A stretch of DNA of 64,000 nucleotides, taken from Planctomycetota bacterium. Lineage in GTDB: Bacteria; Planctomycetota; UBA11346. Numbering within the stretch: the stretch's first letter is position 1; each line of letters opens with the position of its first letter. Positions 1 through 64,000 of this stretch are shown here, piece by piece. The notes beneath the pieces were generated by a model. The model worked only from the letters and a program-made list of their open reading frames with translations. It had not been told where the DNA came from and did not search any database. Location: contig JBBRLJ010000022.1 of the NCBI GenBank assembly GCA_038231435.1, positions 30,575 through 94,574 of the forward strand, in the 5' to 3' direction. The position numbers and the translations under genes were made by a program.

Positions 1-28
1 TCCGATGCCTCGACCCGCCCGCGCCCGC

Positions 29-1651
29 TCAGCCGGAGGGTGGTGGTTCCGTCGGGGCTGGGGGCGATGGCGAGATAGAGGGGGTCTCGGCGATGGGGGA
101 CGGAATCGGCTGCTTCGCAGACTTCTCGACCAGCACGTTGCGCGTCCGGCGCAGCTTCTTGATCTGCACCTGGACGTTCTCGGCGGCGACCTTCTCGCGC
201 CGCGACAGGCGCCAGAACATCACCACCATCACGATGATGATCGCGACGGCGGTCTTCTCGACGAGGGAGAAATCGTACATCTTGGGAGGCGGCAGCAGCT
301 GGTAGGCGTTTCCGACCAGGAAGTAGGTGTACACCTTGTCGCTCTGGCGCTGCAGGCTGTGGGCGCGATCACGGGCGTCGTTGCTCTTCACCGGGATGGC
401 GTGGAACTTGAGGAAACGCCCGGTCACCTGGATCGCCTCGCCCTGCTCCGGCAGCGGCTGATCGCCGCTGATCGAGGCCTCGAACAGACGCTGGACGAAC
501 TTGTTGCGCTTCTGCTCGACGCCATCGATGGTCTCGGTGATCGGACCGTAGTCGCGCTTGTAGAAGAGCACGCGGATGGCGCGCGATACCGCAAACGGCT
601 TGTCCTGCGCCACCTCGGCGTCCTCCCAGGCGCGGTAGACCACGCCGCGCACGGTCATGGGTTTGTCGCGGAACGAGTCCGGATCCTGGTGCACGTCGTC
701 GGCGATGGTGTTGAGATCGAGGGCCTTGTCGTAGACGCCGCCGGTGCTCAGGTCGAGCTTCACCTGCCCGAGCAGATAATAGTACGGCCTGGTCTCGACC
801 ATGGTGCGCTCGTCGCTCACCTCGTCGAAGAGATGTTCGGGTAGCGCGGCGGGGCCGCCGTGACTCCACTCGGCGCCGGTGTCGGGCGCCTCGGCCGCTT
901 CCACCGGGCGCACCACGCGGGCCATCAGCAGCGGCACCGTGGACTTGGTGCCATCGACGGCGGGAAGATGGTCGTAGCCGAGGAAGCGCCCGACCAGCTG
1001 CACGTCGTGGCCCACCACCAGCTGCGCGGAGTCGGCCGGAGCCAGTACCTCGGCGAACTGATGTTCATCCAATGCCAGGAGCAGCCGCCGATAGCGCTCG
1101 TCCGAACCGTCGATGGGCGCTTCGATGCTGTCCTCGAGACGCCCCGAAACCAGCGCGGGTACCCCGGCGTGCACGTCGTTGAGCACCATGTCGCGCGCGA
1201 TCAGCCGCTGCGGTACGGGTGGATTCTGCGCATCGAGCTCGAGTTGGGCCCGCGCCCATGCCAAGGTCAATGCATCGAGTTCGCCGATGTGCAGGTAGAC
1301 TCCGCGCGGATTCGCCAGCAATTGGTCGGCGCCTTCCTTCTGCGCTTCGAGTGCGCTCGAGCTGGGCAGCGCCTGCGCGTCGGCGAGCACCGGCTGAGCC
1401 ATCGGCGCGAGTCGTAGGTCGGTTTCGATCATCGCCGAATTCTTGATCGCGCTCAGGTCGTCGCGCATCTTCATCAGGAAATGGATGAACAGCCCGACCG
1501 CCACGATCGCGACCGGCAGCATGATCGCCGCGCGCCACTCGCGCTTGCGCATGTGCGTACGCCGTACCTGGTCGCGCTTGTCCAGGCTGAACGGCGGAGG
1601 GGGACCCTTCGGTTTTGCGCCGAAATCGAGCATCGTGTGTCCAAAGTACAT
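29..1651 (-). CDS. Hypothetical membrane protein with N- and C-terminal TM anchors and a large extracytoplasmic region
   Basis: 540-aa ORF; hydrophobic segments AAIMLPVAIVAVGLFIHFL and TAVAIIIVMVVMFW; Pro-rich tail; alternative ATG at 1633. Confidence 0.75.
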   Translation of the reverse strand: MYFGHTMLDFGAKPKGPPPPFSLDKRDQVRRTHMRKREWRAAIMLPVAIVAVGLFIHFLMKMRDDLSAIKNSAMIETDLRLAPMAQPVLADAQALPSSSALEAQKEGADQLLANPRGVYLHIGELDALTLAWARAQLELDAQNPPVPQRLIARDMVLNDVHAGVPALVSGRLEDSIEAPIDGSDERYRRLLLALDEHQFAEVLAPADSAQLVVGHDVQLVGRFLGYDHLPAVDGTKSTVPLLMARVVRPVEAAEAPDTGAEWSHGGPAALPEHLFDEVSDERTMVETRPYYYLLGQVKLDLSTGGVYDKALDLNTIADDVHQDPDSFRDKPMTVRGVVYRAWEDAEVAQDKPFAVSRAIRVLFYKRDYGPITETIDGVEQKRNKFVQRLFEASISGDQPLPEQGEAIQVTGRFLKFHAIPVKSNDARDRAHSLQRQSDKVYTYFLVGNAYQLLPPPKMYDFSLVEKTAVAIIIVMVVMFWRLSRREKVAAENVQVQIKKLRRTRNVLVEKSAKQPIPSPIAETPSISPSPPAPTEPPPSG

Positions 1652-1785
1652 GGTGCCGCCTCCGATCCCACAGGCCAGTCCCGCCTCCCGATGACTACGA
1701 AGGGATAAACTCCCGTCCCAGCCCAGGGTTCAGCGGCGTCACGACGGACCAGGGACCTTGGCGCCGCTCCCGCGGCGTATGAGGC

Positions 1786-4173
1786 CTATTTCCAACGGAC
1801 TCCGGCGATGGCGGACGGTCCGATCAGCCACGGCTGTCCGTCTGGCGCGACCGCCATGCCGGTGACCTTGCGCATGCCGAAGTCGGCGAATTTGTGCGCG
1901 CTGATCGCCACCGCGCTGTTGCCGCGGAAATCGACCGACTGGAGATCGCCGCGCGAGCTGTCGGCAAGATAGAGTAGGCCCAAGCGATCGCAGCCGAGGC
2001 CAACGAGCTCGCGGATCTGACCCGCGCCATCGCCCTTGCCGCCGGTATTGGTGACGTGGGTCGCGGTGTTCAGCTTGAAGTCGGTGGCGAATTTCTTGAT
2101 CTCGTAGCGGTACGCGTCGTATACGAACACCGCATCGCCCGCGGGGCTGGCGGCGATGAGCTTGGGCTCCTTCAGGTCGGCGGCGTTCTTGCCGTTGGTG
2201 CCGAATGCGAACAGGAACGAGCCCTTGTCGTCGAACACCGAGACCCGGTACAGGCCTTGGTCGAGCACGTATGTCCGTCCGGCTTCATCGACTGACAGCG
2301 CGATCGGGTCGTCGAACTGGCCGTTGTTCTTTCCGGGCTGGCCGAACACCAGAGGCGCTTCCTTGGGATTGCCTGGGCGCAGGCGCACCACCGCCATCTT
2401 CTTGGCATCGAGCACGGCCACCGTCTGGCCATCGGGGCTGGCACAGAGTGCGATCGGATTGGCGAACGGCCCGCCCTTCTTCACCAGGCCGCCGAGCCGC
2501 GCGGTGCGCCAGCCCTCTGCATCGTGGACATAGAGGCTGCCGTCGTCCGCGTCGAGCGCGTAGACGCGCCCGTTGCCGTCGCAACTCCATAACGCCGGTT
2601 CGCGTAGGCTCGCACCGCGCACGCCGGTGACCGCTCCCTGCGCCGAATACCGTGCCACTAATCCGCTGTCCGGATACGTGACGAAGATCTCGCCGCTGGC
2701 ATCGACGGTCAGGGCGGCCGCCTTGCCCGGATCCCCGCACAGGCGGGCCTCGGTGAGCGGATTCATCGCCTCGCGCGCGAGGCCCTTCGCGTCGTAGATC
2801 TGGATCTGACCATTAGTCAGCAGCAGCAGGACACCGCGTGGGTGGACGGCGATGTCGACCGGTTGGAGGTTCGGATCGCCCGTGACCGGCCAGCTCGCGA
2901 GGCGGCGCTGGAAGCGGTCGAAGCGCTGGATGCGGCGCTTCGCCGAATCCAGCGCGAACAGCTCGCCACCGGGCCCGAGGGCGATGCGCGACAGCTCCTT
3001 GAAATCCTCGTCGCCATCGCCCGCGCGGCCGATGCGGCCGCGGAAGCGGCCGTCGGCCTCGTACACCTGCACGCCGCCGGCGCCCTGATCCGCGATGAAC
3101 AGCGTTCCATCTCCAGCGATAACCAGATCGCTGGGCTTGTCGCAGCGTCCGATGGCCCGCTTCTGTCCGCCATCGGCGCCGAACACCAGCACCGAGCTGG
3201 TCTTGGAGTCGAGGATGAAGAGCTCCTTGCGCCAAGCTGCCACCGCGACTGCGCCGCGCGGTTCGGCGCTGGCGGCGAACGAGAAGCTCGCCCACGCCGT
3301 CCAGCCCGAGGAGATGCGCGTCAGCTTGGCGTCGCTCTCGGTCAGGCCCCACCAGGTGCCATCGGCGTCGCGCTCGACGCGCGCGAGCGGGCGCTCGGCA
3401 TCCTCGCCCCAGTGCGCGAACCACGCGAGATCGCGCTTGCGCACGTCCTCGAGGGCGACGGACTCGAGCGGAGCCTGGAAGGTGGTCTCGTGGCCGCCCG
3501 CATCGCGTGCGATGGCGGAGATGGTCGCGGAGCCGACGGTTCCAGGAGCCGTCCAGAGGATCTCGGGAGCGGTGGTGGTGCGCGCGTCCAGTCGCCCGGC
3601 GGCACCGTCGCTTCCGGAGAGCGACCATTGGTACGACACCGCGTCGCCGTCGGGATCGGCGATTGGCAGTTTCACCAGCACGGTCGAGCCGGTCGCCGCC
3701 GAGGTCTTGGGCGCGGCGCCAGCCATCGCGGGCGCCGCGTTGGGCGCGGCTTCCTCGGACATCGGCACGGCGTCGAGTCCGGCTACGATGCCTTCAGGCG
3801 CGGCGGGCCAGAGGATGCGCGCCTGCGGGCGCAGGTCGTCGCCGCCGGTCAGCTGCGCCTTGGCCAGCAGCTTGCGGTTCTCGATGATCACTTCCTTGGT
3901 GAGCGGATGCTTCTCGACGCTGCCCGGCCCATAGATGGCCACCATCGAACCGGGAAGCAGGTGAGCCGAGGCATCGAAGCGCAGCACCAGCTGCTGGCCG
4001 TCGACGCTCTCGACCATTCCGAGCGGCCGTTCAGCCGCCGCGCAGTCGACCCCGTCCGTCCCGACAGTGGCGAGGATGCCGATGCAGGCGGCGAGTCTGA
4101 CGGCGGATGGACGTGGGCGCATGTGCTCTCGGCGGAGGTTGGCAGGTGGCTCGAAGAGACTCGCGGCGTTCAC
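1786..4173 (-). CDS. Exported NHL-repeat (beta-propeller) protein with an Ig-like region
   Basis: Many NHL motifs (e.g. GQFDDPIALSVDEAGRTYVLD, FGTNGK); DPDGDAVSYQW Ig/PKD-like motif; GTG start overlaps the kinase stop (GTGA). Confidence 0.8.
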   Translation of the reverse strand: MNAASLFEPPANLRREHMRPRPSAVRLAACIGILATVGTDGVDCAAAERPLGMVESVDGQQLVLRFDASAHLLPGSMVAIYGPGSVEKHPLTKEVIIENRKLLAKAQLTGGDDLRPQARILWPAAPEGIVAGLDAVPMSEEAAPNAAPAMAGAAPKTSAATGSTVLVKLPIADPDGDAVSYQWSLSGSDGAAGRLDARTTTAPEILWTAPGTVGSATISAIARDAGGHETTFQAPLESVALEDVRKRDLAWFAHWGEDAERPLARVERDADGTWWGLTESDAKLTRISSGWTAWASFSFAASAEPRGAVAVAAWRKELFILDSKTSSVLVFGADGGQKRAIGRCDKPSDLVIAGDGTLFIADQGAGGVQVYEADGRFRGRIGRAGDGDEDFKELSRIALGPGGELFALDSAKRRIQRFDRFQRRLASWPVTGDPNLQPVDIAVHPRGVLLLLTNGQIQIYDAKGLAREAMNPLTEARLCGDPGKAAALTVDASGEIFVTYPDSGLVARYSAQGAVTGVRGASLREPALWSCDGNGRVYALDADDGSLYVHDAEGWRTARLGGLVKKGGPFANPIALCASPDGQTVAVLDAKKMAVVRLRPGNPKEAPLVFGQPGKNNGQFDDPIALSVDEAGRTYVLDQGLYRVSVFDDKGSFLFAFGTNGKNAADLKEPKLIAASPAGDAVFVYDAYRYEIKKFATDFKLNTATHVTNTGGKGDGAGQIRELVGLGCDRLGLLYLADSSRGDLQSVDFRGNSAVAISAHKFADFGMRKVTGMAVAPDGQPWLIGPSAIAGVRWK

Positions 4174-6845
4174 GGCGATTGGAGATGCGCCGCGACGATG
4201 CGCCAGCCCGTGTCGTCACGGTGCAGGTCGTAGAGATAGACCAGATCGCGGGCGGGAAAGACGGCGAGCGCATGATGGATGCGCACCTTCGCCGTCGCCT
4301 TGTCCTCTTGGCGGATGAAGTCGATCAGCGTGCTGGCGAACTCGAGCCCCTTGTAGGTTCCGAGCTTCACCAGGGCCTGGGCGAAATCCGCATCCGCTAC
4401 CGACTTGGCGATTGCGCCAGCGTCCTTCGCTACCACCGAGGCGTCGAGCGCCGAAAGGTCCTTCGCTACCTGCGCGCGCTGGTGGCGATCCTCGAGCCGG
4501 CGATCGAGCAGCGCGCGCTCAGGGCGTTCACCGCCCGCCTTGGCGATGAACGCGGCTACGTCGCGCTCAAGGGTCGACAGATCCTGGCCCTGGTCATCGA
4601 TGCGGTCGAGCAGGCGCTTGGCCTCGCCCGAAACCTTTGCCTCGTGCTCTTCGTCCTGACGGCGCTTCTGGTCCTCGGCGAGCCTGGAGGCGACCAGCTG
4701 GTTCTCGGCGACCACCAGCGTCGCGCTGCCGGGCGCGATCGCCCGCAGCTCGGCGAGGCGGGCGTTGGCGGCGTCGAGATCCTTGGCGGTGAGGGCCTGG
4801 TCGAAGGCGTTGCGCATCTCCGAGATCTTCTGCTTGATCGCATTGACGCGGTTGAGGCCGTCGCTGGCGGGGGCGTTCTTGTGATCGAAGGACTTGGCCG
4901 CGGTGAAGGCCAGCAGCGCGCCGTCGTAATCCTTGCGCTCGAGCGCGTCGTTGGCGTTGGTCAGCTGCTCGCGCACCGCCTTCTCGATGGTCTCGGCGTT
5001 CTCGCGCATGGCGCGGGCGCGGCCGAGCGCGCCGTCGATCCCCTGGTCACCCGGCGTCTGCGCGGCGAGGGGGGTCAGCATGTCCTCGGCCTTGGCGAAC
5101 TCGCCCGCGGCGAGCAGGTTCTCGGCTTCCTTCACGGCGCGATCGCGCTGCACGCGCGCGCCTTCGCGTTCCTTGAGCTGCGCCAGGAGCTTGGTCAGTT
5201 CTGGCGAGTCGTGCAGCAGCGCCGATGCCGCCGCAGCGGAGCCTCCGGCGGTCTCGATGTCCCCGCTCGCGAACGCGTCCTGCGCGGTCTTGAGCAGGAT
5301 CGCGCCACGGTCAGCATCGATCTCGGCCGACAGCTTCGTCCAGTCGGCGTCACCGGGATCGGCGCTCAACGCCGCATCGGTGGAGCGCTTCGCCTCGTCG
5401 AGCCTGCCGGCCTTCACCAGGGCGCGCACGTCGTCGATCTTCACCCGGCTGGTGGGCCGGATCACCAGCGGGATGGACGGCGCGGTCGAGGTGACCACCG
5501 TCGGGATTCCGGTCGGGGTCACGGCGGGAGGACTCGCCATCGGCGGCTTTGTCCGGTTCGCGAGGAAGATGGTCGCGACCACCGCGACCGCGAACGCGGC
5601 GAGCACGATCCAGGTGCGGCGCAGGCGGTTCTCTTGCGAGAACGGCGGGCTGCGCATCACCGTGGCGCCCTGGCGCAGGGCCTGGGGATCCTGCAGGGCG
5701 ATCGCCGGCTGCAGACCCTTTTCGAGCCGGGCGAGATCGCTCAGCAGCTCGGCGGCGGTCTGGTAGCGATCCTCGACCCGCTTCTGCATGCATTTCAGCA
5801 CCACCGCCTGGAAATCGTCCGGGATGGTGGCGTCGATCTCCTTGGGCGGTTTCGGCGAGGCGTGGATGTGCTGGTAGATGATCGAGGTCGCGTCGCCGCC
5901 GCTGAACGGCAGCTTGCCGGTCAGCAGTTCGTAGAAGACCACGCCGAGCGCGTAGATGTCGGTGCGCTGGTCGCAGCGGTCGCCACGTCCCTGCTCGGGG
6001 GAGAAGTACGTGACCGTGCCCATGATGGTGCCGGACATGGTCAGGCTGTGGTCCTCGCTCGCGAGCTTGACCAGGCCGAAGTCCATCAGCTTCAGCACGC
6101 CCTTGCCGGTGATCATCATGTTCGCGGGCTTGATGTCGCGGTGGACGATGCCGAGCTCGCCAGCGGCGGCGAGGCCGCGCGCGGCCTGGGTGACGAAATT
6201 CAGCGTGTCTGCGAAGGTGGGTTTCAGGCCCGAGCGCAGCCTTCGCGAGAGGTCCTCGCCCTCGACGTACTCCATCGCGAAATAGTGATGGCCTTCGTGC
6301 ACGCCGGCGCCGTAGACCTGGATGACATTGGGCGAGCTGAGCTTCGCCACCGCCTTGGCCTCGAGCTGGAAGCGGCTGCGGAAGTTCTCGTTGGCGCTCA
6401 GGTTCTCGGGCAACACCTTCACCGCGACCGGCCGATCGAGGCTGACCTGCAGACCCTTGTACACCGCGCCCATGCCGCCACGGCCGAGCAGCTCGCCGAG
6501 CTTGAAATCTCCCCACACCTGGCCGCGATGGGTGCCATCGGCGGAACCGCCGGGGCCGTCGCCATCGACGTGCAGATGGGTGACGATGGTCTTGCCGGTC
6601 TTGGGCGGCCCGGACGCCCCTTGGACGAGCGTGGCCTGGGTATCCAGCAGGCCACTCGGAGTCCTGGCTCCTGCCATGGGTTGGGTCGCCCGGGTCGCAT
6701 CCTGCGCCGACTCGGCGGCCTGCTTGCCCAGATCGCTCACGATCGTTGGCTGATCGGCGCGGGCCTTGCCATCTTGCGGCTGCTCTGGATCGGTCATCGA
6801 TGGCGTGCCTGGCGGCTCCGGACGGGGTAGATCGATCTTGGCCAA
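4170..6845 (-). CDS. Hanks-type Ser/Thr protein kinase with TM segment and extracytoplasmic TPR-like helices
   Basis: LGRGGMGAVY, VAVK, HRDIKPAN, DFG, YFSPEQ; TM WIVLAAFAVAVVATIFL; start may be ATG 6797. Confidence 0.9.
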   Translation of the reverse strand: MAKIDLPRPEPPGTPSMTDPEQPQDGKARADQPTIVSDLGKQAAESAQDATRATQPMAGARTPSGLLDTQATLVQGASGPPKTGKTIVTHLHVDGDGPGGSADGTHRGQVWGDFKLGELLGRGGMGAVYKGLQVSLDRPVAVKVLPENLSANENFRSRFQLEAKAVAKLSSPNVIQVYGAGVHEGHHYFAMEYVEGEDLSRRLRSGLKPTFADTLNFVTQAARGLAAAGELGIVHRDIKPANMMITGKGVLKLMDFGLVKLASEDHSLTMSGTIMGTVTYFSPEQGRGDRCDQRTDIYALGVVFYELLTGKLPFSGGDATSIIYQHIHASPKPPKEIDATIPDDFQAVVLKCMQKRVEDRYQTAAELLSDLARLEKGLQPAIALQDPQALRQGATVMRSPPFSQENRLRRTWIVLAAFAVAVVATIFLANRTKPPMASPPAVTPTGIPTVVTSTAPSIPLVIRPTSRVKIDDVRALVKAGRLDEAKRSTDAALSADPGDADWTKLSAEIDADRGAILLKTAQDAFASGDIETAGGSAAAASALLHDSPELTKLLAQLKEREGARVQRDRAVKEAENLLAAGEFAKAEDMLTPLAAQTPGDQGIDGALGRARAMRENAETIEKAVREQLTNANDALERKDYDGALLAFTAAKSFDHKNAPASDGLNRVNAIKQKISEMRNAFDQALTAKDLDAANARLAELRAIAPGSATLVVAENQLVASRLAEDQKRRQDEEHEAKVSGEAKRLLDRIDDQGQDLSTLERDVAAFIAKAGGERPERALLDRRLEDRHQRAQVAKDLSALDASVVAKDAGAIAKSVADADFAQALVKLGTYKGLEFASTLIDFIRQEDKATAKVRIHHALAVFPARDLVYLYDLHRDDTGWRIVAAHLQSP

Positions 6846-6946
6846 GGCGGCACGGGGTCAACCGGGGACGGGCCTGGTAGCGCCGCCGCCCTGCCCAGGG
6901 GCCGCCCTGGAATCCGCTGCGCCGGAGACGTTTAGAGAGAGGAGAA

Positions 6947-6974
6947 TTGACCCGCTGGGTCGCGAGGGTACGGT
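6947..6974 (+). promoter_or_regulatory. Putative sigma70-type promoter TTGACC-N16-TACGGT
   Basis: Hexamer match upstream of the 7057 gene. Confidence 0.4.
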
Positions 6975-7056
6975 CCCCGGCCCTCAAAGCGCGCGGTTCG
7001 GCCGCAGTCGTCCGTCAATAGTACTGAATCAGTACGCATCGCATCTGGAGACAGCC

Positions 7057-7809
7057 ATGGCCAAGCCCGCCGGTGGAAATCCCTCGCACGCCCCCGACTT
7101 GATGAAGGTCTGTGATGCCCTCGAGGAGCGCTACGGCCGTCGCAAGACGCAGAAGTTCACCGACTTCATCGAGGCGCTGGTGTTCCAGATCCTCGAGTTG
7201 GGCGTCCAGGAGGCCGCCGCGAAGGGCGCCCTCAAGCGCCTGCACGACGAGTACACCGACTGGAATGACATGCGGGTCGCTTCCGTGCGCGAGATCGAGG
7301 ACGTGCTTGGGCCGAAGTATTATCGCGTGCGCGAAAAGGCCGAAGACATCAAGCATCTGCTCGCCGATCTCTACACCGCCTTCCGCCGCATGGACATCCA
7401 CGACCTGCTCAATGCCGATGGCATCGAGACCCTGCGCGCCCTGCCCGAGACCACCAACATCCGCAAGGACATGGTCGAGCGCTCGCTGCTGCTCGCGCTC
7501 GAGGTCAAGGTCTTCCCATGCGACGACGACCAGTTCCGCCTGCTCAAATTCCTCGGCGGACTGCCTAAGCAGCTCAATCTGCAGCAGGGCGTGAAGAAGG
7601 TCGAGGAATCCCTCGACCAGGAGCAGATCCTGCGCCTGTCGCGCGTGCTGCGCGAGCACGTCCACGTCTATCACACCGCCGGCGAGGACGAGCCTCAGCC
7701 GATCAATTTCGGCACCAAGCCCGAGCCCAAGACCAAGCCCGGCACCTCGTCGACGTCCAAGTCGGGCACCTCGTCGACCTCGAAATCTGCCAAGCTCAAG
7801 AAGAAATGA
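7057..7809 (+). CDS. Endonuclease III (HhH-GPD)-like protein, no Fe-S cysteine motif
   Basis: ALVFQIL...ALKRLHDEYTDWNDMRVASVREIEDVL resembles the EndoIII N-terminal helical domain; GGAG RBS before ATG; basic repetitive tail. Confidence 0.65.
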   Translation: MAKPAGGNPSHAPDLMKVCDALEERYGRRKTQKFTDFIEALVFQILELGVQEAAAKGALKRLHDEYTDWNDMRVASVREIEDVLGPKYYRVREKAEDIKHLLADLYTAFRRMDIHDLLNADGIETLRALPETTNIRKDMVERSLLLALEVKVFPCDDDQFRLLKFLGGLPKQLNLQQGVKKVEESLDQEQILRLSRVLREHVHVYHTAGEDEPQPINFGTKPEPKTKPGTSSTSKSGTSSTSKSAKLKKK

Positions 7810-7931
7810 CGGAGTCGGCCGAGGATCGGCTGGCCCCGGCAGTGCCTTGGCGACAGGCTCTCCCTGGTACGGCGTCTCCCGGCATCGCTTCTTCCTGCAT
7901 CGCCTCTTCCTGCATCGCATAGCAGAGCGCC

Positions 7932-8663
7932 ATGGCCAAGCATTCCCACTGGGACAACATCAAGCACAAGAAGTCCGCGAACGACGCCAAGAAGGCGAGC
8001 GTCATCGCGCGCATGGGCAAGCTCATCACCGTGGCGGTGCAGCTCGGCGGACCGAACCTCGACGACAATCCGCGATTGCGCCTGGCGGTGGCCAAGGCCC
8101 GTTCAGCGCACATGAACATGGAGGCGATCGAGCGCGCCATCAAGAAAGCCGCGGGCGAGGGTGCCGCCGGCAAGCTGATGGTCGAGCTGAACTATGAAGG
8201 CTACGCTCCGGGCGGCGTCGCGGTGGTGGTTTCGGCGCTCACCGACAACCGCAACCGCACCGCGCCCGAGATCAAGAAGCTGTTCGAGCGCGCCGGCGGC
8301 GCCATCGGCGCGCCCGGCTGCGTGTCGTGGCAGTTCAAGGACCGCGCTCTGTTCCTGGTCGACTCGCCATCCGAGGACGCGGTGATCGAGGCCCTGCTTG
8401 CGGCCAACGCAGACGCCGAGGAGATCGTCGCCGACGAGGGCCAGGTCTCGATCGCCGCGGCGCCCAGCCAGTTCGACGCGGTGTCCAAGGCGCTCGCCGC
8501 TGCCAAGCTGTCGGTGGTCAGTGCCGACTTCGGCAAGATCCCGGACAACATGGTCGCAGTGACCAAGGCGGATGTGGCCGCCAACGTGCGCATGCTCGTC
8601 GACTCCCTCGAGGAGCACGAGGACGTGCAGGACGTCTACCACAACGCCGAGCTGCCCGACTGA
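7932..8663 (+). CDS. yebC: YebC/PmpR family protein
   Basis: HSHWDNIKHKK, NPRLRLA, YEGYAPGGVA, TDNRNRT, DVQDVYHN. Confidence 0.95.
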   Translation: MAKHSHWDNIKHKKSANDAKKASVIARMGKLITVAVQLGGPNLDDNPRLRLAVAKARSAHMNMEAIERAIKKAAGEGAAGKLMVELNYEGYAPGGVAVVVSALTDNRNRTAPEIKKLFERAGGAIGAPGCVSWQFKDRALFLVDSPSEDAVIEALLAANADAEEIVADEGQVSIAAAPSQFDAVSKALAAAKLSVVSADFGKIPDNMVAVTKADVAANVRMLVDSLEEHEDVQDVYHNAELPD

Positions 8664-8758
8664 CCGTTAATCATGCTCCCGGCCGGTAGGTGCCTCCCCG
8701 GCCTTGCTTTCGGCGTGCCTATCCCCAAGCTTCCGCGCCCCTCTCATTGGAGTCCGTT

Positions 8759-9013
8759 ATGGCCCGTGGCATGCATCGGCACCGCCGAATCCGTCTCGAC
8801 AACCTCGCCGCGACCAAGATCGAGACCCGCCGCGCCGCCGCGCCGGGCAAGGCCAAGGCACGCGTGCGTCGCGACGCCAGGGTCATCGCTAAGATCAAGG
8901 CCACGAAGACCGGCGTCGGCTATGCCGCCGAAGTGCAGAGCTGGCTCTCACGCCGCCTCGACAAGCCCTTCGCGAAGATCACCGCCGCCGAGATCACCGC
9001 AGCCATCGGCTGA
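8759..9013 (+). CDS. Small, very basic hypothetical protein (84 aa)
   Basis: GGAG RBS before ATG; GC3-biased codons; MARGMHRHRRIRLDNL... Confidence 0.7.
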   Translation: MARGMHRHRRIRLDNLAATKIETRRAAAPGKAKARVRRDARVIAKIKATKTGVGYAAEVQSWLSRRLDKPFAKITAAEITAAIG

Positions 9014-9133
9014 GCCGCTATGCAGGTCAGAGAGCAGGCCAGGGCGACCTGGCCTGCAAGTGATTGTAGCCCAACGACTTGGCCGATTGATCGCCCTGTC
9101 TCACCTGCCGCATCAGCACCCTCTGCTTTGCTT

Positions 9134-9161
9134 CTGACACTCTCGCGTCGCGCCGTATAGT
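9134..9161 (+). promoter_or_regulatory. Putative promoter CTGACA-N16-TATAGT
   Basis: Hexamer match upstream of the 9269 gene. Confidence 0.45.
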
Positions 9162-9268
9162 TTGCGCGAACCCCTGCGTGTGAGACGGTTTACGTCGCAT
9201 GTGCCGGACTCGGAATGAACCTGGGTCGTCGACCCGCGTTGATCCGTGAACCTTTCAGGAGCGCCATC

Positions 9269-10915
9269 ATGGCTGAAGACTACCAGGATCAGAACGACGA
9301 ACTGCTCGACGAAGAGCAGATGGAGGGGGAAGAAGAAGAGGGCCGCAAGGCGTCCAATGGTTGGACCGGCTGGCTCATCAGCTTCTCGTTCCACGCCCTG
9401 CTGATCCTGCTGCTCAGCGGTGTCTACTGGCTGGTCAAGGAGCCCGACACCGACACCCCGCCCGTGCGCGTCGCGACCATCGAGCCTCCTCCGAAGAAGG
9501 AAGAGAAGCCGAAGCAGGATCGCCAGCTCGAGACCACCGTCGAGCTCGACGTGGCCGCGGAAGCGGACAAGCCGTCACCGATCACCGCCCTCGAGCTCCC
9601 GGTCGAGACCTCGGAGCGCGAGGAAGATTCCGACAATCCGAATCCCAAGGGCCGCGAGGAAGCGGTCGCCGACTCCGAAATGGGCGGCAGCGGCGCCTTC
9701 ATGGCGATCGGCGCGGGCGGCGGCTCGGCCGGCATGTTCGGCAGCCGTTCCGGCGGCGGCAAGAAGCGTGCCATCGGCAAGTTCGGCGGTAGCCGCGGCA
9801 GCGAGAGCGCCGTCGACGCCGCGCTGCGCTGGTTCAAGAAGCACCAGAGCGCGAACGGCATGTGGGACCACGCCAAGTACACCACCAACTGCACCGAGGA
9901 TCCGAAGTGCGAGCCCGGCAAGGACCGTGAAGGCAAAGTCGACGTCGCCATGACCGGCTACGCGATCCTCTGCTTCCTCGGCGCCGGCTACGACCACCAG
10001 ACCCCGAACAAGTACAAGGCCGTCGTCAAGAAGGGCCTCGACTACCTGGTGTCCATCCAGACCGCCGACGGCATGTACGGCGAGCGCAACTACGAGAACG
10101 CGGTAGCGACCATGGCGGTGGCCGAGGCCTTCGCGATGACCGGCGATCCCGCGCTCAAGGATCCCGCGCAGAAGGGCGTGAACGCCGTTCTCGCCCACCA
10201 GAACCAGGCCGGCGGCGCCGCTGGCGACAAGAAGGCTGAAGGCTACGGCAATGGTCTCGGCTGGGACTACGTCGGACCGGACAACCGCAACGACTCGTCG
10301 GTGACCGGCTGGAACGTCATGGCGCTCAAGAGCGCCCTGGCCGGACAGCTGAACGTCGGCAACGGCATGGAAGGCGCGAAGCGCTGGCTCGAGAAGACCT
10401 GGAAGGCCACCAATCCGGATTGGGCCAAGCTCGACGCCTACAAGGGCGAGTCGCGCTTCCCCTACACCTTCGATGGTGCTTCCGAGGCGGTCGACATCGC
10501 CGCGGCTCCCGCCGCGGGCGCGCCTTCGGCGGACGGCAAGGATCTGGCCTGCGTCGGCGCGGTGTGCTCGGTGTTCCTCGGCCATCACGCCGGCGACACC
10601 ATGCTCGAGACCCTCGCCAACTACGTCATGGCCCACGAGACGCCCGCCACCTACCCCTGCAACACCTACAAGATGTACTACAACACCTTGGCGGTCTTCC
10701 AGGTCGGCGGCGAGAAGTGGCAGAAGTGGAACAGCACGGTCCGCGACATGCTGGTGAACTCGCAACGCAAGGGCCAGGGCTGCTTCGACGGCAGCTGGGA
10801 CTTCGAGGGAACGCGCTTCCCCGGAGCCGAGGTCGGCCGCGTGCTCAGCACCGCATACTGCTGCCTCTGCCTCGAGGTGTACTACCGCTACGCCCAGGTG
10901 GGCGGCAAGAAGTAG
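9269..10915 (+). CDS. Membrane-anchored prenyltransferase/squalene-oxidase repeat (alpha/alpha toroid) protein
   Basis: TM GWLISFSFHALLILLL, Gly-rich linker, repeats ALRWFKKHQSANGMW and GLDYLVSIQTADG, ending LEVYYRY; AGGAG RBS. Confidence 0.85.
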   Translation: MAEDYQDQNDELLDEEQMEGEEEEGRKASNGWTGWLISFSFHALLILLLSGVYWLVKEPDTDTPPVRVATIEPPPKKEEKPKQDRQLETTVELDVAAEADKPSPITALELPVETSEREEDSDNPNPKGREEAVADSEMGGSGAFMAIGAGGGSAGMFGSRSGGGKKRAIGKFGGSRGSESAVDAALRWFKKHQSANGMWDHAKYTTNCTEDPKCEPGKDREGKVDVAMTGYAILCFLGAGYDHQTPNKYKAVVKKGLDYLVSIQTADGMYGERNYENAVATMAVAEAFAMTGDPALKDPAQKGVNAVLAHQNQAGGAAGDKKAEGYGNGLGWDYVGPDNRNDSSVTGWNVMALKSALAGQLNVGNGMEGAKRWLEKTWKATNPDWAKLDAYKGESRFPYTFDGASEAVDIAAAPAAGAPSADGKDLACVGAVCSVFLGHHAGDTMLETLANYVMAHETPATYPCNTYKMYYNTLAVFQVGGEKWQKWNSTVRDMLVNSQRKGQGCFDGSWDFEGTRFPGAEVGRVLSTAYCCLCLEVYYRYAQVGGKK

Positions 10916-10936
10916 CATCCCGATCATCGGATTCGT

Positions 10937-10973
10937 ACCGAACCCCCGCGGAAACGCGGGGGTTCGGTTTTTT
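10937..10973 (+). terminator. Rho-independent terminator
   Basis: 14-bp stem ACCGAACCCCCGCG-GAAA-CGCGGGGGTTCGGT followed by a T run. Confidence 0.9.
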
Positions 10974-11116
10974 ATGGACCTGCTCCTTCGGCCCGCGCCT
11001 CCCGGTGCCAGTCGATCCAGAAGGCGGGTCGCGCGGTGCGCATCATCTGCCTTGTCGGAACCGTTCGCGGCCTACCCTGTGGCTCCGCCCGATCCGGGGT
11101 GCGCAAGGAGTCTGCC

Positions 11117-13696
11117 GTGGGTTTTCTGGGTTTTGGCCGGCCGAAGTGGAAGCATGCGGATGCCGAGGTGCGGCTGCGCGCCGTCGCCGATCTCGAAGGC
11201 CAGCAAGGCGTGCTGCGCGATCTGGCGCTCGGCGATGCCGACGCGCGCGTGCGCGCCGCCGCCGCGAGCCGCGTCACCGACGCCACCGGCCTGCAGGAGA
11301 TGGCGGCGCGGGGCGATGACGCGGTCAAGCGCATCGCGCGCGAGCGCCTGTCCGGGGTCGCCGAGCGGCTGCTGCGCACAAAGCCGCTGAGTGCCTGTGG
11401 CGCCATCTTCGACAGCGTCAACGACCAGAAGTCGCTCGCCGATCTCAGCCTGAACGCCCAGGACGCCGCCGTGCGCGCCGCGGCCTTCGCCAAGATGATC
11501 GCCGCTCCCGAGCCGAGCCAGGCGCTGCTGACCACCATCGCGATCCAAGACGCGCGCGGCGAGATCGGCCTGAAAGCGGTCGAGCGCATCGAGCGCCGCG
11601 GCATGCTCCGCGACATCGCGCGCAAGGCCAAGCACCAGAGCGTGCGTGCGGCGGCGCAAGCGCGAGCCGAGCGCGTCGAAGCCGATGCCGGTAAGCCCTC
11701 GCCCGAGCAGTCGCGCAAGGCGCGCCTGCGCGCGCTCGAGCCGCTCATGCCCTTGGCCACCCGCCTGGTGGTGTCCTCGGATCTCGACAAGGCCGAATCC
11801 GAATGGACGTCGTTGGAGCGGCAGTGGCGCGAAGCGCTCGCGCTCGGCGGCGACGTTCCGCTCGAGGATGCGGCGAAGAGCCTGGACGAACGTTTCACGC
11901 GCATGCGCCGTGAGGCGGTGACGCGGCGCGAGGACGAACGCCAGCGCACGCAGGCGGGCATAAGAGCGCGCGAAGCCCTCCTCGCCGAGCTCGCCGCCAT
12001 GGCGCCGGTCGACTCCGCTGATGCGGTACGCGTGCGCACCGAGTTGCTCGCTCGCTGGTCGGCCCTCGGGCCGTTGGCGCGCGCGCACTACGCTCCGCTC
12101 GAAAGCCGCTTCCGCGCCGAGCTCGAACGCCTGTGTCCCGCGACCGGCGCCTTCTCGGCGGTACCCGCATCATCCGCATCCGGTGGCATGGCGGTGTCCA
12201 TGCCGGCCGCGCCGATCGCGGTCTCGCCCGAGCATGCCTCCGAGCTCGAGGCGATTGGCGCCGAGGCCGAGCGCCTCAGCACCGCCGATGATTTTCGCGA
12301 AACCATGCAGCACTACCACCAGCTGCACAAACGCTGGCTGAACCTCGCTGGCGGGTTGCCCGATTCTCATCCGCTGAAGGCGCGCTTCACCGCCGCCTAC
12401 GCCACATTCAAGGATCGCTGGCGCGCCGCGCGCGAGAGCCGCCAGGCGGCCTACGGCGAGCGCACCGCGCAGCTGCAGGCCCTGGTTGCCGAGGCCGAGG
12501 AGCTGGTGCCCCGCTCCGCGCAGCTCGCCGCCGACGACCAGGTGGGGTTGCGCGACATGGATCGCGCGATCCGCGATCTGCAGGCGCGCTGGAAATCAGT
12601 GGGCTCGGTCAAGCCCCAGCAGGCGCTGCCGCTGCGCACGCGTTTCCGCGCGGCGTGCGACGCCGCCTATGCTCCGGTCGCTGCCAGCCGCGAGGCAGAG
12701 GACTGGGTGCGCTTCGCCAATCTCGCCAAGGCCGAGCAGCTGATCGCGCAGGTTGGCGCGCTGGCGACGAGCGAGGACTTCGCGGCGATCGCCGGCACCG
12801 TCAAGCGCGCCCATCAGGCCTGGAAGGATTGCGGACCGTTGCCGCGCGAGCGCCAGCTGGACGCGTGGCAGCGCTTCAAGACCGCGTGCGACGCGCAGTT
12901 CGAGCGCTGCCGACCGTACTTCGCCGAGCTCGACGCCGCTCGCGTCGGCAACCTGGACAAGAAGCGTGCCCTGGTCGCCGAGGCCGAGGCGCTCTCATCG
13001 CACGGCCCGGTCGGACTCGCGGGCAGCCCGGCGGATCTCGCGGCGAAGCGCGCTGCAACTGAACGCTTCAAGGCGGTGCAGGAGGAATGGCGCGCGATCG
13101 GACCGGTCCCTCGCGAGCATGATCGCGAGATCTGGAAACGCTTCCGCGCCGCGTGCGACACCTTCTATCAGCATCGCCACACCGAGCGCGCCGCCGAGCG
13201 CGACGAGGAGCAGGCGAACCTGGTGGCCAAACAGGCGCTGTGCGCGCAGGTCGAGGAGTTCGCCGTCACCGCCGAGAGCGCCAAGGCGCAGAACCGCGGG
13301 CTGCTGACGCCCTCGGACGTGATGCGCCGGGCGAAGGATCTGCAGCAGCGCTGGAAGGCGATCGGGCACGTTCCCCGTGACCAGGTCGAGGCGCTGTGGA
13401 CGCGGTTCCGCGGCGGGATGGACCGTGTCTACGAGACCATCAGCGAGCACCGCGACGCCGAGAACGCCGAACGCATCGCCAATCTCGAGAAGAAGCGCGC
13501 GCTGATCAAGGAGGTCGAGGAGATCCTCGCCCACGAGAACCCGCGCTGGTTCAAGGACGAGGTCCGCGAACTGCAGAAGAAGTGGCGCGACATCGGCCAC
13601 ATCCCACGCGAGAACATGGACGAGGTCAACGACCGCTTCGCGACCCTGTGCCGCAAGGTCATGGCCTCGGAGCAGCAGGGCGCGGACAGCAAGTAG
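11117..13696 (+). CDS. DUF349 repeat protein with N-terminal HEAT-like repeats
   Basis: Repeated W..IGxVP...LW.RF..ACD.F motifs; PKWKHAD N-terminus; AAGGAG RBS before GTG. Confidence 0.85.
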   Translation: MGFLGFGRPKWKHADAEVRLRAVADLEGQQGVLRDLALGDADARVRAAAASRVTDATGLQEMAARGDDAVKRIARERLSGVAERLLRTKPLSACGAIFDSVNDQKSLADLSLNAQDAAVRAAAFAKMIAAPEPSQALLTTIAIQDARGEIGLKAVERIERRGMLRDIARKAKHQSVRAAAQARAERVEADAGKPSPEQSRKARLRALEPLMPLATRLVVSSDLDKAESEWTSLERQWREALALGGDVPLEDAAKSLDERFTRMRREAVTRREDERQRTQAGIRAREALLAELAAMAPVDSADAVRVRTELLARWSALGPLARAHYAPLESRFRAELERLCPATGAFSAVPASSASGGMAVSMPAAPIAVSPEHASELEAIGAEAERLSTADDFRETMQHYHQLHKRWLNLAGGLPDSHPLKARFTAAYATFKDRWRAARESRQAAYGERTAQLQALVAEAEELVPRSAQLAADDQVGLRDMDRAIRDLQARWKSVGSVKPQQALPLRTRFRAACDAAYAPVAASREAEDWVRFANLAKAEQLIAQVGALATSEDFAAIAGTVKRAHQAWKDCGPLPRERQLDAWQRFKTACDAQFERCRPYFAELDAARVGNLDKKRALVAEAEALSSHGPVGLAGSPADLAAKRAATERFKAVQEEWRAIGPVPREHDREIWKRFRAACDTFYQHRHTERAAERDEEQANLVAKQALCAQVEEFAVTAESAKAQNRGLLTPSDVMRRAKDLQQRWKAIGHVPRDQVEALWTRFRGGMDRVYETISEHRDAENAERIANLEKKRALIKEVEEILAHENPRWFKDEVRELQKKWRDIGHIPRENMDEVNDRFATLCRKVMASEQQGADSK

Positions 13697-13853
13697 ACAG
13701 ACGTCCGTCGTCGCGTCGTCCGTCATCGGACTGCGACAACAGGAATGACACCTTCCGGTTTACGGCATGGGCGGGAGCTTACGGCTCTCGACGGCTCGCG
13801 ACTGTCGTCGACGATGGACGTCGACGACGGACGACGGACGACGAGACGATGGA
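13697..13853. repeat. Inverted pair of degenerate heptamer arrays (CGTCGTC / GACGACG) between convergent genes
   Basis: gtccgtcgtcgcgtcgtccgtc ... gacgacggacgacggacgacgagacgatggac. Confidence 0.75.
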
Positions 13854-13854
13854 C

Positions 13855-14781
13855 CTATCTCTCCGTGAGCAGGGTCTCCGGCGTGAACCCGTATGCGATG
13901 CGCAGTGCGCCTTCCGACCCAGCGCCATTGCGCAGCAGATCCATGAGCGCCGACAGGTGGCTCTGGTGGTTCGGATGCAGGAGCGGCACGCACACCGCCA
14001 TCGCCAGGGCCTCGTCCGGCTCGGGCGCCGTCAGCAGCGCTGCGATCGCCGCGGCTCCCGCCGCCTGCCGCGCCTCTTGCATGCGCCGCGGGCTGACGAA
14101 GGCGTCTCCAGAGCGTGCCGCCGCATAGGCGCACAACCCCCGCTCGAACCAGGGAGGCCAGCCGGCCGTGGGCGGAGCAGTCAGGCGCAGCGCCAGGGCG
14201 CAGGTCGCCGAGGCGATCGCCGGGCGTGGGTTGCCGAGCCGCGCCGGGATGCGGATCATCGGCAGTGCCGGCCGGACCAGCAGGCGCTGGGTGGCGGGGA
14301 ATCCATCGAGCCCGGCGTCCCCTGACACCACCACCACCGGGCCGATCCAGCGCGGCCAAGGCCACGGTTGCAGCAGGGCCTGCACGTCAGCCACCGATCC
14401 CGAGGCGGCTTCTCCGATCCCGGTGGCGGCGTCGCCGACCACGAGCGCGGCGGCGCGGGTCGCGGGGAGCTGCAGGCGGGCGGACTCGCGCGCCACCCAC
14501 AGTGCGAGGGTGGTGTCGAGCAAGCGCGGCGCGCTCAACGGCAGCGTGAGGTGAGACAGCTCCGCCCATGCCGCGTCCTCCTGCCCGGCTCCGAGCGCCG
14601 CGGCGATGCGCGCGTCGATGGGCGCATCCTCGCGCCCGAGCAGCAGCTTGGCGCGCACGTCCGCGGGCAGGCAATCGAGCGGCACCACCACCGGCACCAC
14701 GGCTCCGGCGAAGATCGCCGCGTGCGCGTCGACTGCGGCGGGTCTCGCCGCCCATTCGCTGAATGCCAGGCCAGGGTCCAT
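13855..14781 (-). CDS. Hypothetical protein, possibly a degenerate gluzincin/peptidase-MA-like fold
   Basis: 308 aa; WPPWFERGL resembles PxWLxEGL but there is no HExxH. Confidence 0.55.
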   Translation of the reverse strand: MDPGLAFSEWAARPAAVDAHAAIFAGAVVPVVVPLDCLPADVRAKLLLGREDAPIDARIAAALGAGQEDAAWAELSHLTLPLSAPRLLDTTLALWVARESARLQLPATRAAALVVGDAATGIGEAASGSVADVQALLQPWPWPRWIGPVVVVSGDAGLDGFPATQRLLVRPALPMIRIPARLGNPRPAIASATCALALRLTAPPTAGWPPWFERGLCAYAAARSGDAFVSPRRMQEARQAAGAAAIAALLTAPEPDEALAMAVCVPLLHPNHQSHLSALMDLLRNGAGSEGALRIAYGFTPETLLTER

Positions 14782-14925
14782 GCTCCACAGTGTCGGCCCG
14801 CGCTGCGCCGTGAAACGGGGATGTCCTCGGACGCGATCGACCGCAAACGACCGCGATGGGCGATGCGCCTGCGTTCGCCGCTGGTTTTACCGATGGCGTG
14901 GGCATAGTGCTGGGCGGGAGAGGGG

Positions 14926-15660
14926 ATGGCCATGTTCCGTCGACGCACCGACCAGGTCTACGCCACCCTCCAGCAGGTGCAGCGCCGCATCACCGAGCAA
15001 TCGGGCTCCGGTCAGCCCACGCTCGAACCCAAGCAGCCGCAGGCGGGGATGTTCTCGCCGCTGCACGACGCGCTCCCGCGCGTGCAGCAGAAGCCTCTTG
15101 TCGGCATGCAGGCCGAGGCCCCGCCGCCCCCGCCACAGGTATTCGTGCAGCCACAGCGCCGCTTCGTTCTGCCGCTGTCCGGGCAGCTGGCGGTGACCCT
15201 GATCGTCTTGTGGATCGCCTCGTGCGCGCTCTGCTTCGTGCTCGGCCAGCACGAGCGCGACCGCCGCGGTCCCTCGTCCGATGCCGGCTTCGCGGCGGGC
15301 GACTCGGGCAATCGTGACGTCCCCCCGCAGGTGGAAGCCACCGCGCCGACCAAGCCGCTCGGGGGGGATCTGCTCATCCTGACCCAGGTGCCGACCACCA
15401 CGCCCGAGATGGAGCAGTTCTACCGCACGCGTGCCGCGCAGCTCAACAAGATCATGATCGACAACGCGCAGCGCGGTTGGAAGCCGTGGTTTGGCGTGCG
15501 TCGTCCGACCAGCGGCGGACTCCAGCTCGTCTACGGTGAAGTGGCCGACGGCCAGTTCGGCATCGTGCGCAAGGATTTCGACGACTTCGCGCGCATGATG
15601 GCGCAGCCGCCGCCCAAGGGTGGGGGGTATGCGAGCGCGACGTGGGTCAAAACCAATTAG
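14926..15660 (+). CDS. Bitopic membrane protein, possible SPOR-like C-terminus
   Basis: RBS GGAGAGG; single TM LAVTLIVLWIASCALCFVLG; alternating beta/alpha C-terminal domain. Confidence 0.7.
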   Translation: MAMFRRRTDQVYATLQQVQRRITEQSGSGQPTLEPKQPQAGMFSPLHDALPRVQQKPLVGMQAEAPPPPPQVFVQPQRRFVLPLSGQLAVTLIVLWIASCALCFVLGQHERDRRGPSSDAGFAAGDSGNRDVPPQVEATAPTKPLGGDLLILTQVPTTTPEMEQFYRTRAAQLNKIMIDNAQRGWKPWFGVRRPTSGGLQLVYGEVADGQFGIVRKDFDDFARMMAQPPPKGGGYASATWVKTN

Positions 15661-15665
15661 CTTTT

Positions 15666-15787
15666 GTTGGGGGACTACTTCCTTCGGACGGCAGATGCCC
15701 CGAAGGGCATCTGAGATCGCTTCGCGATCCCTCCAACCTCGGCCTGCCCCTACCGACCGGGGCCTTACGCGGGCCTGCCCCCCAGGA
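15666..15787. repeat. Palindromic REP-like intergenic element
   Basis: Nested hairpins (cagatgccc-cgaa-gggcatctg; gatcgc-ttc-gcgatc); shares gttgggggact and ggcctgccccc with 52229-52276. Confidence 0.55.
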
Positions 15788-15847
15788 AGAAACGGGCAGG
15801 TGGGGATGGCGGGGCAGACATCCATCGATCGAAAATATACCTAGTTC

Positions 15848-16537
15848 ATGAGCACCTCGTCTGTCGTTCCTGGGTTCGTGTCCGAGCGCTTTCCGCGGCA
15901 TGCGGGGCTGTGGGCCCGGGTCGAGCCGCGGCTGCCGGCGGGGGAGTTGGCGCACGATCGGCAGCACATGGAGCGGGTGTACCGCTGGTCGCTGAGGCTT
16001 GCGCCCGAGGCTGGCGCGGATCCGGATCTGGCCGGGGCGACGTCATTGGTGCACGATTTGGCGTTCGTGCCCAAGGACAGCGCGGATCGCGCGCTCGGGG
16101 GCGAGCGCTCGGCGGCGCTAGCAGGGGCTGAGCTTGCGGCGTGCGGATACGCGCCGGCCGAGGTCGCATCGATATCCGCGGCGGTGCGCACCTCGTCGTG
16201 GTCGCGCGGGCTCGAACCGGCGAACGAGCTCGGGGTGGTGCTGCAGGATGCCGACCGTCTGGATGCCATCGGCGCTGTCGGGCTGATGCGCAACCTGGCG
16301 TGCGCGCAGTGGATGTCGCGGCCAGAGCGACCGGGCACGCTCTACCATCCCCAGGATCCCTTCGCCCGTGGCGGGCGGCAGCTAGACGATCGCACCCACG
16401 CGCTCGACCACTGCTACGCCAAGCTGCTGAAGCTCGCGGCGGGGATGCGCCTGCCCACGGCGCGCGCCGAAGGTGCTCGACGCCACGAGGCGCTGTTGGC
16501 GTTCATCCACGAGCTCGAGCTGGAACTCGGTCCATGA
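15848..16537 (+). CDS. HD-domain metal-dependent phosphohydrolase
   Basis: AHDRQH, LVHD, LQDADRLDAIGA, DHCYAKLLKL. Confidence 0.9.
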   Translation: MSTSSVVPGFVSERFPRHAGLWARVEPRLPAGELAHDRQHMERVYRWSLRLAPEAGADPDLAGATSLVHDLAFVPKDSADRALGGERSAALAGAELAACGYAPAEVASISAAVRTSSWSRGLEPANELGVVLQDADRLDAIGAVGLMRNLACAQWMSRPERPGTLYHPQDPFARGGRQLDDRTHALDHCYAKLLKLAAGMRLPTARAEGARRHEALLAFIHELELELGP

Positions 16538-16589
16538 GATCGGCCGAGGGGGGACACGAGGATTCCGCATCTATTCCGGCCGCTCCGGC

Positions 16590-16617
16590 TTGACCGTTGC
16601 GTCGCTCGGCTCATAGT
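16590..16617 (+). promoter_or_regulatory. Putative promoter TTGACC-N16-CATAGT for the leuS leader
   Basis: Same hexamers and spacing as the promoter upstream of tRNA-Ser (62355-62382, minus strand). Confidence 0.65.
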
Positions 16618-16626
16618 TTCGGCGCC

Positions 16627-16686
16627 ATGCGCAGCTGCACCATTGGTCTGGTCGGGCTTCGACTTATCCGGGGGTTCTCGGCGTAA
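16627..16686 (+). CDS. Putative leuS leader peptide MRSCTIGLVGLRLIRGFSA
   Basis: 19-aa ORF starting 9 nt after the -10 box; Leu codons CTG, CTT, CTT; stop codon in the loop of a hairpin. Confidence 0.55.
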   Translation: MRSCTIGLVGLRLIRGFSA

Positions 16687-16797
16687 GCCGGGGGACCCCA
16701 TCGGCACCGCGCCGTCGCATCGACAGGCGCCTCATCCCAAGAACTCCGAACAACCCCAGTCGCCAGGATGGCTCGCCCATCTGGCGCAGGACAGGCC

Positions 16798-19485
16798 ATG
16801 AATCTGCCAGCGACCGAGATCCGTCCCTACGACCCAGCCGCCATCGAGCCCAAGTGGCAGGCGCGCTGGAACGACACGCGCGCCCACGAGGTGCGCGATG
16901 ATCTGCCGCGCGAGCAGTGCTATTACGTGCTCGAGATGTTCCCGTACCCCAGCGGCAAGCTGCACATGGGGCACGTGCGCAACTACTCGATCGGCGACGC
17001 CGTCGCGCGTTACAAGCGCATGCGCGGCTTCCATGTGCTGCATCCGATGGGTTGGGACTCGTTCGGCCTGCCGGCCGAGCAGGCCGCGATCGAACGCGGC
17101 GCGCATCCGAAGAAATGGACCTACGACAACATCGCCTACATGCGTTCACAGCTCAAGCGCATGGGCTTCAGCTACGCGTGGTCGCGTGAATTCGCGTGCT
17201 CCGATCCCGGCTACTCGGCGCGCGAGCAGGACATCTTCCTGGACCTGGTCGAGAAGGGCCTGGTCTACCGCAAGTCGAGCATGGTGAATTGGTCCACCGG
17301 CCTGAATACCGTGCTGGCCAACGAGCAGGTGATCGACGGCAAGTGCTGGCGCACCGGCATGCCGGTCATCCAGAAGGAACTGCCGCAGTGGTGCGTGCGC
17401 ATCACCCATTACGCTCAGGAGCTGCTGACAGCCACCTACGACCTGCCCGGCTGGCCGGATGCGGTGCTGGTGCAGCAGCGCAACTGGATCGGCAAGAGCG
17501 AGGGCGCCGAGATCGACTTTCCCGTCGATGGCCATCCTGGCGAGAAGCTCACCGTCTTCACCACCCGTCCCGACACACTGTTCGGCGTGACTTTCATGTC
17601 GATCGCCCCCGAGCACGCGGCGCTCGAGCGCATCGTGCCGGCGTCGCACCGCGCCGCGGTCGACGCGTTCCGCGCCGAGGTCAAGAAGGTCACCACGCAC
17701 GACCGCATGGGCGAGAACGCCGAGAAGAAAGGCTGTTTTTCCGGCGCTCACGTCATCAATCCAGCGAATGGTGACAAAGTTCCGTTGTGGCTGGCCAACT
17801 TCGTGGTCGCCGACTACGGCACTGGCGCGGTCATGGCCGTGCCCGCGCACGACACCCGCGATTTCGAGTTCGCGCGCGCGTATGGGATTGCCGTCAAGCA
17901 GGTGATCATAGACGATGCGAAGGGAGTGGATGGAAAGCCGCAGTCGGCTCTCGACGAGGCCTTCATCGAGGTCGGCACGCTGGTTGCCAGCAGCCAGTTC
18001 GACGGCCAGCGCTCCGACTCTGCGAAGTCTGCGATCACCCAGTGGTTGGCCGCTCGCGGCGTGGCGCGCGCGACCACCACCTGGCGCCTGCGCGACTGGG
18101 GCATCAGCCGCCAGCGCTACTGGGGCAACCCGATCCCGTTCGTCTACGGTGAGCGCTCGGGCGCGGTGCCGCTGCGCAAGCAGGACCTGCCGGTGACCCT
18201 GCCTGACGACGTCGCCTTCGACGGTGTCGGCAATCCGCTCGAGAAGCACCCGTCCTGGGCGACCACCGGCAACGACGGCAAGCCATTGACCGTGCGCACC
18301 GCGCAGGGCCCCGAGGCCGCGCGCCGCGAGACCGACACCATGGACACCTTCATGGAGTCATCGTGGTATTTCGCGCGTTTCACCTGCGCCGACGCGGCCA
18401 AGCCGTTGGACCGCGCGCGCGTCGACCACTGGCTGCCGGTGGATCTCTATATCGGCGGCATCGAGCACGCCGTCCTGCACCTGCTGTACGCGCGCTTCTT
18501 CCAAAAGGCATTGTGCGATGTCGGCTACAGCAGCAGGCGCGAGCCGTTCAAGCGCCTGCTCTGCCAGGGCATGGTCACCATGGAGACCTACTCGCGCCCT
18601 GGCGAGGGGGGCAAGCCGGTGTGGTTCTACCCCGACGAGGTCGAGGTCGAGAAGGATCCCAAGGGCAAGGTGGTCTCGGCGAAATCCAAGGCCGACCGCC
18701 GCGACGTGGTGGTGGGCCGCGTCGAGAAGATGTCGAAATCGAAGCGCAACACCGTCGATCCGCAGCTGCTGATCGATCGCTACGGCGCTGACACCGCGCG
18801 CTTGTTCGTGCTCTTCGCCGCTCCGCCCGAGCGCGACCTGGAGTGGAACGAGGATGGCGTCATCGGCCAGCATCGCTTCCTCAAGCGCCTGTGGACGCTG
18901 GTCCAGGAGCAGAAGCAGCGGCTGGCGGCGGTGGCTCCGTACGCCGGCGCCGCCAAGGACGTGGCGGGCGCCGACCAGGCGGTGGTGCGCAAGATCCACG
19001 CCACCATCAAGCGCGCCACCGATGCGATGGAGAAGGATTTCTCGTTCAACACCACCATCGCCGCGTGCATGGAGCTGTCGAACGAACTGAAGCCCGAGGC
19101 GCTGTCGCCACCGGTGCTCAAGCAGGGCCTGAACACGCTGGTGCGCCTGCTGGCGCCGATGGTGCCGCACATCTGCCACGAGTTGTGGGAGGATCTGGGT
19201 GGTTCCATCGGGATTTCGGCGGCTTCTGGTCCATCAGGTGGCGATCTCACCGCCGCCGGCTGGCCGAGCTACGACGAGACCCAGATCCAGACCGACGACG
19301 TCGACTATCCGGTGCAGATGCAGGGCAAGGTGCGCGCTCGCATCTCGCTGCCGCGCGCCCTGACCGGGCCAGCGCTGGATGCGGCGGTGCTGGCGCACCC
19401 CGACGTGGTGGCGGTGATCGGCGATCGGCCGGTCAGGAAGCTCATCGTCGTGCACGGCAAGATCGTCAACCTCGTCCTCGGCTGA
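16798..19485 (+). CDS. leuS: Leucine--tRNA ligase
   Basis: MFPYPSGKLHMGH, FTTRPDT, DWGISRQRYWG, KMSKS. Confidence 0.98.
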   Translation: MNLPATEIRPYDPAAIEPKWQARWNDTRAHEVRDDLPREQCYYVLEMFPYPSGKLHMGHVRNYSIGDAVARYKRMRGFHVLHPMGWDSFGLPAEQAAIERGAHPKKWTYDNIAYMRSQLKRMGFSYAWSREFACSDPGYSAREQDIFLDLVEKGLVYRKSSMVNWSTGLNTVLANEQVIDGKCWRTGMPVIQKELPQWCVRITHYAQELLTATYDLPGWPDAVLVQQRNWIGKSEGAEIDFPVDGHPGEKLTVFTTRPDTLFGVTFMSIAPEHAALERIVPASHRAAVDAFRAEVKKVTTHDRMGENAEKKGCFSGAHVINPANGDKVPLWLANFVVADYGTGAVMAVPAHDTRDFEFARAYGIAVKQVIIDDAKGVDGKPQSALDEAFIEVGTLVASSQFDGQRSDSAKSAITQWLAARGVARATTTWRLRDWGISRQRYWGNPIPFVYGERSGAVPLRKQDLPVTLPDDVAFDGVGNPLEKHPSWATTGNDGKPLTVRTAQGPEAARRETDTMDTFMESSWYFARFTCADAAKPLDRARVDHWLPVDLYIGGIEHAVLHLLYARFFQKALCDVGYSSRREPFKRLLCQGMVTMETYSRPGEGGKPVWFYPDEVEVEKDPKGKVVSAKSKADRRDVVVGRVEKMSKSKRNTVDPQLLIDRYGADTARLFVLFAAPPERDLEWNEDGVIGQHRFLKRLWTLVQEQKQRLAAVAPYAGAAKDVAGADQAVVRKIHATIKRATDAMEKDFSFNTTIAACMELSNELKPEALSPPVLKQGLNTLVRLLAPMVPHICHELWEDLGGSIGISAASGPSGGDLTAAGWPSYDETQIQTDDVDYPVQMQGKVRARISLPRALTGPALDAAVLAHPDVVAVIGDRPVRKLIVVHGKIVNLVLG

Positions 19486-19562
19486 AGCTCGCACCGCGCA
19501 GGGGTGCGCGCCGGTTGTCGCCATGCATCGATCGACATATGCTTCCATCAAGGGAGACCGCG

Positions 19563-19835
19563 ATGGCGAAGGTGACATTCGGCAAGACCACCACCGAGGC
19601 CGAGCCGGGCCGCGATCTGCTCGGCGTGCTGCTCGATGCCGGCGCGCCGATCAGCTACATCTGCATGGCCGGATCCTGCGGCACTTGCCGCGTGCGCGTG
19701 CTCGCGGGCATGGCGCACCTCGCCGGAGCCACGCCGGCGGAGACCTACCACGCCATCGACGTCGCGGGTGGCGACCGCCTTGCCTGCCAGGCGGTGTGCC
19801 TCGGCGACGGCGACGTCACGGTGACCCAGGAATGA
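19563..19835 (+). CDS. 2Fe-2S ferredoxin
   Basis: CMAGSCGTC ... RLACQ; AGGGAG RBS. Confidence 0.9.
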   Translation: MAKVTFGKTTTEAEPGRDLLGVLLDAGAPISYICMAGSCGTCRVRVLAGMAHLAGATPAETYHAIDVAGGDRLACQAVCLGDGDVTVTQE

Positions 19836-19988
19836 GCTGCTCGGCTTCGACTTCGCCGCGCACATCGCCTAGCATCGATATCATCACAGCGATGGGGTCC
19901 ATATCGACCTCAGCTAGACGCATCATTCGTGAGGTCGCAATGCCGTCCTTCACAATTGCATCACTTCCCAAACTGTGGCGTAGTTTAC

Positions 19989-20015
19989 AGTTGCATTGAG
20001 TTGCACGAAATAGCA
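19989..20015 (+). promoter_or_regulatory. Putative MraZ-binding direct repeats, 10-bp period
   Basis: agTTGCA-ttg-agTTGCA-cga-aaTAGCA in the AT-richer region before mraZ. Confidence 0.55.
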
Positions 20016-20039
20016 GGATGCCGCCACTCGGAGGGCGGC

Positions 20040-20534
20040 GTGACGATCCATCGGCTGTCTCCCAAAAACCAGGTGACCGTACCCCGCGAGGCGCGCGCGC
20101 TGTCCTCGTGGGGAGCGCCGTCGCCTGGTGCCGAGGCAGCCACCATCCAGCACCTGCGCGGCCGCCGCCACGTGGTGCGCAAACCCGAGAACGGCGAGCA
20201 GTTCCGCATCCTGCTGCTGATGACCGAGATCGAACTGCAGAAGACCGAGAGCCGCATCAGCGCCAACGCCAAGCTCACCGACGACGAGAAATTCGCGGTC
20301 GTCACGCGCCTGAACGACGCGATGAAGACCATGGCCATCGACGCGCAGAACCGCGTGGTGCTTCCGGCCGAGCACATCGCGCACCTCGCCCTCGGCGAAG
20401 GCCGCGACCTGAAGTTCGTGTGCACGAACTCGATGATCCAGATCTGGAATCCCGAGCATTACCAACGCTACGCCAATGACGTCGAGCCGACGTACGACGC
20501 GCTGCTCAACACTCACCTCTTCGATTCTCATTGA
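20040..20534 (+). CDS. mraZ: Divergent MraZ transcriptional regulator
   Basis: First gene of the dcw cluster; HRLSPKNQVTVP and IDAQNRVVLP, ending IQIW (two AbrB-like halves); GGAGGG RBS before GTG. Confidence 0.8.
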   Translation: MTIHRLSPKNQVTVPREARALSSWGAPSPGAEAATIQHLRGRRHVVRKPENGEQFRILLLMTEIELQKTESRISANAKLTDDEKFAVVTRLNDAMKTMAIDAQNRVVLPAEHIAHLALGEGRDLKFVCTNSMIQIWNPEHYQRYANDVEPTYDALLNTHLFDSH

Positions 20535-20560
20535 CGCACCACGCGCAAGGAGCCCCCCCC

Positions 20561-20773
20561 ATGATCGATCCCGCTCTCAACCGCCTGCTCTCGGCCCTCG
20601 ACTCTCTGGTCGACGTGCCGCCGCGGGAACTCGCCTGCGACATCGACGAAGCAAACCTGCGGCTACGCCGCATGGCCCGCTTCGGCGTGCTCGCCGACAA
20701 CAGCCCGTACGTGGCGTTCATCCGCCGCGTCCTCGATGACAAGCGCCACGCCGCCTACGCCGCCAGTGCCTGA
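20561..20773 (+). CDS. Unknown 70-aa protein between mraZ and rsmH
   Basis: AAGGAG RBS, GC3-biased codons, stop overlaps the rsmH start. Confidence 0.7.
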   Translation: MIDPALNRLLSALDSLVDVPPRELACDIDEANLRLRRMARFGVLADNSPYVAFIRRVLDDKRHAAYAASA

Positions 20774-21647
20774 TCCCGAGGCGTCCTCCCTGCACCGACC
20801 GGTGCTGCTCGTCGAGACGATCGAGCGTCTGCGGCCGGCGCCGGGTGAACGGGTGCTCGACTGCACCCTGGGGCTGGGCGGACATGCCGAGGCCATCCTC
20901 GAGCGCGGAGCCGACGTGCTCGGCATCGATCGCGACCCGCGCGCACGCGCGCTCGCGAGCGCCAGGTTGGCGAGGTTCGGTCAGAAGCTGATGGTGCGCG
21001 GCGGGACCTTCGGCCGCGCCGCGGCCGAGCTGGTCGCGGAAGGCCAGCGATTCGACGGCGTGTTGGCGGATCTAGGAGTTTCGAGCATGCAGTTGGACGA
21101 CGAGTCGCGCGGTTTCTCGATCCGCTCGGGCACCCGCGCCGACATGCGCATGGGCGACGATGCCGGCGAGGACGCGATGCAGCTGATCGACCGCCTGTCC
21201 GAGCACGAGCTCGCAGACCTGATCTTCACCTACGGCGAAGAGCGGCTCAGCCGCCGCATCGCGCGGGCGCTCAAGCTCGCGCGCGCCGCCGGCCGCTGCG
21301 AGACCGGCATCGAGCTCGCCGCGGTGGTTCGCGCGGTCGTTCCCGGCCGCCACGATCGCCACCCGGCGATGCGCACCTTCCAGGCGCTGCGCATCGCGGT
21401 GAACGACGAGCTGGGCGAATTGGAACGGCTGCTCCAGGCGCTGCCCGATCTGCTCGTGCCTGGCGGGCGCGCGGTGATCATCAGCTTCCACAGCCTCGAG
21501 GACCGGCCGGTCAAGCAGGCGCTGCGTGCGCATGTGGACGATGGCCGCCTCTCGGACGCGTCGCGCAAGGTGACGGTCGCGAGCACCGACGAATCCACCT
21601 CCAATCCACGTTCCGCCTCGGCCAAGCTGCGCTGGGCCGTGCGCTGA
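20766..21647 (+). CDS. rsmH: 16S rRNA m4C1402 methyltransferase
   Basis: HRPVLL, DCTLGLGGH, DLGVSSMQLD, FQALRIAVNDEL, SFHSLEDR; alternative ATG 20736. Confidence 0.97.
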   Translation: MPDPEASSLHRPVLLVETIERLRPAPGERVLDCTLGLGGHAEAILERGADVLGIDRDPRARALASARLARFGQKLMVRGGTFGRAAAELVAEGQRFDGVLADLGVSSMQLDDESRGFSIRSGTRADMRMGDDAGEDAMQLIDRLSEHELADLIFTYGEERLSRRIARALKLARAAGRCETGIELAAVVRAVVPGRHDRHPAMRTFQALRIAVNDELGELERLLQALPDLLVPGGRAVIISFHSLEDRPVKQALRAHVDDGRLSDASRKVTVASTDESTSNPRSASAKLRWAVR

Positions 21648-21670
21648 AACCCTCTTTCCCCAGGACCTCC

Positions 21671-21955
21671 ATGAACCGCACTGAAATACTGATCCACATC
21701 ATCGTCGCCTCGATCTGGGTATCGCTGGCGGTGGTGCTCGGGCTCAAGATCGCGCTGCTCGGCAGCGAGGAGAGCTCGCTCAACCGCCAGCGCGGGCTCG
21801 ACCGCAAGGCCCAGCTCGAGCTGACCTACCAGAGCGATCGCCTACGCTCGCAGCTCGCCTTCGAGGCCAGCCCGCCGGCGCTCGAGGAAGCGGTGCGCCG
21901 CCTGCAGCTGCCGCTGCATCCGCCCGAGCCGACCATGCGCATGGCCGAACGCTGA
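21671..21955 (+). CDS. ftsL: FtsL-like cell division protein
   Basis: Position between rsmH and the PBP gene; TM followed by a coiled coil. Confidence 0.75.
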   Translation: MNRTEILIHIIVASIWVSLAVVLGLKIALLGSEESSLNRQRGLDRKAQLELTYQSDRLRSQLAFEASPPALEEAVRRLQLPLHPPEPTMRMAER

Positions 21956-22008
21956 CCCCCGGCCCCGTCCCGAGCCTCCCGAAGTCCTCTTAGGCGCCTT
22001 CCTCCATC

Positions 22009-23865
22009 ATGACCCCCGTCGGCAACCAGTACTGGCGCTTCGGCTTCACCATCACGGTGTTCCTCGGCCTCTTCGCCGCCCTCGGGTACCGCCTGCACTA
22101 CCTGCAGGTCGACGAGGGACAGCGCCTTTCCGAGCTCGGCAGCCGCCAGCACGACCGCACCTGGGTGCTGCCGGCGGCGCGCGGAAACATCTACGACGGC
22201 AGCGGCGCCCCGCTCGCCGAATCGACGGGGACCTGGGTCCTGACCGCCGATCCCCTGTACATGGAGGATCGCCTGCGCGCCACCGTCGAACTCAGCCGCA
22301 TCCTCGGCATCCCGCGCGACCAATTGCGCGCCCAGTTCGAAGCGCAGCGCAACGGCCGCCGCATCGCCCGCGGCCTCGATGAAGGCCAGGCCGACGCGAT
22401 CAAGAAGCTCGACCTCGCTGGCGTTTACCTGCGCCGGGAATTCACCCGCATCTACCGCGAAGGCGCCATGGCCGCGCACGTGCTCGGATTCGTCGACGGC
22501 GACGGCAAGGGCGGAGCCGGCATCGAGCACAGCTTCGAGCGCCAGCTCGCCGGCGTTGCCGGGCACGAGACCTTGATGATCGACGCCCATGGCACGCCGG
22601 TGCTGTCCGGATGCGAGAGCGTTCCGGCCAAGCAGGGGGCCAGCGTGCAGCTGACCGTCGACCTCACGCTCCAGCGCCTGCTCGAGAAGGAGCTGATGGC
22701 CGGCGTCGAGAAGCATCAGCCCAAGAACGCCACCGCCATCCTGGTCAGGCCGACCACCGGCGAGATCGTTGCGATGGCCAGCTGGCCGTCGTATTCGCCC
22801 GCCGATCACGAAGGCCTCGACGGCGCCAGCATGCGCAACAACGCCATCGGCTTCGTCTACGAGCCCGGCTCGACGATGAAGCCGCTGGTGGCCGGCGCGG
22901 CGGTGGCCGAGAAGTTGACCACCTGGAGCGAGAACATCTTCTGCGAACATGGGCGCTGGACCTACCGCGAGGGCAAGGCCGCGCGCACCATCTCCGACCA
23001 CAGCTACAGCCACGGCGGCCACGCCATGCTGTCGGTGACCCAGGGCATCGCCCAGTCCGACAACATCCTGATGGCCAAGCTCGGCCTGCGCCTCGGCCCC
23101 GAGCGGCTCCACGACTGGGAGGTGTCCTTCGGCTTCGGCCGCAAGACCGGCATCTGCCTGCCCGGCGAGGACGCGGGCATCATGCTGCCAAAGAAGTCCT
23201 GGAGCGATCTCGGCGCCTGCATGTCGGTGCCGATGGGCCATGAGATCGCGGTCACGCCGCTGCAGCTGGTGATGGCGCACGCCGCCATCGCCAACGGCGG
23301 CGTGTGGCTGCCGCCGCGGCTGGTCAAACGCGTCTACACCCCTGGCGCCGACGGCCGGCTCGAGGATCTGCCGCTGCCCGCGCTCCCCGAAGCCAAGCGC
23401 ATGTTCACCACCGAGGACGCGCTCGAGATCCAGGAGGCCATGACCCACACCATGACCGAGGGCACCGGCAAGGGGGCCGATCTGGTCGGCTATTCAGCCG
23501 CCGGCAAGACCGGCACCGCCGAGAAGATCGTCGATGGCCATTATTCGGACCAGCACCATGTCGGCTCATTCGTGTGCTGGGCGCCCGCCTGCCGCGGCAT
23601 CAAGCCCGAGCTGCTCTGCCTGGTGGTGATCGACGATTCCAGCCGCAATGGCCACTACGGCGCCGAGACCGCGGCGCCGATCGTGCAGCGCATCCTCCAG
23701 CAGGCGCTCGAGGCCAAGGGCGTCGCCAAGGATATGCCGGTGCCCGAGAGCAAGCCGCTGCCATCGCCGCAGCCGGTCCAGCGCCAGTCGCAGGATTCCC
23801 GACAGCAGGTGGCGAGATCCGACGTGCCACCCCGGGATCCAGCCCGCGAACGGAGAAGCCGATGA
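22009..23865 (+). CDS. ftsI: Class B penicillin-binding protein (FtsI/PBP3)
   Basis: ARGNIYD, YEPGSTMK (SxxK), SDN (SxN), KTGT. Confidence 0.95.
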   Translation: MTPVGNQYWRFGFTITVFLGLFAALGYRLHYLQVDEGQRLSELGSRQHDRTWVLPAARGNIYDGSGAPLAESTGTWVLTADPLYMEDRLRATVELSRILGIPRDQLRAQFEAQRNGRRIARGLDEGQADAIKKLDLAGVYLRREFTRIYREGAMAAHVLGFVDGDGKGGAGIEHSFERQLAGVAGHETLMIDAHGTPVLSGCESVPAKQGASVQLTVDLTLQRLLEKELMAGVEKHQPKNATAILVRPTTGEIVAMASWPSYSPADHEGLDGASMRNNAIGFVYEPGSTMKPLVAGAAVAEKLTTWSENIFCEHGRWTYREGKAARTISDHSYSHGGHAMLSVTQGIAQSDNILMAKLGLRLGPERLHDWEVSFGFGRKTGICLPGEDAGIMLPKKSWSDLGACMSVPMGHEIAVTPLQLVMAHAAIANGGVWLPPRLVKRVYTPGADGRLEDLPLPALPEAKRMFTTEDALEIQEAMTHTMTEGTGKGADLVGYSAAGKTGTAEKIVDGHYSDQHHVGSFVCWAPACRGIKPELLCLVVIDDSSRNGHYGAETAAPIVQRILQQALEAKGVAKDMPVPESKPLPSPQPVQRQSQDSRQQVARSDVPPRDPARERRSR

Positions 23866-25364
23866 TCGCCGATGAACGACTCTTCGCCGGGCAGGCGCTC
23901 GAAGGGATTCCGGGAACGAGCCATGCCGGCGTGGCGCGCGACAGCCGCGCCGTCGCGCGCGGAGAAGCCTACGTCGCCATGGGCGAGAACGCGCAGCTGG
24001 CGGGACATGCGGCGCAGGCACGCGCCGCAGGCGCCAGCGTGGTGGTCGCGGAGCGTATCCTCCCTGGCGGCCCGAGCCTGGTCACCCCGCATGCGCGCTG
24101 GTCGTTCGCCCGCGCCAGCGCCGCCGCGCGCGGTGTCGATCGCGACTGCCCGCCGCTGCTCGGCGCCACTGGCACCAAGGGCAAATCGACCACCGTCCAT
24201 TGCGCCTGGTGGGCGCTCGGCCACGGCGCAGCCCGCGTCGGCACCATCGGCTGGCACGATGGGCGCGAGGAACGTCCGAACCGTCAGACCACGCCGCCGC
24301 CGGACGAGCTGCACGATTTCCTGCGCTCGCTCTCGCCGGGCTGCCAGGGCGTGGCGCTCGAGGTCTCGAGTCACGGCGCCGACCAGCAGCGCCTCGCCGG
24401 TCTGCGCATGCGCGCCCTCGCCTGGACCGGGCTCGGCCACGATCATCTCGATTACCACGGCTCGCCCGCATCGTACCTCACCGCCAAGCTGCGCTGCATG
24501 CGCTGGCTCGAGGACGGCGGCAGCTGCATCGTCAACGCCGATGATCCGACCGGATACATCGCCGTGCACGCGGCGCGCGCCGCCGGAGCTTGCGCGATCG
24601 CGCTCGGCTTCGCCGCCGACGCGCCGATCCGCGCCCACCTCGACGCGCGCATCGTGCGCGCTCCCAGTGGCTACCGGCTCGTGCTGCGCGGTGGTGAGCA
24701 CGTCCTGCCTTCGCGCCTGCCGGGCGACTTCAACGCCTGGAACGCGGCCGCCGGTGCGCTGATGGCCGCGGCGGTGGGGGTGCCGCTGGAACTCGCCCTG
24801 GAGCGGTTGGCGTCGATGCCGTCCGTCCCCGGACGCATGGAGCTGCTAGCGCTGGGCCCAGCCACCTATGTGGATTACGCACACACCCCGGAATCGATCA
24901 CCGTCGCGCTCGCCGCGGTGCGCTCGGCGCATCCTGGTCGGCGCGTCGCCATCGTCTTCGGCTGCGGCGGCGATCGCGATCCGAGCAAGCGCGCGCCGAT
25001 GGGGCGCGCCGCCGCCGCCGCGGATGCGGTGGTGATCACCACCGACAATAGTCGTAGCGAAGCCCCCGAGGCGATCGCGCGCGACATCCTCAAGGGCATC
25101 CCCAATCCCGCGACCGCGGCCATCGAGCTCGAGCGCGGCCGCGCGATCGCGCGCGCGCGCGATCTCGCCGGGCCCGAAGGCGTGGTTCTGGTGGCCGGCA
25201 AGGGCCACGAGACCACCCAGGACATCCGCGGAACCGTCTCACCGTGGGATGATCGCGCCTACGTTCGCGCCCTGGCTTCAGCATCCGCCTCGGCCGCTCG
25301 CCCGCAGGGCAGCCCCGCTGCCGGCGACCGTCCTCCAGGCGTTCCACCTGGGACCTCCGCGTGA
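23862..25364 (+). CDS. murE: UDP-MurNAc-tripeptide ligase
   Basis: TGTKGKST, EVSSHG, DHLDYHG, VDYAHTP, FGCGGDRD, DNSR, AGKGHE. Confidence 0.93.
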   Translation: MIADERLFAGQALEGIPGTSHAGVARDSRAVARGEAYVAMGENAQLAGHAAQARAAGASVVVAERILPGGPSLVTPHARWSFARASAAARGVDRDCPPLLGATGTKGKSTTVHCAWWALGHGAARVGTIGWHDGREERPNRQTTPPPDELHDFLRSLSPGCQGVALEVSSHGADQQRLAGLRMRALAWTGLGHDHLDYHGSPASYLTAKLRCMRWLEDGGSCIVNADDPTGYIAVHAARAAGACAIALGFAADAPIRAHLDARIVRAPSGYRLVLRGGEHVLPSRLPGDFNAWNAAAGALMAAAVGVPLELALERLASMPSVPGRMELLALGPATYVDYAHTPESITVALAAVRSAHPGRRVAIVFGCGGDRDPSKRAPMGRAAAAADAVVITTDNSRSEAPEAIARDILKGIPNPATAAIELERGRAIARARDLAGPEGVVLVAGKGHETTQDIRGTVSPWDDRAYVRALASASASAARPQGSPAAGDRPPGVPPGTSA

Positions 25365-26824
25365 TGGCATCCGCCTCGCCCATGTCGCCCGCCGGCACCC
25401 CGGTCGCGTTCGCGCTCAGCCGTCAGCAGGCCGAGCGCGTCACCGGCGGACGCTGGATCGGCACGGTGAGCGATGTGCGCCTGCGCGGAGCCGCCAGCGA
25501 CAGCCGCCAGGTGCGCAAGGGCTGCCTGTTCGCCTGCCTGCCTGGAGCGCGCGTCGATGGGCATGATTTCGCCGCGGGCGCGGTCGCGCAGGGAGCGGCG
25601 CTGATCCTCGCCGCCAAGGCGCTGCCCGGGATCGCACCGCAGGCGGCGCCGGTGCTGATCGTCGCCGACGTGGCGCTGGCGCTCGCCGCGCTGGCCGCCG
25701 AGCTGCGCCGTGGGCTCGACGCGATGGCCTGGATCGGCGTCACCGGATCCAACGGCAAGACTACGGTGAAGGAGCTGATCGCCGCGGCGTGCTCGGCGGT
25801 CGGATCCGTACACGCTACGCTCGGCAACCTCAACAACCACCTCGGCGTGCCGCTCACCGTGCTCAACACCGCCGTCGACGCCAAGTTCGCGGTGGTCGAG
25901 ATGGGCGCGAACCACGCCGGCGAGATCGCCCAGCTTGCGGCGATCGCCAGCCCGTCGATCGGAGTGATCTCCTCGCTCGGCCCGGCCCATCTCGAGGGTT
26001 TCGGCTCGCTCGAGGGAGTGGCGCGCGCCAAATCCGAGCTGTTCGCCGCGCTGCCCCCAGGTGCCACCGCCATCCTCGGCGTCGCCGGCCTCGACATGGT
26101 GGCGGCACGCCACGGCACTTCGATGGCGAAGCTGCTTGCGCCGGTTCGCGATGCGGCCGCAGGCCGGCGCCTGGTGCTGGTCGGCGGCAACGAGTGTCCC
26201 GTCGACGGCGCGGTGGAGGACGACGCGATCGTGCTGCGCACGCCCGAGGGCGAGGCGCGCCTGCCGCTGTTGGGCGCGCACAACCTGGCCAACGCCGCGG
26301 TGGCGTACCAGGCCGCGCTCGCCGCCGGCGTCCCCGGGGCGCGCGCCCTGGCCGGGATGGCGCGTGTCCTGCCGGTCGGCGGCCGCTTGGCGGCGCGCCG
26401 CGCCGGCGCCCACGTCATCCTCGACGACACCTACAACGCCAACCCCGGTAGCATGATGGCCGGTCTCCAGGTGCTCGCATCCCGTCCCGGCCTGCGCCTC
26501 GCGGTGCTCGGGGGCATGGGCGAGCTCGGTCCGGACGCCGCCCACGGCCACCGGCTGGTCGGGACCGAGGCCGCGCGCCTCGGTCTGCCGTTGATAGCGG
26601 TCGGCGCGCGCGGCGGTGAGATCCTCGATGGCTATCGTTCCGCCGGCGGTGCCGATGGCGTGCTGGTCGCCACACGCGAGGACGCGGTCGCGGCGGCGAT
26701 GGCGAAGCTCGCGGCCGGTCCCACCACGGTGCTGGTCAAGGCCAGCCGCTCGAGCGGACTCGAGGCGGTGGTCGAGGGCCTGATCGCGTCGATCACCGGC
26801 GGAAGTCGGGGTGGCGCATGTTGA
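25361..26824 (+). CDS. murF: UDP-MurNAc-pentapeptide (D-Ala-D-Ala adding) ligase
   Basis: VTGSNGKTTVKE, GNLNNHLGVP, EMGANH, DDTYNANP, LVKASR. Confidence 0.96.
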   Translation: MMASASPMSPAGTPVAFALSRQQAERVTGGRWIGTVSDVRLRGAASDSRQVRKGCLFACLPGARVDGHDFAAGAVAQGAALILAAKALPGIAPQAAPVLIVADVALALAALAAELRRGLDAMAWIGVTGSNGKTTVKELIAAACSAVGSVHATLGNLNNHLGVPLTVLNTAVDAKFAVVEMGANHAGEIAQLAAIASPSIGVISSLGPAHLEGFGSLEGVARAKSELFAALPPGATAILGVAGLDMVAARHGTSMAKLLAPVRDAAAGRRLVLVGGNECPVDGAVEDDAIVLRTPEGEARLPLLGAHNLANAAVAYQAALAAGVPGARALAGMARVLPVGGRLAARRAGAHVILDDTYNANPGSMMAGLQVLASRPGLRLAVLGGMGELGPDAAHGHRLVGTEAARLGLPLIAVGARGGEILDGYRSAGGADGVLVATREDAVAAAMAKLAAGPTTVLVKASRSSGLEAVVEGLIASITGGSRGGAC

Positions 26825-28038
26825 AATACCTGGCGCTCCTGCAGAACCACTTCGGCCCCTTCCGCGTCTTCGAATACGTCTCGAGCCGCGTGGTGCTCTC
26901 GGCGGTGACCGGATTCGTGCTGATGCTGGTGGTGATGCCGCCGCTGATCCGTTGGCTCAAGCGCAAGAAGTTCGGCGAGAGCGGTGCCAAGGGCGACGGC
27001 GCGGTGGTGGTCGACGCGATGCGCGACAGCAAGAAAGGCACGCCGACCATGGGCGGCCTGGGCCTGGTCGCGTGCATCGCCGCTACCGCGCTGCTGTGGT
27101 GCGATCCAACCGAGGCGCGCACCTGGCTGATGGTGTTCGGACTGGTGATGTTCGCGCTGGTGGGCTATCTCGACGACCGCACCAAGATCTTCAAGGGCGC
27201 CAAGGGCACGCCGACCTCGGTGAAGCTGGGCATCCAGCTCGGCGTCGCGCTGGCGTGCGGCATCGCCCTGTACCTGATCAACGAGCACTACTATCAATCG
27301 CTGGTGCTCGGCAAGCTTTCCGAACTCTCGGTCGCAGACCATCTCATCGGCTCGCCGCCCGAGTTCTACCGCAAGCACTTCGCGCTGACCGGAGACACCT
27401 ACACCGTGCGCCTGGCCGTCCACCAACTGGTCTTCCCCTTGATGAAGGTGGAATACGCGGTGAGCCTGGGGATATTCTCGATCTTCTGGGTGATGTTCGT
27501 CACCACCGCCTGCGCCAACGGGGTGAATTTCACCGACGGCATGGATGGGCTCGCCGCCGGCACCATGTTCATCGCCGCGATCGCCTTCATGGTCATCGCC
27601 TACGTCACCAGCCGCGTCGACAGCGCCGACTACCTCAAGGTGCTGTACGTGCCGGTCGGACAGGAGGTGGCGGTATTCTGCGCAGCGATTGCCGGGGCGT
27701 GCCTCGGATTCCTGTGGTTCAACGGCTCCCCGGCCGAGGTCTTCATGGGCGATACCGGCAGCCAGGCGCTCGGCGGCAGCCTGGGCCTGGTGGCCCTGAC
27801 CACCAAGCAGGAGTTCCTGCTCGTGCTCGTCGGCTTCATCTTCGTCATCGAGGCCGGCTCGGTCGCTTTGCAGATCGCGAGCTACCGCCTGCGCGGCGGC
27901 AAACGCATCTTCCTGTGCGCGCCGATCCACCACCACTTCCAGTACAAGGGTTGGCCCGAATCGAAGATCGTCATGCGCTTCTGGATCATCGCCGCGCTCG
28001 CCGCCCTGCTCGCCCTCGCCACCCTGAAGCTCCACTGA
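26818..28038 (+). CDS. mraY: Phospho-MurNAc-pentapeptide transferase
   Basis: KKGTPTMGG, GYLDD, NFTDGMDGLA, FMGDTGS, APIHHHF. Confidence 0.97.
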   Translation: MLKYLALLQNHFGPFRVFEYVSSRVVLSAVTGFVLMLVVMPPLIRWLKRKKFGESGAKGDGAVVVDAMRDSKKGTPTMGGLGLVACIAATALLWCDPTEARTWLMVFGLVMFALVGYLDDRTKIFKGAKGTPTSVKLGIQLGVALACGIALYLINEHYYQSLVLGKLSELSVADHLIGSPPEFYRKHFALTGDTYTVRLAVHQLVFPLMKVEYAVSLGIFSIFWVMFVTTACANGVNFTDGMDGLAAGTMFIAAIAFMVIAYVTSRVDSADYLKVLYVPVGQEVAVFCAAIAGACLGFLWFNGSPAEVFMGDTGSQALGGSLGLVALTTKQEFLLVLVGFIFVIEAGSVALQIASYRLRGGKRIFLCAPIHHHFQYKGWPESKIVMRFWIIAALAALLALATLKLH

Positions 28039-28089
28039 CATGCACACGATCGCCGCAGCCCGCACGCCGCACGCCGCACGGATCCCGTC

Positions 28090-29274
28090 ATGACCACCAA
28101 ATGGCTGCGGTTCCAGCTGTGGGCCCTGGTCGCCGCGTTGTGCGGCTTCGGCCTGGTGATGATCGCCTCGACCACCGGCACCATGAGCGGCAAGGACGGC
28201 GGAGTCACCTACAGCTACATCATCAAGCAGGCCGGGGCGATGGGCCTCGGCACCCTGATCGCCGTGGTCATGAGCGCGATCGGCGTCGAGCGCTGGCGCG
28301 ATGGGCGGCTGGTCGCATTGGCGGTGCTGGGCACGGTCGCGGCGTTGGTCGCGGTGCTGGTGGTCGGCCGCAGCATCAATGGCGCGCGCCGCTGGATCGA
28401 TCTCGGGCCAGTCAACCTGCAACCTGCCGAACTGGCAAAGCTCGCCCTGGTGATCGCGGCCGCCTGGCATTTCGGCCGCTCGGCCGAGAAGGTGCGCTCG
28501 TACTTCCACGGCGTGCTCATGCCGCTGGCGGCCTTCGCGGTGGTGGCGGGGCTCATCTACCTGACCAAGGACCTGGGCTCGGTGCTGGTGCTGGGCGTGG
28601 TGCTGTGCGCCATGCTCGCCTACGCCGGCGCTCCATGGCTCTACTTCATGTCGATCAGCCTGGCCTGCGCCCCGGCGCTGGTCTACGTCACGGTGTTCAG
28701 CGAGGCCTACCGCCGCGACCGCATCCTCGCCTTCCTGGATCCGGACAAGTACGACGGCCCAGCCGCCTATCACCTGCGCCAGAGCTTCATCGCCATCGGC
28801 AGCGGCGGGCTGTTCGGCGTAGGCCTGGGCGAGAGCTCCTCGAAGCTCGCCTTCCTACCCGAAAAGCACACCGACTTCATCTACGCGGTGGTGTGCGAGG
28901 AATTCGGCATGGCCGGAGCGCTCGCCGTGGCGCTCGCCTTCCTCATGCTGGTGGTCACCGGGCTGCTGATCGCCGCCAACACCAAGGACCTGCACCAGCG
29001 CCTGCTGGCGATCGGCGCGACCATGGCGCTCGGCATCCAGGCGTTCTGGAACATGCTGGTGGTTACCGGTGCGGTGCCCACCAAGGGCCTGACCCTGCCC
29101 TTCATCAGCTACGGCGGCTCGAGCGTGCTGGTGTGCCTGGCCCTCGTAGGTCTGCTCGACGCGGTGGCGCGCGCCAACGCCGAGGAACCCCTGCGCCAGA
29201 ACTCGACCTCGCAGCGCATCGGCGCGCGCATCCGCAGCGAGAAGGCCATGCGTTGGCAGACGGACGGCGCATGA
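28090..29274 (+). CDS. ftsW: SEDS peptidoglycan glycosyltransferase
   Basis: NGARRW, QPAELAK, LPEKHTDFI, LPFISYGGSS. Confidence 0.95.
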   Translation: MTTKWLRFQLWALVAALCGFGLVMIASTTGTMSGKDGGVTYSYIIKQAGAMGLGTLIAVVMSAIGVERWRDGRLVALAVLGTVAALVAVLVVGRSINGARRWIDLGPVNLQPAELAKLALVIAAAWHFGRSAEKVRSYFHGVLMPLAAFAVVAGLIYLTKDLGSVLVLGVVLCAMLAYAGAPWLYFMSISLACAPALVYVTVFSEAYRRDRILAFLDPDKYDGPAAYHLRQSFIAIGSGGLFGVGLGESSSKLAFLPEKHTDFIYAVVCEEFGMAGALAVALAFLMLVVTGLLIAANTKDLHQRLLAIGATMALGIQAFWNMLVVTGAVPTKGLTLPFISYGGSSVLVCLALVGLLDAVARANAEEPLRQNSTSQRIGARIRSEKAMRWQTDGA

Positions 29275-29282
29275 GCGGGCAT

Positions 29283-29340
29283 CCACGGTCCACGGACGCT
29301 TCTCCAGGTGTCCGACGACGGACGACGGACGATGGACGGT
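29283..29340. repeat. Heptamer repeat tract (GACGACG/GACGATG) between ftsW and murG
   Basis: ccgacgacggacgacggacgatggacgg. Confidence 0.7.
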
Positions 29341-29346
29341 CCCTCC

Positions 29347-30579
29347 ATGCCTAAAGCCCAAGGCGTACTGTTTTGCGGCGGCGGTACCGGCGGCCATGTG
29401 CTGCCCGGTCTCGCGGTGGCGGCGGAACTGCGCGCGCGTGGCGAACCTGCGCTGCGTTGGATCGGCGATCCCCAGCGCATCGAGGCCAAGCTGGTCCCCG
29501 CCGCCGGCATCGTCTTGCTGCCGTGGGGCCTGTCGCGCCCACGGCCCATGGACCCGCGTTGGCTGGCGGCTTCGGCGCGCCAGGCCTGGCACTGCTTCCG
29601 CGAACTGCGCGCCCACCCGCCGCGGGCGATCGTCGCGCTCGGTGGCTATGCCGCGTTGCTTCCCGGCCTGCTCGCGCCGCTGTTGCGCCGACCGTTGGTG
29701 GTCATGGAGCAGAACGCCCGTCCCGGACGCACCAACAAGCTGCTGGCGCGCTTCGCTCGCGCCGTGGTCACCCAGTTCCCCGAGGCCCAGGAAGGTCTGC
29801 CGCTGGGCAAGGTGCGCATGCTCGGCAATCCGGTGCGTGCCATCGCCGCGCTGCCACGTGGCCGCGACCAGCGTCTGCGCGTGCTGGTGGTCGGCGGCAG
29901 CCTGGCCGCGAAGAGTCTGAACGATCTGGTGGTCGGCGCGGCTGCCGGACTCGCCGCCGTGCGCGACCTGGTGATCGTCCATCTCGCCGGCGAGGACGAT
30001 CGCGCCCGGGTCGCCGCCGCCTACCTCGCCGCCGGGGTCGAGGCCGAGGTGCACGGCTTCTTCAGCGATATGCCCGGCCTCTACCGCCACATCGACCTCG
30101 CCATCACCCGCGCCGGCGCCACCACCGTCGCCGAGCTGTGCGCCGCGGGCATCGGAGCGCTCTACGTGCCATTGCCCTGGGCCGCCGACGACCACCAGAC
30201 CGCGAACGCCCAGGCGATCGCGCGCATCGGCGGCGCCATCGTCCTGAACCAGGCGACCGTGACTCCCGAGCAGCTCGCCGGGCACATCGCGCGTCTGGCC
30301 GCCGACCGCGCCGAGGTCGCGCGCTTGGGCGTGGCGGCGCATACGCTCGCCCGTCCGCGCGCCGCGGCACACGTGGCCGAACTGGTGCGCCGCGCAGGTC
30401 GCGTCGCGGGCCTGGAGCGGATCCGCTCGCGCCGCGCCGACGCGCGTTCTCGCTGGTCGCGGGCGATTTCCGGCGCCAGTCCGCACCAGAATTCCAGCCG
30501 ACGGGTTCCGGTGACGCTTAACCAGACCCTGAGTCCGACTCTCAAACCGACTCTCAACCAGAACGAGGAGCGACCATGA
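29347..30579 (+). CDS. murG: Lipid II N-acetylglucosaminyltransferase
   Basis: GGGTGGH, EQN, GNPVR, GGSLAA, RAGATT, DDHQTANA. Confidence 0.96.
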   Translation: MPKAQGVLFCGGGTGGHVLPGLAVAAELRARGEPALRWIGDPQRIEAKLVPAAGIVLLPWGLSRPRPMDPRWLAASARQAWHCFRELRAHPPRAIVALGGYAALLPGLLAPLLRRPLVVMEQNARPGRTNKLLARFARAVVTQFPEAQEGLPLGKVRMLGNPVRAIAALPRGRDQRLRVLVVGGSLAAKSLNDLVVGAAAGLAAVRDLVIVHLAGEDDRARVAAAYLAAGVEAEVHGFFSDMPGLYRHIDLAITRAGATTVAELCAAGIGALYVPLPWAADDHQTANAQAIARIGGAIVLNQATVTPEQLAGHIARLAADRAEVARLGVAAHTLARPRAAAHVAELVRRAGRVAGLERIRSRRADARSRWSRAISGASPHQNSSRRVPVTLNQTLSPTLKPTLNQNEERP

Positions 30580-32090
30580 TCTGCAGCCTCTTCCGTGGAC
30601 GTCGCGTACATCTCATGGGCATCGGTGGAGCAGGGGTCAGCGCCCTGGTGCCGCTCCTGCAGGAGGTCGGAGCCATCGTCTCTGGCTGCGACTGCAGCGA
30701 ATCGCCAGTGGTGGCGCGATTGCGTGCCGAGGGTGTGCCGATCGCCCAGGGCCATTCGATGGCCCACGGCGAGGACGCCGACCTGGTGGTGCACACCGCC
30801 GCGGTCGCCATCGACCATCCCGAGCTGGTCGCGGCTCGTGAACGCGGCGTGCCGGTGATCACCCGCGGTGAATGCCTGGTCGAGCTGATGACGGGTACGC
30901 GCACCATCGCCGTCTCGGGCAGCCACGGCAAGACCTCCACCACCTGGATGATCGGCCACCTGCTCACCGAGGCTGGCCTGGATCCGGTGGTGATGGTCGG
31001 CGGATCGGTGGCCTCGCTCGGGGGCGGCGCGCGCGCCGGTCACAGCGACCTGTTCGTCGCCGAGACCGACGAGAGCGACGGCAGCTTCGCCGAGGTCGAG
31101 CCCGAGATCGCCATCCTCACCAACCTCGATCACGAACACCTGCGCCACTACGGCGGCTTCGCGGCCATGGAGGACAGCTTCAACGCGTGGCTCGCGCGCG
31201 TGCCCAAGAGCGGCGCGGTGATCGTGCCCACCAGCGGGCTGTCGGCGCGCGTCACCACCGGCGTTTCCGCACGGATCATCCGCTGCGGGCTCGATTCCGG
31301 CGACTACCATGCCCGGGATCTCGAGCTCGGGCCGGATGGCAGCCGCATGCGCGTCATCGGTTTCGGCGAGGATCTCGGCGAGGTGCGCGTCACCATCCCC
31401 GGCGCGCACATGGCGCACAACGCGCTGATGGCGATCGCCGCCGCCCGCCACGTCCAGCCGGGCTGCGACCTGTCGGCGCTCGCCCGCTGCGAGCGCGTAC
31501 GCCGGCGTTTCACCGTCCACGGCAGCCCCGGCGGAGTGCGCGTGGTCGAGGACTACGGCCACCACCCGACCGAGGTGCGCGCCACCATCGCGGCGGCCAA
31601 GCTCGGCGGCGGCAACGTCCACGTGGTGTTCCAGCCGCACCGCTACACCCGCACCGCCGACTCGTTCCCCGATTTCGTCGCCGCCTTCGACCAGGCACAT
31701 ACCCTCGCGCTGCTGCCGATCTACGCCGCCAGCGAGCAGCCGATCCCCGGCATCGATTCGCGTCTCCTGGCCGATTCGATCCGCATGCGCCAGGGCGGCC
31801 CGCCGACGGTGTTCTACACCGCCGACGAGCAGGAGATCGTCGAGCTGATCGGCCGCGAGGCCGAGTCCGGTGACACCGTGCTGATCCTCGGCGCCGGCGA
31901 CGTGGGCAACCTGAGCGGGCCGTTCATGCGTTTTTTTCGCGTCGCCGGTCCCGACCACGCGGTCGCGGCCGGCCAACCACCCGGCCGTCCACACGGGGAC
32001 GCCCGAGCGCCCGCAAGCGGCCCCGCCGGCGCGATGGCAAGTGACCAATCGGATGAGACCGCGCACCACGACGTCAAGGACGTAGCCTGA
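30576..32090 (+). CDS. murC: UDP-MurNAc--L-alanine ligase
   Basis: GIGGAGVS, GSHGKTST, ETDESD, DYGHHPTE, FQPHRYTRT. Confidence 0.96.
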   Translation: MICSLFRGRRVHLMGIGGAGVSALVPLLQEVGAIVSGCDCSESPVVARLRAEGVPIAQGHSMAHGEDADLVVHTAAVAIDHPELVAARERGVPVITRGECLVELMTGTRTIAVSGSHGKTSTTWMIGHLLTEAGLDPVVMVGGSVASLGGGARAGHSDLFVAETDESDGSFAEVEPEIAILTNLDHEHLRHYGGFAAMEDSFNAWLARVPKSGAVIVPTSGLSARVTTGVSARIIRCGLDSGDYHARDLELGPDGSRMRVIGFGEDLGEVRVTIPGAHMAHNALMAIAAARHVQPGCDLSALARCERVRRRFTVHGSPGGVRVVEDYGHHPTEVRATIAAAKLGGGNVHVVFQPHRYTRTADSFPDFVAAFDQAHTLALLPIYAASEQPIPGIDSRLLADSIRMRQGGPPTVFYTADEQEIVELIGREAESGDTVLILGAGDVGNLSGPFMRFFRVAGPDHAVAAGQPPGRPHGDARAPASGPAGAMASDQSDETAHHDVKDVA

Positions 32091-32092
32091 CC

Positions 32093-33028
32093 GTGTTCAC
32101 CCCGGATTTCATCCACGCCAACCAGGTCGGCGAGCTGCGGCTCGCAACCCTGACCACCATGCGCATCGGCGGACCTGCGACGGTGGTGACGCTCGATAGC
32201 CGGGGCTCGCTCGCCGAGCTGCTCGAACGACCGCACCGCTGGCTGGGCAAGGGAGCGAATCTGCTGGTCGGCGATCAGGGAGTCAGCGAGCCGGTGGCGC
32301 GCCTCGGACCATCGTTCGCCCGCTGCGAGATCGGCCCGCTGCGTAGTGGCGTCGCCCTGGTGGCGGCGGGGGCCGCGCTCGATCTCGCCGAACTGATCGC
32401 CGCCTGCGTGAAGTCCGGGCTCGCTGGTCCCGAGGGTTTGTCCGGCGTCCCGGCGACGGTCGGCGGTGCGCTACGCATGAACGCCGGCACCAGCACCTGC
32501 TGGATGCTCGACTGGGTGTCGCGTGTCGAGGTGGTGCTGCCCGGCACCACCGCACCGCGTTGGCTCGAACGCGCCGAGCTGCCGGCGTCGTACCGCGATT
32601 GCGGCCTGCCCGTTGGCACGCTATTCCTCGGCTGCGAACTCTCGCTCGCCCACGGCGACCCCGGCGCCTTGAAGGCGCAGGGCACCAAGCTCAAGCAGGC
32701 GAAGGCCGCCTCCCAGCCGTTGGCCATGCCCAGCGCCGGCTGCGTATTCAAGAATCCCTCGCCGCAGCTGCCGGCCGGCAAGCTCATCGACGAGCTCGGG
32801 CTCAAGGGCACACGCGTCGGCGGCGCCATGGTCAGCCCGGTGCATGCGAACTTCATCGTCAACCCCGAGCGCGTCGCCAGCTCGGCCGACGTCGCGGCGC
32901 TGGTGCGCCTGATCCGCGAGCGCGCCTGGCGCGAGCGCGGCGTCGAGCTGCGCATGGAGGTCGAGACGTGGAATTGTCCCGACGAGCTGAAGCTGCATCC
33001 CAGGGATCTGATCGGGAGCGTGGCATGA
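32093..33028 (+). CDS. murB: UDP-N-acetylenolpyruvoylglucosamine reductase
   Basis: TTMRIGG, GKGANLL, GGALRMNAG, SAGCVFKNP, HANFIVN. Confidence 0.95.
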   Translation: MFTPDFIHANQVGELRLATLTTMRIGGPATVVTLDSRGSLAELLERPHRWLGKGANLLVGDQGVSEPVARLGPSFARCEIGPLRSGVALVAAGAALDLAELIAACVKSGLAGPEGLSGVPATVGGALRMNAGTSTCWMLDWVSRVEVVLPGTTAPRWLERAELPASYRDCGLPVGTLFLGCELSLAHGDPGALKAQGTKLKQAKAASQPLAMPSAGCVFKNPSPQLPAGKLIDELGLKGTRVGGAMVSPVHANFIVNPERVASSADVAALVRLIRERAWRERGVELRMEVETWNCPDELKLHPRDLIGSVA

Positions 33029-33033
33029 AGGAT

Positions 33034-33085
33034 CGTCCGAACTCCGATGTCCGTCGTCCATCGTCCAGCATCGGGACGACCGATG
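33034..33085. repeat. Heptamer repeat tract (CGTCCAT/CGTCCGT-like) between murB and ddl
   Basis: gtccgtcgtccatcgtccagcatcgggacgaccgatg. Confidence 0.6.
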
Positions 33086-33116
33086 TCCCCCTGACCACGA
33101 GCCAGGGACGGTTCCC

Positions 33117-34097
33117 ATGCTGATCGACGTCATCATGGGCGGCCCTGGCCGCGAGGCGGCGGTCAGCCGCATGTCGGGGTCCGGCATCGCCGCTGGCCTG
33201 ACCCGGAAGGGCCACGATGTGGTCATCGTCGATCTGCGCGGTGAGCTCGAACCGGCCCGCCTGCGCGCGGGCGCGCTCGCCTTCAACATCGTGCACGGAA
33301 CCTACGGCGAGGACGGTCGCCTGCAGGCCGCGCTCGAGGCGCTCGGCAAGTCTTACGTCGGTTCCGACGCGGTCGCCAGCGCCCTGTGCATGGACAAGGA
33401 CAAGACCAAGAAGCGCCTGCAGGACGCCGGCATCCGCGTGCCATGGGGCGTGCGCGTGCATCTCGGACAGCCGTTCTCGCCCAAGGACCTCAAGCTGCCG
33501 AACCATGGCGGCCTGGTGCTCAAGCCTGCGTGCGATGGCAGCTCGGTGGGGCTGCGCATGGTCGCCAATCCCAGCTTCGTGCTGCCGGCGATCGAGGAGC
33601 TGATCAAGGATGTCGGCGCCGTCCCCTACCTGATCGAAGAGCGCCTGCCCGGCCCGGAATTCACCGTGGCGGTGCTCGAGGACGGCCCCGCGCCGCGCGC
33701 GCTACCACCGATCCGCGTACGTCCCGCCGAGGGGGTCTACGACTACGAGGCGAAATACACCCGCGACGACACCGCCTACGAGATCCTCGACGATCCTGTG
33801 GTCGCGGCCAAGCTCGGCGAGATCGCGGTTGCTGCGTATCGCGCCTGCGGGTGCCGGGATCTGGCGCGCGTGGACATCATGGCCACCGCCGATGGCGGCC
33901 TGGCGGTGCTCGAACTGAACACCCTGCCCGGCTTCACCAGCCACAGCCTGGTGCCGAAGGCGGCGGCCGCCGCGGGCATCGGTTTCGACGATCTGGTTGA
34001 TGCGCTCGCGCGCCGCGCCGCCGCCCGCCCGATCACGAACTCTCCATCCCCGTCAGCGAATCCAACCAAGCCGTCCCAGGGAAGCGAACGCCCATGA
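33117..34097 (+). CDS. ddl: D-alanine--D-alanine ligase
   Basis: HGTYGEDG, KPACDGSSVG, YDYEAKY, ELNTLPGFT. Confidence 0.95.
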   Translation: MLIDVIMGGPGREAAVSRMSGSGIAAGLTRKGHDVVIVDLRGELEPARLRAGALAFNIVHGTYGEDGRLQAALEALGKSYVGSDAVASALCMDKDKTKKRLQDAGIRVPWGVRVHLGQPFSPKDLKLPNHGGLVLKPACDGSSVGLRMVANPSFVLPAIEELIKDVGAVPYLIEERLPGPEFTVAVLEDGPAPRALPPIRVRPAEGVYDYEAKYTRDDTAYEILDDPVVAAKLGEIAVAAYRACGCRDLARVDIMATADGGLAVLELNTLPGFTSHSLVPKAAAAAGIGFDDLVDALARRAAARPITNSPSPSANPTKPSQGSERP

Positions 34098-35206
34098 GCA
34101 CCGACCACAGCGATGACGGCGATCCGCAGGCCCTGCTCGAGGCGGCCGAGCGCCGCAAGCGCCAGGCCAAGCGCGCGGCTCCAGACAAGCCCTGGGTCTC
34201 TCCGGAGATCGCGGCGCTCACGCCGGTGAAGCCGTCGCCGGTGGTGGCCGCGGTATCGGTGGCGGTGTCGGCTGATGGCGAGCCCGAGACCAAGCGCGCA
34301 CGCAAGCGCGTGGTCGCCAAGCGCCAGCCCCTGAGCACCGACACCCTGTCCGACGAGGCCGAGGCGAAACGTCCGCGCCGTGCTGCGAGCTTGGCGCGCC
34401 CGACCTTCGGCTCGGGCGCCTGGGCGCGTCTCGGAGCCTGGGGATTCGCGGCGTGCGCCGCGGCTTTGGCAGTGCTGGTGATGACCCTGGACGCGCTCCA
34501 CGAGATCCCCGCCCCGTTGCCGGTAGGCTCTATCCGCATCAGCTGGCTGAACGGGCCGCAGCTGCCGCCCAGCGAAGTGGTGGGCTGGCTCGCGCGCTTT
34601 CCCGCGCGCGATCGCATCAAGGATCCGAATCCCTGGGTGCTCGATCAGCTCGCCGAGTACTTGAAGCAGCAACCGGCGGTGGCCACGGTGCAGCAGGTGC
34701 GCCTGGTCCACGAGCCATCGGCCAACGGCAAGGGCGTGAAGCGCACCCTCGAACTGGTGCTGCGCTTGCGGCAACCGGTGATGCCGGCGATCCTCGCCAC
34801 CGGCGAGCGCGCCTGGGTCGATGCCGAGGGCCGCGTCCTGCCCGGCACCATTCCCGGACCGGTCATCCGCCGGCCGCTCCTGCGTGGTGTCGAGGCAGCC
34901 AAGCCCGGCGTGGTGCTCTCGGCCCTGGCGATGTGGGCGGCGCTCGAGCCCCAGCTCGAACAGGGTCTGATCACCGACGTGGTGCTCAACGATGCACTCG
35001 ACGAACGCGGCGCGCGTGGCATCGTGCTCTATACCCGCCAAGGCAGCCGCCTGATCTGGGGCGATCCCGCCGAAGAGCGCTACGGCGTCAAGCCCGATGC
35101 CAAGGCGCGCGACCTCGCGCACACCATCCGCTGCCAGGGCGATCTCGGGCGCATCGCCTCGATCAACGTCCGCTTCAGCCAACCCTTCTTCGTCTTCCGC
35201 GAATGA
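34094..35206 (+). CDS. ftsQ: FtsQ/DivIB-like protein
   Basis: Position after ddl; long cytoplasmic N-terminus, one TM, LRQPV...WVDAEGRVL and final SINVRF as in FtsQ. Confidence 0.75.
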   Translation: MSTDHSDDGDPQALLEAAERRKRQAKRAAPDKPWVSPEIAALTPVKPSPVVAAVSVAVSADGEPETKRARKRVVAKRQPLSTDTLSDEAEAKRPRRAASLARPTFGSGAWARLGAWGFAACAAALAVLVMTLDALHEIPAPLPVGSIRISWLNGPQLPPSEVVGWLARFPARDRIKDPNPWVLDQLAEYLKQQPAVATVQQVRLVHEPSANGKGVKRTLELVLRLRQPVMPAILATGERAWVDAEGRVLPGTIPGPVIRRPLLRGVEAAKPGVVLSALAMWAALEPQLEQGLITDVVLNDALDERGARGIVLYTRQGSRLIWGDPAEERYGVKPDAKARDLAHTIRCQGDLGRIASINVRFSQPFFVFRE

Positions 35207-35251
35207 TGATTCCTTCGCGACCGACGGCAACTCACGGACACCGCCCCTAGC

Positions 35252-36469
35252 ATGCGCATTTCATCCGAGCATTTCCTGGTGATCCTCTCGATCTCCAGCA
35301 GGCACGTATCCGCCACCGTCGCGGCCATCCATCCCGAGAAGGATGAGAAGGTGGTCGCGCACAAGACCATCGAGTGCTCATGGCACGAGCTGACGCCGCG
35401 CGGGCGGCTCGAGATCGCCGGTGAGGCACTGCGCCAGGCCAACGAGTCGGCGGGTGTCGAGGCCTGGTCGGTGTTCCTGTCGTGCAACGACACCTCGATC
35501 GCCTCGCGCATCGCCGTCGGCTGGGCCTCGCCGGGCGAGGAGATGCCGCTGACCGAGAATGAGCGCGCCTGGGCGCTGCGCCGCGCGCGCGAGCAGGCCA
35601 CCGGCGCCGACCGCGAGGTCGTCGACGTGGTGCCGGTGCAGTGGACGGTGCGCGGTCGCGACGGCGAGCACGAGGTCGACGACCCGGTCGGCTCGATCGG
35701 CAACCATCTCACCTGCCAGGCGCTGCTGGTCACCGCGCGGCGCGGCTTCCGCTCCGAGATGGCCGACATCGCGCGCGGGCTCGGCGTCGAGCTCGAAGGC
35801 GTCATCCCGCAACCGCTGGCGCTCTATCGCGGCGTCTCGGGCAAGCTGCGCTCGCGCGGCAGTTCGCTGGTGATCGATTTCGGCGCTCGCCACACCAACT
35901 TCCTGGTCCGCCGCAAGGACAAGCTGCTGCATGTCGAGACCTTCGGCTTCGGCGGCGACGACCTCACCGCGCGCCTCGCCGAACGCCTGGACATCGACGC
36001 CGACAAGGCCGAGGCGATCAAGCGCGAGCTCGACATCGGCGTCTACGCGGGCGCCGGCGACGGCCCGCAGGGGCAGCAGTTCATCTGGAACGATCTGCAG
36101 GAGCGCCACGCGCTGCTGGGCCCGGCCACCGAGATCTGCGCCGACGCGGTCAGCTCGTTCTTCAAGGAGCGCGCGCGCGACCTACGCGATCACGGCTACC
36201 TCGCCCAGCAGGGGCAGATCCACCTGGTGGGACGCTCGAGCGCCCTCGGCGGGCTGGCTCTGCACCTGCGCGAGATCTTCGACCTGCCGGTGCTGCTCGG
36301 CACCGGCGATCGCAATCGCCAGCCTGGCGACGAGCTGGACGGCCTGCTCACCACCGGGCTGGTCTGCGCCGCCGGCGACCACCGCCGTGAGCGCCTGGCC
36401 CTGCATGCTGGCAGCCTGAGCAAGCGGGCGAGCGGCGTGTGGTCTTGGTTGACGCATGCGCTCAGCTGA
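35252..36469 (+). CDS. ftsA: Divergent FtsA-like actin-fold protein
   Basis: Position after ftsQ; VDDPVG (1C domain), LVIDFGA, GGDDLT...AEAIKR, C-terminal amphipathic GVWSWLTHALS. Confidence 0.8.
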   Translation: MRISSEHFLVILSISSRHVSATVAAIHPEKDEKVVAHKTIECSWHELTPRGRLEIAGEALRQANESAGVEAWSVFLSCNDTSIASRIAVGWASPGEEMPLTENERAWALRRAREQATGADREVVDVVPVQWTVRGRDGEHEVDDPVGSIGNHLTCQALLVTARRGFRSEMADIARGLGVELEGVIPQPLALYRGVSGKLRSRGSSLVIDFGARHTNFLVRRKDKLLHVETFGFGGDDLTARLAERLDIDADKAEAIKRELDIGVYAGAGDGPQGQQFIWNDLQERHALLGPATEICADAVSSFFKERARDLRDHGYLAQQGQIHLVGRSSALGGLALHLREIFDLPVLLGTGDRNRQPGDELDGLLTTGLVCAAGDHRRERLALHAGSLSKRASGVWSWLTHALS

Positions 36470-36483
36470 GGGGTGAGGGGGCG

Positions 36484-36512
36484 AAAAGCAGAAAGCAGAA
36501 AGCAGAAAGCAG
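36484..36512. repeat. Tandem heptamer (AAAGCAG)x4 directly after ftsA
   Basis: aaaagcagaaagcagaaagcagaaagcag. Confidence 0.9.
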
Positions 36513-36841
36513 ACATCCGGCAATCCCGCGGCCACGGCGGCGGGAGTCCGGATGGTTCCATACGCAGCGTCTGCATCAGGAGATGTGGCTGGAAACCCAA
36601 TGGGAAAAGACCCGTAACAAATGCCCCCGCGGTGCCGATACCGGTAGCCGAGGAGCGTCGTTTGGCCGTCCACCGTCGATCCATCCAGAATCCTTCCGCC
36701 GGGCCACGCTTGCGTGGCGGCCGGGGCAAGGCCAGGCTCGTGGCCAGGTCCGGGGTTCGGGAGCGGGGTCCGCGTGAGGCATGCCATCCAGGGTCCGTGC
36801 CTGCTTCGCGGTCAACACCCGGGCATCCTACGGACACACGC

Positions 36842-37495
36842 GTGAGCGGGCCGCTCGACCACGCCTCAGACGCCTCAGACGCCTCAGACGCCGATGACGC
36901 TGCTGACGCGTCCGGACTCGGGCCGAGCCAGGCGGCGGCCGAGGCCTTCACCCGCCACTGGATCCGCTGCCAACCCAACATCGCCGCCTACATCCGCTCG
37001 CTGGTCCCGCAGATGCACGATGCCGAGGATCTGCTGCAGAACGTCGCGGTGGTGATGCTGCGCAAGTTCGCCCAGTACGATCCTGAACGCCCGTTCCTGC
37101 ATTGGGCGCTGGGCATCGCGCGCAACGAGGCGCTCGGCCACCGGCGCTCGCACGCGACGCAGCGCCTGGTGCGGAATGCCGATCTCGCCGAGGTGCTGGC
37201 CGACGCCTGCGAGGAGGTCGCTCCCGAGATGGACGAGCGCCTGGGCGCACTGTCGCGCTGCCAGGAGAACCTGCAGCCGCGCGCGCGCGAGGTGCTGCGC
37301 CTGCGCTACCAGGATGCGCTGTCGCCGCCGGACATCGCCACGCGCATGAAGATGTCGCATGGCGCGGTCCGCGTCGCCTTGACGCGCGCGCGCGCGGCGC
37401 TGATGGCGTGCATCGAGCGCGGGCGCGCCGCCATCGGGCTCGATACCTTGGATCCGTCCGTCGATGATCCCTTTGACGACGGGAGCAGAGCATGA
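36842..37495 (+). CDS. ECF sigma-70 factor, Rhodopirellula/Verrucomicrobium-type
   Basis: DAEDLLQNV, FLHWALGIARNE, LRLRY, LTRARAALMACIE; start uncertain. Confidence 0.9.
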   Translation: MSGPLDHASDASDASDADDAADASGLGPSQAAAEAFTRHWIRCQPNIAAYIRSLVPQMHDAEDLLQNVAVVMLRKFAQYDPERPFLHWALGIARNEALGHRRSHATQRLVRNADLAEVLADACEEVAPEMDERLGALSRCQENLQPRAREVLRLRYQDALSPPDIATRMKMSHGAVRVALTRARAALMACIERGRAAIGLDTLDPSVDDPFDDGSRA

Positions 37496-39744
37496 ACCTC
37501 CCCGCGTTCGTCGAAGCCTACCTCGATGGCGAAGCGGATGATGCGCAGCTCGACGAGCTGGCCGCGTGGCTGCGCGAGGATCGCGAACATCCACGCGTCT
37601 TCATGCGCGTCCTGCGCCTGCACCACGCGCTGCGCGAGGGGCACCTCGGTGCCGTCGCGACGGATGTCGTTGGCGCCATGGACGGTACGGGCGTCACGGA
37701 AGAAGCCGTGAGAGTGGAGACCGCCAGGGTGGCTCGGAGACCGGCCATGCGGCTTCTGCCACGCCGGCGCCAACCCCAACGACGCGAGCGCGGGTATTCG
37801 CGATCCTTCGCCGTGATCGCCGCCGCGGCGTGCCTGATGCTGGGCATCCTCGGCTATCTCGCCCTGCCATTCCACGGTGACCGGGTGAACGATCTCGGCC
37901 CGGTCATCGCCGAGATCACGGCGCATGCCGCAGACGACGCCATCGTCTGGCGGCGTCCAGCGGCGGAGCCGGTGGACGCCGCCGCGGACGTCCACGCCAA
38001 CGAGCGCACACCGTCGGCCGCGGATGATTGGAAGTCCGAGCGCATGAGCGGTCCGGCCTCGGCCGATGCCCGCCTGCGCGCCGGGGACGTGGTGGAGAAC
38101 CGCAGCGACACGGTGGTCACCGTATCGTTCGTGGGCGAGGCGACGCGCGTATCCCTGCGTCCGCGCGCGTGCGTCGAGTTCGATACCGGCAAGCCCGGCA
38201 AGCTCGTGGTGCTCCACGCCGGAGCCTTCGACGCCGTAGCGGCCAAGCAGCCGGCCGGCGAACCGATGGCCTGCATCGGCCGCTTCGCCACCGCGACCAT
38301 CATCGGCACGACCTTCTCCCTGATCGATGCCGGCAGCACCACTCGGCTCGAGGTGGCCGAGGGCCACGTGCGCTTCACCCCGACGGTCGAGCCGGCCAAG
38401 GAGCCCATCGACATCGAGGTCGCCGCCGGTGAGTTCGCCATGGCCGGCCCGACCGGCAAGGACCTCGTCCGGCCCCGGTCGGATCCGACCTCGGATCTGA
38501 CGAAGGCGCTGGTGTCGAGCGGACCCGCCATCGTCGACCCCACCGTGGAAACGGGCCAGCCGCCCGCGGGAACCGGGAACATCTGGGCGCCATACTGGTC
38601 GCGTTGGAAGCATGCCCTGCCCGCGGATCCTGCGTTCTTCCCCATCGCGGTCTGGCTGCAGGCTCCAGAAATGGCACGCGATTACCACGACGTGGGTGTG
38701 AACCTCTACCTCGGATTGGCGAACGGACCCACCGAATCGCAGCTGTCGATGCTGGCAGCCGCGAGCATGCGGGTGATCTGCCCGCAGAACGCCGTCGGCC
38801 TCGCGCATCGCGACGACCCGCAGATCGTCGGCTGGATGTACGAACGTACTCCGGACAACGCGCAGGATGCGCCCGCGGGAGACTATGGATCGTCGATCGA
38901 GCCCGACCTGGTGGCAGAGGCGTGCCGCGCGATCCGCACCGCTGATCCGACTCGGCCGATCTACATGAACTTCGGCCCCGGCGCCGCGTATACCCCGTGG
39001 CGAGGTCGAGGGCACAGCACTGGCCACACCGACATGTATCCCGGCTACATCCGCGGTGCCGACATCTTCTCCTTCAACCTCTATCCGCTGAGCGCCCTCG
39101 CGGACGACATGCGCGAGGTCCGCGGCAACCTCTGGTACGTGCCAGCGGGAGTCGACCACCTGCGCGACTGGATGCGCCAAGCGGATGCCAAGACCGTGAA
39201 GCCCGCGTGGCCGTTGATCGAATGCACGCGCATCAGTTCCGAGGCAGAGCAGCCGACCCGCGCGCAGGTGCGTTCCGAGGTGTGGATGTCGCTGATCCAC
39301 GGTGCGTCAGGCATCTGCTGGTTCTGCCATACCTTCGGACCCGGTCGCGACGACTCCGCTGCCGCCGCGCACGACCCGACGGTCAAGGCCACCATCGACG
39401 CCATCGATCGCGAGATCCTCGACCTGGCTCCGGCCCTCAACGCCAGGACCGTGGTCGATTATGCCCGCGTGGTCGGCTCGGACGCCGCCGTGCCGATCGA
39501 CGCGATGGCCAAGCGCGTCGGCGATGCCACCTATCTCTTCACCGCGGCGATGCGCGGGAAGGCGTCGTCGGCCACCATAACCGTGCTGGGTGCCCCATCC
39601 GGACCGGCTCGGGTCGAGGTCCTGGGTGAACAGCGCACCATCGACGCCCCCCAAGGTTCTTTCCACGACTCCTTCGCCCCATACGGTGTCCACCTCTACC
39701 GCATCGTATCCGCCGCTCCGGCGAAGGTTTCCCCGGCCCCGTGA
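37492..39744 (+). CDS. FecR-like anti-sigma factor fused to a glycoside-hydrolase-like TIM-barrel domain
   Basis: N-terminal YLDG...LAAWL anti-sigma motif, TM, ATIIGTTF...LEVAEGHV FecR motif, then FFPIAVWLQ...WMSLIHGASGICWF. Confidence 0.75.
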   Translation: MNLPAFVEAYLDGEADDAQLDELAAWLREDREHPRVFMRVLRLHHALREGHLGAVATDVVGAMDGTGVTEEAVRVETARVARRPAMRLLPRRRQPQRRERGYSRSFAVIAAAACLMLGILGYLALPFHGDRVNDLGPVIAEITAHAADDAIVWRRPAAEPVDAAADVHANERTPSAADDWKSERMSGPASADARLRAGDVVENRSDTVVTVSFVGEATRVSLRPRACVEFDTGKPGKLVVLHAGAFDAVAAKQPAGEPMACIGRFATATIIGTTFSLIDAGSTTRLEVAEGHVRFTPTVEPAKEPIDIEVAAGEFAMAGPTGKDLVRPRSDPTSDLTKALVSSGPAIVDPTVETGQPPAGTGNIWAPYWSRWKHALPADPAFFPIAVWLQAPEMARDYHDVGVNLYLGLANGPTESQLSMLAAASMRVICPQNAVGLAHRDDPQIVGWMYERTPDNAQDAPAGDYGSSIEPDLVAEACRAIRTADPTRPIYMNFGPGAAYTPWRGRGHSTGHTDMYPGYIRGADIFSFNLYPLSALADDMREVRGNLWYVPAGVDHLRDWMRQADAKTVKPAWPLIECTRISSEAEQPTRAQVRSEVWMSLIHGASGICWFCHTFGPGRDDSAAAAHDPTVKATIDAIDREILDLAPALNARTVVDYARVVGSDAAVPIDAMAKRVGDATYLFTAAMRGKASSATITVLGAPSGPARVEVLGEQRTIDAPQGSFHDSFAPYGVHLYRIVSAAPAKVSPAP

Positions 39745-39797
39745 CAGGACCGAGCGCCTCGCCGCTTCCCTGACGGATACGCATCCCGAGGGGCACC

Positions 39798-42398
39798 GTG
39801 GGCTCAGTGGTCACCGTGGACGATGTCGAGCGTGCGCCTCCGCTGAGCCGAACGCGTTCGGAACCGCGTCTGGGCCTGGTACCGCTGCGCGTGGCCGTGG
39901 CCTGCATGCTGTCGCTGCTCGCGCTGGTCGCGTGGTGGACATGGCGTTCGACGCGCGAGGCCAGGCCGGATGGCCGCGAGACCATCGTCTTCTGGGGCAG
40001 TTCGCAGCTCGGCGAGGACGCCTACACCATCGTCAACCGCTTCGAGCGCGAGAATCCCGGGTACAAGGTCGAGATGGGCACCGCGGTGGCGCGCGATCTC
40101 ACTGGCGATGCCCAGCGCCTGCTCACCGCTATCACCGGCGGGGTGCCGCCTGACCTGGTGTGGTTCGACCGCTTCGCGGTGGGCGAGTGGGCGTCGAAGC
40201 ACGCGCTCGAGGACCTGACGCCCTACATCGAAGGCCAGGCCCCGGCAGATTCGCACCGCATCGATCTGGCTGAATATTATGACTGGGCAGTCGACGAGGG
40301 CAGTTACCGCACGCCGGGTTCGAGCGAGCCGAAGCGCATGTATGGCATGCCGGTCAGCGCCGACATCCGCGTGCTCTACACCAACCTCGACCTGCTCGCC
40401 AACGAGGGCCTGGTCGATCCGGTCACCAGGCAGCCGAAGCCGCCGGCCACCTGGGAGGAACTGCGCGATTACGCCAAGCGCCTCAGCCGCTTCAAGACTC
40501 CGGGGGATCCATCGAGCGGCCTCACGCGCCTAGGCTTCGCGCCGAATTACGGCAACAGCTGGTTGTACATATTCGCCTTCCAGGCGGGCGGCGAGTTCCT
40601 GAGTCCCGACCGCACGCGCGTCACGCTCGATGCACCGCCGGTGGTGCGCGCACTGCGGTTCATGACCGACATCTACGACGATCTGGGTGGCGTCGCCCAG
40701 GCCGATGCCTTCCAGCAGGGCTTCCAGAGCGGGCCGCTCGATCCGTTCTTCCGCGGCCAGGTGGCGATGAAGATCGACGGCAACTGGTGCCTCGATGGTT
40801 TCGCCGCGTATGCGCCGGACATGCACTTCGCCCTGACCCCGGCGCCGATGCCGGCGGACGAGCTGGCCAAAGGCCGGGATCCCATCACCTGGGCTGGCGG
40901 CTGGGCGCTGGTCATCCCGTCCACCGCCAAGCACAAGCAGGGCTCGTGGAAGCTGCTGCAGTACCTGCGCAGCTGGGAGACCATCCAATTGCTCGAGCAG
41001 GGCAAGCGCGAGCGCCAGCAGAGCGAGGGCCGTCTCTACCTGCCGGGCGGCCAAGCCAACCGCGTGCACTATGAACGGCTGATCAAGGACGCTGTCGACG
41101 ACAACCCGCGGATGCCGCCGCTGTTCAAGCAGTCCTTCGCCACGCTCAAGGAGCTGATGAAGCACACGCTGATCCGCCCGGTGACGCCAGTGGGGCAGAT
41201 GCTGTGGCGGCAGCACGTCAGCGGCTACGAGGATGCGGTCAACCACGTCTACGCGGCCAAGGCCAAGGCCGAGAACGCCGACGAGATCGCCATGGCGCTC
41301 GCCGCCAACCAGATCCCGGTGCAGCGCCAGCTCGACGCCCTGCTGCAGCCTCTGCCTCCGCACCAAGTGTCGTGGGCACCGTATCTGGCGCTCTACGCGC
41401 TGGCGGTCGCGGCCTGCCTGCTGGCGATCCTGATCCTGCAGCGCCGCCGCCGCCTCAGCCACGGCTACCGCCTGCGCGAGACCGGCGCCGCGCTGCTGTT
41501 CGCCAGCCCGTGGTTCATCGGCTTCGCGGTGCTCACCGGCGGGCCGATCCTGTTCTCGATCGTCTACAGCTTCACCACCTACGACGTGCTTACGCCGGCG
41601 CGCTACGTCGGTCTCGCCAACTACCGCGAGCTGTTCGCGGACCCGCTCTTCTACAAGAGCCTCGGCAACACCGCCTTCATGATCCTGCGCATCCCGCTGG
41701 TGATGGTGGTGGGATTGGCGATCGCGCTGCTCTTGAACCAGGGCATCAAGGGCATCGGCCTCTACCGCACGGCCTTCTACATGCCGGTGGTGATGCCCGC
41801 GGTGGCCGCGAGCCTGCTGTGGATGTGGATCTTCAGTCCGAGCCAGGGTTTCCTCAACCAAGCCCTGTCCTGGATGTTCGACAGCGCGCCCGGACATGCG
41901 TTCGAGTGGGTGGTGTCGCTGTTCACCGCCAAGCCCTTCCATCTCGACGCGCCGCTGTGGCTGAAGGACCAGAACTGGAGCAAGCCGGCGCTGATCATCA
42001 TGAACGTGTGGACCGCCGGCGGCAGCATGATCATCTGGCTCGCCGGCCTGCAGGGCATCCCGCAGCAACTCTACGAGGCGGCCTCTATCGATGGCGCCAA
42101 TGCCTGGAAGCGGTTCCGGCACATCACCATCCCGATGCTCAGTCCCTACATCCTCTTCAACCTGATCATGGGGCTGATCGGCACCATGCAGATCTTCGGC
42201 GAAGCCTACATCATGACGAACGGCGGGCCGGCGAATTCGACGCTGTTCTACGCGCTCTACCTGTTCCAGGAATCATTCCAGTTCTTCCGCATGGGTTACG
42301 CCAGCGCGCTGGCATGGATCCTCTTCCTGGTGGTGCTGGTGCTCACGCTCATCCAGCTGTGGATGTCGAAGAGGTGGGTGCACTATGACCAGACCTGA
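39798..42398 (+). CDS. Fused solute-binding protein + carbohydrate ABC permease (MalF-like)
   Basis: SBP motifs (PPDL, LYTNLDL, PATWEEL, AMKIDGNW) followed by TM domain with YEAASIDGA and MGYASALAW. Confidence 0.9.
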   Translation: MGSVVTVDDVERAPPLSRTRSEPRLGLVPLRVAVACMLSLLALVAWWTWRSTREARPDGRETIVFWGSSQLGEDAYTIVNRFERENPGYKVEMGTAVARDLTGDAQRLLTAITGGVPPDLVWFDRFAVGEWASKHALEDLTPYIEGQAPADSHRIDLAEYYDWAVDEGSYRTPGSSEPKRMYGMPVSADIRVLYTNLDLLANEGLVDPVTRQPKPPATWEELRDYAKRLSRFKTPGDPSSGLTRLGFAPNYGNSWLYIFAFQAGGEFLSPDRTRVTLDAPPVVRALRFMTDIYDDLGGVAQADAFQQGFQSGPLDPFFRGQVAMKIDGNWCLDGFAAYAPDMHFALTPAPMPADELAKGRDPITWAGGWALVIPSTAKHKQGSWKLLQYLRSWETIQLLEQGKRERQQSEGRLYLPGGQANRVHYERLIKDAVDDNPRMPPLFKQSFATLKELMKHTLIRPVTPVGQMLWRQHVSGYEDAVNHVYAAKAKAENADEIAMALAANQIPVQRQLDALLQPLPPHQVSWAPYLALYALAVAACLLAILILQRRRRLSHGYRLRETGAALLFASPWFIGFAVLTGGPILFSIVYSFTTYDVLTPARYVGLANYRELFADPLFYKSLGNTAFMILRIPLVMVVGLAIALLLNQGIKGIGLYRTAFYMPVVMPAVAASLLWMWIFSPSQGFLNQALSWMFDSAPGHAFEWVVSLFTAKPFHLDAPLWLKDQNWSKPALIIMNVWTAGGSMIIWLAGLQGIPQQLYEAASIDGANAWKRFRHITIPMLSPYILFNLIMGLIGTMQIFGEAYIMTNGGPANSTLFYALYLFQESFQFFRMGYASALAWILFLVVLVLTLIQLWMSKRWVHYDQT

Positions 42399-44151
42399 TG
42401 CGCTCAACGCCATCGGCGATCGGGCAGTCGCGGAGGAGCTGATGCCGCGCGCGTCGCGCGTCGCGCGCTTCGGCAGGTGGTTCGCCGCCAAGGGCTGGGT
42501 CCACGTGCTGGTGATGACCCTCGCCGCGGCGTTCCTCTATCCCTTCGCGTGGATGCTGTTCACCAGCATGAAGACCGATGAGGAGCTGACCTCGCCGCGC
42601 CTGCTGCCGGAGATCCCGCATTTCGTGCCGGCATCGCCCTACGTGCGCGAGGCTCCGTCGCTCGCGCGCCCAGAGGGGGCGTCGGAGGACGGGTGGAAAA
42701 CCCTCGCCGAGTCGATCCGGCGCGAGACCGAAGCCGCGGTGCTCGCCGCCATTCCCGCCGGCGTCGCCGTCGATCCCGCGGCCTGGGCGCACGCCGCCGC
42801 CGCGGTGGTCGCGGTGCGCGAGACCGCGCGCATGCCCAAGCAGGCGTGGCAGGGTTCGGCCGATGAGGCCATGGCCCAGTATCGCGCGCTGGTGACGCCC
42901 GTGGCGATCACGGACGCGCTCGCCGATCGCCTCGCGGCGCTCGAGATCCAGACGCTGCAGCTGCGCACCCTCGACGCGCGCATCTTTCCGCTGGTAGGCG
43001 GTGCCGACATCGCCACCAAGATCACCGTCGAATCCGGGTCTGCGACGCTGGTGCCCACCGCCGACGGCACGCGCATCGACTACCGTTTCGCGTCGGGCAG
43101 CGATGCACCGGTGGTGTTGGCGTATCGCTTCACCCTTCCCGACGGAGTGCAGCCAGGGGATCTGCATAAACTCATCGTCTCACTCAAGCCCGACGACAGC
43201 TGGCACCGCGTCGCGGCTACGCTCGATCTCGATCGTGGCCGATGGGTAAGCGATCGCTCAACGTCGCTCGCGCAGAACCGTGCGACCAGTATCGTCTTTC
43301 AGCCTCCGAGCTTCGACGATGACACCTACAAAGCCCGAACCTGGGTGCGGCTCTCACTCGAGCGACCACTCGCGAGCAACGAAATGTTCGAAAACGACAT
43401 TACTCCAGAGCACGATAGATCGGTATTACTGCGCCTGACCATCTCCCCCAGCTCGACCGTGCGCGCGATGTGGGGCAAGGCGACGCGCAACTACCAGCGC
43501 GCCTTCGACTCGGTGCCGTTCTGGACCTACGTCGGCAACAGCCTGCTGCTGGTCGCGCTGACCACCATGGGAGCGCTGTTCTCCAGCGCCTTCGTCGCCT
43601 ACGCCTTCGCGCGCCTGCGCTGGCCGGGTCGCGGCGTCGCGCTGATCGTGCTGCTCTCGACCATGATGCTACCCGGGCAGGTGACGATGATCCCGTCGTT
43701 CCTGATCTGGCGCGAGCTCGGTTGGTACAACACGCTGAATCCGCTGTGGGTCGGCGCGTGGTTCGGCAACGCCTTCTTCATCTTCCTGATGATCCAGCAC
43801 ATGCGCACCATCCCCAAGGAGCTCGAGGAGGCCGCGCGCATCGACGGGCTGAAGGTGGTGCAGACCTGGTGGTACATCATCGTGCCCCAGGTCCGGCCGA
43901 TCCTGGCCGCGATCGCGATCATGAGCTTCCTGGGCGCCTGGAACGAGTTCATGGGCCCGCTGATCTACCTGCGCGACCAGTCGAAGTTCCCGCTCAGCCT
44001 CGGACTGTTCGGCGTGAACCTGGAATCCGGCAGCGACTTCTCGATGGTCATGGCCGGCGACATGCTGATGACCCTGCCCGCGATCATCGTGTTCTTCTGC
44101 TTCCAGCGCTACTTCATCCAGGGCATGACGGTCAGCGGGATGAAGGGCTGA
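42385..44151 (+). CDS. Carbohydrate ABC permease (MalG-like) with a large extracytoplasmic insertion
   Basis: WMLFTSMK, about 300-aa insert, AYAFARL, LEEAARIDG, FQRYFIQG. Confidence 0.9.
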   Translation: MTRPDALNAIGDRAVAEELMPRASRVARFGRWFAAKGWVHVLVMTLAAAFLYPFAWMLFTSMKTDEELTSPRLLPEIPHFVPASPYVREAPSLARPEGASEDGWKTLAESIRRETEAAVLAAIPAGVAVDPAAWAHAAAAVVAVRETARMPKQAWQGSADEAMAQYRALVTPVAITDALADRLAALEIQTLQLRTLDARIFPLVGGADIATKITVESGSATLVPTADGTRIDYRFASGSDAPVVLAYRFTLPDGVQPGDLHKLIVSLKPDDSWHRVAATLDLDRGRWVSDRSTSLAQNRATSIVFQPPSFDDDTYKARTWVRLSLERPLASNEMFENDITPEHDRSVLLRLTISPSSTVRAMWGKATRNYQRAFDSVPFWTYVGNSLLLVALTTMGALFSSAFVAYAFARLRWPGRGVALIVLLSTMMLPGQVTMIPSFLIWRELGWYNTLNPLWVGAWFGNAFFIFLMIQHMRTIPKELEEAARIDGLKVVQTWWYIIVPQVRPILAAIAIMSFLGAWNEFMGPLIYLRDQSKFPLSLGLFGVNLESGSDFSMVMAGDMLMTLPAIIVFFCFQRYFIQGMTVSGMKG

Positions 44152-44156
44152 GGCCA

Positions 44157-44208
44157 CTCGTCGTCCACGCCCGTCGTCTGTCGTCGACGGCAGGACGAGG
44201 GACGGTCC
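44157..44208. repeat. Degenerate heptamer inverted repeat between convergent genes
   Basis: ctcgtcgtccacgcccgtcgtctgtcgtcgacggcaggacgagggacgg. Confidence 0.5.
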
Positions 44209-44209
44209 T

Positions 44210-44662
44210 CTAGTACTTCAGCACCAGCACCACTCCGACGACCAGCAGCCCGGCGCCGAGCAGGCGCGCGAGGCTGACCGGGTGGTCGGCGAAGCCGAAC
44301 CAATTGAAATGGTCGATCACCAGCGAGGCTAGGATCTGGCCGGCGACCACCAGCGCGGTGAGGCTGGTGGCGCCGAGCTTGGCGGCGAGCTGGGCCGAGG
44401 CCGCGACGTAGAAGGCGCCCATCAGGCCCGCGCACCAGGCCCACCACGGCGCACTGGCCAGGCCCTGCATGGTCGGCGCCGGCTGGCGCATGCCGACGAT
44501 CACCGCCAAGAGAGCGGCCAAGCCGACCACGAAGGAGATCACCGCAGCCCACATCGGGCTGCCGGTGAGCAGGCGCATCTGTGCATTCATGCCGATCTGG
44601 CAGGTGAGCATGGCGCCGGAAATGAAGGCGATGGCGATCGAGATCACGAAAGCTGCGTCCAT
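44210..44662 (-). CDS. DMT family transporter (YdcZ/DUF606-like)
   Basis: QIGMNAQ, PWWAW..GLMG, GQILASLVIDHF; GGAGG RBS. Confidence 0.9.
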   Translation of the reverse strand: MDAAFVISIAIAFISGAMLTCQIGMNAQMRLLTGSPMWAAVISFVVGLAALLAVIVGMRQPAPTMQGLASAPWWAWCAGLMGAFYVAASAQLAAKLGATSLTALVVAGQILASLVIDHFNWFGFADHPVSLARLLGAGLLVVGVVLVLKY

Positions 44663-44810
44663 GGGACCTCCGGGATCCGACGGTGCGCGTTGCGTACGCT
44701 TCCACAAGGGGCGCCGGCACATGGGGCGAGGGGGGGTGGGGTCAGCCGCGCCGTGTGCGCCCTTGCGCTGATCGCGCTACGCGTGGGGGCTCGCGGCCTA
44801 GGATGCGCAG

Positions 44811-46190
44811 GTGCTCCAGCCGACACCCACATCGGAACCCGTTTCCGCCAGCGAGCCGGGCGCGCCGTCCGGATCCTGGCGCCGGCCCGCGTCGGTCCCG
44901 AGCCTGCCCGAGATCCACCGCAGCCTGCCGGTCGCGGTGGGGGCTTCGTGGTGGCGGCGGCTGTTCGCGTTCATGGGCCCGGGCTACCTGATCGCGGTCG
45001 GCTACATGGATCCGGGCAATTGGGCGACCGATCTCGCCGGCGGCTCGCGTTATGGGTACGCGCTGCTGAGCGTGGTGCTGCTCTCGAACCTGATGGCGAT
45101 CTTCCTCCAGGGACTGGCGCTGAAGCTCGGCATCGTCACCGGCCGCGATCTGGCCCAGGCCTGCCGCGACCAGTACTCGACGCCGGTGGCGATGGTGCTG
45201 TGGCTGATGTGCGAGGCGGCGATCGTCGCTTGCGATTTGGCCGAGGTGATCGGCACCGCCATCGGACTCAACCTGCTCTTCGGCATCCCCATGGTGTGGG
45301 GCGCATGCGTGACCTCGCTCGACGTGCTGATGGTGCTCTGGCTCCAGCACAAGGGCTTCCGCTACGTCGAGGCGCTGGTCGTGAGCCTGATCCTGGGCAT
45401 CGCCGTGTGCTTCGGCATCGAGCTGGTGTTCGCGCATCCGCTGTGGTCGGACGTGGCGCGGGGCCTGGTGCCGTCACCGCGGATCGTCGCCGACCCGCAG
45501 ATGCTGTTCATCGCGCTGGGGATCCTGGGCGCGACGGTGATGCCCCACAACCTGTACCTGCATTCGTCGATCGTGCAGACGCGGCGCTTCGCCGGCACCC
45601 GATTGGGCAAGCGCGAGGCCATCGGCTTCGCCTTCGCCGACTCCACCATCGCGCTGGCGTTCGCATTCTTCATCAACGCGGCGATCCTGATCGTCGCCGC
45701 CGCGGTCTTCCATCGCAGCGGCCATGTCGAGGTCGCCGGCATCCAGGAGGCCTACCAGCTGTTCTCGCCGCTCCTGGGAACCGCCGCCGCCAGCATGCTG
45801 TTCGCGATCGCGCTGATCGCCGCGGGGCAGAACTCCACGCTGACCGGGACCATGGCCGGCCAGATCGTGATGGAGGGCTTCCTGCGCCTGCGTCTGCCCC
45901 CGGCGCTGCGGCGGATGATCACCCGCCTGGTGGCGATCGTGCCGGCGGTGGCGGTGACGGCCAGGTATGGCGACGCGGGAGTGGCCAAGCTGCTGCTGCT
46001 GAGCCAGGTGGTGCTCAGCCTGCAGCTGCCCTTCGCCGCCATCCCGCTGCTCATGTTCACCAGTAGCCGGGCGAAGATGGGCGAGTTCGTCAACCGCCTG
46101 CAGACACGCATCGCCGGATGGTGCATCTGCGTGCTCATCGCCGGTCTCAACGCCTGGCTGGTGGCCCAGACGCTCATCCACTGGTCGTGA
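44811..46190 (+). CDS. mntH: Nramp divalent metal (Mn2+) transporter
   Basis: YMDPGNW, MPHNLYLHS, GQIVMEGF, SQVVLSLQLPFA. Confidence 0.96.
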   Translation: MLQPTPTSEPVSASEPGAPSGSWRRPASVPSLPEIHRSLPVAVGASWWRRLFAFMGPGYLIAVGYMDPGNWATDLAGGSRYGYALLSVVLLSNLMAIFLQGLALKLGIVTGRDLAQACRDQYSTPVAMVLWLMCEAAIVACDLAEVIGTAIGLNLLFGIPMVWGACVTSLDVLMVLWLQHKGFRYVEALVVSLILGIAVCFGIELVFAHPLWSDVARGLVPSPRIVADPQMLFIALGILGATVMPHNLYLHSSIVQTRRFAGTRLGKREAIGFAFADSTIALAFAFFINAAILIVAAAVFHRSGHVEVAGIQEAYQLFSPLLGTAAASMLFAIALIAAGQNSTLTGTMAGQIVMEGFLRLRLPPALRRMITRLVAIVPAVAVTARYGDAGVAKLLLLSQVVLSLQLPFAAIPLLMFTSSRAKMGEFVNRLQTRIAGWCICVLIAGLNAWLVAQTLIHWS

Positions 46191-46218
46191 CCCGGCAGCC
46201 CGCGGGGCCGACTCGTCC

Positions 46219-47529
46219 TCAGGTCGGGCGCGGCAACCGGCGCGTGCGCAATCCGGAAGCCAACGCCATGGCGATGCCGGCGATCGCGCCGCCGACTCCG
46301 CAGCCGTGTCCGCCACCGCTGGCAGCGCTCGATGCCAGAGCCGGGCTCGACGGTCCGGATCCGCTTGGCGTGTCGCTGGGTGTGGTCGCGGGATCCGTTG
46401 ATGCGGGAGTGCTCAGGATGGTGGTGGAGGCGATGGGGCTCGATCCGATCCGTCCACCGATCGCGATCAGGCGCCCATCGTGCAGCCGCGTCAACGTGCC
46501 CTCGACGGAGGGATGCGGATTGGCTGGACCGGCAGTCCATGAACCGGAGCCGGAATCGTAGATCTCGGTGCCGACGCCGTCGGCGTCGAGGTAGCCGCTA
46601 GTGCCGAGCCGGGCCAGGGCGTGGCCGACGTGCGCACGCGTCATCGATCCGGTCGGCGTCCAGGAATCGGTTGAGGGATCGAAGATCTCGGCGCTCGCCG
46701 TGGCGTGGGCATCCGGGTCGTAGTAGGCGACGCCGCCGGCGCGCAGCGCGCGGCCTTCGGGAAGCGCGGCGAGCGCGAAATCCACCCAGTAACCTGATGC
46801 CGACCAGCTGCCGGCGACCCTCGCCGAGTTGTCGGCGGGATCGAACATCCATCCGCCCGGATCCAGGCTGCCGCTGTCCATGCCGCGGAACCCGCCCATC
46901 ACCAGCACGCGCCCATCCGAGAGCGTGACCGAGGTCGCCGATGCCGCGGCGACGATGGCCGGTAAGGCTGTCCAATGGCCGGTGGCGGGATCGAAACGTT
47001 CGATCGGATTCTCGTGGGCGATGTGATCATTGCCCGGGTCCATCGGATCGGTGGCGTCGCTGATGCCGCCGATCACCACCGCGCCGCCATCGGCGAGCGC
47101 CTCGATGACGTGCAGGTACCTGCCCACATGCAACGCTCCGGTGGGGCTCCAGGTTCCCGACGACGGATCGTAGAGCTCGCAGGTCGCGGATTTGGCATCC
47201 CCGCCCGCGCCGTCGTAGCGGCCGCCGGTTACCAGTACCTTGCCGGAGGCGAGCACGCAGGCGCGCGCATCCACGCGGTCGAAGGTCCGCGACACCGACC
47301 ATCCCGCCAGGCGCCCATCGCTGATCAAGGCGGTGCGCAGCGGCGCGAAACCGTCGTCTAGTCCACCCACCACCATCACGCCGCCGTTCGCGAGCGCGAG
47401 CGCCTGGTGCTGGTATCTCGGCGCGGGAAGATTCGGTCCGGATGTCCAAGACGGATCCGCTGCGCCAGCTTCTGCGCAAGCGATCGCCGCGGTGATCAGC
47501 ATCGCCATCATGGTCAGGGTCTTGGTCAT
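46219..47529 (-). CDS. Secreted Kelch-repeat protein with a C-terminal GlyGly-Cys-TM-basic tail
   Basis: Signal peptide; repeats LASGKVLVTGG...ELYDP..GTW; tail SGGGHGCGVGGAIAGIAMALASGLRTRR; GGAGG RBS. Confidence 0.85.
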   Translation of the reverse strand: MTKTLTMMAMLITAAIACAEAGAADPSWTSGPNLPAPRYQHQALALANGGVMVVGGLDDGFAPLRTALISDGRLAGWSVSRTFDRVDARACVLASGKVLVTGGRYDGAGGDAKSATCELYDPSSGTWSPTGALHVGRYLHVIEALADGGAVVIGGISDATDPMDPGNDHIAHENPIERFDPATGHWTALPAIVAAASATSVTLSDGRVLVMGGFRGMDSGSLDPGGWMFDPADNSARVAGSWSASGYWVDFALAALPEGRALRAGGVAYYDPDAHATASAEIFDPSTDSWTPTGSMTRAHVGHALARLGTSGYLDADGVGTEIYDSGSGSWTAGPANPHPSVEGTLTRLHDGRLIAIGGRIGSSPIASTTILSTPASTDPATTPSDTPSGSGPSSPALASSAASGGGHGCGVGGAIAGIAMALASGLRTRRLPRPT

Positions 47530-47765
47530 CGTGCCTCCGCGAGCGGCTTCGAAGTGCGTCTGGCGACGATCCGGTCGCTCGGGTGGCGAGCGTATGATGC
47601 CGCCCCTCATCGGCGACGTCTCCGCTTTCGCACCTTCGACGCGCCACGCCCGGCGATGGTCCCGGCCACTGCGCTGCGCAGGAAAACATTGCAAGGTGCA
47701 GGCTCCGAGCTGCTGCTACCCCGCTCGCCCCTGGCGCGAGCCGCGCATCCGCGAATGATCACGCC

Positions 47766-48407
47766 ATGACCACGGATCCGCTCGCAGGGCCGGAGGTCTC
47801 GACAGTGCGCGGCAGCGCGCGGGTGACCGCGTCGCTGATCGTCGCGAGTCTGGCCGCAACGATCCTGACCTGGCACACCACCATCGATGCGACCTACCAC
47901 TGGTTCACCATCGCGGACTACGTGCGCTCGGGCGATGACCGCGTGCCGGTGCACCCCGATCGGTTCCACGATATCCTGCGCGGCCAGGTGTGGCGGCTGG
48001 CGACTCCGGCCCTGGTGCACGTGAAGTTCCTGCACCTCGCCCTGAACATGGTGGGCTTGTGGGTGTTCGCTTCAGCTATCGAGGCGCGACGTGGCGCACG
48101 CTTCCTCGCGGCGCAGGTCGCGGTGCTCGCGATCTGTGCCGACATGGTCCAGTACCTGCTGGTCGGTCCGTTCTTCGGTGGCATGTCGGGCGTGGTCTAC
48201 GGCCTGCTCGCATACATCTGGATGCGTCACCGCCGCGATCCCACCGAGGACATCCCGCTGCAGCGTACCTACCTGGCGATGATGACGGTCTGGCTGCTCT
48301 ACAGCCTGGTATTCCTGCCCGAGGCGGGAAACGCGGCGCACCTCACCGGGCTTGGCATCGGGCTCGCCTGGGGTGCGCTGCCACGCCGCCGCGCCGCCGC
48401 GACATGA
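47766..48407 (+). CDS. Rhomboid intramembrane serine protease (GlpG-like)
   Basis: GQVWR, HLALN, GGMSGVVYG, AAHLTG. Confidence 0.92.
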   Translation: MTTDPLAGPEVSTVRGSARVTASLIVASLAATILTWHTTIDATYHWFTIADYVRSGDDRVPVHPDRFHDILRGQVWRLATPALVHVKFLHLALNMVGLWVFASAIEARRGARFLAAQVAVLAICADMVQYLLVGPFFGGMSGVVYGLLAYIWMRHRRDPTEDIPLQRTYLAMMTVWLLYSLVFLPEAGNAAHLTGLGIGLAWGALPRRRAAAT

Positions 48408-49714
48408 GCCGTCCGCGACGCAGGCGCATCGTCCTCGCCACCATGGGCTCGCGCGGCGACGTGCAGCCGATGCTCGCCTTGGCGCTCGCGCTGCGCGGCC
48501 GTGGTCACGACGCGGTGTTCTGCGCACCGCCGGATTTCTCGGGGTGGATCACCGGTCACGGCTTCGAGTTCCATGGCGCGGGCATGGACGTGGGCGCGTT
48601 CCTCCAGGCGCACGCTACGGCCGTGGTCGGACGAATGGCCGGATTGACCGGGGGGCTCGGGGTCTTCCGCCGTGAAGTCGCCGCGCAGTTCTCCGTGCTG
48701 GCCCGGGTCGCCGAAGGCGCCGATGCGATCGTCGGTGCTTCGCTCGCATTCGCGGCGGCCTCGATCGCCGAATCCCAGCGCGTGCCCTACCTGTTCGCCC
48801 TGTTCGCGCCGATGCTCCTGCGCTCGCGCGAGCATCCACCATTCCTGCTGCCGGCGCTGCGACTGCCCGGCTGGCTCAACGCCTGCGGCTGGACCCTCTC
48901 CAGGATCCTGACCGATCGCCTGCTGCGTCCTGCGATCGATCACCAACGCGAACGGCTCGCGCTGCCGCCCATCGGCGACACCCTGTCGCACCTCTTGTCG
49001 GGGAGGCTGCTGCTGGCATGTGACGCGCAGATCGCGCCGCTTCCAGCCGACGTGCGTGAACGCTGCGTGCAGACCGGGGCATGGATCATGCCGCCCGTGG
49101 CCGGGGCCGCGCTGACTCCCGATCCCGCGCGCGATCTGGAGGGGTTCATTGCCGCGGGCGCGCCGCCAGTGTACGTGGGGTTCGGCAGCATGACCGATCC
49201 CGATCCGGTGCGCACCACGCGCATGGTGATCGAGACATGCACACGCCTCGGCCGCCGGCTGGTGCTCTCGCGCGGCTGGGGCGGTCTCGGCGTGGCCTCG
49301 GATGGTGGGGCGGCAGTCGCCGTGGGCATCACCAGCGGCGAGGTGTTCGTGCTCGGCGACGCCCCCCATGCGGCGGTCTTCCCGCGCATGGCGGCGGTCG
49401 TGCACCACGGGGGTTCGGGCACGGTCGCGACCGCGACGCGTGCGGGCGTGCCCCAGGCGGTGGTCCCGCACATCGCCGACCAGTTCTACTGGGGCGAGCG
49501 CCTGCGCCGCATCGGCGTGGCGCCCGCTCCACTGCCGCGCTCCCGCCTCGATGTGGCCCATCTCAAGGCGCTCATCGCGCCGTGCCTGTCCGATCCCATG
49601 CTGGCCGCGCGCGCGCGAACCCTGGCGAGCGCGGTGGCCGCGACCCGGGGAGTCGAAGCGGCCGTCGACGAGATCGAAGCGGCGATGCGCGAAGGCGTGG
49701 CGTCCCGGCGATAG
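48404..49714 (+). CDS. GT1-family glycosyltransferase (sterol glucosyltransferase/GtfB-like)
   Basis: GSRGDVQP, YVGFGSM, HHGGSGT, DQFYW. Confidence 0.9.
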   Translation: MSRPRRRRIVLATMGSRGDVQPMLALALALRGRGHDAVFCAPPDFSGWITGHGFEFHGAGMDVGAFLQAHATAVVGRMAGLTGGLGVFRREVAAQFSVLARVAEGADAIVGASLAFAAASIAESQRVPYLFALFAPMLLRSREHPPFLLPALRLPGWLNACGWTLSRILTDRLLRPAIDHQRERLALPPIGDTLSHLLSGRLLLACDAQIAPLPADVRERCVQTGAWIMPPVAGAALTPDPARDLEGFIAAGAPPVYVGFGSMTDPDPVRTTRMVIETCTRLGRRLVLSRGWGGLGVASDGGAAVAVGITSGEVFVLGDAPHAAVFPRMAAVVHHGGSGTVATATRAGVPQAVVPHIADQFYWGERLRRIGVAPAPLPRSRLDVAHLKALIAPCLSDPMLAARARTLASAVAATRGVEAAVDEIEAAMREGVASRR

Positions 49715-49721
49715 CCGTGGA

Positions 49722-51191
49722 TCAGCCGCGCGAGCGCTCGACGGCGCGATGCCACGAGGCTTGGAGCCGATCGCGATGATCGGCGGCCATCGTGGGCATG
49801 AAATCGCGCTCATGCCGCCACAACTCGTCGGAGCGCGCGAGCGGCGGATAGATGCCGAGGCGCAGGCCCGCGAGCATGGCGGCGCCCAGGGCGGTGGTCT
49901 CGGTGACCACAGGACGGCGCACGCGCAGCGCGCAGACGTCGGCCACGAAGCCCATCAGCCACGCGTTGGCGGTCATGCCTCCGTCGACGCGCATCTCGAT
50001 CGGCCTGGCGCCGTCCGCCGCCATGGCATCGAGCAGATCGCGCACCTGGTAGGCGACCGATTCGAGCCCCGCGCGCACGATCTCGGCGCTGCCGCTGTCG
50101 CGGGTCAGGCCGGTGATGGTGCCGCGCGCGTGCGGATCCCAGTAGGGGGCGCCGAGCCCGGTGAAGGCGGGGACCAGGTGGACACCACGGTTGTCCGGCA
50201 GCGCCGCGGCCACCGCTTCGCTCGACGCCGCGTCGGGGATCGCGTGCAGCCGGTCGCGGAGCCATTGCACGATGGTACCGGCGTTGAACACGCTGCCCTC
50301 GAGGGCGAACGCCGCCCGTCCATCGATCCGCCAGGCCACGGTTGAGAGCATGCGGTGGCGCGACGGCAGCGGATTGGATCCGGTGTTGACCAGCACGAAG
50401 CAGCCGGTGCCGAAGGTGGCCTTGGCCATGCCGGGCTTCACGCAGGCCTGGCCGATCGCGGCCGCCTGCTGGTCGCCGGCGATGCCCAGGATCGGGATCG
50501 CGGGGCCGAGTTCGCACGTGACGCCGAAATCGGCGCTCGAATCCATGACCGCGGGCAGCATCGCGCGCGGGATGGCGAAGGCGCGCAGCAATTCATCATC
50601 CCAATCCTGGGCCACGATGTCGAAGAGCATGGTGCGCGAGGCGTTGGTCGCGTCGGTGGCGTGCACCGCGCCGGCGGTCAGGCGCCACAGCAGGAAGCTG
50701 TCGACGGTGCCGAACAGCACCTCGCCGCGTTCAGCGCGCGCCCGCGCGCCCGGACAATGGTCGAGCAGCCAGGCGATCTTGGTCGCCGAGAAGTATGGAT
50801 CCAACAGCAGCCCGGTGCGCGCGCGCACGGTGTCCTCGAGGCCTGCTTCGCGCGCCCGCGCGCACGCGTCCGCGGTGCGGCGGTCCTGCCAGACGATGGC
50901 GCGGTGCAGCGGTTCACCGGTGGCGCGGTCCCAGATCAGCGTGGTTTCGCGCTGGTTGGTGATGCCGATGGCGGAGATGGCCGAGGGTTCGAGGCCGGCC
51001 TTGCTCACGGCCTCGCGCATGGTCGCGCGCGCTGCGCTCCAGATCGCCTCGGGATCGTGCTCGACCCAGCCATCTGCGGGATAGTGCTGCTCGAGCACCC
51101 GGGCGCCGCTGGCGAGCGGAGCACCGTGCTGGTCAAAGACGATGGCGCGCGTGCTGGTGGTGCCCTGGTCGAGGGCGAGGATGTATGGCAT
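49722..51191 (-). CDS. glpK: Glycerol kinase
   Basis: DQGTTSTR, ITNQRET, WQDRR, DPYFSATK, GDQQAA, VDGG. Confidence 0.97.
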   Translation of the reverse strand: MPYILALDQGTTSTRAIVFDQHGAPLASGARVLEQHYPADGWVEHDPEAIWSAARATMREAVSKAGLEPSAISAIGITNQRETTLIWDRATGEPLHRAIVWQDRRTADACARAREAGLEDTVRARTGLLLDPYFSATKIAWLLDHCPGARARAERGEVLFGTVDSFLLWRLTAGAVHATDATNASRTMLFDIVAQDWDDELLRAFAIPRAMLPAVMDSSADFGVTCELGPAIPILGIAGDQQAAAIGQACVKPGMAKATFGTGCFVLVNTGSNPLPSRHRMLSTVAWRIDGRAAFALEGSVFNAGTIVQWLRDRLHAIPDAASSEAVAAALPDNRGVHLVPAFTGLGAPYWDPHARGTITGLTRDSGSAEIVRAGLESVAYQVRDLLDAMAADGARPIEMRVDGGMTANAWLMGFVADVCALRVRRPVVTETTALGAAMLAGLRLGIYPPLARSDELWRHERDFMPTMAADHRDRLQASWHRAVERSRG

Positions 51192-51255
51192 CGGCGGGCA
51201 TCATGGACAGATCAGCGGGAGAGGAAACCTCGCGCTGGGACATCCGCCCGAGCGA

Positions 51256-51576
51256 TCATTCGCCGTCCTCGTCGATGCCGTACGGCTCCGACGGCTCGGC
51301 CTCGCCCAAGACCTCGACCTCGCCAATGATGCGACCCTGGTCGTCGCGTTCCTCGACGTAGCAGCGCACGCGGCGGTTCTGGTAATTCAGGGCCATGCGC
51401 GCGGCAGCCTCCTCGTCGAGGGCATCCTCGCGAGAGGCCATGCCGCTCTCGGTCACGCGCACGAATTCGCGCGCGGCGTAGGAGCCGATGTTGCGCGCTT
51501 CGACGTGATCCACCTCCAATTCGAGCATCTCGCCGTCGACCACGTCCATCACCACGCCTTCCAGGATGTCGGCCAT
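51256..51576 (-). CDS. Small acidic protein with a degenerate thermonuclease (SNase)-like pattern
   Basis: VMDVVDGEM...VRV...RDDQGRIIGEV; GGAGG RBS; TATAAT at 51601-51606 on the minus strand. Confidence 0.65.
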   Translation of the reverse strand: MADILEGVVMDVVDGEMLELEVDHVEARNIGSYAAREFVRVTESGMASREDALDEEAAARMALNYQNRRVRCYVEERDDQGRIIGEVEVLGEAEPSEPYGIDEDGE

Positions 51577-51779
51577 GGAGCACCTCCGGATCTTGGCCGC
51601 ATTATAGCCATCTGGCTTGAGGAGTTCAGCACATTACCAACCCGGTCGATGCGCGACGGCCGCGGTGCGTCACCGTCCAGACTAATCCGTCAGCGGTCGA
51701 CCACTAACCTGCAAGATCGACTGTCAGGGTTCCAGTGAGGCCCAGTGGCGGGACATCGGCCGCCCCGCATGCTGCCGCC

Positions 51780-52214
51780 ATGACCGTCCAACGCGTGACC
51801 ATCCGGCTGCGCTGTGCCGCCGATACCCAGCAGCAGGCGTGGCTGACCATGCACGTTTCACCCCGCGACGACCAGCAGGTGCGGTTGAAGGCGGAGATCG
51901 CCGAGGCCATGGCGGCGGATACCGTGAGCTTCACCGATCCGGTGCCGCCGCATCAGGCGCAGATCATCAAGAACGAGGTCATGGGCGGCATCCTGACCGC
52001 CAAGCGCCACGCCAAGCGCGGGTGCACCGTCGAGTTGGTCAGTCTCGGCGGTGCCAACGGCGAGTTGCGCAGCGTCAGCGGCGTGGGCTCCATCGCCTTC
52101 GCCGTGGCCGCGACCCTGGCGGTTTCTCAAGGCCTAGGCGCCGAGGATCTGCGCGAGAAGCCACATGGAGGGTACGGTTGGAACCTCGAGTCGGTCGAGG
52201 TCAGCGAGCTCTAA
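51780..52214 (+). CDS. Hypothetical protein resembling EF-G domain IV
   Basis: QQAWLTMHVSP...VPP...GGI...VELVS...SIAFAVAATLAVSQGL. Confidence 0.6.
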   Translation: MTVQRVTIRLRCAADTQQQAWLTMHVSPRDDQQVRLKAEIAEAMAADTVSFTDPVPPHQAQIIKNEVMGGILTAKRHAKRGCTVELVSLGGANGELRSVSGVGSIAFAVAATLAVSQGLGAEDLREKPHGGYGWNLESVEVSEL

Positions 52215-52228
52215 TCCGGGGGCTTTCA

Positions 52229-52276
52229 GTTGGGGGACTGCGGCCCCCCACCATCGGCCTCCGGCCTGCCCCCCAG
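52229..52276. repeat. Palindromic REP-like element between convergent genes
   Basis: tggggg-actgcggc-ccccca hairpin plus ggcct-cc-ggcctgccccc; related to 15666-15787. Confidence 0.5.
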
Positions 52277-52337
52277 ACAGCGGGAGGGGGAGGTACATGG
52301 AGACCGTGATCGAGGCCGCGTATCGACGTTCTGGAGA

Positions 52338-52859
52338 TTATTTCGTGGCGGTCGTCGCGTTGACGGAGTGCTCGGCGTCGTCGGCGGCGTGCTTGGCGGT
52401 ACGGGCGTCGTGGAGGGCGTTGGCGATGCGGGCATCCTGGTCGCGTTCGCGTTGACGGTCTGCGAGCCAGTAGCGCCAGGACTGTGGATGATCGCTCGGT
52501 GGGTAGCCCGGGTAGTGGCTCTGACCCTGATAGATCGGAGGTTTCAGGCCTGTGCGCTCGCGCAGGGCGGCTACTGCTTCCTCGTGGGTCTGGCGGTCTC
52601 CGACCGCTGCGACCAACAGCGGCAGCACCACGTCATCGTCGCTGGTGCCGCGGTCGGCATAGTGTCGCACTACCTGGCGTTTCGCCGCCGCATCGTTGCC
52701 GCTGAACACGCGCTGGAATTCGGCGGTCGCGTCCGAGACGGCTTTCCCAGCGTCCGATGCTTCGGCTGCATACGCCGAAGCCATGGGGGCCACGGCCAGA
52801 GCGGCCACCAGCAAACATGGGAGTGACGTGAACATCGGCTTCAGCATCTGCATTGGCAT
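52338..52859 (-). CDS. Exported hypothetical protein (HEAT-like helices)
   Basis: GAGGAGG RBS; signal peptide ending AYA; ALRERTG...WRYW pattern. Confidence 0.65.
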   Translation of the reverse strand: MPMQMLKPMFTSLPCLLVAALAVAPMASAYAAEASDAGKAVSDATAEFQRVFSGNDAAAKRQVVRHYADRGTSDDDVVLPLLVAAVGDRQTHEEAVAALRERTGLKPPIYQGQSHYPGYPPSDHPQSWRYWLADRQRERDQDARIANALHDARTAKHAADDAEHSVNATTATK

Positions 52860-53046
52860 AGATCCTCCTCGCCGAACCTCGTGATGCGGCTGGGCTCATT
52901 CTACCGATGCCCACGTTGCCGCGCCATGGCGACCAGCCCTGGTGGGTGGCCTCGTGGAACGTCAAAGGTTGCCCACGGTTGGTGGGCCCGGCAAGAGTCC
53001 CTGCGGATAATGGCTCGGTCGCGGAGGCACCTGTCGCGGAGGCACC

Positions 53047-53307
53047 ATGGACAACGACTACGGCAAGGTCATCGATCCGGTGTGCGGCGTGGCCGTCGAT
53101 CCGGAGGCACCGTTCACCCATGCCGTGCACGGGGTGACCTATCATTTCTGCACGTCGGTATGCCGCGATCAATTCGTGCAGCATCCCGATCGTTACGTCC
53201 TCGGCGATCACGAGGACGAGGAAGCGGCCAGGCGCAGCGAAGGCGAGGCGGGCGTTCGTCGGGCATCGGGACGGCGATCGCCGTCGCGATCCATACCAGC
53301 GCTCTAG
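53047..53307 (+). CDS. YHS domain protein
   Basis: DPVCG, GVTYHFCT..C...F...P.RY; GGAGG RBS. Confidence 0.9.
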   Translation: MDNDYGKVIDPVCGVAVDPEAPFTHAVHGVTYHFCTSVCRDQFVQHPDRYVLGDHEDEEAARRSEGEAGVRRASGRRSPSRSIPAL

Positions 53308-53403
53308 CCCGATGAAGCGGCCTATGAAGAGGCCACAGGAGAGCCCGCTGGGCCCGCAGGCTGTCGGCACCGGAACGCCGGATCAGCCCGCCTGACCGCG
53401 TGA

Positions 53404-54414
53404 TCACTTCTTCTTGGCGGTGCTGTCCGGTTCGATGACGATGAGGTCGCTGCCTGGCAGTGCGTCGTAGCGTACCGTTCCCATGGTGACCGTCGCCTGG
53501 GCATGGCGCTTCCCCTGGGTGATGACGCAGGCTTTCCAGCTTTCAGGGACCGTCGTAACCAGGGTCAGCGGCAGATCGTAGAAGACCGGATCTGCAGTGC
53601 AGGAGAGCGTCACGGTGATCTTGGCGGCGCTGCTTGCGCCCGGCTTCACCGTCGCCGCGTCGCGCTCGGTGGCGTATTGGTGCACGGGGATGTGGTTGGT
53701 GATCCACACCTGGTCGGATCGCTTTGCCAGGCCATCCAGGAATTCGATGAAGATAGGCATGGGAGTAATGATCCAATCCTCGCCCACGCCATGGAAGACG
53801 ATGCATTCGAAGATGTGGGTGGCGATGGCCTTGTCGACGCGCTTGAGCATGTCGTCGGCGGTCTTGAGCGTGATCATCGCGCCGTGATCACCGAAGTCCG
53901 GACGCGACACGAGGTGGTTCTTCGCCAGCTGCGCGTCGAGATCTGACTTCGAGAGGGTCCAGGCTTCCGCGGGCACGCCGGGCTGCCCCCACGAGACCAG
54001 GCGCAGCCACGGCAGTTTGGGCGTCAACTGGTGGATCGCCTCGGTGCAGCCGCCGATCTCGGCCTCGGCCTCGGCGACGCTCTTAACGCCCTTGTGGGTC
54101 ATGGTGTGGTTGGCGAGTTCGAAGCCGGCCGCGGGGATGTCCTTCTCCCAGGCCGATTTCTGGGCGGCGAAGTGGCCCGAGCCTGGGTTGATGTAGAACG
54201 TCCCGGTGAAGCCGCGCTTGGTCAGTTCAGGGATCGCGTTCTTCACGTCGCTCTGGCAGCTGTCGTCGAACATCAGGACCAGCGCGGCCGCGCGGTCGTC
54301 TTTCCAATGGGCGATGCGGGTGGCGCCCACGGCGTCCGCCGCTGAGGCCGGCATCGCCATGGCCGATAAGCCGATGGCGAGGGTCAGCGAGCAGGCGGGG
54401 GAGGCGGATCTCAT
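53404..54414 (-). CDS. Exported polysaccharide deacetylase (NodB/CE4-like)
   Basis: LMFDD, GTFYIN, ELANHTMTH, IVFHGV; signal peptide. Confidence 0.88.
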   Translation of the reverse strand: MRSASPACSLTLAIGLSAMAMPASAADAVGATRIAHWKDDRAAALVLMFDDSCQSDVKNAIPELTKRGFTGTFYINPGSGHFAAQKSAWEKDIPAAGFELANHTMTHKGVKSVAEAEAEIGGCTEAIHQLTPKLPWLRLVSWGQPGVPAEAWTLSKSDLDAQLAKNHLVSRPDFGDHGAMITLKTADDMLKRVDKAIATHIFECIVFHGVGEDWIITPMPIFIEFLDGLAKRSDQVWITNHIPVHQYATERDAATVKPGASSAAKITVTLSCTADPVFYDLPLTLVTTVPESWKACVITQGKRHAQATVTMGTVRYDALPGSDLIVIEPDSTAKKK

Positions 54415-54520
54415 GGACAACTCCAGCGTTGGTGGCGGCAGCGGTGATGGTCCGGCGAAGCCGGGCGTGATGGCGGCATCCTAGCAGCCGCCTGAAAAAC
54501 AGCAGCCTGTCGTCTCGCGC

Positions 54521-56014
54521 TCAAGGCGCGGGAGGCGCCGCAGCAGGCACAGTGGCGTCGCCGAACATCGTCTTGGGATCCGCGAGCGGCGAGATGATCG
54601 CCTTCTCGCCATCGAGCATGAGTACACCGATGAGCTGGCCATCGCTGCGGGACACCACGGCCGCCCCATGCCAGGAGGCGTCGATCGGCACCACCGGATC
54701 GATCCGCCAGAAGATGCCATCGGCGCTGATCCGGGCGGCCGCGAGGGCGAGGGGAGCGATGGCCGGATCGCCCACCGCCAGACAGTCCTCGGGAGCCGCC
54801 GGAGCGCGCATGCGCGCGAGCGGCCAGATCTGGTCAGCCCCGAGGCCCAGTTCGAGATGCAGGACCGCGATGCCGCGCTCCTCCCATGCCGGCGCGGTGG
54901 AGACGGAGAAGCGGGAGCCCGCGACCTGTAGCTCGAGCGAACCGTCCCTCGCCGCCTTGTCCGCGCGCACCAGGCTCGCTGGGCCGAGCAGCCCGCCTGG
55001 CACGGCGAGTGTCCAGCCGCGGTACGAACGTTGGCGGCGCAGCAGCTCCTTGCGTTTCCAGCTGATGGTGGTGGCGAGTGGCCGCGGTAGCTGCTGTCCC
55101 TCGATGGTGTCGCCTACGGCGAGCGCAGGCTGCCAGGCCATCCATTCGTCCTTGGGTTCCGGCTGCAGGCTGAAGTGATGCCCGGTCGACACGGCCTCGC
55201 CGGCCTGTGGTGGCGTGGCCAAGGCGATCGCGCCCGAAACCAGCGCCTCGGGGGAATCGAAGCCGACCTTGAGGCCGTCCTTGAGGCCGATCTTGAGCGA
55301 GATGCCGCTGGTCTCCCAGAAACAGGTCTTCTCGCGGATCAGTCCAGCGAAGGGTGGATCGATGTCGACGCGCACCTCGATCGCGCTGGCGTCGTTGGAC
55401 AATCCGGTGGAGACCACCCGGCCGATGGTGAGCTGGCGGTAGGTGACGATGGATGCCGGGCGGATGCCACCGCGGGTCGGCGCCTGGATGATGATCTCGA
55501 GCGAACCGGGGGGGCACAGCGCGGTGATCGGGATGTCCTCGAGGCCCTGGAATTCCTCGCGCGGCACGCCCAGGCCGGGCAGCACACCGATGTAGCGCGC
55601 GCCTGCGAGGGTATCGAGCCCGCCGATGCCGCCCCAGCCGAAGGTCGGCCTGACGATCCAGAACAGGCTGCCGGAGCGGGCCAGATCCGCCGATGTCTCC
55701 TCGAGCCGGATATCGACCTCGACTCCCGCGAGGTCCTTGTCCAGACGCAGCTGCTTGACCTGCCCAACCACGATGCCGCGGTGCCTGACCAGGTCGCCTT
55801 CGCGCAGTCCGTGTCCGTCCTGGAAATGGAGGGAGATGCTCGGTCCGCCGACCTTCCAATTCTTCCACACCGCGTAGCCGACGATCGCCGCCGCGAGCGG
55901 AGGCAGCAGCCATGCCCACGACCAGCCGCCGCGGCGGCGGACGGTCGCCTGCGCCGGCGATGCCGATGGCGCGGCTCTCAGTGATTTCCCGGAGGAGCCC
56001 TCGATGTCAGGCAT
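54521..56014 (-). CDS. pqiB: PqiB/MlaD family protein with two MCE domains and an extra C-terminal domain
   Basis: WAWLLP TM, GLREGDLVRHRGIVVGQV, FWIVRP, second MCE VTYRQLTIGRV...FWETSG. Confidence 0.85.
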   Translation of the reverse strand: MPDIEGSSGKSLRAAPSASPAQATVRRRGGWSWAWLLPPLAAAIVGYAVWKNWKVGGPSISLHFQDGHGLREGDLVRHRGIVVGQVKQLRLDKDLAGVEVDIRLEETSADLARSGSLFWIVRPTFGWGGIGGLDTLAGARYIGVLPGLGVPREEFQGLEDIPITALCPPGSLEIIIQAPTRGGIRPASIVTYRQLTIGRVVSTGLSNDASAIEVRVDIDPPFAGLIREKTCFWETSGISLKIGLKDGLKVGFDSPEALVSGAIALATPPQAGEAVSTGHHFSLQPEPKDEWMAWQPALAVGDTIEGQQLPRPLATTISWKRKELLRRQRSYRGWTLAVPGGLLGPASLVRADKAARDGSLELQVAGSRFSVSTAPAWEERGIAVLHLELGLGADQIWPLARMRAPAAPEDCLAVGDPAIAPLALAAARISADGIFWRIDPVVPIDASWHGAAVVSRSDGQLIGVLMLDGEKAIISPLADPKTMFGDATVPAAAPPAP

Positions 56015-56669
56015 GGTTGGCCACGCGTTCGTCATCCAGGACGCCAACGAAGGCGTCGTCACGCCACATCGCCTGTGGATCGAAGGTCGCGCCGGCGATC
56101 AGGCTCATGATCACCATGGTCGCGTAGATGGCCGCCCCCGGGCCCGCGTCGACGCTGACCATATCGCCGAGCTTCACCGCCGCGACCACGCCGGCGACGA
56201 GCATGACGTCGATCATGCCCCAACGTCCGGCGCCCTCGATCAGGCGGTAGGTGAGCGCGCGGTGATGGCTGCGGGTAGCCCGCGATGCCAGGCTCAGCCA
56301 CAGCAGCCCCATCAGCTTCATCAGGGGGACGACGATCGAGCAGACCAGCACGATGCCGCCGATCAGCCAATGGCCATCGCGCACCAGGTTGATCGTGCCG
56401 TGCCAGATGTCGGTCTGGTTGCTGACGCCGAAACGCTCGATCGACATCACCGGCAGGCTCATCGCGAGCGGGTAGAGGATGAGCGCGGAAAGCGCCGCGG
56501 CCACCGTCCACGACTGGTTTCCGCGCTGCGCGAACGGCGTGGCGCAGCGCGCGCAGGTCACCAGTTCGTGCGGGCTCGGGTGGGGCACGATCTGGATCAA
56601 GCCGCAGCAATGGCAGGCGCGCAGGAGCGGCTCGGAAGGCTGCACGGGGACGGTCTGAGCGGTTGCCAC
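56007..56669 (-). CDS. pqiA: Paraquat-inducible protein A (single PqiA module)
   Basis: CHCCG..CARC, ALILYPLA, GRWGMIDV, FDPQAMW. Confidence 0.9.
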   Translation of the reverse strand: MATAQTVPVQPSEPLLRACHCCGLIQIVPHPSPHELVTCARCATPFAQRGNQSWTVAAALSALILYPLAMSLPVMSIERFGVSNQTDIWHGTINLVRDGHWLIGGIVLVCSIVVPLMKLMGLLWLSLASRATRSHHRALTYRLIEGAGRWGMIDVMLVAGVVAAVKLGDMVSVDAGPGAAIYATMVIMSLIAGATFDPQAMWRDDAFVGVLDDERVANHA

Positions 56670-56791
56670 GGGGGTACCCTACTGGCGGATGCCATGATGG
56701 AGAAGGGGGATAGGCGCCATTGCTCCACGCGTTACCTCCCGGTTACACCCCCGATGGGGCTCCGGCGCATGATCCCGCCATGGAGACCATC

Positions 56792-58069
56792 ATGCCCCGA
56801 GCCATCCTCGCCCTGGCCCTCTACCTGGGTTTCGCGGCCCTGCTGCCGATGAGCGCCCACGCCTGCGGCTGCGGGCTGGATCCCGACCTGGTGACCCGCG
56901 CGCTGGGCGCGGACGCCGAGACCGCGACCGCCGCCCGCGAGGCGTTGCGCGCCGAAGGCCCGCTCGCCATCACCTTCCTCGATCACGAGCACATTGGACG
57001 CGCTCGCCTTGCGGCGCAGGATGAAGCAGCCTGGGACGCCCTCTACGACCAGATCGGCCAGCAGCGGGGCTGCCGGAACTCGCACCTCTTCTGGTATACC
57101 GATCTCACAGAGGCCGAACGCGTCGCCGCGGCCGAGCACAAGCCGATCCTGTCCCTGCGCATGCTCGGCAAGCTCACCGACGAATACAGCTGCGCCAACA
57201 GCCGCTTCTTCCGCACTGTGCTCTACGCCAATGCCGAGGTCTCGGAATACCTGCGCGACCACGTGGTGCTGCATTGGCGGTCCGAACGCCCGGTGCCGGT
57301 GGTCAGCGTCGATTTCGGCGATGGACGCATGATCCGCACCACCGTCACCGGCAACAGCGCGCACTACATCCTCGATGAGACCGGCCGCCCGCTCGATGCC
57401 TTGCCGGGCCTGTACGGCCCGCAGCCGTTCCTGCAGCACCTGCGCGAGGCGGTGGCGTTGGATCTGGCGATCCACGCCGACCAGGACCACCGCGACGGCA
57501 TCCTGCGCGAGCATCATGCCACGGCGTTGCGCGCGAACGCGCCGTCGCGAGCTCCGGATGTCACCGAGAGCGTGCAGGTCGACAGCGCGCGCGAGTTCAC
57601 CGTCGAGGCGCTGGTCGCCGAGCAGGTCACGGTCGGCAAGAGTCTCGCCGAATCTCCGTTCCTGCGCGCGGCACGCCTCGGCGGCGATGGCGGCGCGGCG
57701 CCGATGGCTCCGGCAGTACGCGCCGCGCTCGCCGACGCGCACCCGGAATTCGGCACGATCGACGCCTCCAGCCGCGCGCTGGTGCTCGCGCAGATGTCCC
57801 TCGATGGCATCCCTGCCACCCAGGACGGGGTGATCGAGGAGCTCGAACGGTCGATCGCCGAGGACACGGTGCTGAACGAGTTCAGCCTGCACGCGGCCAT
57901 CCATCGGCGATTCGCTTCTGGAGCGGTCGCTGACCTCGAGGCGCTGAACCGCTGGATGTACGACCGGCTGTTCCGGACTCCCGCTTCCGATCCCTGGCTG
58001 GGCCTGATGCCCCACTGCTACATCGGATTGGATCACAACGGCGTTGTCGTGGCCGCCGCTAAGCGCTAA
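56792..58069 (+). CDS. Exported protein with a thioredoxin-like domain
   Basis: Signal peptide ending AHA; WYTDLTEA..A..EHKPIL..MLGKLTDEYSCANSR...VVLHW. Confidence 0.7.
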   Translation: MPRAILALALYLGFAALLPMSAHACGCGLDPDLVTRALGADAETATAAREALRAEGPLAITFLDHEHIGRARLAAQDEAAWDALYDQIGQQRGCRNSHLFWYTDLTEAERVAAAEHKPILSLRMLGKLTDEYSCANSRFFRTVLYANAEVSEYLRDHVVLHWRSERPVPVVSVDFGDGRMIRTTVTGNSAHYILDETGRPLDALPGLYGPQPFLQHLREAVALDLAIHADQDHRDGILREHHATALRANAPSRAPDVTESVQVDSAREFTVEALVAEQVTVGKSLAESPFLRAARLGGDGGAAPMAPAVRAALADAHPEFGTIDASSRALVLAQMSLDGIPATQDGVIEELERSIAEDTVLNEFSLHAAIHRRFASGAVADLEALNRWMYDRLFRTPASDPWLGLMPHCYIGLDHNGVVVAAAKR

Positions 58070-58130
58070 ACTCCCACATGCCGAGAGACCGCATGCCAAC
58101 AGGAATGAGCAGCGGCGTGGGCGGCGCGGC

Positions 58131-58847
58131 ATGAAGCGCGTGCTCGTCATCGAGGACGACGCGGCCATCCGCCGCGGCCTGGTCGATGCCCTCGGATTCG
58201 CCGGCTACGAGGTCAGCGAGGCAGCCACCGGAGACTCGGGCGAGACGCGCGCGATCCAGGGCGATTGGGATCTGGTGCTGCTGGACGTCATCCTTCCAGG
58301 GCGCGACGGCCGGGACGTGTTGCGCGCGGTGCGTGCCGCGCGCCCGACCCTGCCGGTGATCATGCTCACCGCCATCGGCGGCGAGGACGACCGGGTCCTC
58401 GGCCTCGCCCTCGGCGCCGACGATTACGTAGTCAAGCCGTTCAGCGTGCGTGAACTCCTGGCCCGCGTTGCCGCGGTGCTCCGCCGCTCGGCTGAACGCC
58501 CCACCGACGTCGCCGACGTCGCGCTTCCGGGCGGCACCGCCGACCTGGTGCGGCTCGAGGTGCGCTTCACGGATGGCGGACGGCAGCCGTTGGCCGAACG
58601 CGAAGCCTCGCTGCTGCGCTACCTGGCTTGCAACCGCGGACGCGCGGTGTCGCGCGAGGAGATCCTCGAGCGGGTCTGGCGCATCGATGCGCGTGGTCTG
58701 TCGGGGGCAGGCGGCACGCGCAGCGTCGACATGCAGGTCGCCCGGCTACGCGAGAAGCTGCGCGACGATCCCCATGATCCCCGCGTAGTGGTGACGGTGC
58801 GTGGCAAGGGCTACATGCTGGCTGCGGTGCCAGGAGCCGTCGCATGA
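58131..58847 (+). CDS. OmpR/PhoB-family response regulator
   Basis: VIEDD, LLDVILP, MLTA, GADDYVVKPF, TVRGKGY. Confidence 0.95.
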   Translation: MKRVLVIEDDAAIRRGLVDALGFAGYEVSEAATGDSGETRAIQGDWDLVLLDVILPGRDGRDVLRAVRAARPTLPVIMLTAIGGEDDRVLGLALGADDYVVKPFSVRELLARVAAVLRRSAERPTDVADVALPGGTADLVRLEVRFTDGGRQPLAEREASLLRYLACNRGRAVSREEILERVWRIDARGLSGAGGTRSVDMQVARLREKLRDDPHDPRVVVTVRGKGYMLAAVPGAVA

Positions 58848-58923
58848 GCCGCCTCGGGCCAGGCCAGTCGCTCGCTCGCCGGCGTCCTGCGCTGGACCAT
58901 CCGCGACTCGCGGGGGTACGCTC

Positions 58924-60651
58924 GTGAAAGGCCAGCTGCGGGTATGGCTGTGGTTCGCCTTGGGGGTGGCCGTGCTGGTCGGGGTGCTCGCGCGCCTGAG
59001 CATCAGCGCGCTCGCGCTCTCGCGCAGCGAGGCGGTCGCGCGCGAGCTCTCGCACCGCGACGCGCTGGCGCGCGATGCGCTGTGGCGGATGGATTCGCAG
59101 CTCGCGCCACTGGTCGCCGTCGAAAGCGCGCGGCCCTCGGCGGATTTCCACGCCGGAGCGATCGTCCCGGTGGTCGCCGGACAGACCCTCGCCGATTGCA
59201 TCCGCCTGCGCTTCCAGCTCGAAGCCAACGGCTGCCTCGACACTGCCTGGGCCTCGGGCGAGGCGGTGAGCGAGCGCATGCGTTCGATGATCCAGGCTTC
59301 TGGCCTGATCGCCGCCATCAGCGAGCCGCAACAGTCGATGCTCGTCGTGGCCGAAGCCCAGGGTGAACGGACCCGTCGGGATCCGCAGGCGAAAGGAGAC
59401 CTCAGTGCCCGTCAGCAGGTGCTCCAGGTCACCGCCAACGCCCTGCAACAGGGCTACGGCAACAGCAATGCCAATGTCAATGCCAGCGCCAGGAACAGCG
59501 GCGACGCGTCGGCTAGGGAACCGTTCACCCTGATGGATCCCATGGACCAGCCCGCATCGGCCCAAGTCGAATTGATGCGGCCGTTGTGGCTCGACGCCGA
59601 CCATCTCGCCCTGGTCAGGCAATCCAGCCAGGCGGGTGCGCATGTCGAAGGCTGCGTGCTCGACGCCACATCGCTGCGCGAACGACTGCGGGTGCTGGTC
59701 GCCGATCTCCTACCACAAGCGGCCTTGCGGCGCGCTGAAGGTGGCGGTGGGCATCCCGTGACCTCGGCAACGCCGGCGACGGGGGACAGCTATCCGCTGG
59801 CCGCGTTGCCGCTGGCTCTCGACCCAGGACCGTTGGCCGCTCCCGCGACGTGGTCGCCGCTGGCGGCGATGCTCGCGGTCGCCTGGGCTTGCGCGCTCGC
59901 CGCGCTCGCCGCGATGGGCGCGCTGCTCGCGGGTGCCGTGTCGTTGAGCGAGCGGCGGGCCATGTTCGTCTCGGCGGTCACCCACGAGCTGCGCACGCCG
60001 ATCACCTCGCTGCGCATGTACGCTGAGATGCTCGATGAGGGCATGGTGGTCGAACCGGCGCAGCGGGCGCGCTACCTGGCCACGGTGCGCGCCGAAGCCG
60101 AGCGCCTCGGCAGCCTGGTGGAGAACGTGCTGTCCTATGCCCGCCTGGAGCGCGCAAGCGACGCCGCGCGGCTGCTCGGCACGACTGCTGGCGAACTGAT
60201 CGCGCGTTGCTGCGATCGCCTCGAACGTCGCTCCACCGAGGCGGGGATGACGCTGTCGATATCCTGCGCCGACGACGCGGCCGCCGCGCCGCTGCGCGTG
60301 GATGCGGAATCGGTCGAGCGGATCCTGGTGAACCTCGTCGACAACGCGTGCAAGTACGCGTCGCGCGTCCAGGACCGGCGCATCGAACTCGACGTCACCG
60401 CCGGCGCGGACGCGATCAGGATGCGGGTCCGCGATCATGGTCCGGGTGTTGCGCGCGACGTGCACCGGCGGCTGTTCAGCGCCTTCGCCAAGTCGGCGAG
60501 CGTCGCCGCGCATTCGGCTCCCGGGGTCGGGCTGGGCTTGGCGCTCAGCCGGAGGCTGGCGCGACGCATGGGGGGGGATCTGGCGCTCGAGCCGTCGCAG
60601 GACGGCGCGGCGTTCGTGCTCACGCTGCCGCGGCACCCGCCTTCTGCGTAG
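58924..60651 (+). CDS. Membrane sensor histidine kinase
   Basis: Two TMs; VTHELRTP, NLVDNACKY, DHGPG, GVGLGL. Confidence 0.95.
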   Translation: MKGQLRVWLWFALGVAVLVGVLARLSISALALSRSEAVARELSHRDALARDALWRMDSQLAPLVAVESARPSADFHAGAIVPVVAGQTLADCIRLRFQLEANGCLDTAWASGEAVSERMRSMIQASGLIAAISEPQQSMLVVAEAQGERTRRDPQAKGDLSARQQVLQVTANALQQGYGNSNANVNASARNSGDASAREPFTLMDPMDQPASAQVELMRPLWLDADHLALVRQSSQAGAHVEGCVLDATSLRERLRVLVADLLPQAALRRAEGGGGHPVTSATPATGDSYPLAALPLALDPGPLAAPATWSPLAAMLAVAWACALAALAAMGALLAGAVSLSERRAMFVSAVTHELRTPITSLRMYAEMLDEGMVVEPAQRARYLATVRAEAERLGSLVENVLSYARLERASDAARLLGTTAGELIARCCDRLERRSTEAGMTLSISCADDAAAAPLRVDAESVERILVNLVDNACKYASRVQDRRIELDVTAGADAIRMRVRDHGPGVARDVHRRLFSAFAKSASVAAHSAPGVGLGLALSRRLARRMGGDLALEPSQDGAAFVLTLPRHPPSA

Positions 60652-61047
60652 ATCCGTCAATGCATCAGTTCATTTTGATTAGCGGCGTGAGCGCAGCCTG
60701 AATCCGCCCAGATAGAAGCGCACGCTGATCGCCCATGAGGGGCTCTGGACATCGCTTTCCTGGCGCTGCAGCTGCGCGGCGAGGATGCGTCTCACCAACG
60801 CCGACAGATCGTGGGAGGCCTTGCTCTTCGTCGTTCCAGCGGGTCCGGACACAAGGGTATCCTCCAGGTCGATGGCGCTGGTACGGTATGGGCAGACAAT
60901 CGGACATTCGCGGGCAATTGGCTGAAGACTGAACGCGCAACCGTCCGGCAGAATCGGTTACTAGGTGCCTCCGATCCACTCGGGGCGACGTTTGCAACGC
61001 CACGGACCAGGCGCCGGGGCGGTTTATCGGGTACACTCACGCAGCCT

Positions 61048-62010
61048 ATGAGCGGCGGCGAAACCCTTCAGATCCGGCGCAAGATCACCAAGGGCAACCT
61101 GCTCTTCGGCGACTACACGCTGCTGCACGTGCTCGCCCAAGGCAAGGTGGGCATCATCTGCGAGGCCGAGCACAATTCGCTGAAGCGGTCGTGCGCGCTG
61201 AAGATGGTCAATCCGACGTACGCCGAACGCGAGGGTTTCTCCTTCGCGCTGATCGAATCGTTCCTGCGCGAAGCGCGGATCATGGCCGGTGTCGACCATC
61301 CGAACATCATGCCCGTCTACCACGGCGGCACCGTCGGGCAGTGTCCGTTCATCGCTATGCGTCTGGTGCGTGGCGGCAACCTCGATGCGCGTGTTGCCAA
61401 GACCGGCCAGGTGAGCGGCGACTGGGCGATGCGCCTGATCCACGATTGCGCGGCGGGGTTGCAGGCTGTGCACGCCACCGGCTTCGTCCACGCTGACGTC
61501 CGTCCCGACAACGTGCTCCTGGAAGCCGACGGCATGCCGCGCATCACCGACTTCGATCTCGCGGCGCCGATCGGCGACCCCAAGCCGCGCGCGGCCCCCG
61601 AAGCGCCACTCTATGCCGCGCCCGAGCTCCGCGCCGGGCAACCGCTCGACGAACGCGCCGATCTCTACGCCCTCGGAGCCACCATCTTCTACGCCTGCAC
61701 CGGCAAAACTCCGCGCGAGATCGAGGACGGCGACGCGATCTCCGCCGCGGTCTATCGCGCCATGCCCGCCGGCGGCCGCAACGCGATCCTCGGCAAGTCG
61801 CTCTCGTCGATCATCGCCAAGCTGATGGCTCCGGATCTCGAGACCCGGTACCGTATCGCCGAGGAGGTGCTGCACGACTGCCGCTGCGTGGGTGCCGGCC
61901 AGGAGCCCGAACACGCCCTCGGACGGACCCGTCAGCGCAAGGAGCGTTTCTTCGGCTGGAAGAACGGCGAGGAGAAGCCCGCCGAAGACGACAATCCGTT
62001 CCCGGAATGA
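61048..62010 (+). CDS. Atypical cytoplasmic Ser/Thr kinase-like protein
   Basis: LAQGKVG, ALKM, FLREAR, HADVRPDN, DFDL, YAAPE, ADLYALG; the frame is open from 60811. Confidence 0.85.
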   Translation: MSGGETLQIRRKITKGNLLFGDYTLLHVLAQGKVGIICEAEHNSLKRSCALKMVNPTYAEREGFSFALIESFLREARIMAGVDHPNIMPVYHGGTVGQCPFIAMRLVRGGNLDARVAKTGQVSGDWAMRLIHDCAAGLQAVHATGFVHADVRPDNVLLEADGMPRITDFDLAAPIGDPKPRAAPEAPLYAAPELRAGQPLDERADLYALGATIFYACTGKTPREIEDGDAISAAVYRAMPAGGRNAILGKSLSSIIAKLMAPDLETRYRIAEEVLHDCRCVGAGQEPEHALGRTRQRKERFFGWKNGEEKPAEDDNPFPE

Positions 62011-62244
62011 CGCCGTGCCGGTGCCGCGGGACATCCGCTGCGGAGACCCCGAGCCGACGAGATGGCATGTCCGAGAAAGCTCCAAAGCCCTAAAGGATTC
62101 GAACCCCGAGCGATGGAGTAGTCATGGCCGCACGGCGACCTTCCGGTCGAGTAGCGCGAGCCAGCGAAAGCGCGGGCAGCCGCGGATCCAAGCCTTTCCC
62201 CATGCCTTCCTGAGGCCGGAGTCCCCGGAGCCGAGGGAAGGCAT

Positions 62245-62334
62245 TGGCGGACAGGGGGGGATTCGAACCCCCGAACGAGTTTCCCCGTTACGCGCTTTCC
62301 AAGCGCGCGCATTCGGCCGCTCTGCCACCTGTCC
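62245..62334 (-). tRNA. tRNA-Ser(GGA)
   Basis: GGACAGG acceptor stem, anticodon loop TT-GGA-AA, long variable arm, GGTTCGAATCC T-arm, G discriminator, encoded CCA. Confidence 0.97.
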
Positions 62335-62354
62335 ATTCTGCGGTTGCGGCGGCG

Positions 62355-62382
62355 ACTATGGGTCGGCCAGCGGCGAGGTCAA
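62355..62382 (-). promoter_or_regulatory. Putative tRNA promoter TTGACC-N16-CATAGT with GC-rich discriminator
   Basis: Lies 20 nt upstream of the tRNA 5' end. Confidence 0.65.
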
Positions 62383-62435
62383 CCGCACGGGTGGGACGAG
62401 GTCCGACCCGGGGTGGCGGGACGCTCACCGTCGGA

Positions 62436-63674
62436 TCACTCGTTGATGTCCCAGTCCCGCACAACGGTGTGGTCGTCCATGACCGCTGGCGGATAGCGCC
62501 CTTCGCTGGGCACTCCGGCATCTCCGAAGGCGGGATCGTAGGCGCAGGTGGCGAAGCGCTTGACGTGCGCCTTGAGATCGGCCCATTCCTTGCCGCTGTA
62601 GCCGATGAAGCGGTGGATGTCGGCCTCGAGCTCCGCGGCTTCCTCGTCGCTGTGCTCATAGAAATGCTTGAGGTCCTCGAGCGCCAGGTAGCCGTTGGCG
62701 ATGTTGAGTCGCCAGAAGCGCTTCACCTCCTCGGTGAGCGGCCGGACCTCGCGCTCGTAGGTCTCGAAGAAGCGATCCACGTCGAGCACCAGCTTGGGTA
62801 TGAGCTCGAGCTGGGCGTGCTTGTAGCGCCACAGATCCTCGGCGAGGTGCTGTCCTTCCCACACGGTGTAGTGGACGACGAAATTCTGCACGTCCAGGCA
62901 GAGCTTGCGGTATTCGCGCTCGCGCCACTGGGTGTAGCGGTAGACGTCGTCGACCAGCCGTGGGACCGTCGCCTGTTCATAGCTGTAGAAAGCCTTGAAG
63001 TCGGCGACCATGCGGTCGCCCTCGATGGCGGCATGGGCGCGGAAGCGCTGGACGTCGTAGACCAGCTTGTCCCAGTCGTCGAGATTGGCCTGGAACCAGT
63101 CGCGCCCGTCGCGGATCAGCTTCTTGTACTCGCGTTCGCGCCATTCGAGGAATTCGCGGACGTCGACGTCGAGATTCGCGACTTCCCAGTGCGCGTGCTC
63201 GTAGAAGCGGTGCAGATCCTCGCGCAGCGGCACCATCTCGCGGTTCTGGTATTCGACCCAGATGCAGACATCCATCACCAGGTTGCGCCACTCGGGGTCG
63301 GCCTTGGCGAAGAAGTTCAGCACGTCGTTGGTCATGCGCGGGAAGTTCTGGATGTTGTAGCCGTAATAGCGGCCGACATCGAGCGTGAGCTTCTCGATCT
63401 GGTGCCATTCGAACGACATCAGATAGGCGAGCTCGGCATCGAGCTTGAACCATTCGCGCTTGCGCCAATCGATGAAGCGCTCGAGGTCGAACGGGATGTT
63501 CTTGCCGATGAGCTTGTTCGAGACCCCGAAGCGCACGATGTCGACGCGCAGCTGCGCGACTTCCTCGGAGCCGTGCCGCGCGAAGCGGTGGAGGTCATCC
63601 GCCGTTTCATCGCGTTCTTTGCAGCAGCCGGAGAGCAGGGCCACGGCGACGGCGAGGATGGCCCAGCTTCGCAT
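62436..63674 (-). CDS. Lipoprotein with about 20 tandem 18-residue amphipathic repeats
   Basis: Signal peptide with lipobox LSG-C; consensus xLxxDhxxF/Yxxxxx(R)Exx. Confidence 0.85.
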   Translation of the reverse strand: MRSWAILAVAVALLSGCCKERDETADDLHRFARHGSEEVAQLRVDIVRFGVSNKLIGKNIPFDLERFIDWRKREWFKLDAELAYLMSFEWHQIEKLTLDVGRYYGYNIQNFPRMTNDVLNFFAKADPEWRNLVMDVCIWVEYQNREMVPLREDLHRFYEHAHWEVANLDVDVREFLEWREREYKKLIRDGRDWFQANLDDWDKLVYDVQRFRAHAAIEGDRMVADFKAFYSYEQATVPRLVDDVYRYTQWREREYRKLCLDVQNFVVHYTVWEGQHLAEDLWRYKHAQLELIPKLVLDVDRFFETYEREVRPLTEEVKRFWRLNIANGYLALEDLKHFYEHSDEEAAELEADIHRFIGYSGKEWADLKAHVKRFATCAYDPAFGDAGVPSEGRYPPAVMDDHTVVRDWDINE

Positions 63675-63757
63675 CCGGACATGCTAGATGCGCACCCCCG
63701 ACCGACAATCGCACCCGCGAGGGGGGTGGGGCGGTGTGTCACTGCTATTTTCTTTCA

Positions 63758-63972
63758 AGGGGCTTCGCCCCTACGGCCCTAGCGGGCCTACCCCACGGGC
63801 TTTGTCGTGGCTCGAATTCGCCGGAGCCGGCGAATTCGTCGGCGGATCGGCTACGCCGATTGTATCCGCCGACCGCCACTCGGCGCCCGCCCCATCGCGG
63901 GGCGATGGGGCCCCCGGGGTATGCGATTTTCAGGGGCTTCGCCCCTACGGCCCTACCCCACGGGCTTTGTCG
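63758..63972. repeat. REP/BIME-like cluster: two direct copies flanking several hairpins
   Basis: aggggcttcgcccctacggccct...accccacgggctttgtcg at 63758-63807 and 63932-63972; minus strand reads GTAG-GGGC-GAA-GCCC. Confidence 0.75.
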
Positions 63973-64000
63973 GGGTTCGATGTCTCGCTTCGCTGCGACA

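Follow-up and report, generated by a model that had tools for sequence, protein, structure and literature searches.

A planctomycete family with FtsA and no detectable FtsZ: a possible tie between the septal wall-synthesis module and the DNA sliding clamp

Planctomycete division without FtsZ is a long-standing question, and the locus described here raises it anew: how would a nearly whole dcw cluster that runs as far as ftsA operate when ftsZ does not follow? The window analysed is a stretch of 64,000 nucleotides from contig JBBRLJ010000022.1 (assembly GCA_038231435.1) of a Planctomycetota genome estimated to be 87.6% complete (table 1). A sequence-only reading had described mraZ through ftsQ–ftsA in canonical order; the run from mraZ to ftsA on one strand is indeed found, but murD is missing after mraY and was located on another contig (C20) of the same genome. 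The same reading saw, in the ftsZ slot, only a heptamer repeat, approximately 370 nt without a credible gene and an ECF sigma gene. Annotation and GC3 both agree with this, the approximately 370 nt 3′ of the array having a GC3 of 0.64 (non-coding-like) versus 0.88–0.92 in genes, and the tubulin motif GGGTG[TS]G is absent from all six frames of the window. The ftsL-like protein has orthologues with 38–46% identity in three relatives, those whose loci reach this gene, and a RodA-like paralogue distinct from the window ftsW is encoded on contig C69.

Table 1. Features of the locus, in positions of the window.
Feature	Position	Strand	Evidence or remark
mraZ	20040–20534	+	PF02381, 28.5 bits, above cut-off
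mraW/rsmH	20736–21647	+	PF01795, E 8e-82
ftsL-like, small bitopic protein	21671–21955	+	between mraW and ftsI; NCBIfam NF053549, E 0.31 only
ftsI (class B PBP)	22009–23865	+	PF00905, PF03717
murE, murF, mraY	23862–25364, 25361–26824, 26818–28038	+	Mur ligase matches, PF00953
ftsW	28090–29274	+	PF01098, E 9e-97; top NCBIfam match TIGR02614
murG, murC, murB, ddl	29308–34097	+	Pfam matches
ftsQ, long cytoplasmic N-terminal tail	34094–35206	+	PF03799, 19.8 bits, E 0.0015 (cut-off 21); tail from alignment
FtsQ tail helix-plus-basic motif, residues 14–22	34133–34159	+	family-specific pattern
ftsA, divergent, 405 aa	35252–36469	+	PF02491 and PF14450, above cut-off
clamp-binding-like motif G274-Q-Q-F-I-W279	36071–36088	+	loop in place of subdomain 2B hairpin
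C-terminal aromatic helix, probable membrane-targeting sequence	36416–36466	+	conservation, predicted
heptamer array AAAGCAG ×4	36485–36512	+	ordinary intergenic repeat
ECF sigma factor	36842 (probable start)	+	PF04542/PF08281; GC3 step at 36842
FecR-domain protein	37492–39744	+	PF04773

A misassembly at the 3′ end of ftsA is not supported. Contigs of the probable source run do break at the repeat, but the study includes a second sample, one contig of which matches positions 36400–36672 without a difference and crosses the array. Exact heptamer arrays of at least three copies number 84 genome-wide, and this count, together with the low GC3 and the variable neighbours, rules out that the repeat or the gap functionally stands in for ftsZ. 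The ECF sigma/FecR pair is likewise ruled out as a component of the system, being unconserved in the loci read, where the ORFs downstream of ftsA are not the same from relative to relative. The repeat and the sigma gene are incidental to the FtsZ-less locus.

The search for FtsZ was extended to the whole genome and to its uncultured family (hereafter family f1), whose members are the only relatives of the same order or class in the genome listing and are all incomplete assemblies (61–96%). FtsZ was detected neither in the window genome nor in any of the 48 family genomes, all 48 of which carry ftsA; in the same genomes, MreB was found in 45 and DnaN in 41. The general profile PF00091 matched nothing in the window genome or in 36 family genomes, while detecting 13 of 14 controls. 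A profile trained on planctomycete FtsZs, from which two chimeric matches, two long fusion proteins, two tubulin-like proteins of another type (family f87) and one N-gapped sequence were left out, gave four weak matches in the 48 genomes, all of them saccharopine dehydrogenases. When the most decayed FtsZ relics were added to the profile, none of 25 family genomes yielded FtsZ among the five candidates scored per genome, and a six-frame search of 65,991 segments of the window genome reached FtsZ scores of only 10.8–15.0 bits at best. Tubulin_2 was not found in the window genome, nor SepF or MinC in the five genomes searched for each, and the ZapA profile matched in one of 48 genomes, an assembly with 7% contamination (G417). 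Profile searches of the family thus did not bring out the hallmarks of a canonical FtsZ-based divisome (GTPase motifs, tail peptide and FtsZ regulators).

It is extremely unlikely that FtsZ is present yet was missed, either relocated and decayed past profile detection or unassembled or misassembled. A relocated ftsZ is known in family f88, and the relics of family f57 escape TIGR00065 and NCBIfam yet fold as FtsZ; because a genuine relic of another family scored just 9.7 bits on the first profile, an independently decayed relic could evade detection. A 38-residue canonical FtsZ-like match even occurs in one genome (G008), but it is an assembly chimera: it stops, within the frame of an aldo-keto reductase, at a codon containing an N. 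Against such an oversight stand the absence of any real match in 48 genomes where single-copy markers reach 41–48, a family FtsA without the FtsZ-tail pocket, and the junction bridged in the second sample. Moreover, a relic of the f57 type has neither tail peptide nor GTPase loops and would therefore not restore a canonical Z-ring. We consider that FtsZ is in all likelihood truly absent from family f1.

The FtsA that remains is divergent. Its TIGR01174 score (81 bits) is below the cut-off of 175.85 and is nevertheless the best among the families matched; the structural model (pLDDT 86) has FtsA structures as all of its ten best Foldseek matches (TM 0.66–0.70), and its ESM Atlas matches are FtsA-like clusters only. 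The next structural match is PilM (TM 0.48–0.58), an ATP-binding and peptide-binding actin homologue. PilM provides a precedent for an actin-fold adaptor that needs no hydrolysis. The window protein has its better scores with FtsA models, its gene belongs to the dcw operon, and a misplaced PilM or MreB is ruled out, as the genome encodes both separately (PilM on contig C69; TIGR01175, 202 bits). In the FtsA gene tree the family has a long stem and a short crown, and pairwise dN/dS values (0.03–0.12 in five of six pairs, 0.31 in one) show, at the level of codons, purifying selection on the gene.

Like canonical FtsAs (E. coli, Vibrio maritimus, S. aureus and T. maritima; PDB 7q6d, 7q6f/7q6i, 3wqu and 4a2a), to which its identity is 12–20%, the protein has the fold with subdomain 1C/SHS2, a position after ftsQ and a C-terminal aromatic helix; unlike them, it has neither R300/E303, nor the 2B hairpin, nor an FtsZ partner. 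R300 and E303 in subdomain 2B are what we take to be the residues of the pocket for the FtsZ C-terminal peptide. Among 90 family homologues, the pocket column holds arginine in one and RxxE in none. Published work links FtsA region 294–304 to this pocket (PMC10769210) and places E14 and D210 in the ATP/Mg site (PMC10213515). The equivalent of E14, the phosphate-1 acidic residue, is acidic in just 4/90 homologues; the equivalents of D210, G212, G236, K258 and G336 are invariant (90/90), and new arginines are likewise fixed or nearly so at the positions of G214 (87/90) and G337 (90/90). Family f1 FtsA would have little or no ATPase activity. The acidic residues of 1C are kept (D120 in 77/90, E122 in 88/90), as is the C-terminal helix (W397 in 75/90, W399 in 89/90, L400 in 87/90), which the model gives with low confidence and whose hydrophobic moment is 0.38 versus 0.78 for E. 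coli FtsA. As read from the alignment and model, then, this FtsA has kept the fold, 1C and the C-terminal aromatic helix and lacks the pocket as well as the phosphate-1 acidic residue; where the 2B hairpin stood, which carries R286 in E. coli, there is now a QxxIW loop.

The motif of this loop is frozen. The pattern Q-x-x-[LI]-[FW] is found in 89/90 homologues (Q275 in 90, [IL]278 in 90, [WF]279 in 89), whereas the top residue of adjoining loop columns reaches just 20–43%, and the segment is flexible in the monomer model (pLDDT <50 for residues 267–282). It resembles the motif of proteins that bind the β sliding clamp (DnaE, MutS, Hda with QLSLF/QLSLPL, mycobacterial ImuB with QLPLW) in its glutamine at position 1, aliphatic residue at 4, aromatic residue at 5 and flexible loop, and the genome's own DnaE (QETLF) and MutS (QLTLF) carry motifs of this type. 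The resemblance is partial: the motif sits in a division protein of the actin family and not in a DNA enzyme, the third residue is mostly aromatic, unlike QL[SD]LF, and the final residue is tryptophan in 64/90 homologues, the window's included. Clamp binding is known for one motif that ends in tryptophan, QLPLW (PMC10421592), and 19 of the 25 F-ending variants read Q-x-[ST]-[LI]-F, the clamp pattern; Q-x-[STD]-[LI]-F is in itself common, with 48 occurrences in own-genome frames of at least 250 aa, including a kinase, a permease and a transposase.

The window genome encodes its own clamp, DnaN, on the minus strand of contig C6 (69949–71097). A complex model of the family's clamp with FtsA residues 232–316, an 85-residue piece only and built on self-made alignments, scored 0.62 versus 0.01 for the best of three controls. 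The mark used is reached by 116/157 solved pairs and 2/215 mismatched pairs, and the pass may stem from likeness to solved clamp–peptide complexes. Runs share at least 66% of contacts, with a partner pLDDT of at least 70. The modelled contacts on DnaN correspond to E. coli T172, G174, H175, L177, P242, V247 and M362–R365; Q275 lies at M362/M364 and the third motif position at G174, as in the register that PMC5397184 describes for Hda. As modelled, the family's clamp thus accommodates the motif in its peptide pocket, and we give actual binding of FtsA to the clamp an even chance. If true, an actin-family division protein would be directly tied to the replication clamp.

From these elements we propose, with slightly less than even confidence in the whole, that family f1 lost FtsZ and repurposed FtsA as a clamp-held adaptor of the septal synthase. 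The family as a whole would keep a working septal wall-synthesis module (FtsQ, the FtsL-like protein, FtsW and FtsI); FtsA would serve as an adaptor bound to the membrane, largely or wholly devoid of ATPase activity, whose positional partner has been swapped, the clamp being held in place of the FtsZ tail. Via 1C, and perhaps through the basic helix conserved in the FtsQ tail, it would recruit or activate FtsQL–FtsWI, so that wall synthesis would be coupled, spatially or temporally, to the replication machinery. Against the proposal, FtsB was not found (best E 0.006, below cut-off), FtsN was not identified (two weak SPOR matches), and ftsA lies outside the operon in some family loci. The parts do not carry equal weight. 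FtsA probably continues to work with the septal synthase; that the clamp sets the division site is doubtful, clamp-guided placement of the septum being inferred. It is equally speculative that the sliding clamp replaced FtsZ as positional partner, membrane-bound FtsA docking on clamps that remain where replication took place and assembling FtsQL–FtsWI there with no tubulin homologue.

Other partners could account for the same genes. A Chlamydia-like division, in which an MreB scaffold (with RodZ) took over from FtsZ, guiding PBP2/RodA and FtsWI, while FtsA is an accessory activator and the clamp contact secondary, is unlikely. In its favour, besides MreB in 45/48 genomes, the family has MreC (5/5 genomes) and two transpeptidases (21/23), the window genome encodes a RodA-like protein and a 1117-aa PBP2-like protein, FtsK is present, and chlamydial MreB and RodZ are described as able to replace FtsZ activity in E. 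coli (PMC7029139). The same genes also serve ordinary elongation, however, and the new, frozen FtsA motif would be left unexplained. Chlamydia-type division combines MreB at the septum with RodZ and PBP2 and has neither FtsZ nor FtsA; FtsA is present in family f1. Quite unlikely, in our estimation, is that FtsA organises FtsQL/WI directly while QxxIW binds a non-clamp partner (a further FtsA subunit, FtsK or a protein specific to the family) and the helix in the FtsQ tail takes the place of the FtsN or FtsZ peptides. The position of the motif at the site of the R286-bearing hairpin would suit such a partner, as would the conserved acidic residues of 1C, the subdomain that in E. coli is the binding site of the FtsN tail (PMC11323482), and the FtsQ tail pattern, present in 23/25 family FtsQs and 0/9 FtsQs of other families, with the caveat that it was derived from the family set itself. 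The clamp pattern of the F-ending variants and the modelled placement in the clamp pocket, in a known register, speak against a non-clamp partner.

The motif and probable membrane helix would also befit an FtsA that has left division altogether, a clamp-binding, ATPase-poor protein now anchoring the replisome or chromosome to the membrane, the other dcw genes then serving ordinary or dispensable wall synthesis. In line with this, ftsQ is inverted downstream of ftsA in three of 30 family loci and in six more did not turn up within 1.5 kb, and the dcw genes retained by Planctopirus limnophila, which also speak against the main proposal, are mostly non-essential (PMC12283558, PMC12673574). Such a departure is nonetheless highly improbable, ftsQ being directly upstream in the remaining 21 loci and FtsA 1C and core being conserved across relatives (46–59%) like FtsI or MurF (52–57%).

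FtsA without FtsZ is one state among several in the phylum. A 2025 review has ftsZ lost in all planctomycetes and absent already in their last common ancestor (PMC12673574); a decaying ftsZ kept in 30 of 401 phylum genomes, from six families, runs against this view. The genomes searched display graded states, namely ftsA–ftsZ with an intact GGGTG loop, a GTPase-decayed FtsZ keeping its tail, a tail-less relic with an R300-less FtsA, FtsA alone (family f1), and neither, and the loss of FtsZ can therefore be followed stepwise. In a line of evidence that does not hinge on assembly, R300 and E303 are both present in 16/16 FtsAs of families whose FtsZ retains the C-terminal peptide and R300 in 0/22 of families without it, few independent lineages standing behind these counts. 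In RpoB+RpoC trees, with E. coli as sole root and drawing on 61 of 76 listed genomes, family f1 forms a separate deep branch and ftsZ-derived genes persist in other families on either side of the deepest split; more than one loss of FtsZ thus seems to have occurred in Planctomycetota.

The sequence-only reading had suggested that this lineage may be an intermediate that keeps FtsA, FtsQ, FtsL and FtsWI. As a grade this is borne out, with ftsA, ftsQ, an ftsL-like gene and ftsW/ftsI present, FtsZ undetectable and the FtsZ-binding residues of FtsA lost; as an ancestor of the cultured planctomycetes it is not supported, given the separate deep branch. The reading also had the lineage organise these proteins without FtsZ; that FtsA does so for FtsQL/WI is inferred. 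According to PMC12283558 and PMC12673574, the cultured Planctomycetota and Chlamydiota share with family f1 the lack of FtsZ, an FtsB not found, and the keeping of peptidoglycan genes, MreB and FtsK, but have lost ftsA ‘with few exceptions’ or ‘in most species’, in an eroded cluster; family f1 has ftsA in every genome and a nearly whole dcw cluster, and its FtsA motif would offer a testable lead on wall placement without FtsZ. A QxxLF pattern also stands at the C-terminal end of a GTPase-dead FtsZ in another planctomycete family (9/9 sequences); if clamp guidance were true, this end motif would be a parallel route to clamp-guided division.

Profile scans bear out the gene order of the sequence-only reading, a dcw operon running from mraZ to ftsQ-ftsA, as well as its description of the region 3' of ftsA, where a heptamer repeat, about 370 nt (GC3 0.64) and an ECF sigma gene are seen, with a gene for a FecR-domain protein next. 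murD lies outside the cluster, on another contig of the same genome. The source assembly (5.2 Mb, 108 contigs, 87.64% complete, 3.35% contaminated; window on contig C22) is weak at this junction in what is probably the source run, as contigs stop at the heptamer repeat. Within the 36400-36900 interval, for which a misassembly had been considered, a different sample of the same study yielded a 273-nt contig covering 36400-36672 with zero differences. Seven Planctomycetota MAG loci encode FtsAs 57-79% identical to that of the window. Further downstream, an ABC sugar-binding protein is fused to a permease domain.

Features of the window, of its genome and of related loci
Feature	Locus	Coordinates	Strand	Remark
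mraZ-mraW-ftsL-like-ftsI-murE-murF-mraY-ftsW-murG-murC-murB-ddl-ftsQ-ftsA	window	20040-36469	+	profile scans
heptamer array	window	36485-36512		3' of ftsA
ECF sigma factor, FecR-domain protein	window			beyond the ~370-nt stretch after ftsA
ABC fusion	window	39798-42398		PF01547 + PF00528
ftsA-ftsZ closing dcw cluster	L039-L060, L064, L106-L113			families f13, f47, f59, f77, f88
f47 QxxLF, clamp-motif-like	L050-L057, L060			last 25 residues of FtsZ ORF
f57 tail-less FtsZ relic after ftsA	L103; L104; L105	10690-11661; 11801-12781; 6809-7786		invisible to NCBIfam, FtsZ fold
f17 ftsA loci without detectable FtsZ	L100; L101	10706-14630; 4715-8855
f31 ftsA locus without detectable FtsZ	L102	592-2740
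RNase H-superfamily protein	L224 (G000:C4)	133435-134304
MamK/BeeR-like protein	L241 (G000:C28)	27180-28322
PBP2-like protein	L244 (G000:C2)	171039-174389

The absence of FtsZ, claimed for the window, appears to extend to its family, f1. PF00091 had no match in the source genome or in 36 family members (13/14 controls positive), and TIGR00065 gave 25 matches over 401 genomes of the phylum, none above cut-off. The sole f1 match to TIGR00065 spans 38 residues and stops at an N-containing codon within an aldo-keto reductase frame. A purpose-built profile, trained on divergent planctomycete FtsZs, yielded four partial matches in 48 f1 genomes, every one a saccharopine dehydrogenase; extended with the most decayed relics, it matched none of 25 f1 genomes (five candidates scored per genome), and a six-frame search of the source genome with three FtsZ profiles peaked at 12.0, 15.0 and 10.8 bits. 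Since FtsA, MreB and DnaN (the beta sliding clamp) were recovered in 48, 45 and 41 of the same 48 genomes, this blank is not owing to incompleteness. Further searches in f1 gave ZapA 1/48, SepF 0/5, MinC 0/5 and Tubulin_2 0/1. Canonical FtsZ N-terminal fragments fused to unrelated frames in two assemblies (L061, on G008:C55, an f1 member; L044, on G255:C220) are probably chimeras able to mimic an ftsZ call.

The f1 FtsA is genuine but rewritten. Its structure model (pLDDT 86) ranks FtsA structures first (TM 0.66-0.70) and PilM second; the genome encodes a separate PilM and a separate MreB, so that both identities were rejected. Ratios of dN/dS are 0.03-0.12 for five ftsA pairs and 0.31 for one. 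Among 90 distinct homologues, the E14 column is acidic in four and D210 is retained in all, and Arg replaces G214 in 87 and G337 in 90. As E. coli FtsA requires E14 and D210 (PMC10213515, in the portion available), a canonical ATPase cycle seems unlikely with a site so altered. Conservation extends to the 1C residues and to a W-x-W-L helix at the C-terminus, less amphipathic than its E. coli counterpart. All 90 homologues lack RxxE at the FtsZ-peptide pocket, of which we take R300 and E303 to be functional residues. This pocket comprises approximately residues 234-245 and 294-304 (PMC10769210, partial text).

Elsewhere in the phylum, FtsZ-derived genes were found in 30/401 genomes, from families f13 (2), f88 (1), f59 (2), f77 (6), f47 (10) and f57 (9), and 29 of them lie, by coordinates, directly 3' of ftsA. 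In 12 of the 13 long loci inspected ftsA terminates the dcw cluster, the thirteenth locus beginning just before ftsA. Families f13 and f88 have an intact T4 loop, those of f59, f77 and f47 a degraded one, and all 19 aligned FtsZs of these five families retain the C-terminal tail peptide; across the five, the GTPase loops grade from fully preserved to lost. The T4 loop and the tail peptide are both gone from the f57 relics (6/6), which still have an FtsZ fold (E 1e-17, TM 0.66-0.69), and the f57 FtsA has lost R300/E303 and kept the ATP-site acids. Two further families, f17 and f31, have ftsA with no FtsZ detected. R300 and E303 occur in 16/16 FtsAs from families with the tail peptide, and R300 in 0/22 from f57, f17, f31 and f1. 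No close donor for the f13 FtsZ emerged among the candidates scored, matches outside its own group being 28-38% identical. In f17, two additional genes, labelled from sequence reading as repeat-rich and transglycosylase-like, lie between ddl and ftsQ. Tubulin-like proteins unlike the dcw FtsZ occur in f87 (L058, L059; 445-460 aa, with GGGTGGG) and in f12 (L062, L063; multidomain, about 660 aa).

In RpoB+RpoC trees (62 and 39 rows, E. coli root, long branches, topology support from SH-aLRT only), f1, f31, f57 and f17 fall outside the clade of tail-bearing families (SH-aLRT 100 in the 39-row tree), a clade including most families where neither ftsA nor ftsZ was found. Most simply, ftsA-ftsZ would have been present in an ancestor and then lost repeatedly. 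That reading and the FtsZ-derived genes conflict with two papers drawing on described or reference genomes, which state that ftsZ is missing from every planctomycete, 'few exceptions' keeping ftsA (PMC12673574, PMC12283558). FtsZ-less division is already known in the phylum, and f1 is a variant rather than a new category; the literature covered, mostly titles and abstract openings outside subscription papers, mentions neither an FtsZ-less planctomycete family in which FtsA is universal nor ftsZ retention in planctomycete MAG families.

In f1, the 2B hairpin of other FtsAs gives way to a variable loop terminating in G-Q-x-x-[IL]-[WF], which resembles the clamp-binding motifs of Hda (QLSLF, PMC5397184) and ImuB (QLPLW, PMC10421592), both as excerpted. 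Over 90 homologues, Q275 (window FtsA numbering) is invariant, the fourth position is I/L in 90 and the fifth W/F in 89, the top residue reaching only 20-43% in the 11 preceding columns; S or T holds the third position in 19/25 F-ending variants. The DnaE and MutS of the same genome carry QETLF and QLTLF. The signal is this conservation rather than the pattern, which chance can also produce (long frames of the genome contain 48 matches, several in unrelated proteins). A complex model of DnaN with FtsA 232-316 scored 0.62 (best of three controls 0.01), with at least 66% contact agreement between runs and partner pLDDT of at least 70; the pass mark was reached by 116/157 solved and 2/215 mismatched pairs, counts that apply only approximately to self-made alignments. 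Residues 274-279 are modelled on the DnaN equivalents of E. coli T172, G174, H175, L177, P242, V247 and M362-R365. As similar complexes are already solved, this pass indicates likeness rather than binding. QxxLF also ends 9/9 GTPase-decayed f47 FtsZs, after the FtsA-binding tail peptide. An RNase H-superfamily protein of the source genome, in a frame ending QTTLF, is a probable clamp binder.

Tentatively, and at somewhat under an even chance, we read the f1 FtsA as a membrane adaptor for FtsQL-FtsWI that would no longer read FtsZ and might read the clamp. Such a residual, FtsZ-independent role is plausible because the E. coli FtsA, a protein linked to the activation of FtsW, recruits late proteins via 1C (PMC11323482, in part). 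That the clamp sets the division site is the more doubtful proposal, and the motif could bind another ligand. Alternatively, though with little probability, FtsZ could be present yet undetected: with the first purpose-built profile, five f57 relics outside its training set scored 30-44 bits and a sixth only 9.7 bits, which marks how far this search reaches. The pairing of R300 with the tail peptide, over few independent lineages, appears to support a real loss independently of assembly. Division could also be driven by MreB, as in Chlamydia (PMC7029139, partial text), elongasome genes being present in f1, or FtsA could have been exapted out of division, with which ftsQ immediately upstream in only 21/30 loci is consistent.

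In the f1 FtsQ, a long cytoplasmic tail bears a conserved helix-plus-basic motif (23/25 in f1, 0/9 elsewhere), a candidate ligand of FtsA. In some members ftsA is inverted relative to ftsQ or away from the dcw cluster (L023, L025, L026, L115, L117, L119). A MamK/BeeR-like actin homologue (NF040964, 391 bits against a cut-off of 400) is possibly a further cytoskeletal element of the source genome, which also encodes a PBP2-like protein whose open frame runs to 1117 aa, with about 600 N-terminal residues lacking an assignment; a second long transpeptidase frame recurs across f1.

Follow-up and report, generated by a model that had tools for sequence, protein, structure and literature searches.

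The Lpp lipoprotein has about 58 helical residues arranged in heptads and a terminal lysine that is joined to peptidoglycan. MCE and PqiB proteins form long periplasmic helical tubes, SlyB forms outer-membrane lipoprotein rings that corral lipid and proteins, and untwisted helical bundles with 18-residue repeats have been obtained by design. In the part of PMC8824477 that concerns us, Lpp is presented as a helical protein anchored in the envelope by lipid, the length of which may fix a dimension. Apolipoprotein A-I, as far as an excerpt of PMC4709926 describes it, is a long amphipathic helix of tandem repeats that is punctuated by prolines and is capable of forming rings. An excerpt of PMC10573263 gives 15.0-16.5 nm for discs of MSP2N2, and mentions scaffolds circularised from N to C terminus as engineered tools. 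Phage tape-measure proteins carry aromatic residues every 11 or 18 positions, at about 0.145-0.15 nm per residue (PMC5099701, in part).

We compared with these systems a planctomycete gene located in a stretch of 64,000 nucleotides (the window), which encodes a 412-residue protein, P0001. Its features, in window coordinates, are the following.

62436..63674, minus strand: gene for the 412-residue lipoprotein of 18-residue repeats (P0001), from the open reading frame, periodicity and homologues
63627..63674, minus strand: predicted lipoprotein signal peptide, residues 1-16, ending in L-S-G, from the sequence, the spacing of the Cys to W70, and LspA and LolA in the genome
63624..63626, minus strand: Cys17, the predicted lipid anchor, from the lipobox and the spacing to W70
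63621..63623, minus strand: Cys18, N-terminal partner of a co-varying Cys pair, from covariation
62526..63608, minus strand: array of 20 repeats, all 18-mers but for one 19-mer, residues 23-383, from autocorrelation and profile parse
62850..62906, minus strand: unit 14, the single 19-mer, residues 257-275, from the profile parse
62544..62546, minus strand: Cys377, at position 12 in unit 20, the C-terminal member of the co-varying pair, from covariation
62439..62543, minus strand: C-terminal tail, residues 378-412, with a conserved dpafGD...P motif, from the alignment and a structure model, in which it is not helical and is predicted with low confidence; the distant homologues lack it
62245..62334, minus strand: tRNA-Ser(GGA), immediately downstream of the P0001 gene, a conserved neighbour found in 16 of 34 loci

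The frame is gene-like, with a GC content of 0.66/0.34/0.88 at the three codon positions, and its product begins with a basic N-region, a hydrophobic core and the lipobox L-S-G-C17, followed directly by C18. The lipid Cys lies 53-58 residues ahead of the conserved W70 in all 32 full-length loci, and the host genome encodes LspA and LolA. Asp occupies the +2 position in one of 110 family and distant members, and the E. coli sorting rule may not apply here. A full-length distant homologue (L140:231-1475, plus strand) has the signal peptide and lacks the lipobox Cys; given this protein, the lipid anchor may not be universal.

An earlier note, made from the DNA letters, had described the product as a lipoprotein of about 20 in-register 18-mers with one 19-mer, and this description was borne out. 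Autocorrelation of P0001 with BLOSUM scores, compared with 300 shuffles, gave z values of 10.4, 8.7, 10.4 and 9.4 at lags 18, 36, 54 and 72; those at the other lags from 1 to 79 did not exceed 2.7 (−0.2 at lag 11, 0.3 at lag 22 and 1.0 at lag 7). The profile parse recovered 20 units starting at residue 23, all of them 18-mers except unit 14, and then the tail. P0001 is the top 18-periodic frame among the 3912 gene-like frames of its own genome, where no paralogue and no second 18-periodic protein were found. The positions that the earlier note had called largely fixed are so across the family: L2 in 74% of units, D5 in 71% (D or E in 84%), an apolar residue at position 6 in 92% and an aromatic at position 9 in 87%. 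R8 (59%) and E16 (58%) are also frequent.

On an 18-position helical wheel, positions 2, 6, 9, 10 and 17 make up an apolar face, in the middle of which position 13 is polar (Q in 60% of units of distant homologues). D5 and E16 form an acidic edge. The other edge is rich in basic residues (positions 3 and 7), and so are positions 1 and 8, which lie past the acids; acidic residues occur also at 4 and 11. Position 9 is aromatic in 87% and 99% of units, and the median number of prolines per array is 6 and 9. Proline is almost restricted to the unit junctions (positions 14-18 and 1-3, against at most 1% at positions 4-13), which in the focal family places it roughly opposite the apolar face. Some units carry motifs of their own, namely WRkREWW, YGY, NFP and YEREvPL.

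Branch-wise co-substitution was of the helix pattern, with z of 6.4, 9.9 and 4.6 at i+3, i+4 and i+7, and was as strong across junctions (z 5.4) as within units (z 6.8). With the 19-mers included, the mean period was 3.60-3.64 residues per turn across groups. A straight, unsupercoiled helix has 3.63 residues per turn according to the portion of PMC8016460 used here, so the stripe would have almost no supercoil. These patterns support the earlier proposal of one continuous amphipathic helix with a near-straight stripe, refined by the mean period.

The resemblance to known systems is partial in every case. P0001 shares with apolipoprotein A-I belts and circularised MSP a proline-punctuated repeat helix, and the hoop predicted below (about 17 nm) is near the size of MSP2N2 discs as excerpted above. 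Unlike these belts, it is built of 18-mers rather than 11- or 22-mers, carries a predicted lipid anchor, and has one acidic edge and a polar mid-face; closure, in addition, would be natural. As class A is defined in the excerpt of PMC4709926, the basic residues at 3, 7, 1 and 8 and the acidic residues at 4 and 11 fit the charge pattern, whereas D5 and E16 along one edge and the polar position 13 do not. The apolipoprotein-like belt that the earlier note had listed is the best-fitting shape; the charge pattern matches only in part. When 27 members of the family and 15 distant or short ones were scanned against Pfam, no apolipoprotein family appeared, nor was there one among PDB sequences. Like Lpp, as far as the excerpt of PMC8824477 describes the latter, P0001 is a predicted lipid-anchored structural helix of the envelope; P0001 differs in its approximately 360 helical residues, aromatic 18-mers, co-varying ends and a lag-7 z of only 1.0. 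In shape P0001 most resembles the apolipoprotein belt, and as a lipid-anchored structural helix it resembles Lpp, but the tests of repeat and homology failed for both.

The likeness to phage tape-measure proteins, also raised in the earlier note, holds for the aromatic spacing (as excerpted from PMC5099701) and for nothing beyond it. One half-length homologue weakly matches a tape-measure PHROG (E 0.004). P0001, however, is chromosomal and single-copy, has housekeeping neighbours and a lipoprotein signal, and consists purely of 18-mers, with no relative on viral contigs and no viral fold match. Untwisted designed bundles have in common with it five turns per 18 residues, hence a straight stripe (periodicity from the portion of PMC8016460 used); P0001, by contrast, is a natural protein of about 20 units, rich in aromatics, kinked by proline and with a predicted lipid anchor. 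GvpC, described as a repeat helix that braces a lattice, is alike in function. GvpC, MCE/PqiB and SlyB are functional analogues and not relatives; their families were not matched, repeat lengths differ, and P0001 has no MCE (MlaD) domain.

That the family could not be recognised was confirmed by wider searches. P0001 had no match in Pfam, PHROGs or NCBIfam, and its homologues gave scattered weak matches (phasin, tape measure, generic helices), none common to more than three proteins. The PDB sequence search of P0001 returned one designed TIM barrel (E 0.004), and the best E in the PDB profile search was 0.011. The ESM Atlas gave no usable match for two queries, which is not evidence of novelty. 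The AlphaFold monomer of P0001 (pLDDT 76, pTM 0.34) consists of long helices, the helix being broken into segments; that of a distant member, made with 21 sequences, was uninformative (pLDDT 49, pTM 0.28). Foldseek with the P0001 model as query (pTM 0.34) found no match at E<=0.001 in PDB or viral structures, and the best VIA match of the same low-pTM model (Z 6.5, rmsd 9.1, 71 residues) comprised isolated long helices only. We found no account of the family in the literature, where the search left most subscription journals uncovered and supplements such as lists of planctomycete signature proteins outside its scope. The family is real and is undescribed in the sources searched.

We then examined whether homologues differ in length by multiples of 18, as the earlier note had suggested. 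Of 225 profile matches, 35 had no recognised lipobox, most of these being fragments, and were discarded; 117 distinct mature sequences were retained. Seven partial family members were then excluded and the lipid Cys was corrected by hand in eight sequences, giving 86 family members and 24 distant homologues. The number of repeats is held at 19-20 and does not range freely over multiples of 18; the exceptions are a few short classes of about 10, 4 and 2 repeats. The core length of all 86 family members is within −3/+1 residues of that of P0001, and they parse to 20 units in 65 cases, 19 in 19 and 18 in two. The mature length of 23 of the 24 distant homologues is 367-377 residues at 11-23% identity; 21 of them parse to 19-20 units, and two, of class f31, parse fully only under a relaxed score. 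Distant and focal arrays are not collinear unit by unit (offset-0 z −2.3 to 0.8), and some distant arrays bear young 36-residue duplications, such as the re-homogenised 36-mers of L092 with 55% self-identity. With non-collinear units and a constant length, the count was either reached again or kept through turnover of units. The only common indels are one-residue insertions.

Short forms were found in four groups: 188-190 residues in three f17 genomes; 75-80 residues in four f107 genomes, three of these with a clean parse into four units, and 46 residues in one; 104-117 residues, four units and a tail, in three f39 genomes; and 89 residues in one f57 genome. Their counts of about 10, 4 and 2 are divisors of 20, the 10-unit count being taken from length without a clean parse. 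This pattern represents about four independent events, and all counts are even, as a 36-residue unit would also give. Two loci of one genus, both with an EamA neighbour, encode 89 residues (L144:1453-1719, minus strand) and 375 residues (L092:959-2083, plus strand); the 89-residue version is either a true contraction or an assembly collapse, and the short form in genome G247 could be an assembly collapse.

The evidence that bears most on the architecture is a pair of Cys residues. In the initial alignment we noticed that a second Cys near the lipid Cys co-occurs with a Cys ending unit 20. Scored in windows that were set after the pattern had been seen, the 86 full-length members comprise 37 with both C18 and C377, 49 with neither and none discordant, at a spacing of 355-361 residues; P0027 has a lone Cys just beyond the scored window. 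Among 58 representatives below 70% identity, 25 have both and 33 neither. On a tree made without both columns, each trait changes 10 times, and seven of seven independent pairs agree (p 0.016). A window-free control took every residue-at-column trait that changes six times or more, 687 in total, and compared them pairwise; C18-C377 ranked first of 226,567 pairs, with three discordant members against seven for the runner-up. In 31 of 37 members the first Cys sits at position −4, ahead of unit 1, and the second at position 12 in unit 20; the register is identical in all four members of the distant family f101. The two Cys are two positions apart in repeat units, so that the start of unit 1 continues the stripe where unit 20 ends.

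Tests of the amino acids themselves did not set the pair apart. In branch co-substitution, the columns of C18 and C377 came only at rank 5352 of 60,880, and they are outside the top 70 pairs of Gaussian DCA on 86 sequences, whose pairs were clique-like and were dismissed as phylogenetic noise. L141, L142 and L188, outside the family, have the second N-terminal Cys and no C-terminal partner. As 49 of 86 members lack the pair, it is not required. DsbB was found in none of the 41 family (f1) genomes searched and VKOR above the cut-off in one of the 41, and a crude set of exported proteins had no bias toward even Cys numbers, which leaves a catalysed disulfide unsupported. The link between C18 and C377 may be an uncatalysed disulfide or a metal bridge; another, so far undescribed oxidation route in f1 is possible.

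The covariation, together with the in-phase register, means that the two ends most likely touch, and we consider it very probable that an N-terminus contacts a C-terminus. This argues against the simple parallel 54-nm ruler, the extended spacer anchored at one end that the earlier note had listed first, since residues 359 apart co-vary almost perfectly. An Lpp-like parallel oligomer that projects from the membrane as such a ruler would suit the N-terminal lipid, the continuous stripe and the conserved length. With its ends 54 nm apart, it leaves the covariation unexplained, and self-disulfides at each end need no joint gain or loss, yet none of the 86 members is discordant. P0001 ends in Glu rather than Lys, the C-termini of homologues vary, and the Lpp Pfam family was not matched. 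We consider the ruler highly improbable.

The ends could meet in four arrangements: the chain may close into a hoop, join others head to tail as a polymer, pair antiparallel in a dimer or hairpin, or fold compactly. Our main reading, with a probability of roughly 0.4, is that the proline-kinked helix of 20 repeats is closed head to tail into a hoop of about 17 nm. C18 and C377 would be in contact through a disulfide or metal bridge, and such contact within one chain would give a hoop with a circumference of 54 nm (about 360 residues x 0.15 nm), about 17 nm across. The aromatic face would point inward, because the prolines lie at the junctions roughly opposite the apolar face in the focal family, and the tail could continue alongside unit 1 like a clasp. 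Parallel co-substitution linked the first helix weakly with the tail at offsets of 359 (z 2.9) and 363 (z 2.6), the offset-359 signal alone being not significant among about 370 offsets. A period of 3.60-3.64 brackets the unsupercoiled value excerpted from PMC8016460, as a planar ring would require. Neither AlphaFold monomer model gives a ring, and both break the helix into segments.

Because the Cys covariation is equally compatible with contact inside one chain or between chains, C377 could instead be joined to C18 of the next chain, producing endless ribbons of untwisted parallel helices, filaments or a staggered tube along the membrane. Such a polymer would be a periplasmic skeleton with one lipid anchor per 54 nm of strand, and we regard it as possible, if rather doubtful. 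It explains the Cys covariation and the in-phase register equally well; the acidic edge (D5, E16), the basic edge (R3, R7) and the polar position 13 suit helix-helix packing; the 75-residue L187, too short for a ring of its own, has C4 and C71; and weak co-substitution occurs at a two-repeat offset (z 3.1 among 19 offsets). However, a polymer does not itself need 19-20 repeats, which are held across non-collinear arrays. In-phase prolines curve a helix, and the 6-9 found here should curve the chain. We prefer the hoop because it accounts, in addition, for the constant number of repeats, the lack of twist in the stripe, the phasing of the prolines and perhaps the short forms.

An antiparallel arrangement, either a dimer forming a 54-nm rod with lipid at each end or a hairpin, would act as a spacer from membrane to membrane or from membrane to wall. 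By placing the N-terminus beside the C-terminus it accounts for the Cys pair and the fixed length, and by arithmetic the Cys register pairs core with core positions (2-6, 9-17, 13-13). The long segments of the P0001 model and its low-confidence break at mature residues 205-229 would agree with a hairpin. On the other hand, there is no mid-chain turn motif or register break, and no co-substitution at the register implied by the Cys (z −1.1 and 0.8; at most 2.0 for sums 385-405), to which about 190 positions should contribute, albeit with the limited power of about 66 effective sequences. We judge this arrangement distinctly unlikely. A local antiparallel hint at sum 442 (z 4.4) was within chance for the number of windows and was set aside. 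Offsets 176 and 184 had hinted at a double-wound ring, with 180 residues to each turn; it was likewise discarded, with z of 0.6 and 0.0 in repeat coordinates.

Termini meet in many repeat proteins, and a compact helical bundle or solenoid would bring them together here. The P0001 model has stretches with pLDDT of at least 90 (mature residues 71-120 and 261-320) and there are several predicted helix breaks, and strong unit-specific motifs (YGY, NFP) are present. Against this stand the pTM values of 0.34 and 0.28, predicted helices as long as 68-73 residues across both models, the helix signal that is unbroken over junctions, the restriction of common indels to single-residue insertions and the absence of a fold match for the low-pTM model. 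A compact fold is less probable still. Neither outcome that would have spoken against the earlier description emerged: with a pTM of 0.34 there was no confidently predicted compact solenoid, and no family was assigned.

If the closed hoop is correct, it would be held to the membrane by its lipid, probably at the outer membrane, and could serve as a fixed-size collar round a protein complex or a lipid patch. Hoops would probably be paired or stacked with one another, and the 10-, 4- and 2-repeat forms may build the same 20-unit hoop from 2, 5 or 10 chains. In the focal family, conservation is strong and specific to position, which speaks for a putative protein partner or self-stacking rather than for lipid alone; similarly, the polar mid-face, the acidic edge and the motifs of particular units point to probable protein contacts, with itself or a partner, more than plain lipid binding. 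A more specific version, a naturally circularised belt forming a 20-unit ring of about 17 nm round a lipid patch, membrane neck or pore complex, in 1x20, 2x10, 5x4 or 10x2 builds depending on lineage, seems to us unlikely.

The P0001 family is regarded as novel because the tests for known families failed and because of its probable head-to-tail architecture. Absent from the libraries searched, it occurs almost throughout several deep uncultured planctomycete lineages, and how the envelope of these lineages is organised is poorly understood. For a 360-residue helix that joins its own ends or those of the next chain, no bacterial precedent was found in the sources searched. As a hoop, the protein would give the membrane a size standard encoded in the genome and might offer a natural template for circular nanodiscs; the circularised belt would be a bacterial counterpart of the engineered circular nanodisc scaffolds, and a polymer would be a new periplasmic skeleton.

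The distribution of the gene was followed through several searches. A protein search gave 26 homologues with identities of 32-73%, and an exhaustive search of 1.84 billion representatives gave 53 matches at E<=0.001, including numerous fragments and at least one spurious match (P0070). The gene is single-copy in 31 of 36 host-family genomes, and 24 genomes from other families gave one weak match. A scan by pattern, which picks up close relatives only, covered 185,579 species and found 34 loci; the record title is Planctomycetota or one of its subgroups for 33 and 'bacterium' for the other. Six of the 34 records carry a 'Brocadiaceae/Kuenenia' label, a record label only. Profile searches of 400 genomes of the phylum found 10 and then 14 genomes outside the host family, all within four family codes. 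In a second class, a short profile was positive in 16/17 genomes of f57, 2/2 of f104, 0/1 of f105, 1/1 of f106, 4/4 of f101, 5/5 of f107 and 3/32 of f39, and two further classes were positive in 3/4 and 1/1 genomes. Distant homologues, as recognised by sequence profile, are present in three other planctomycete classes. Phyla beyond Planctomycetota were covered through protein databases. The hydrazine synthase domain was found in none of five genomes of the second class, and no viral contig encodes a relative. One homologue (L051:2525-3948) is split over two frames, by a frameshift or an assembly error. FtsZ was not found in the host genome, which is 88% complete.

Just upstream of the repeat gene, window positions 63746-64000 hold a REP-like repeated element with 347 blastn segments on many contigs, 151 of them less than 600 bases from a contig end; it is probably behind the contig break. 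A Ser/Thr protein kinase gene (window 60811-62010, plus strand) is convergent with tRNA-Ser. A PqiA gene lies next to a gene for a protein with two MlaD (MCE) domains about 6 kb from the repeat gene (window 54521-56669, minus strand), and this pair did not recur beside homologues in other loci. Window 56720-58069 (plus strand) encodes a 449-residue predicted exported protein without a Pfam match, downstream of which are genes that we take to be a response regulator and sensor kinase pair.

Neighbours of the homologues are housekeeping genes that vary between lineages, namely an rRNA-type methyltransferase, ScpA, EamA and an RpoZ-like gene, and no conserved protein-coding partner lies beside the homologues in the loci compared. 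A 294-residue exported protein without a Pfam match is encoded upstream of the gene in six loci (L047:8140-9024, plus strand) and has a relative of 37% identity elsewhere in the host genome (G000:C2:90505-91281); it is a candidate partner. SRP RNA is near the homologue in six of 12 loci scanned, and was seen divergent and upstream at L042:9581-9678, L045:4995-5090, L037:4505-4602, L022:8545-8640 and L051:2413-2508 (minus strand).
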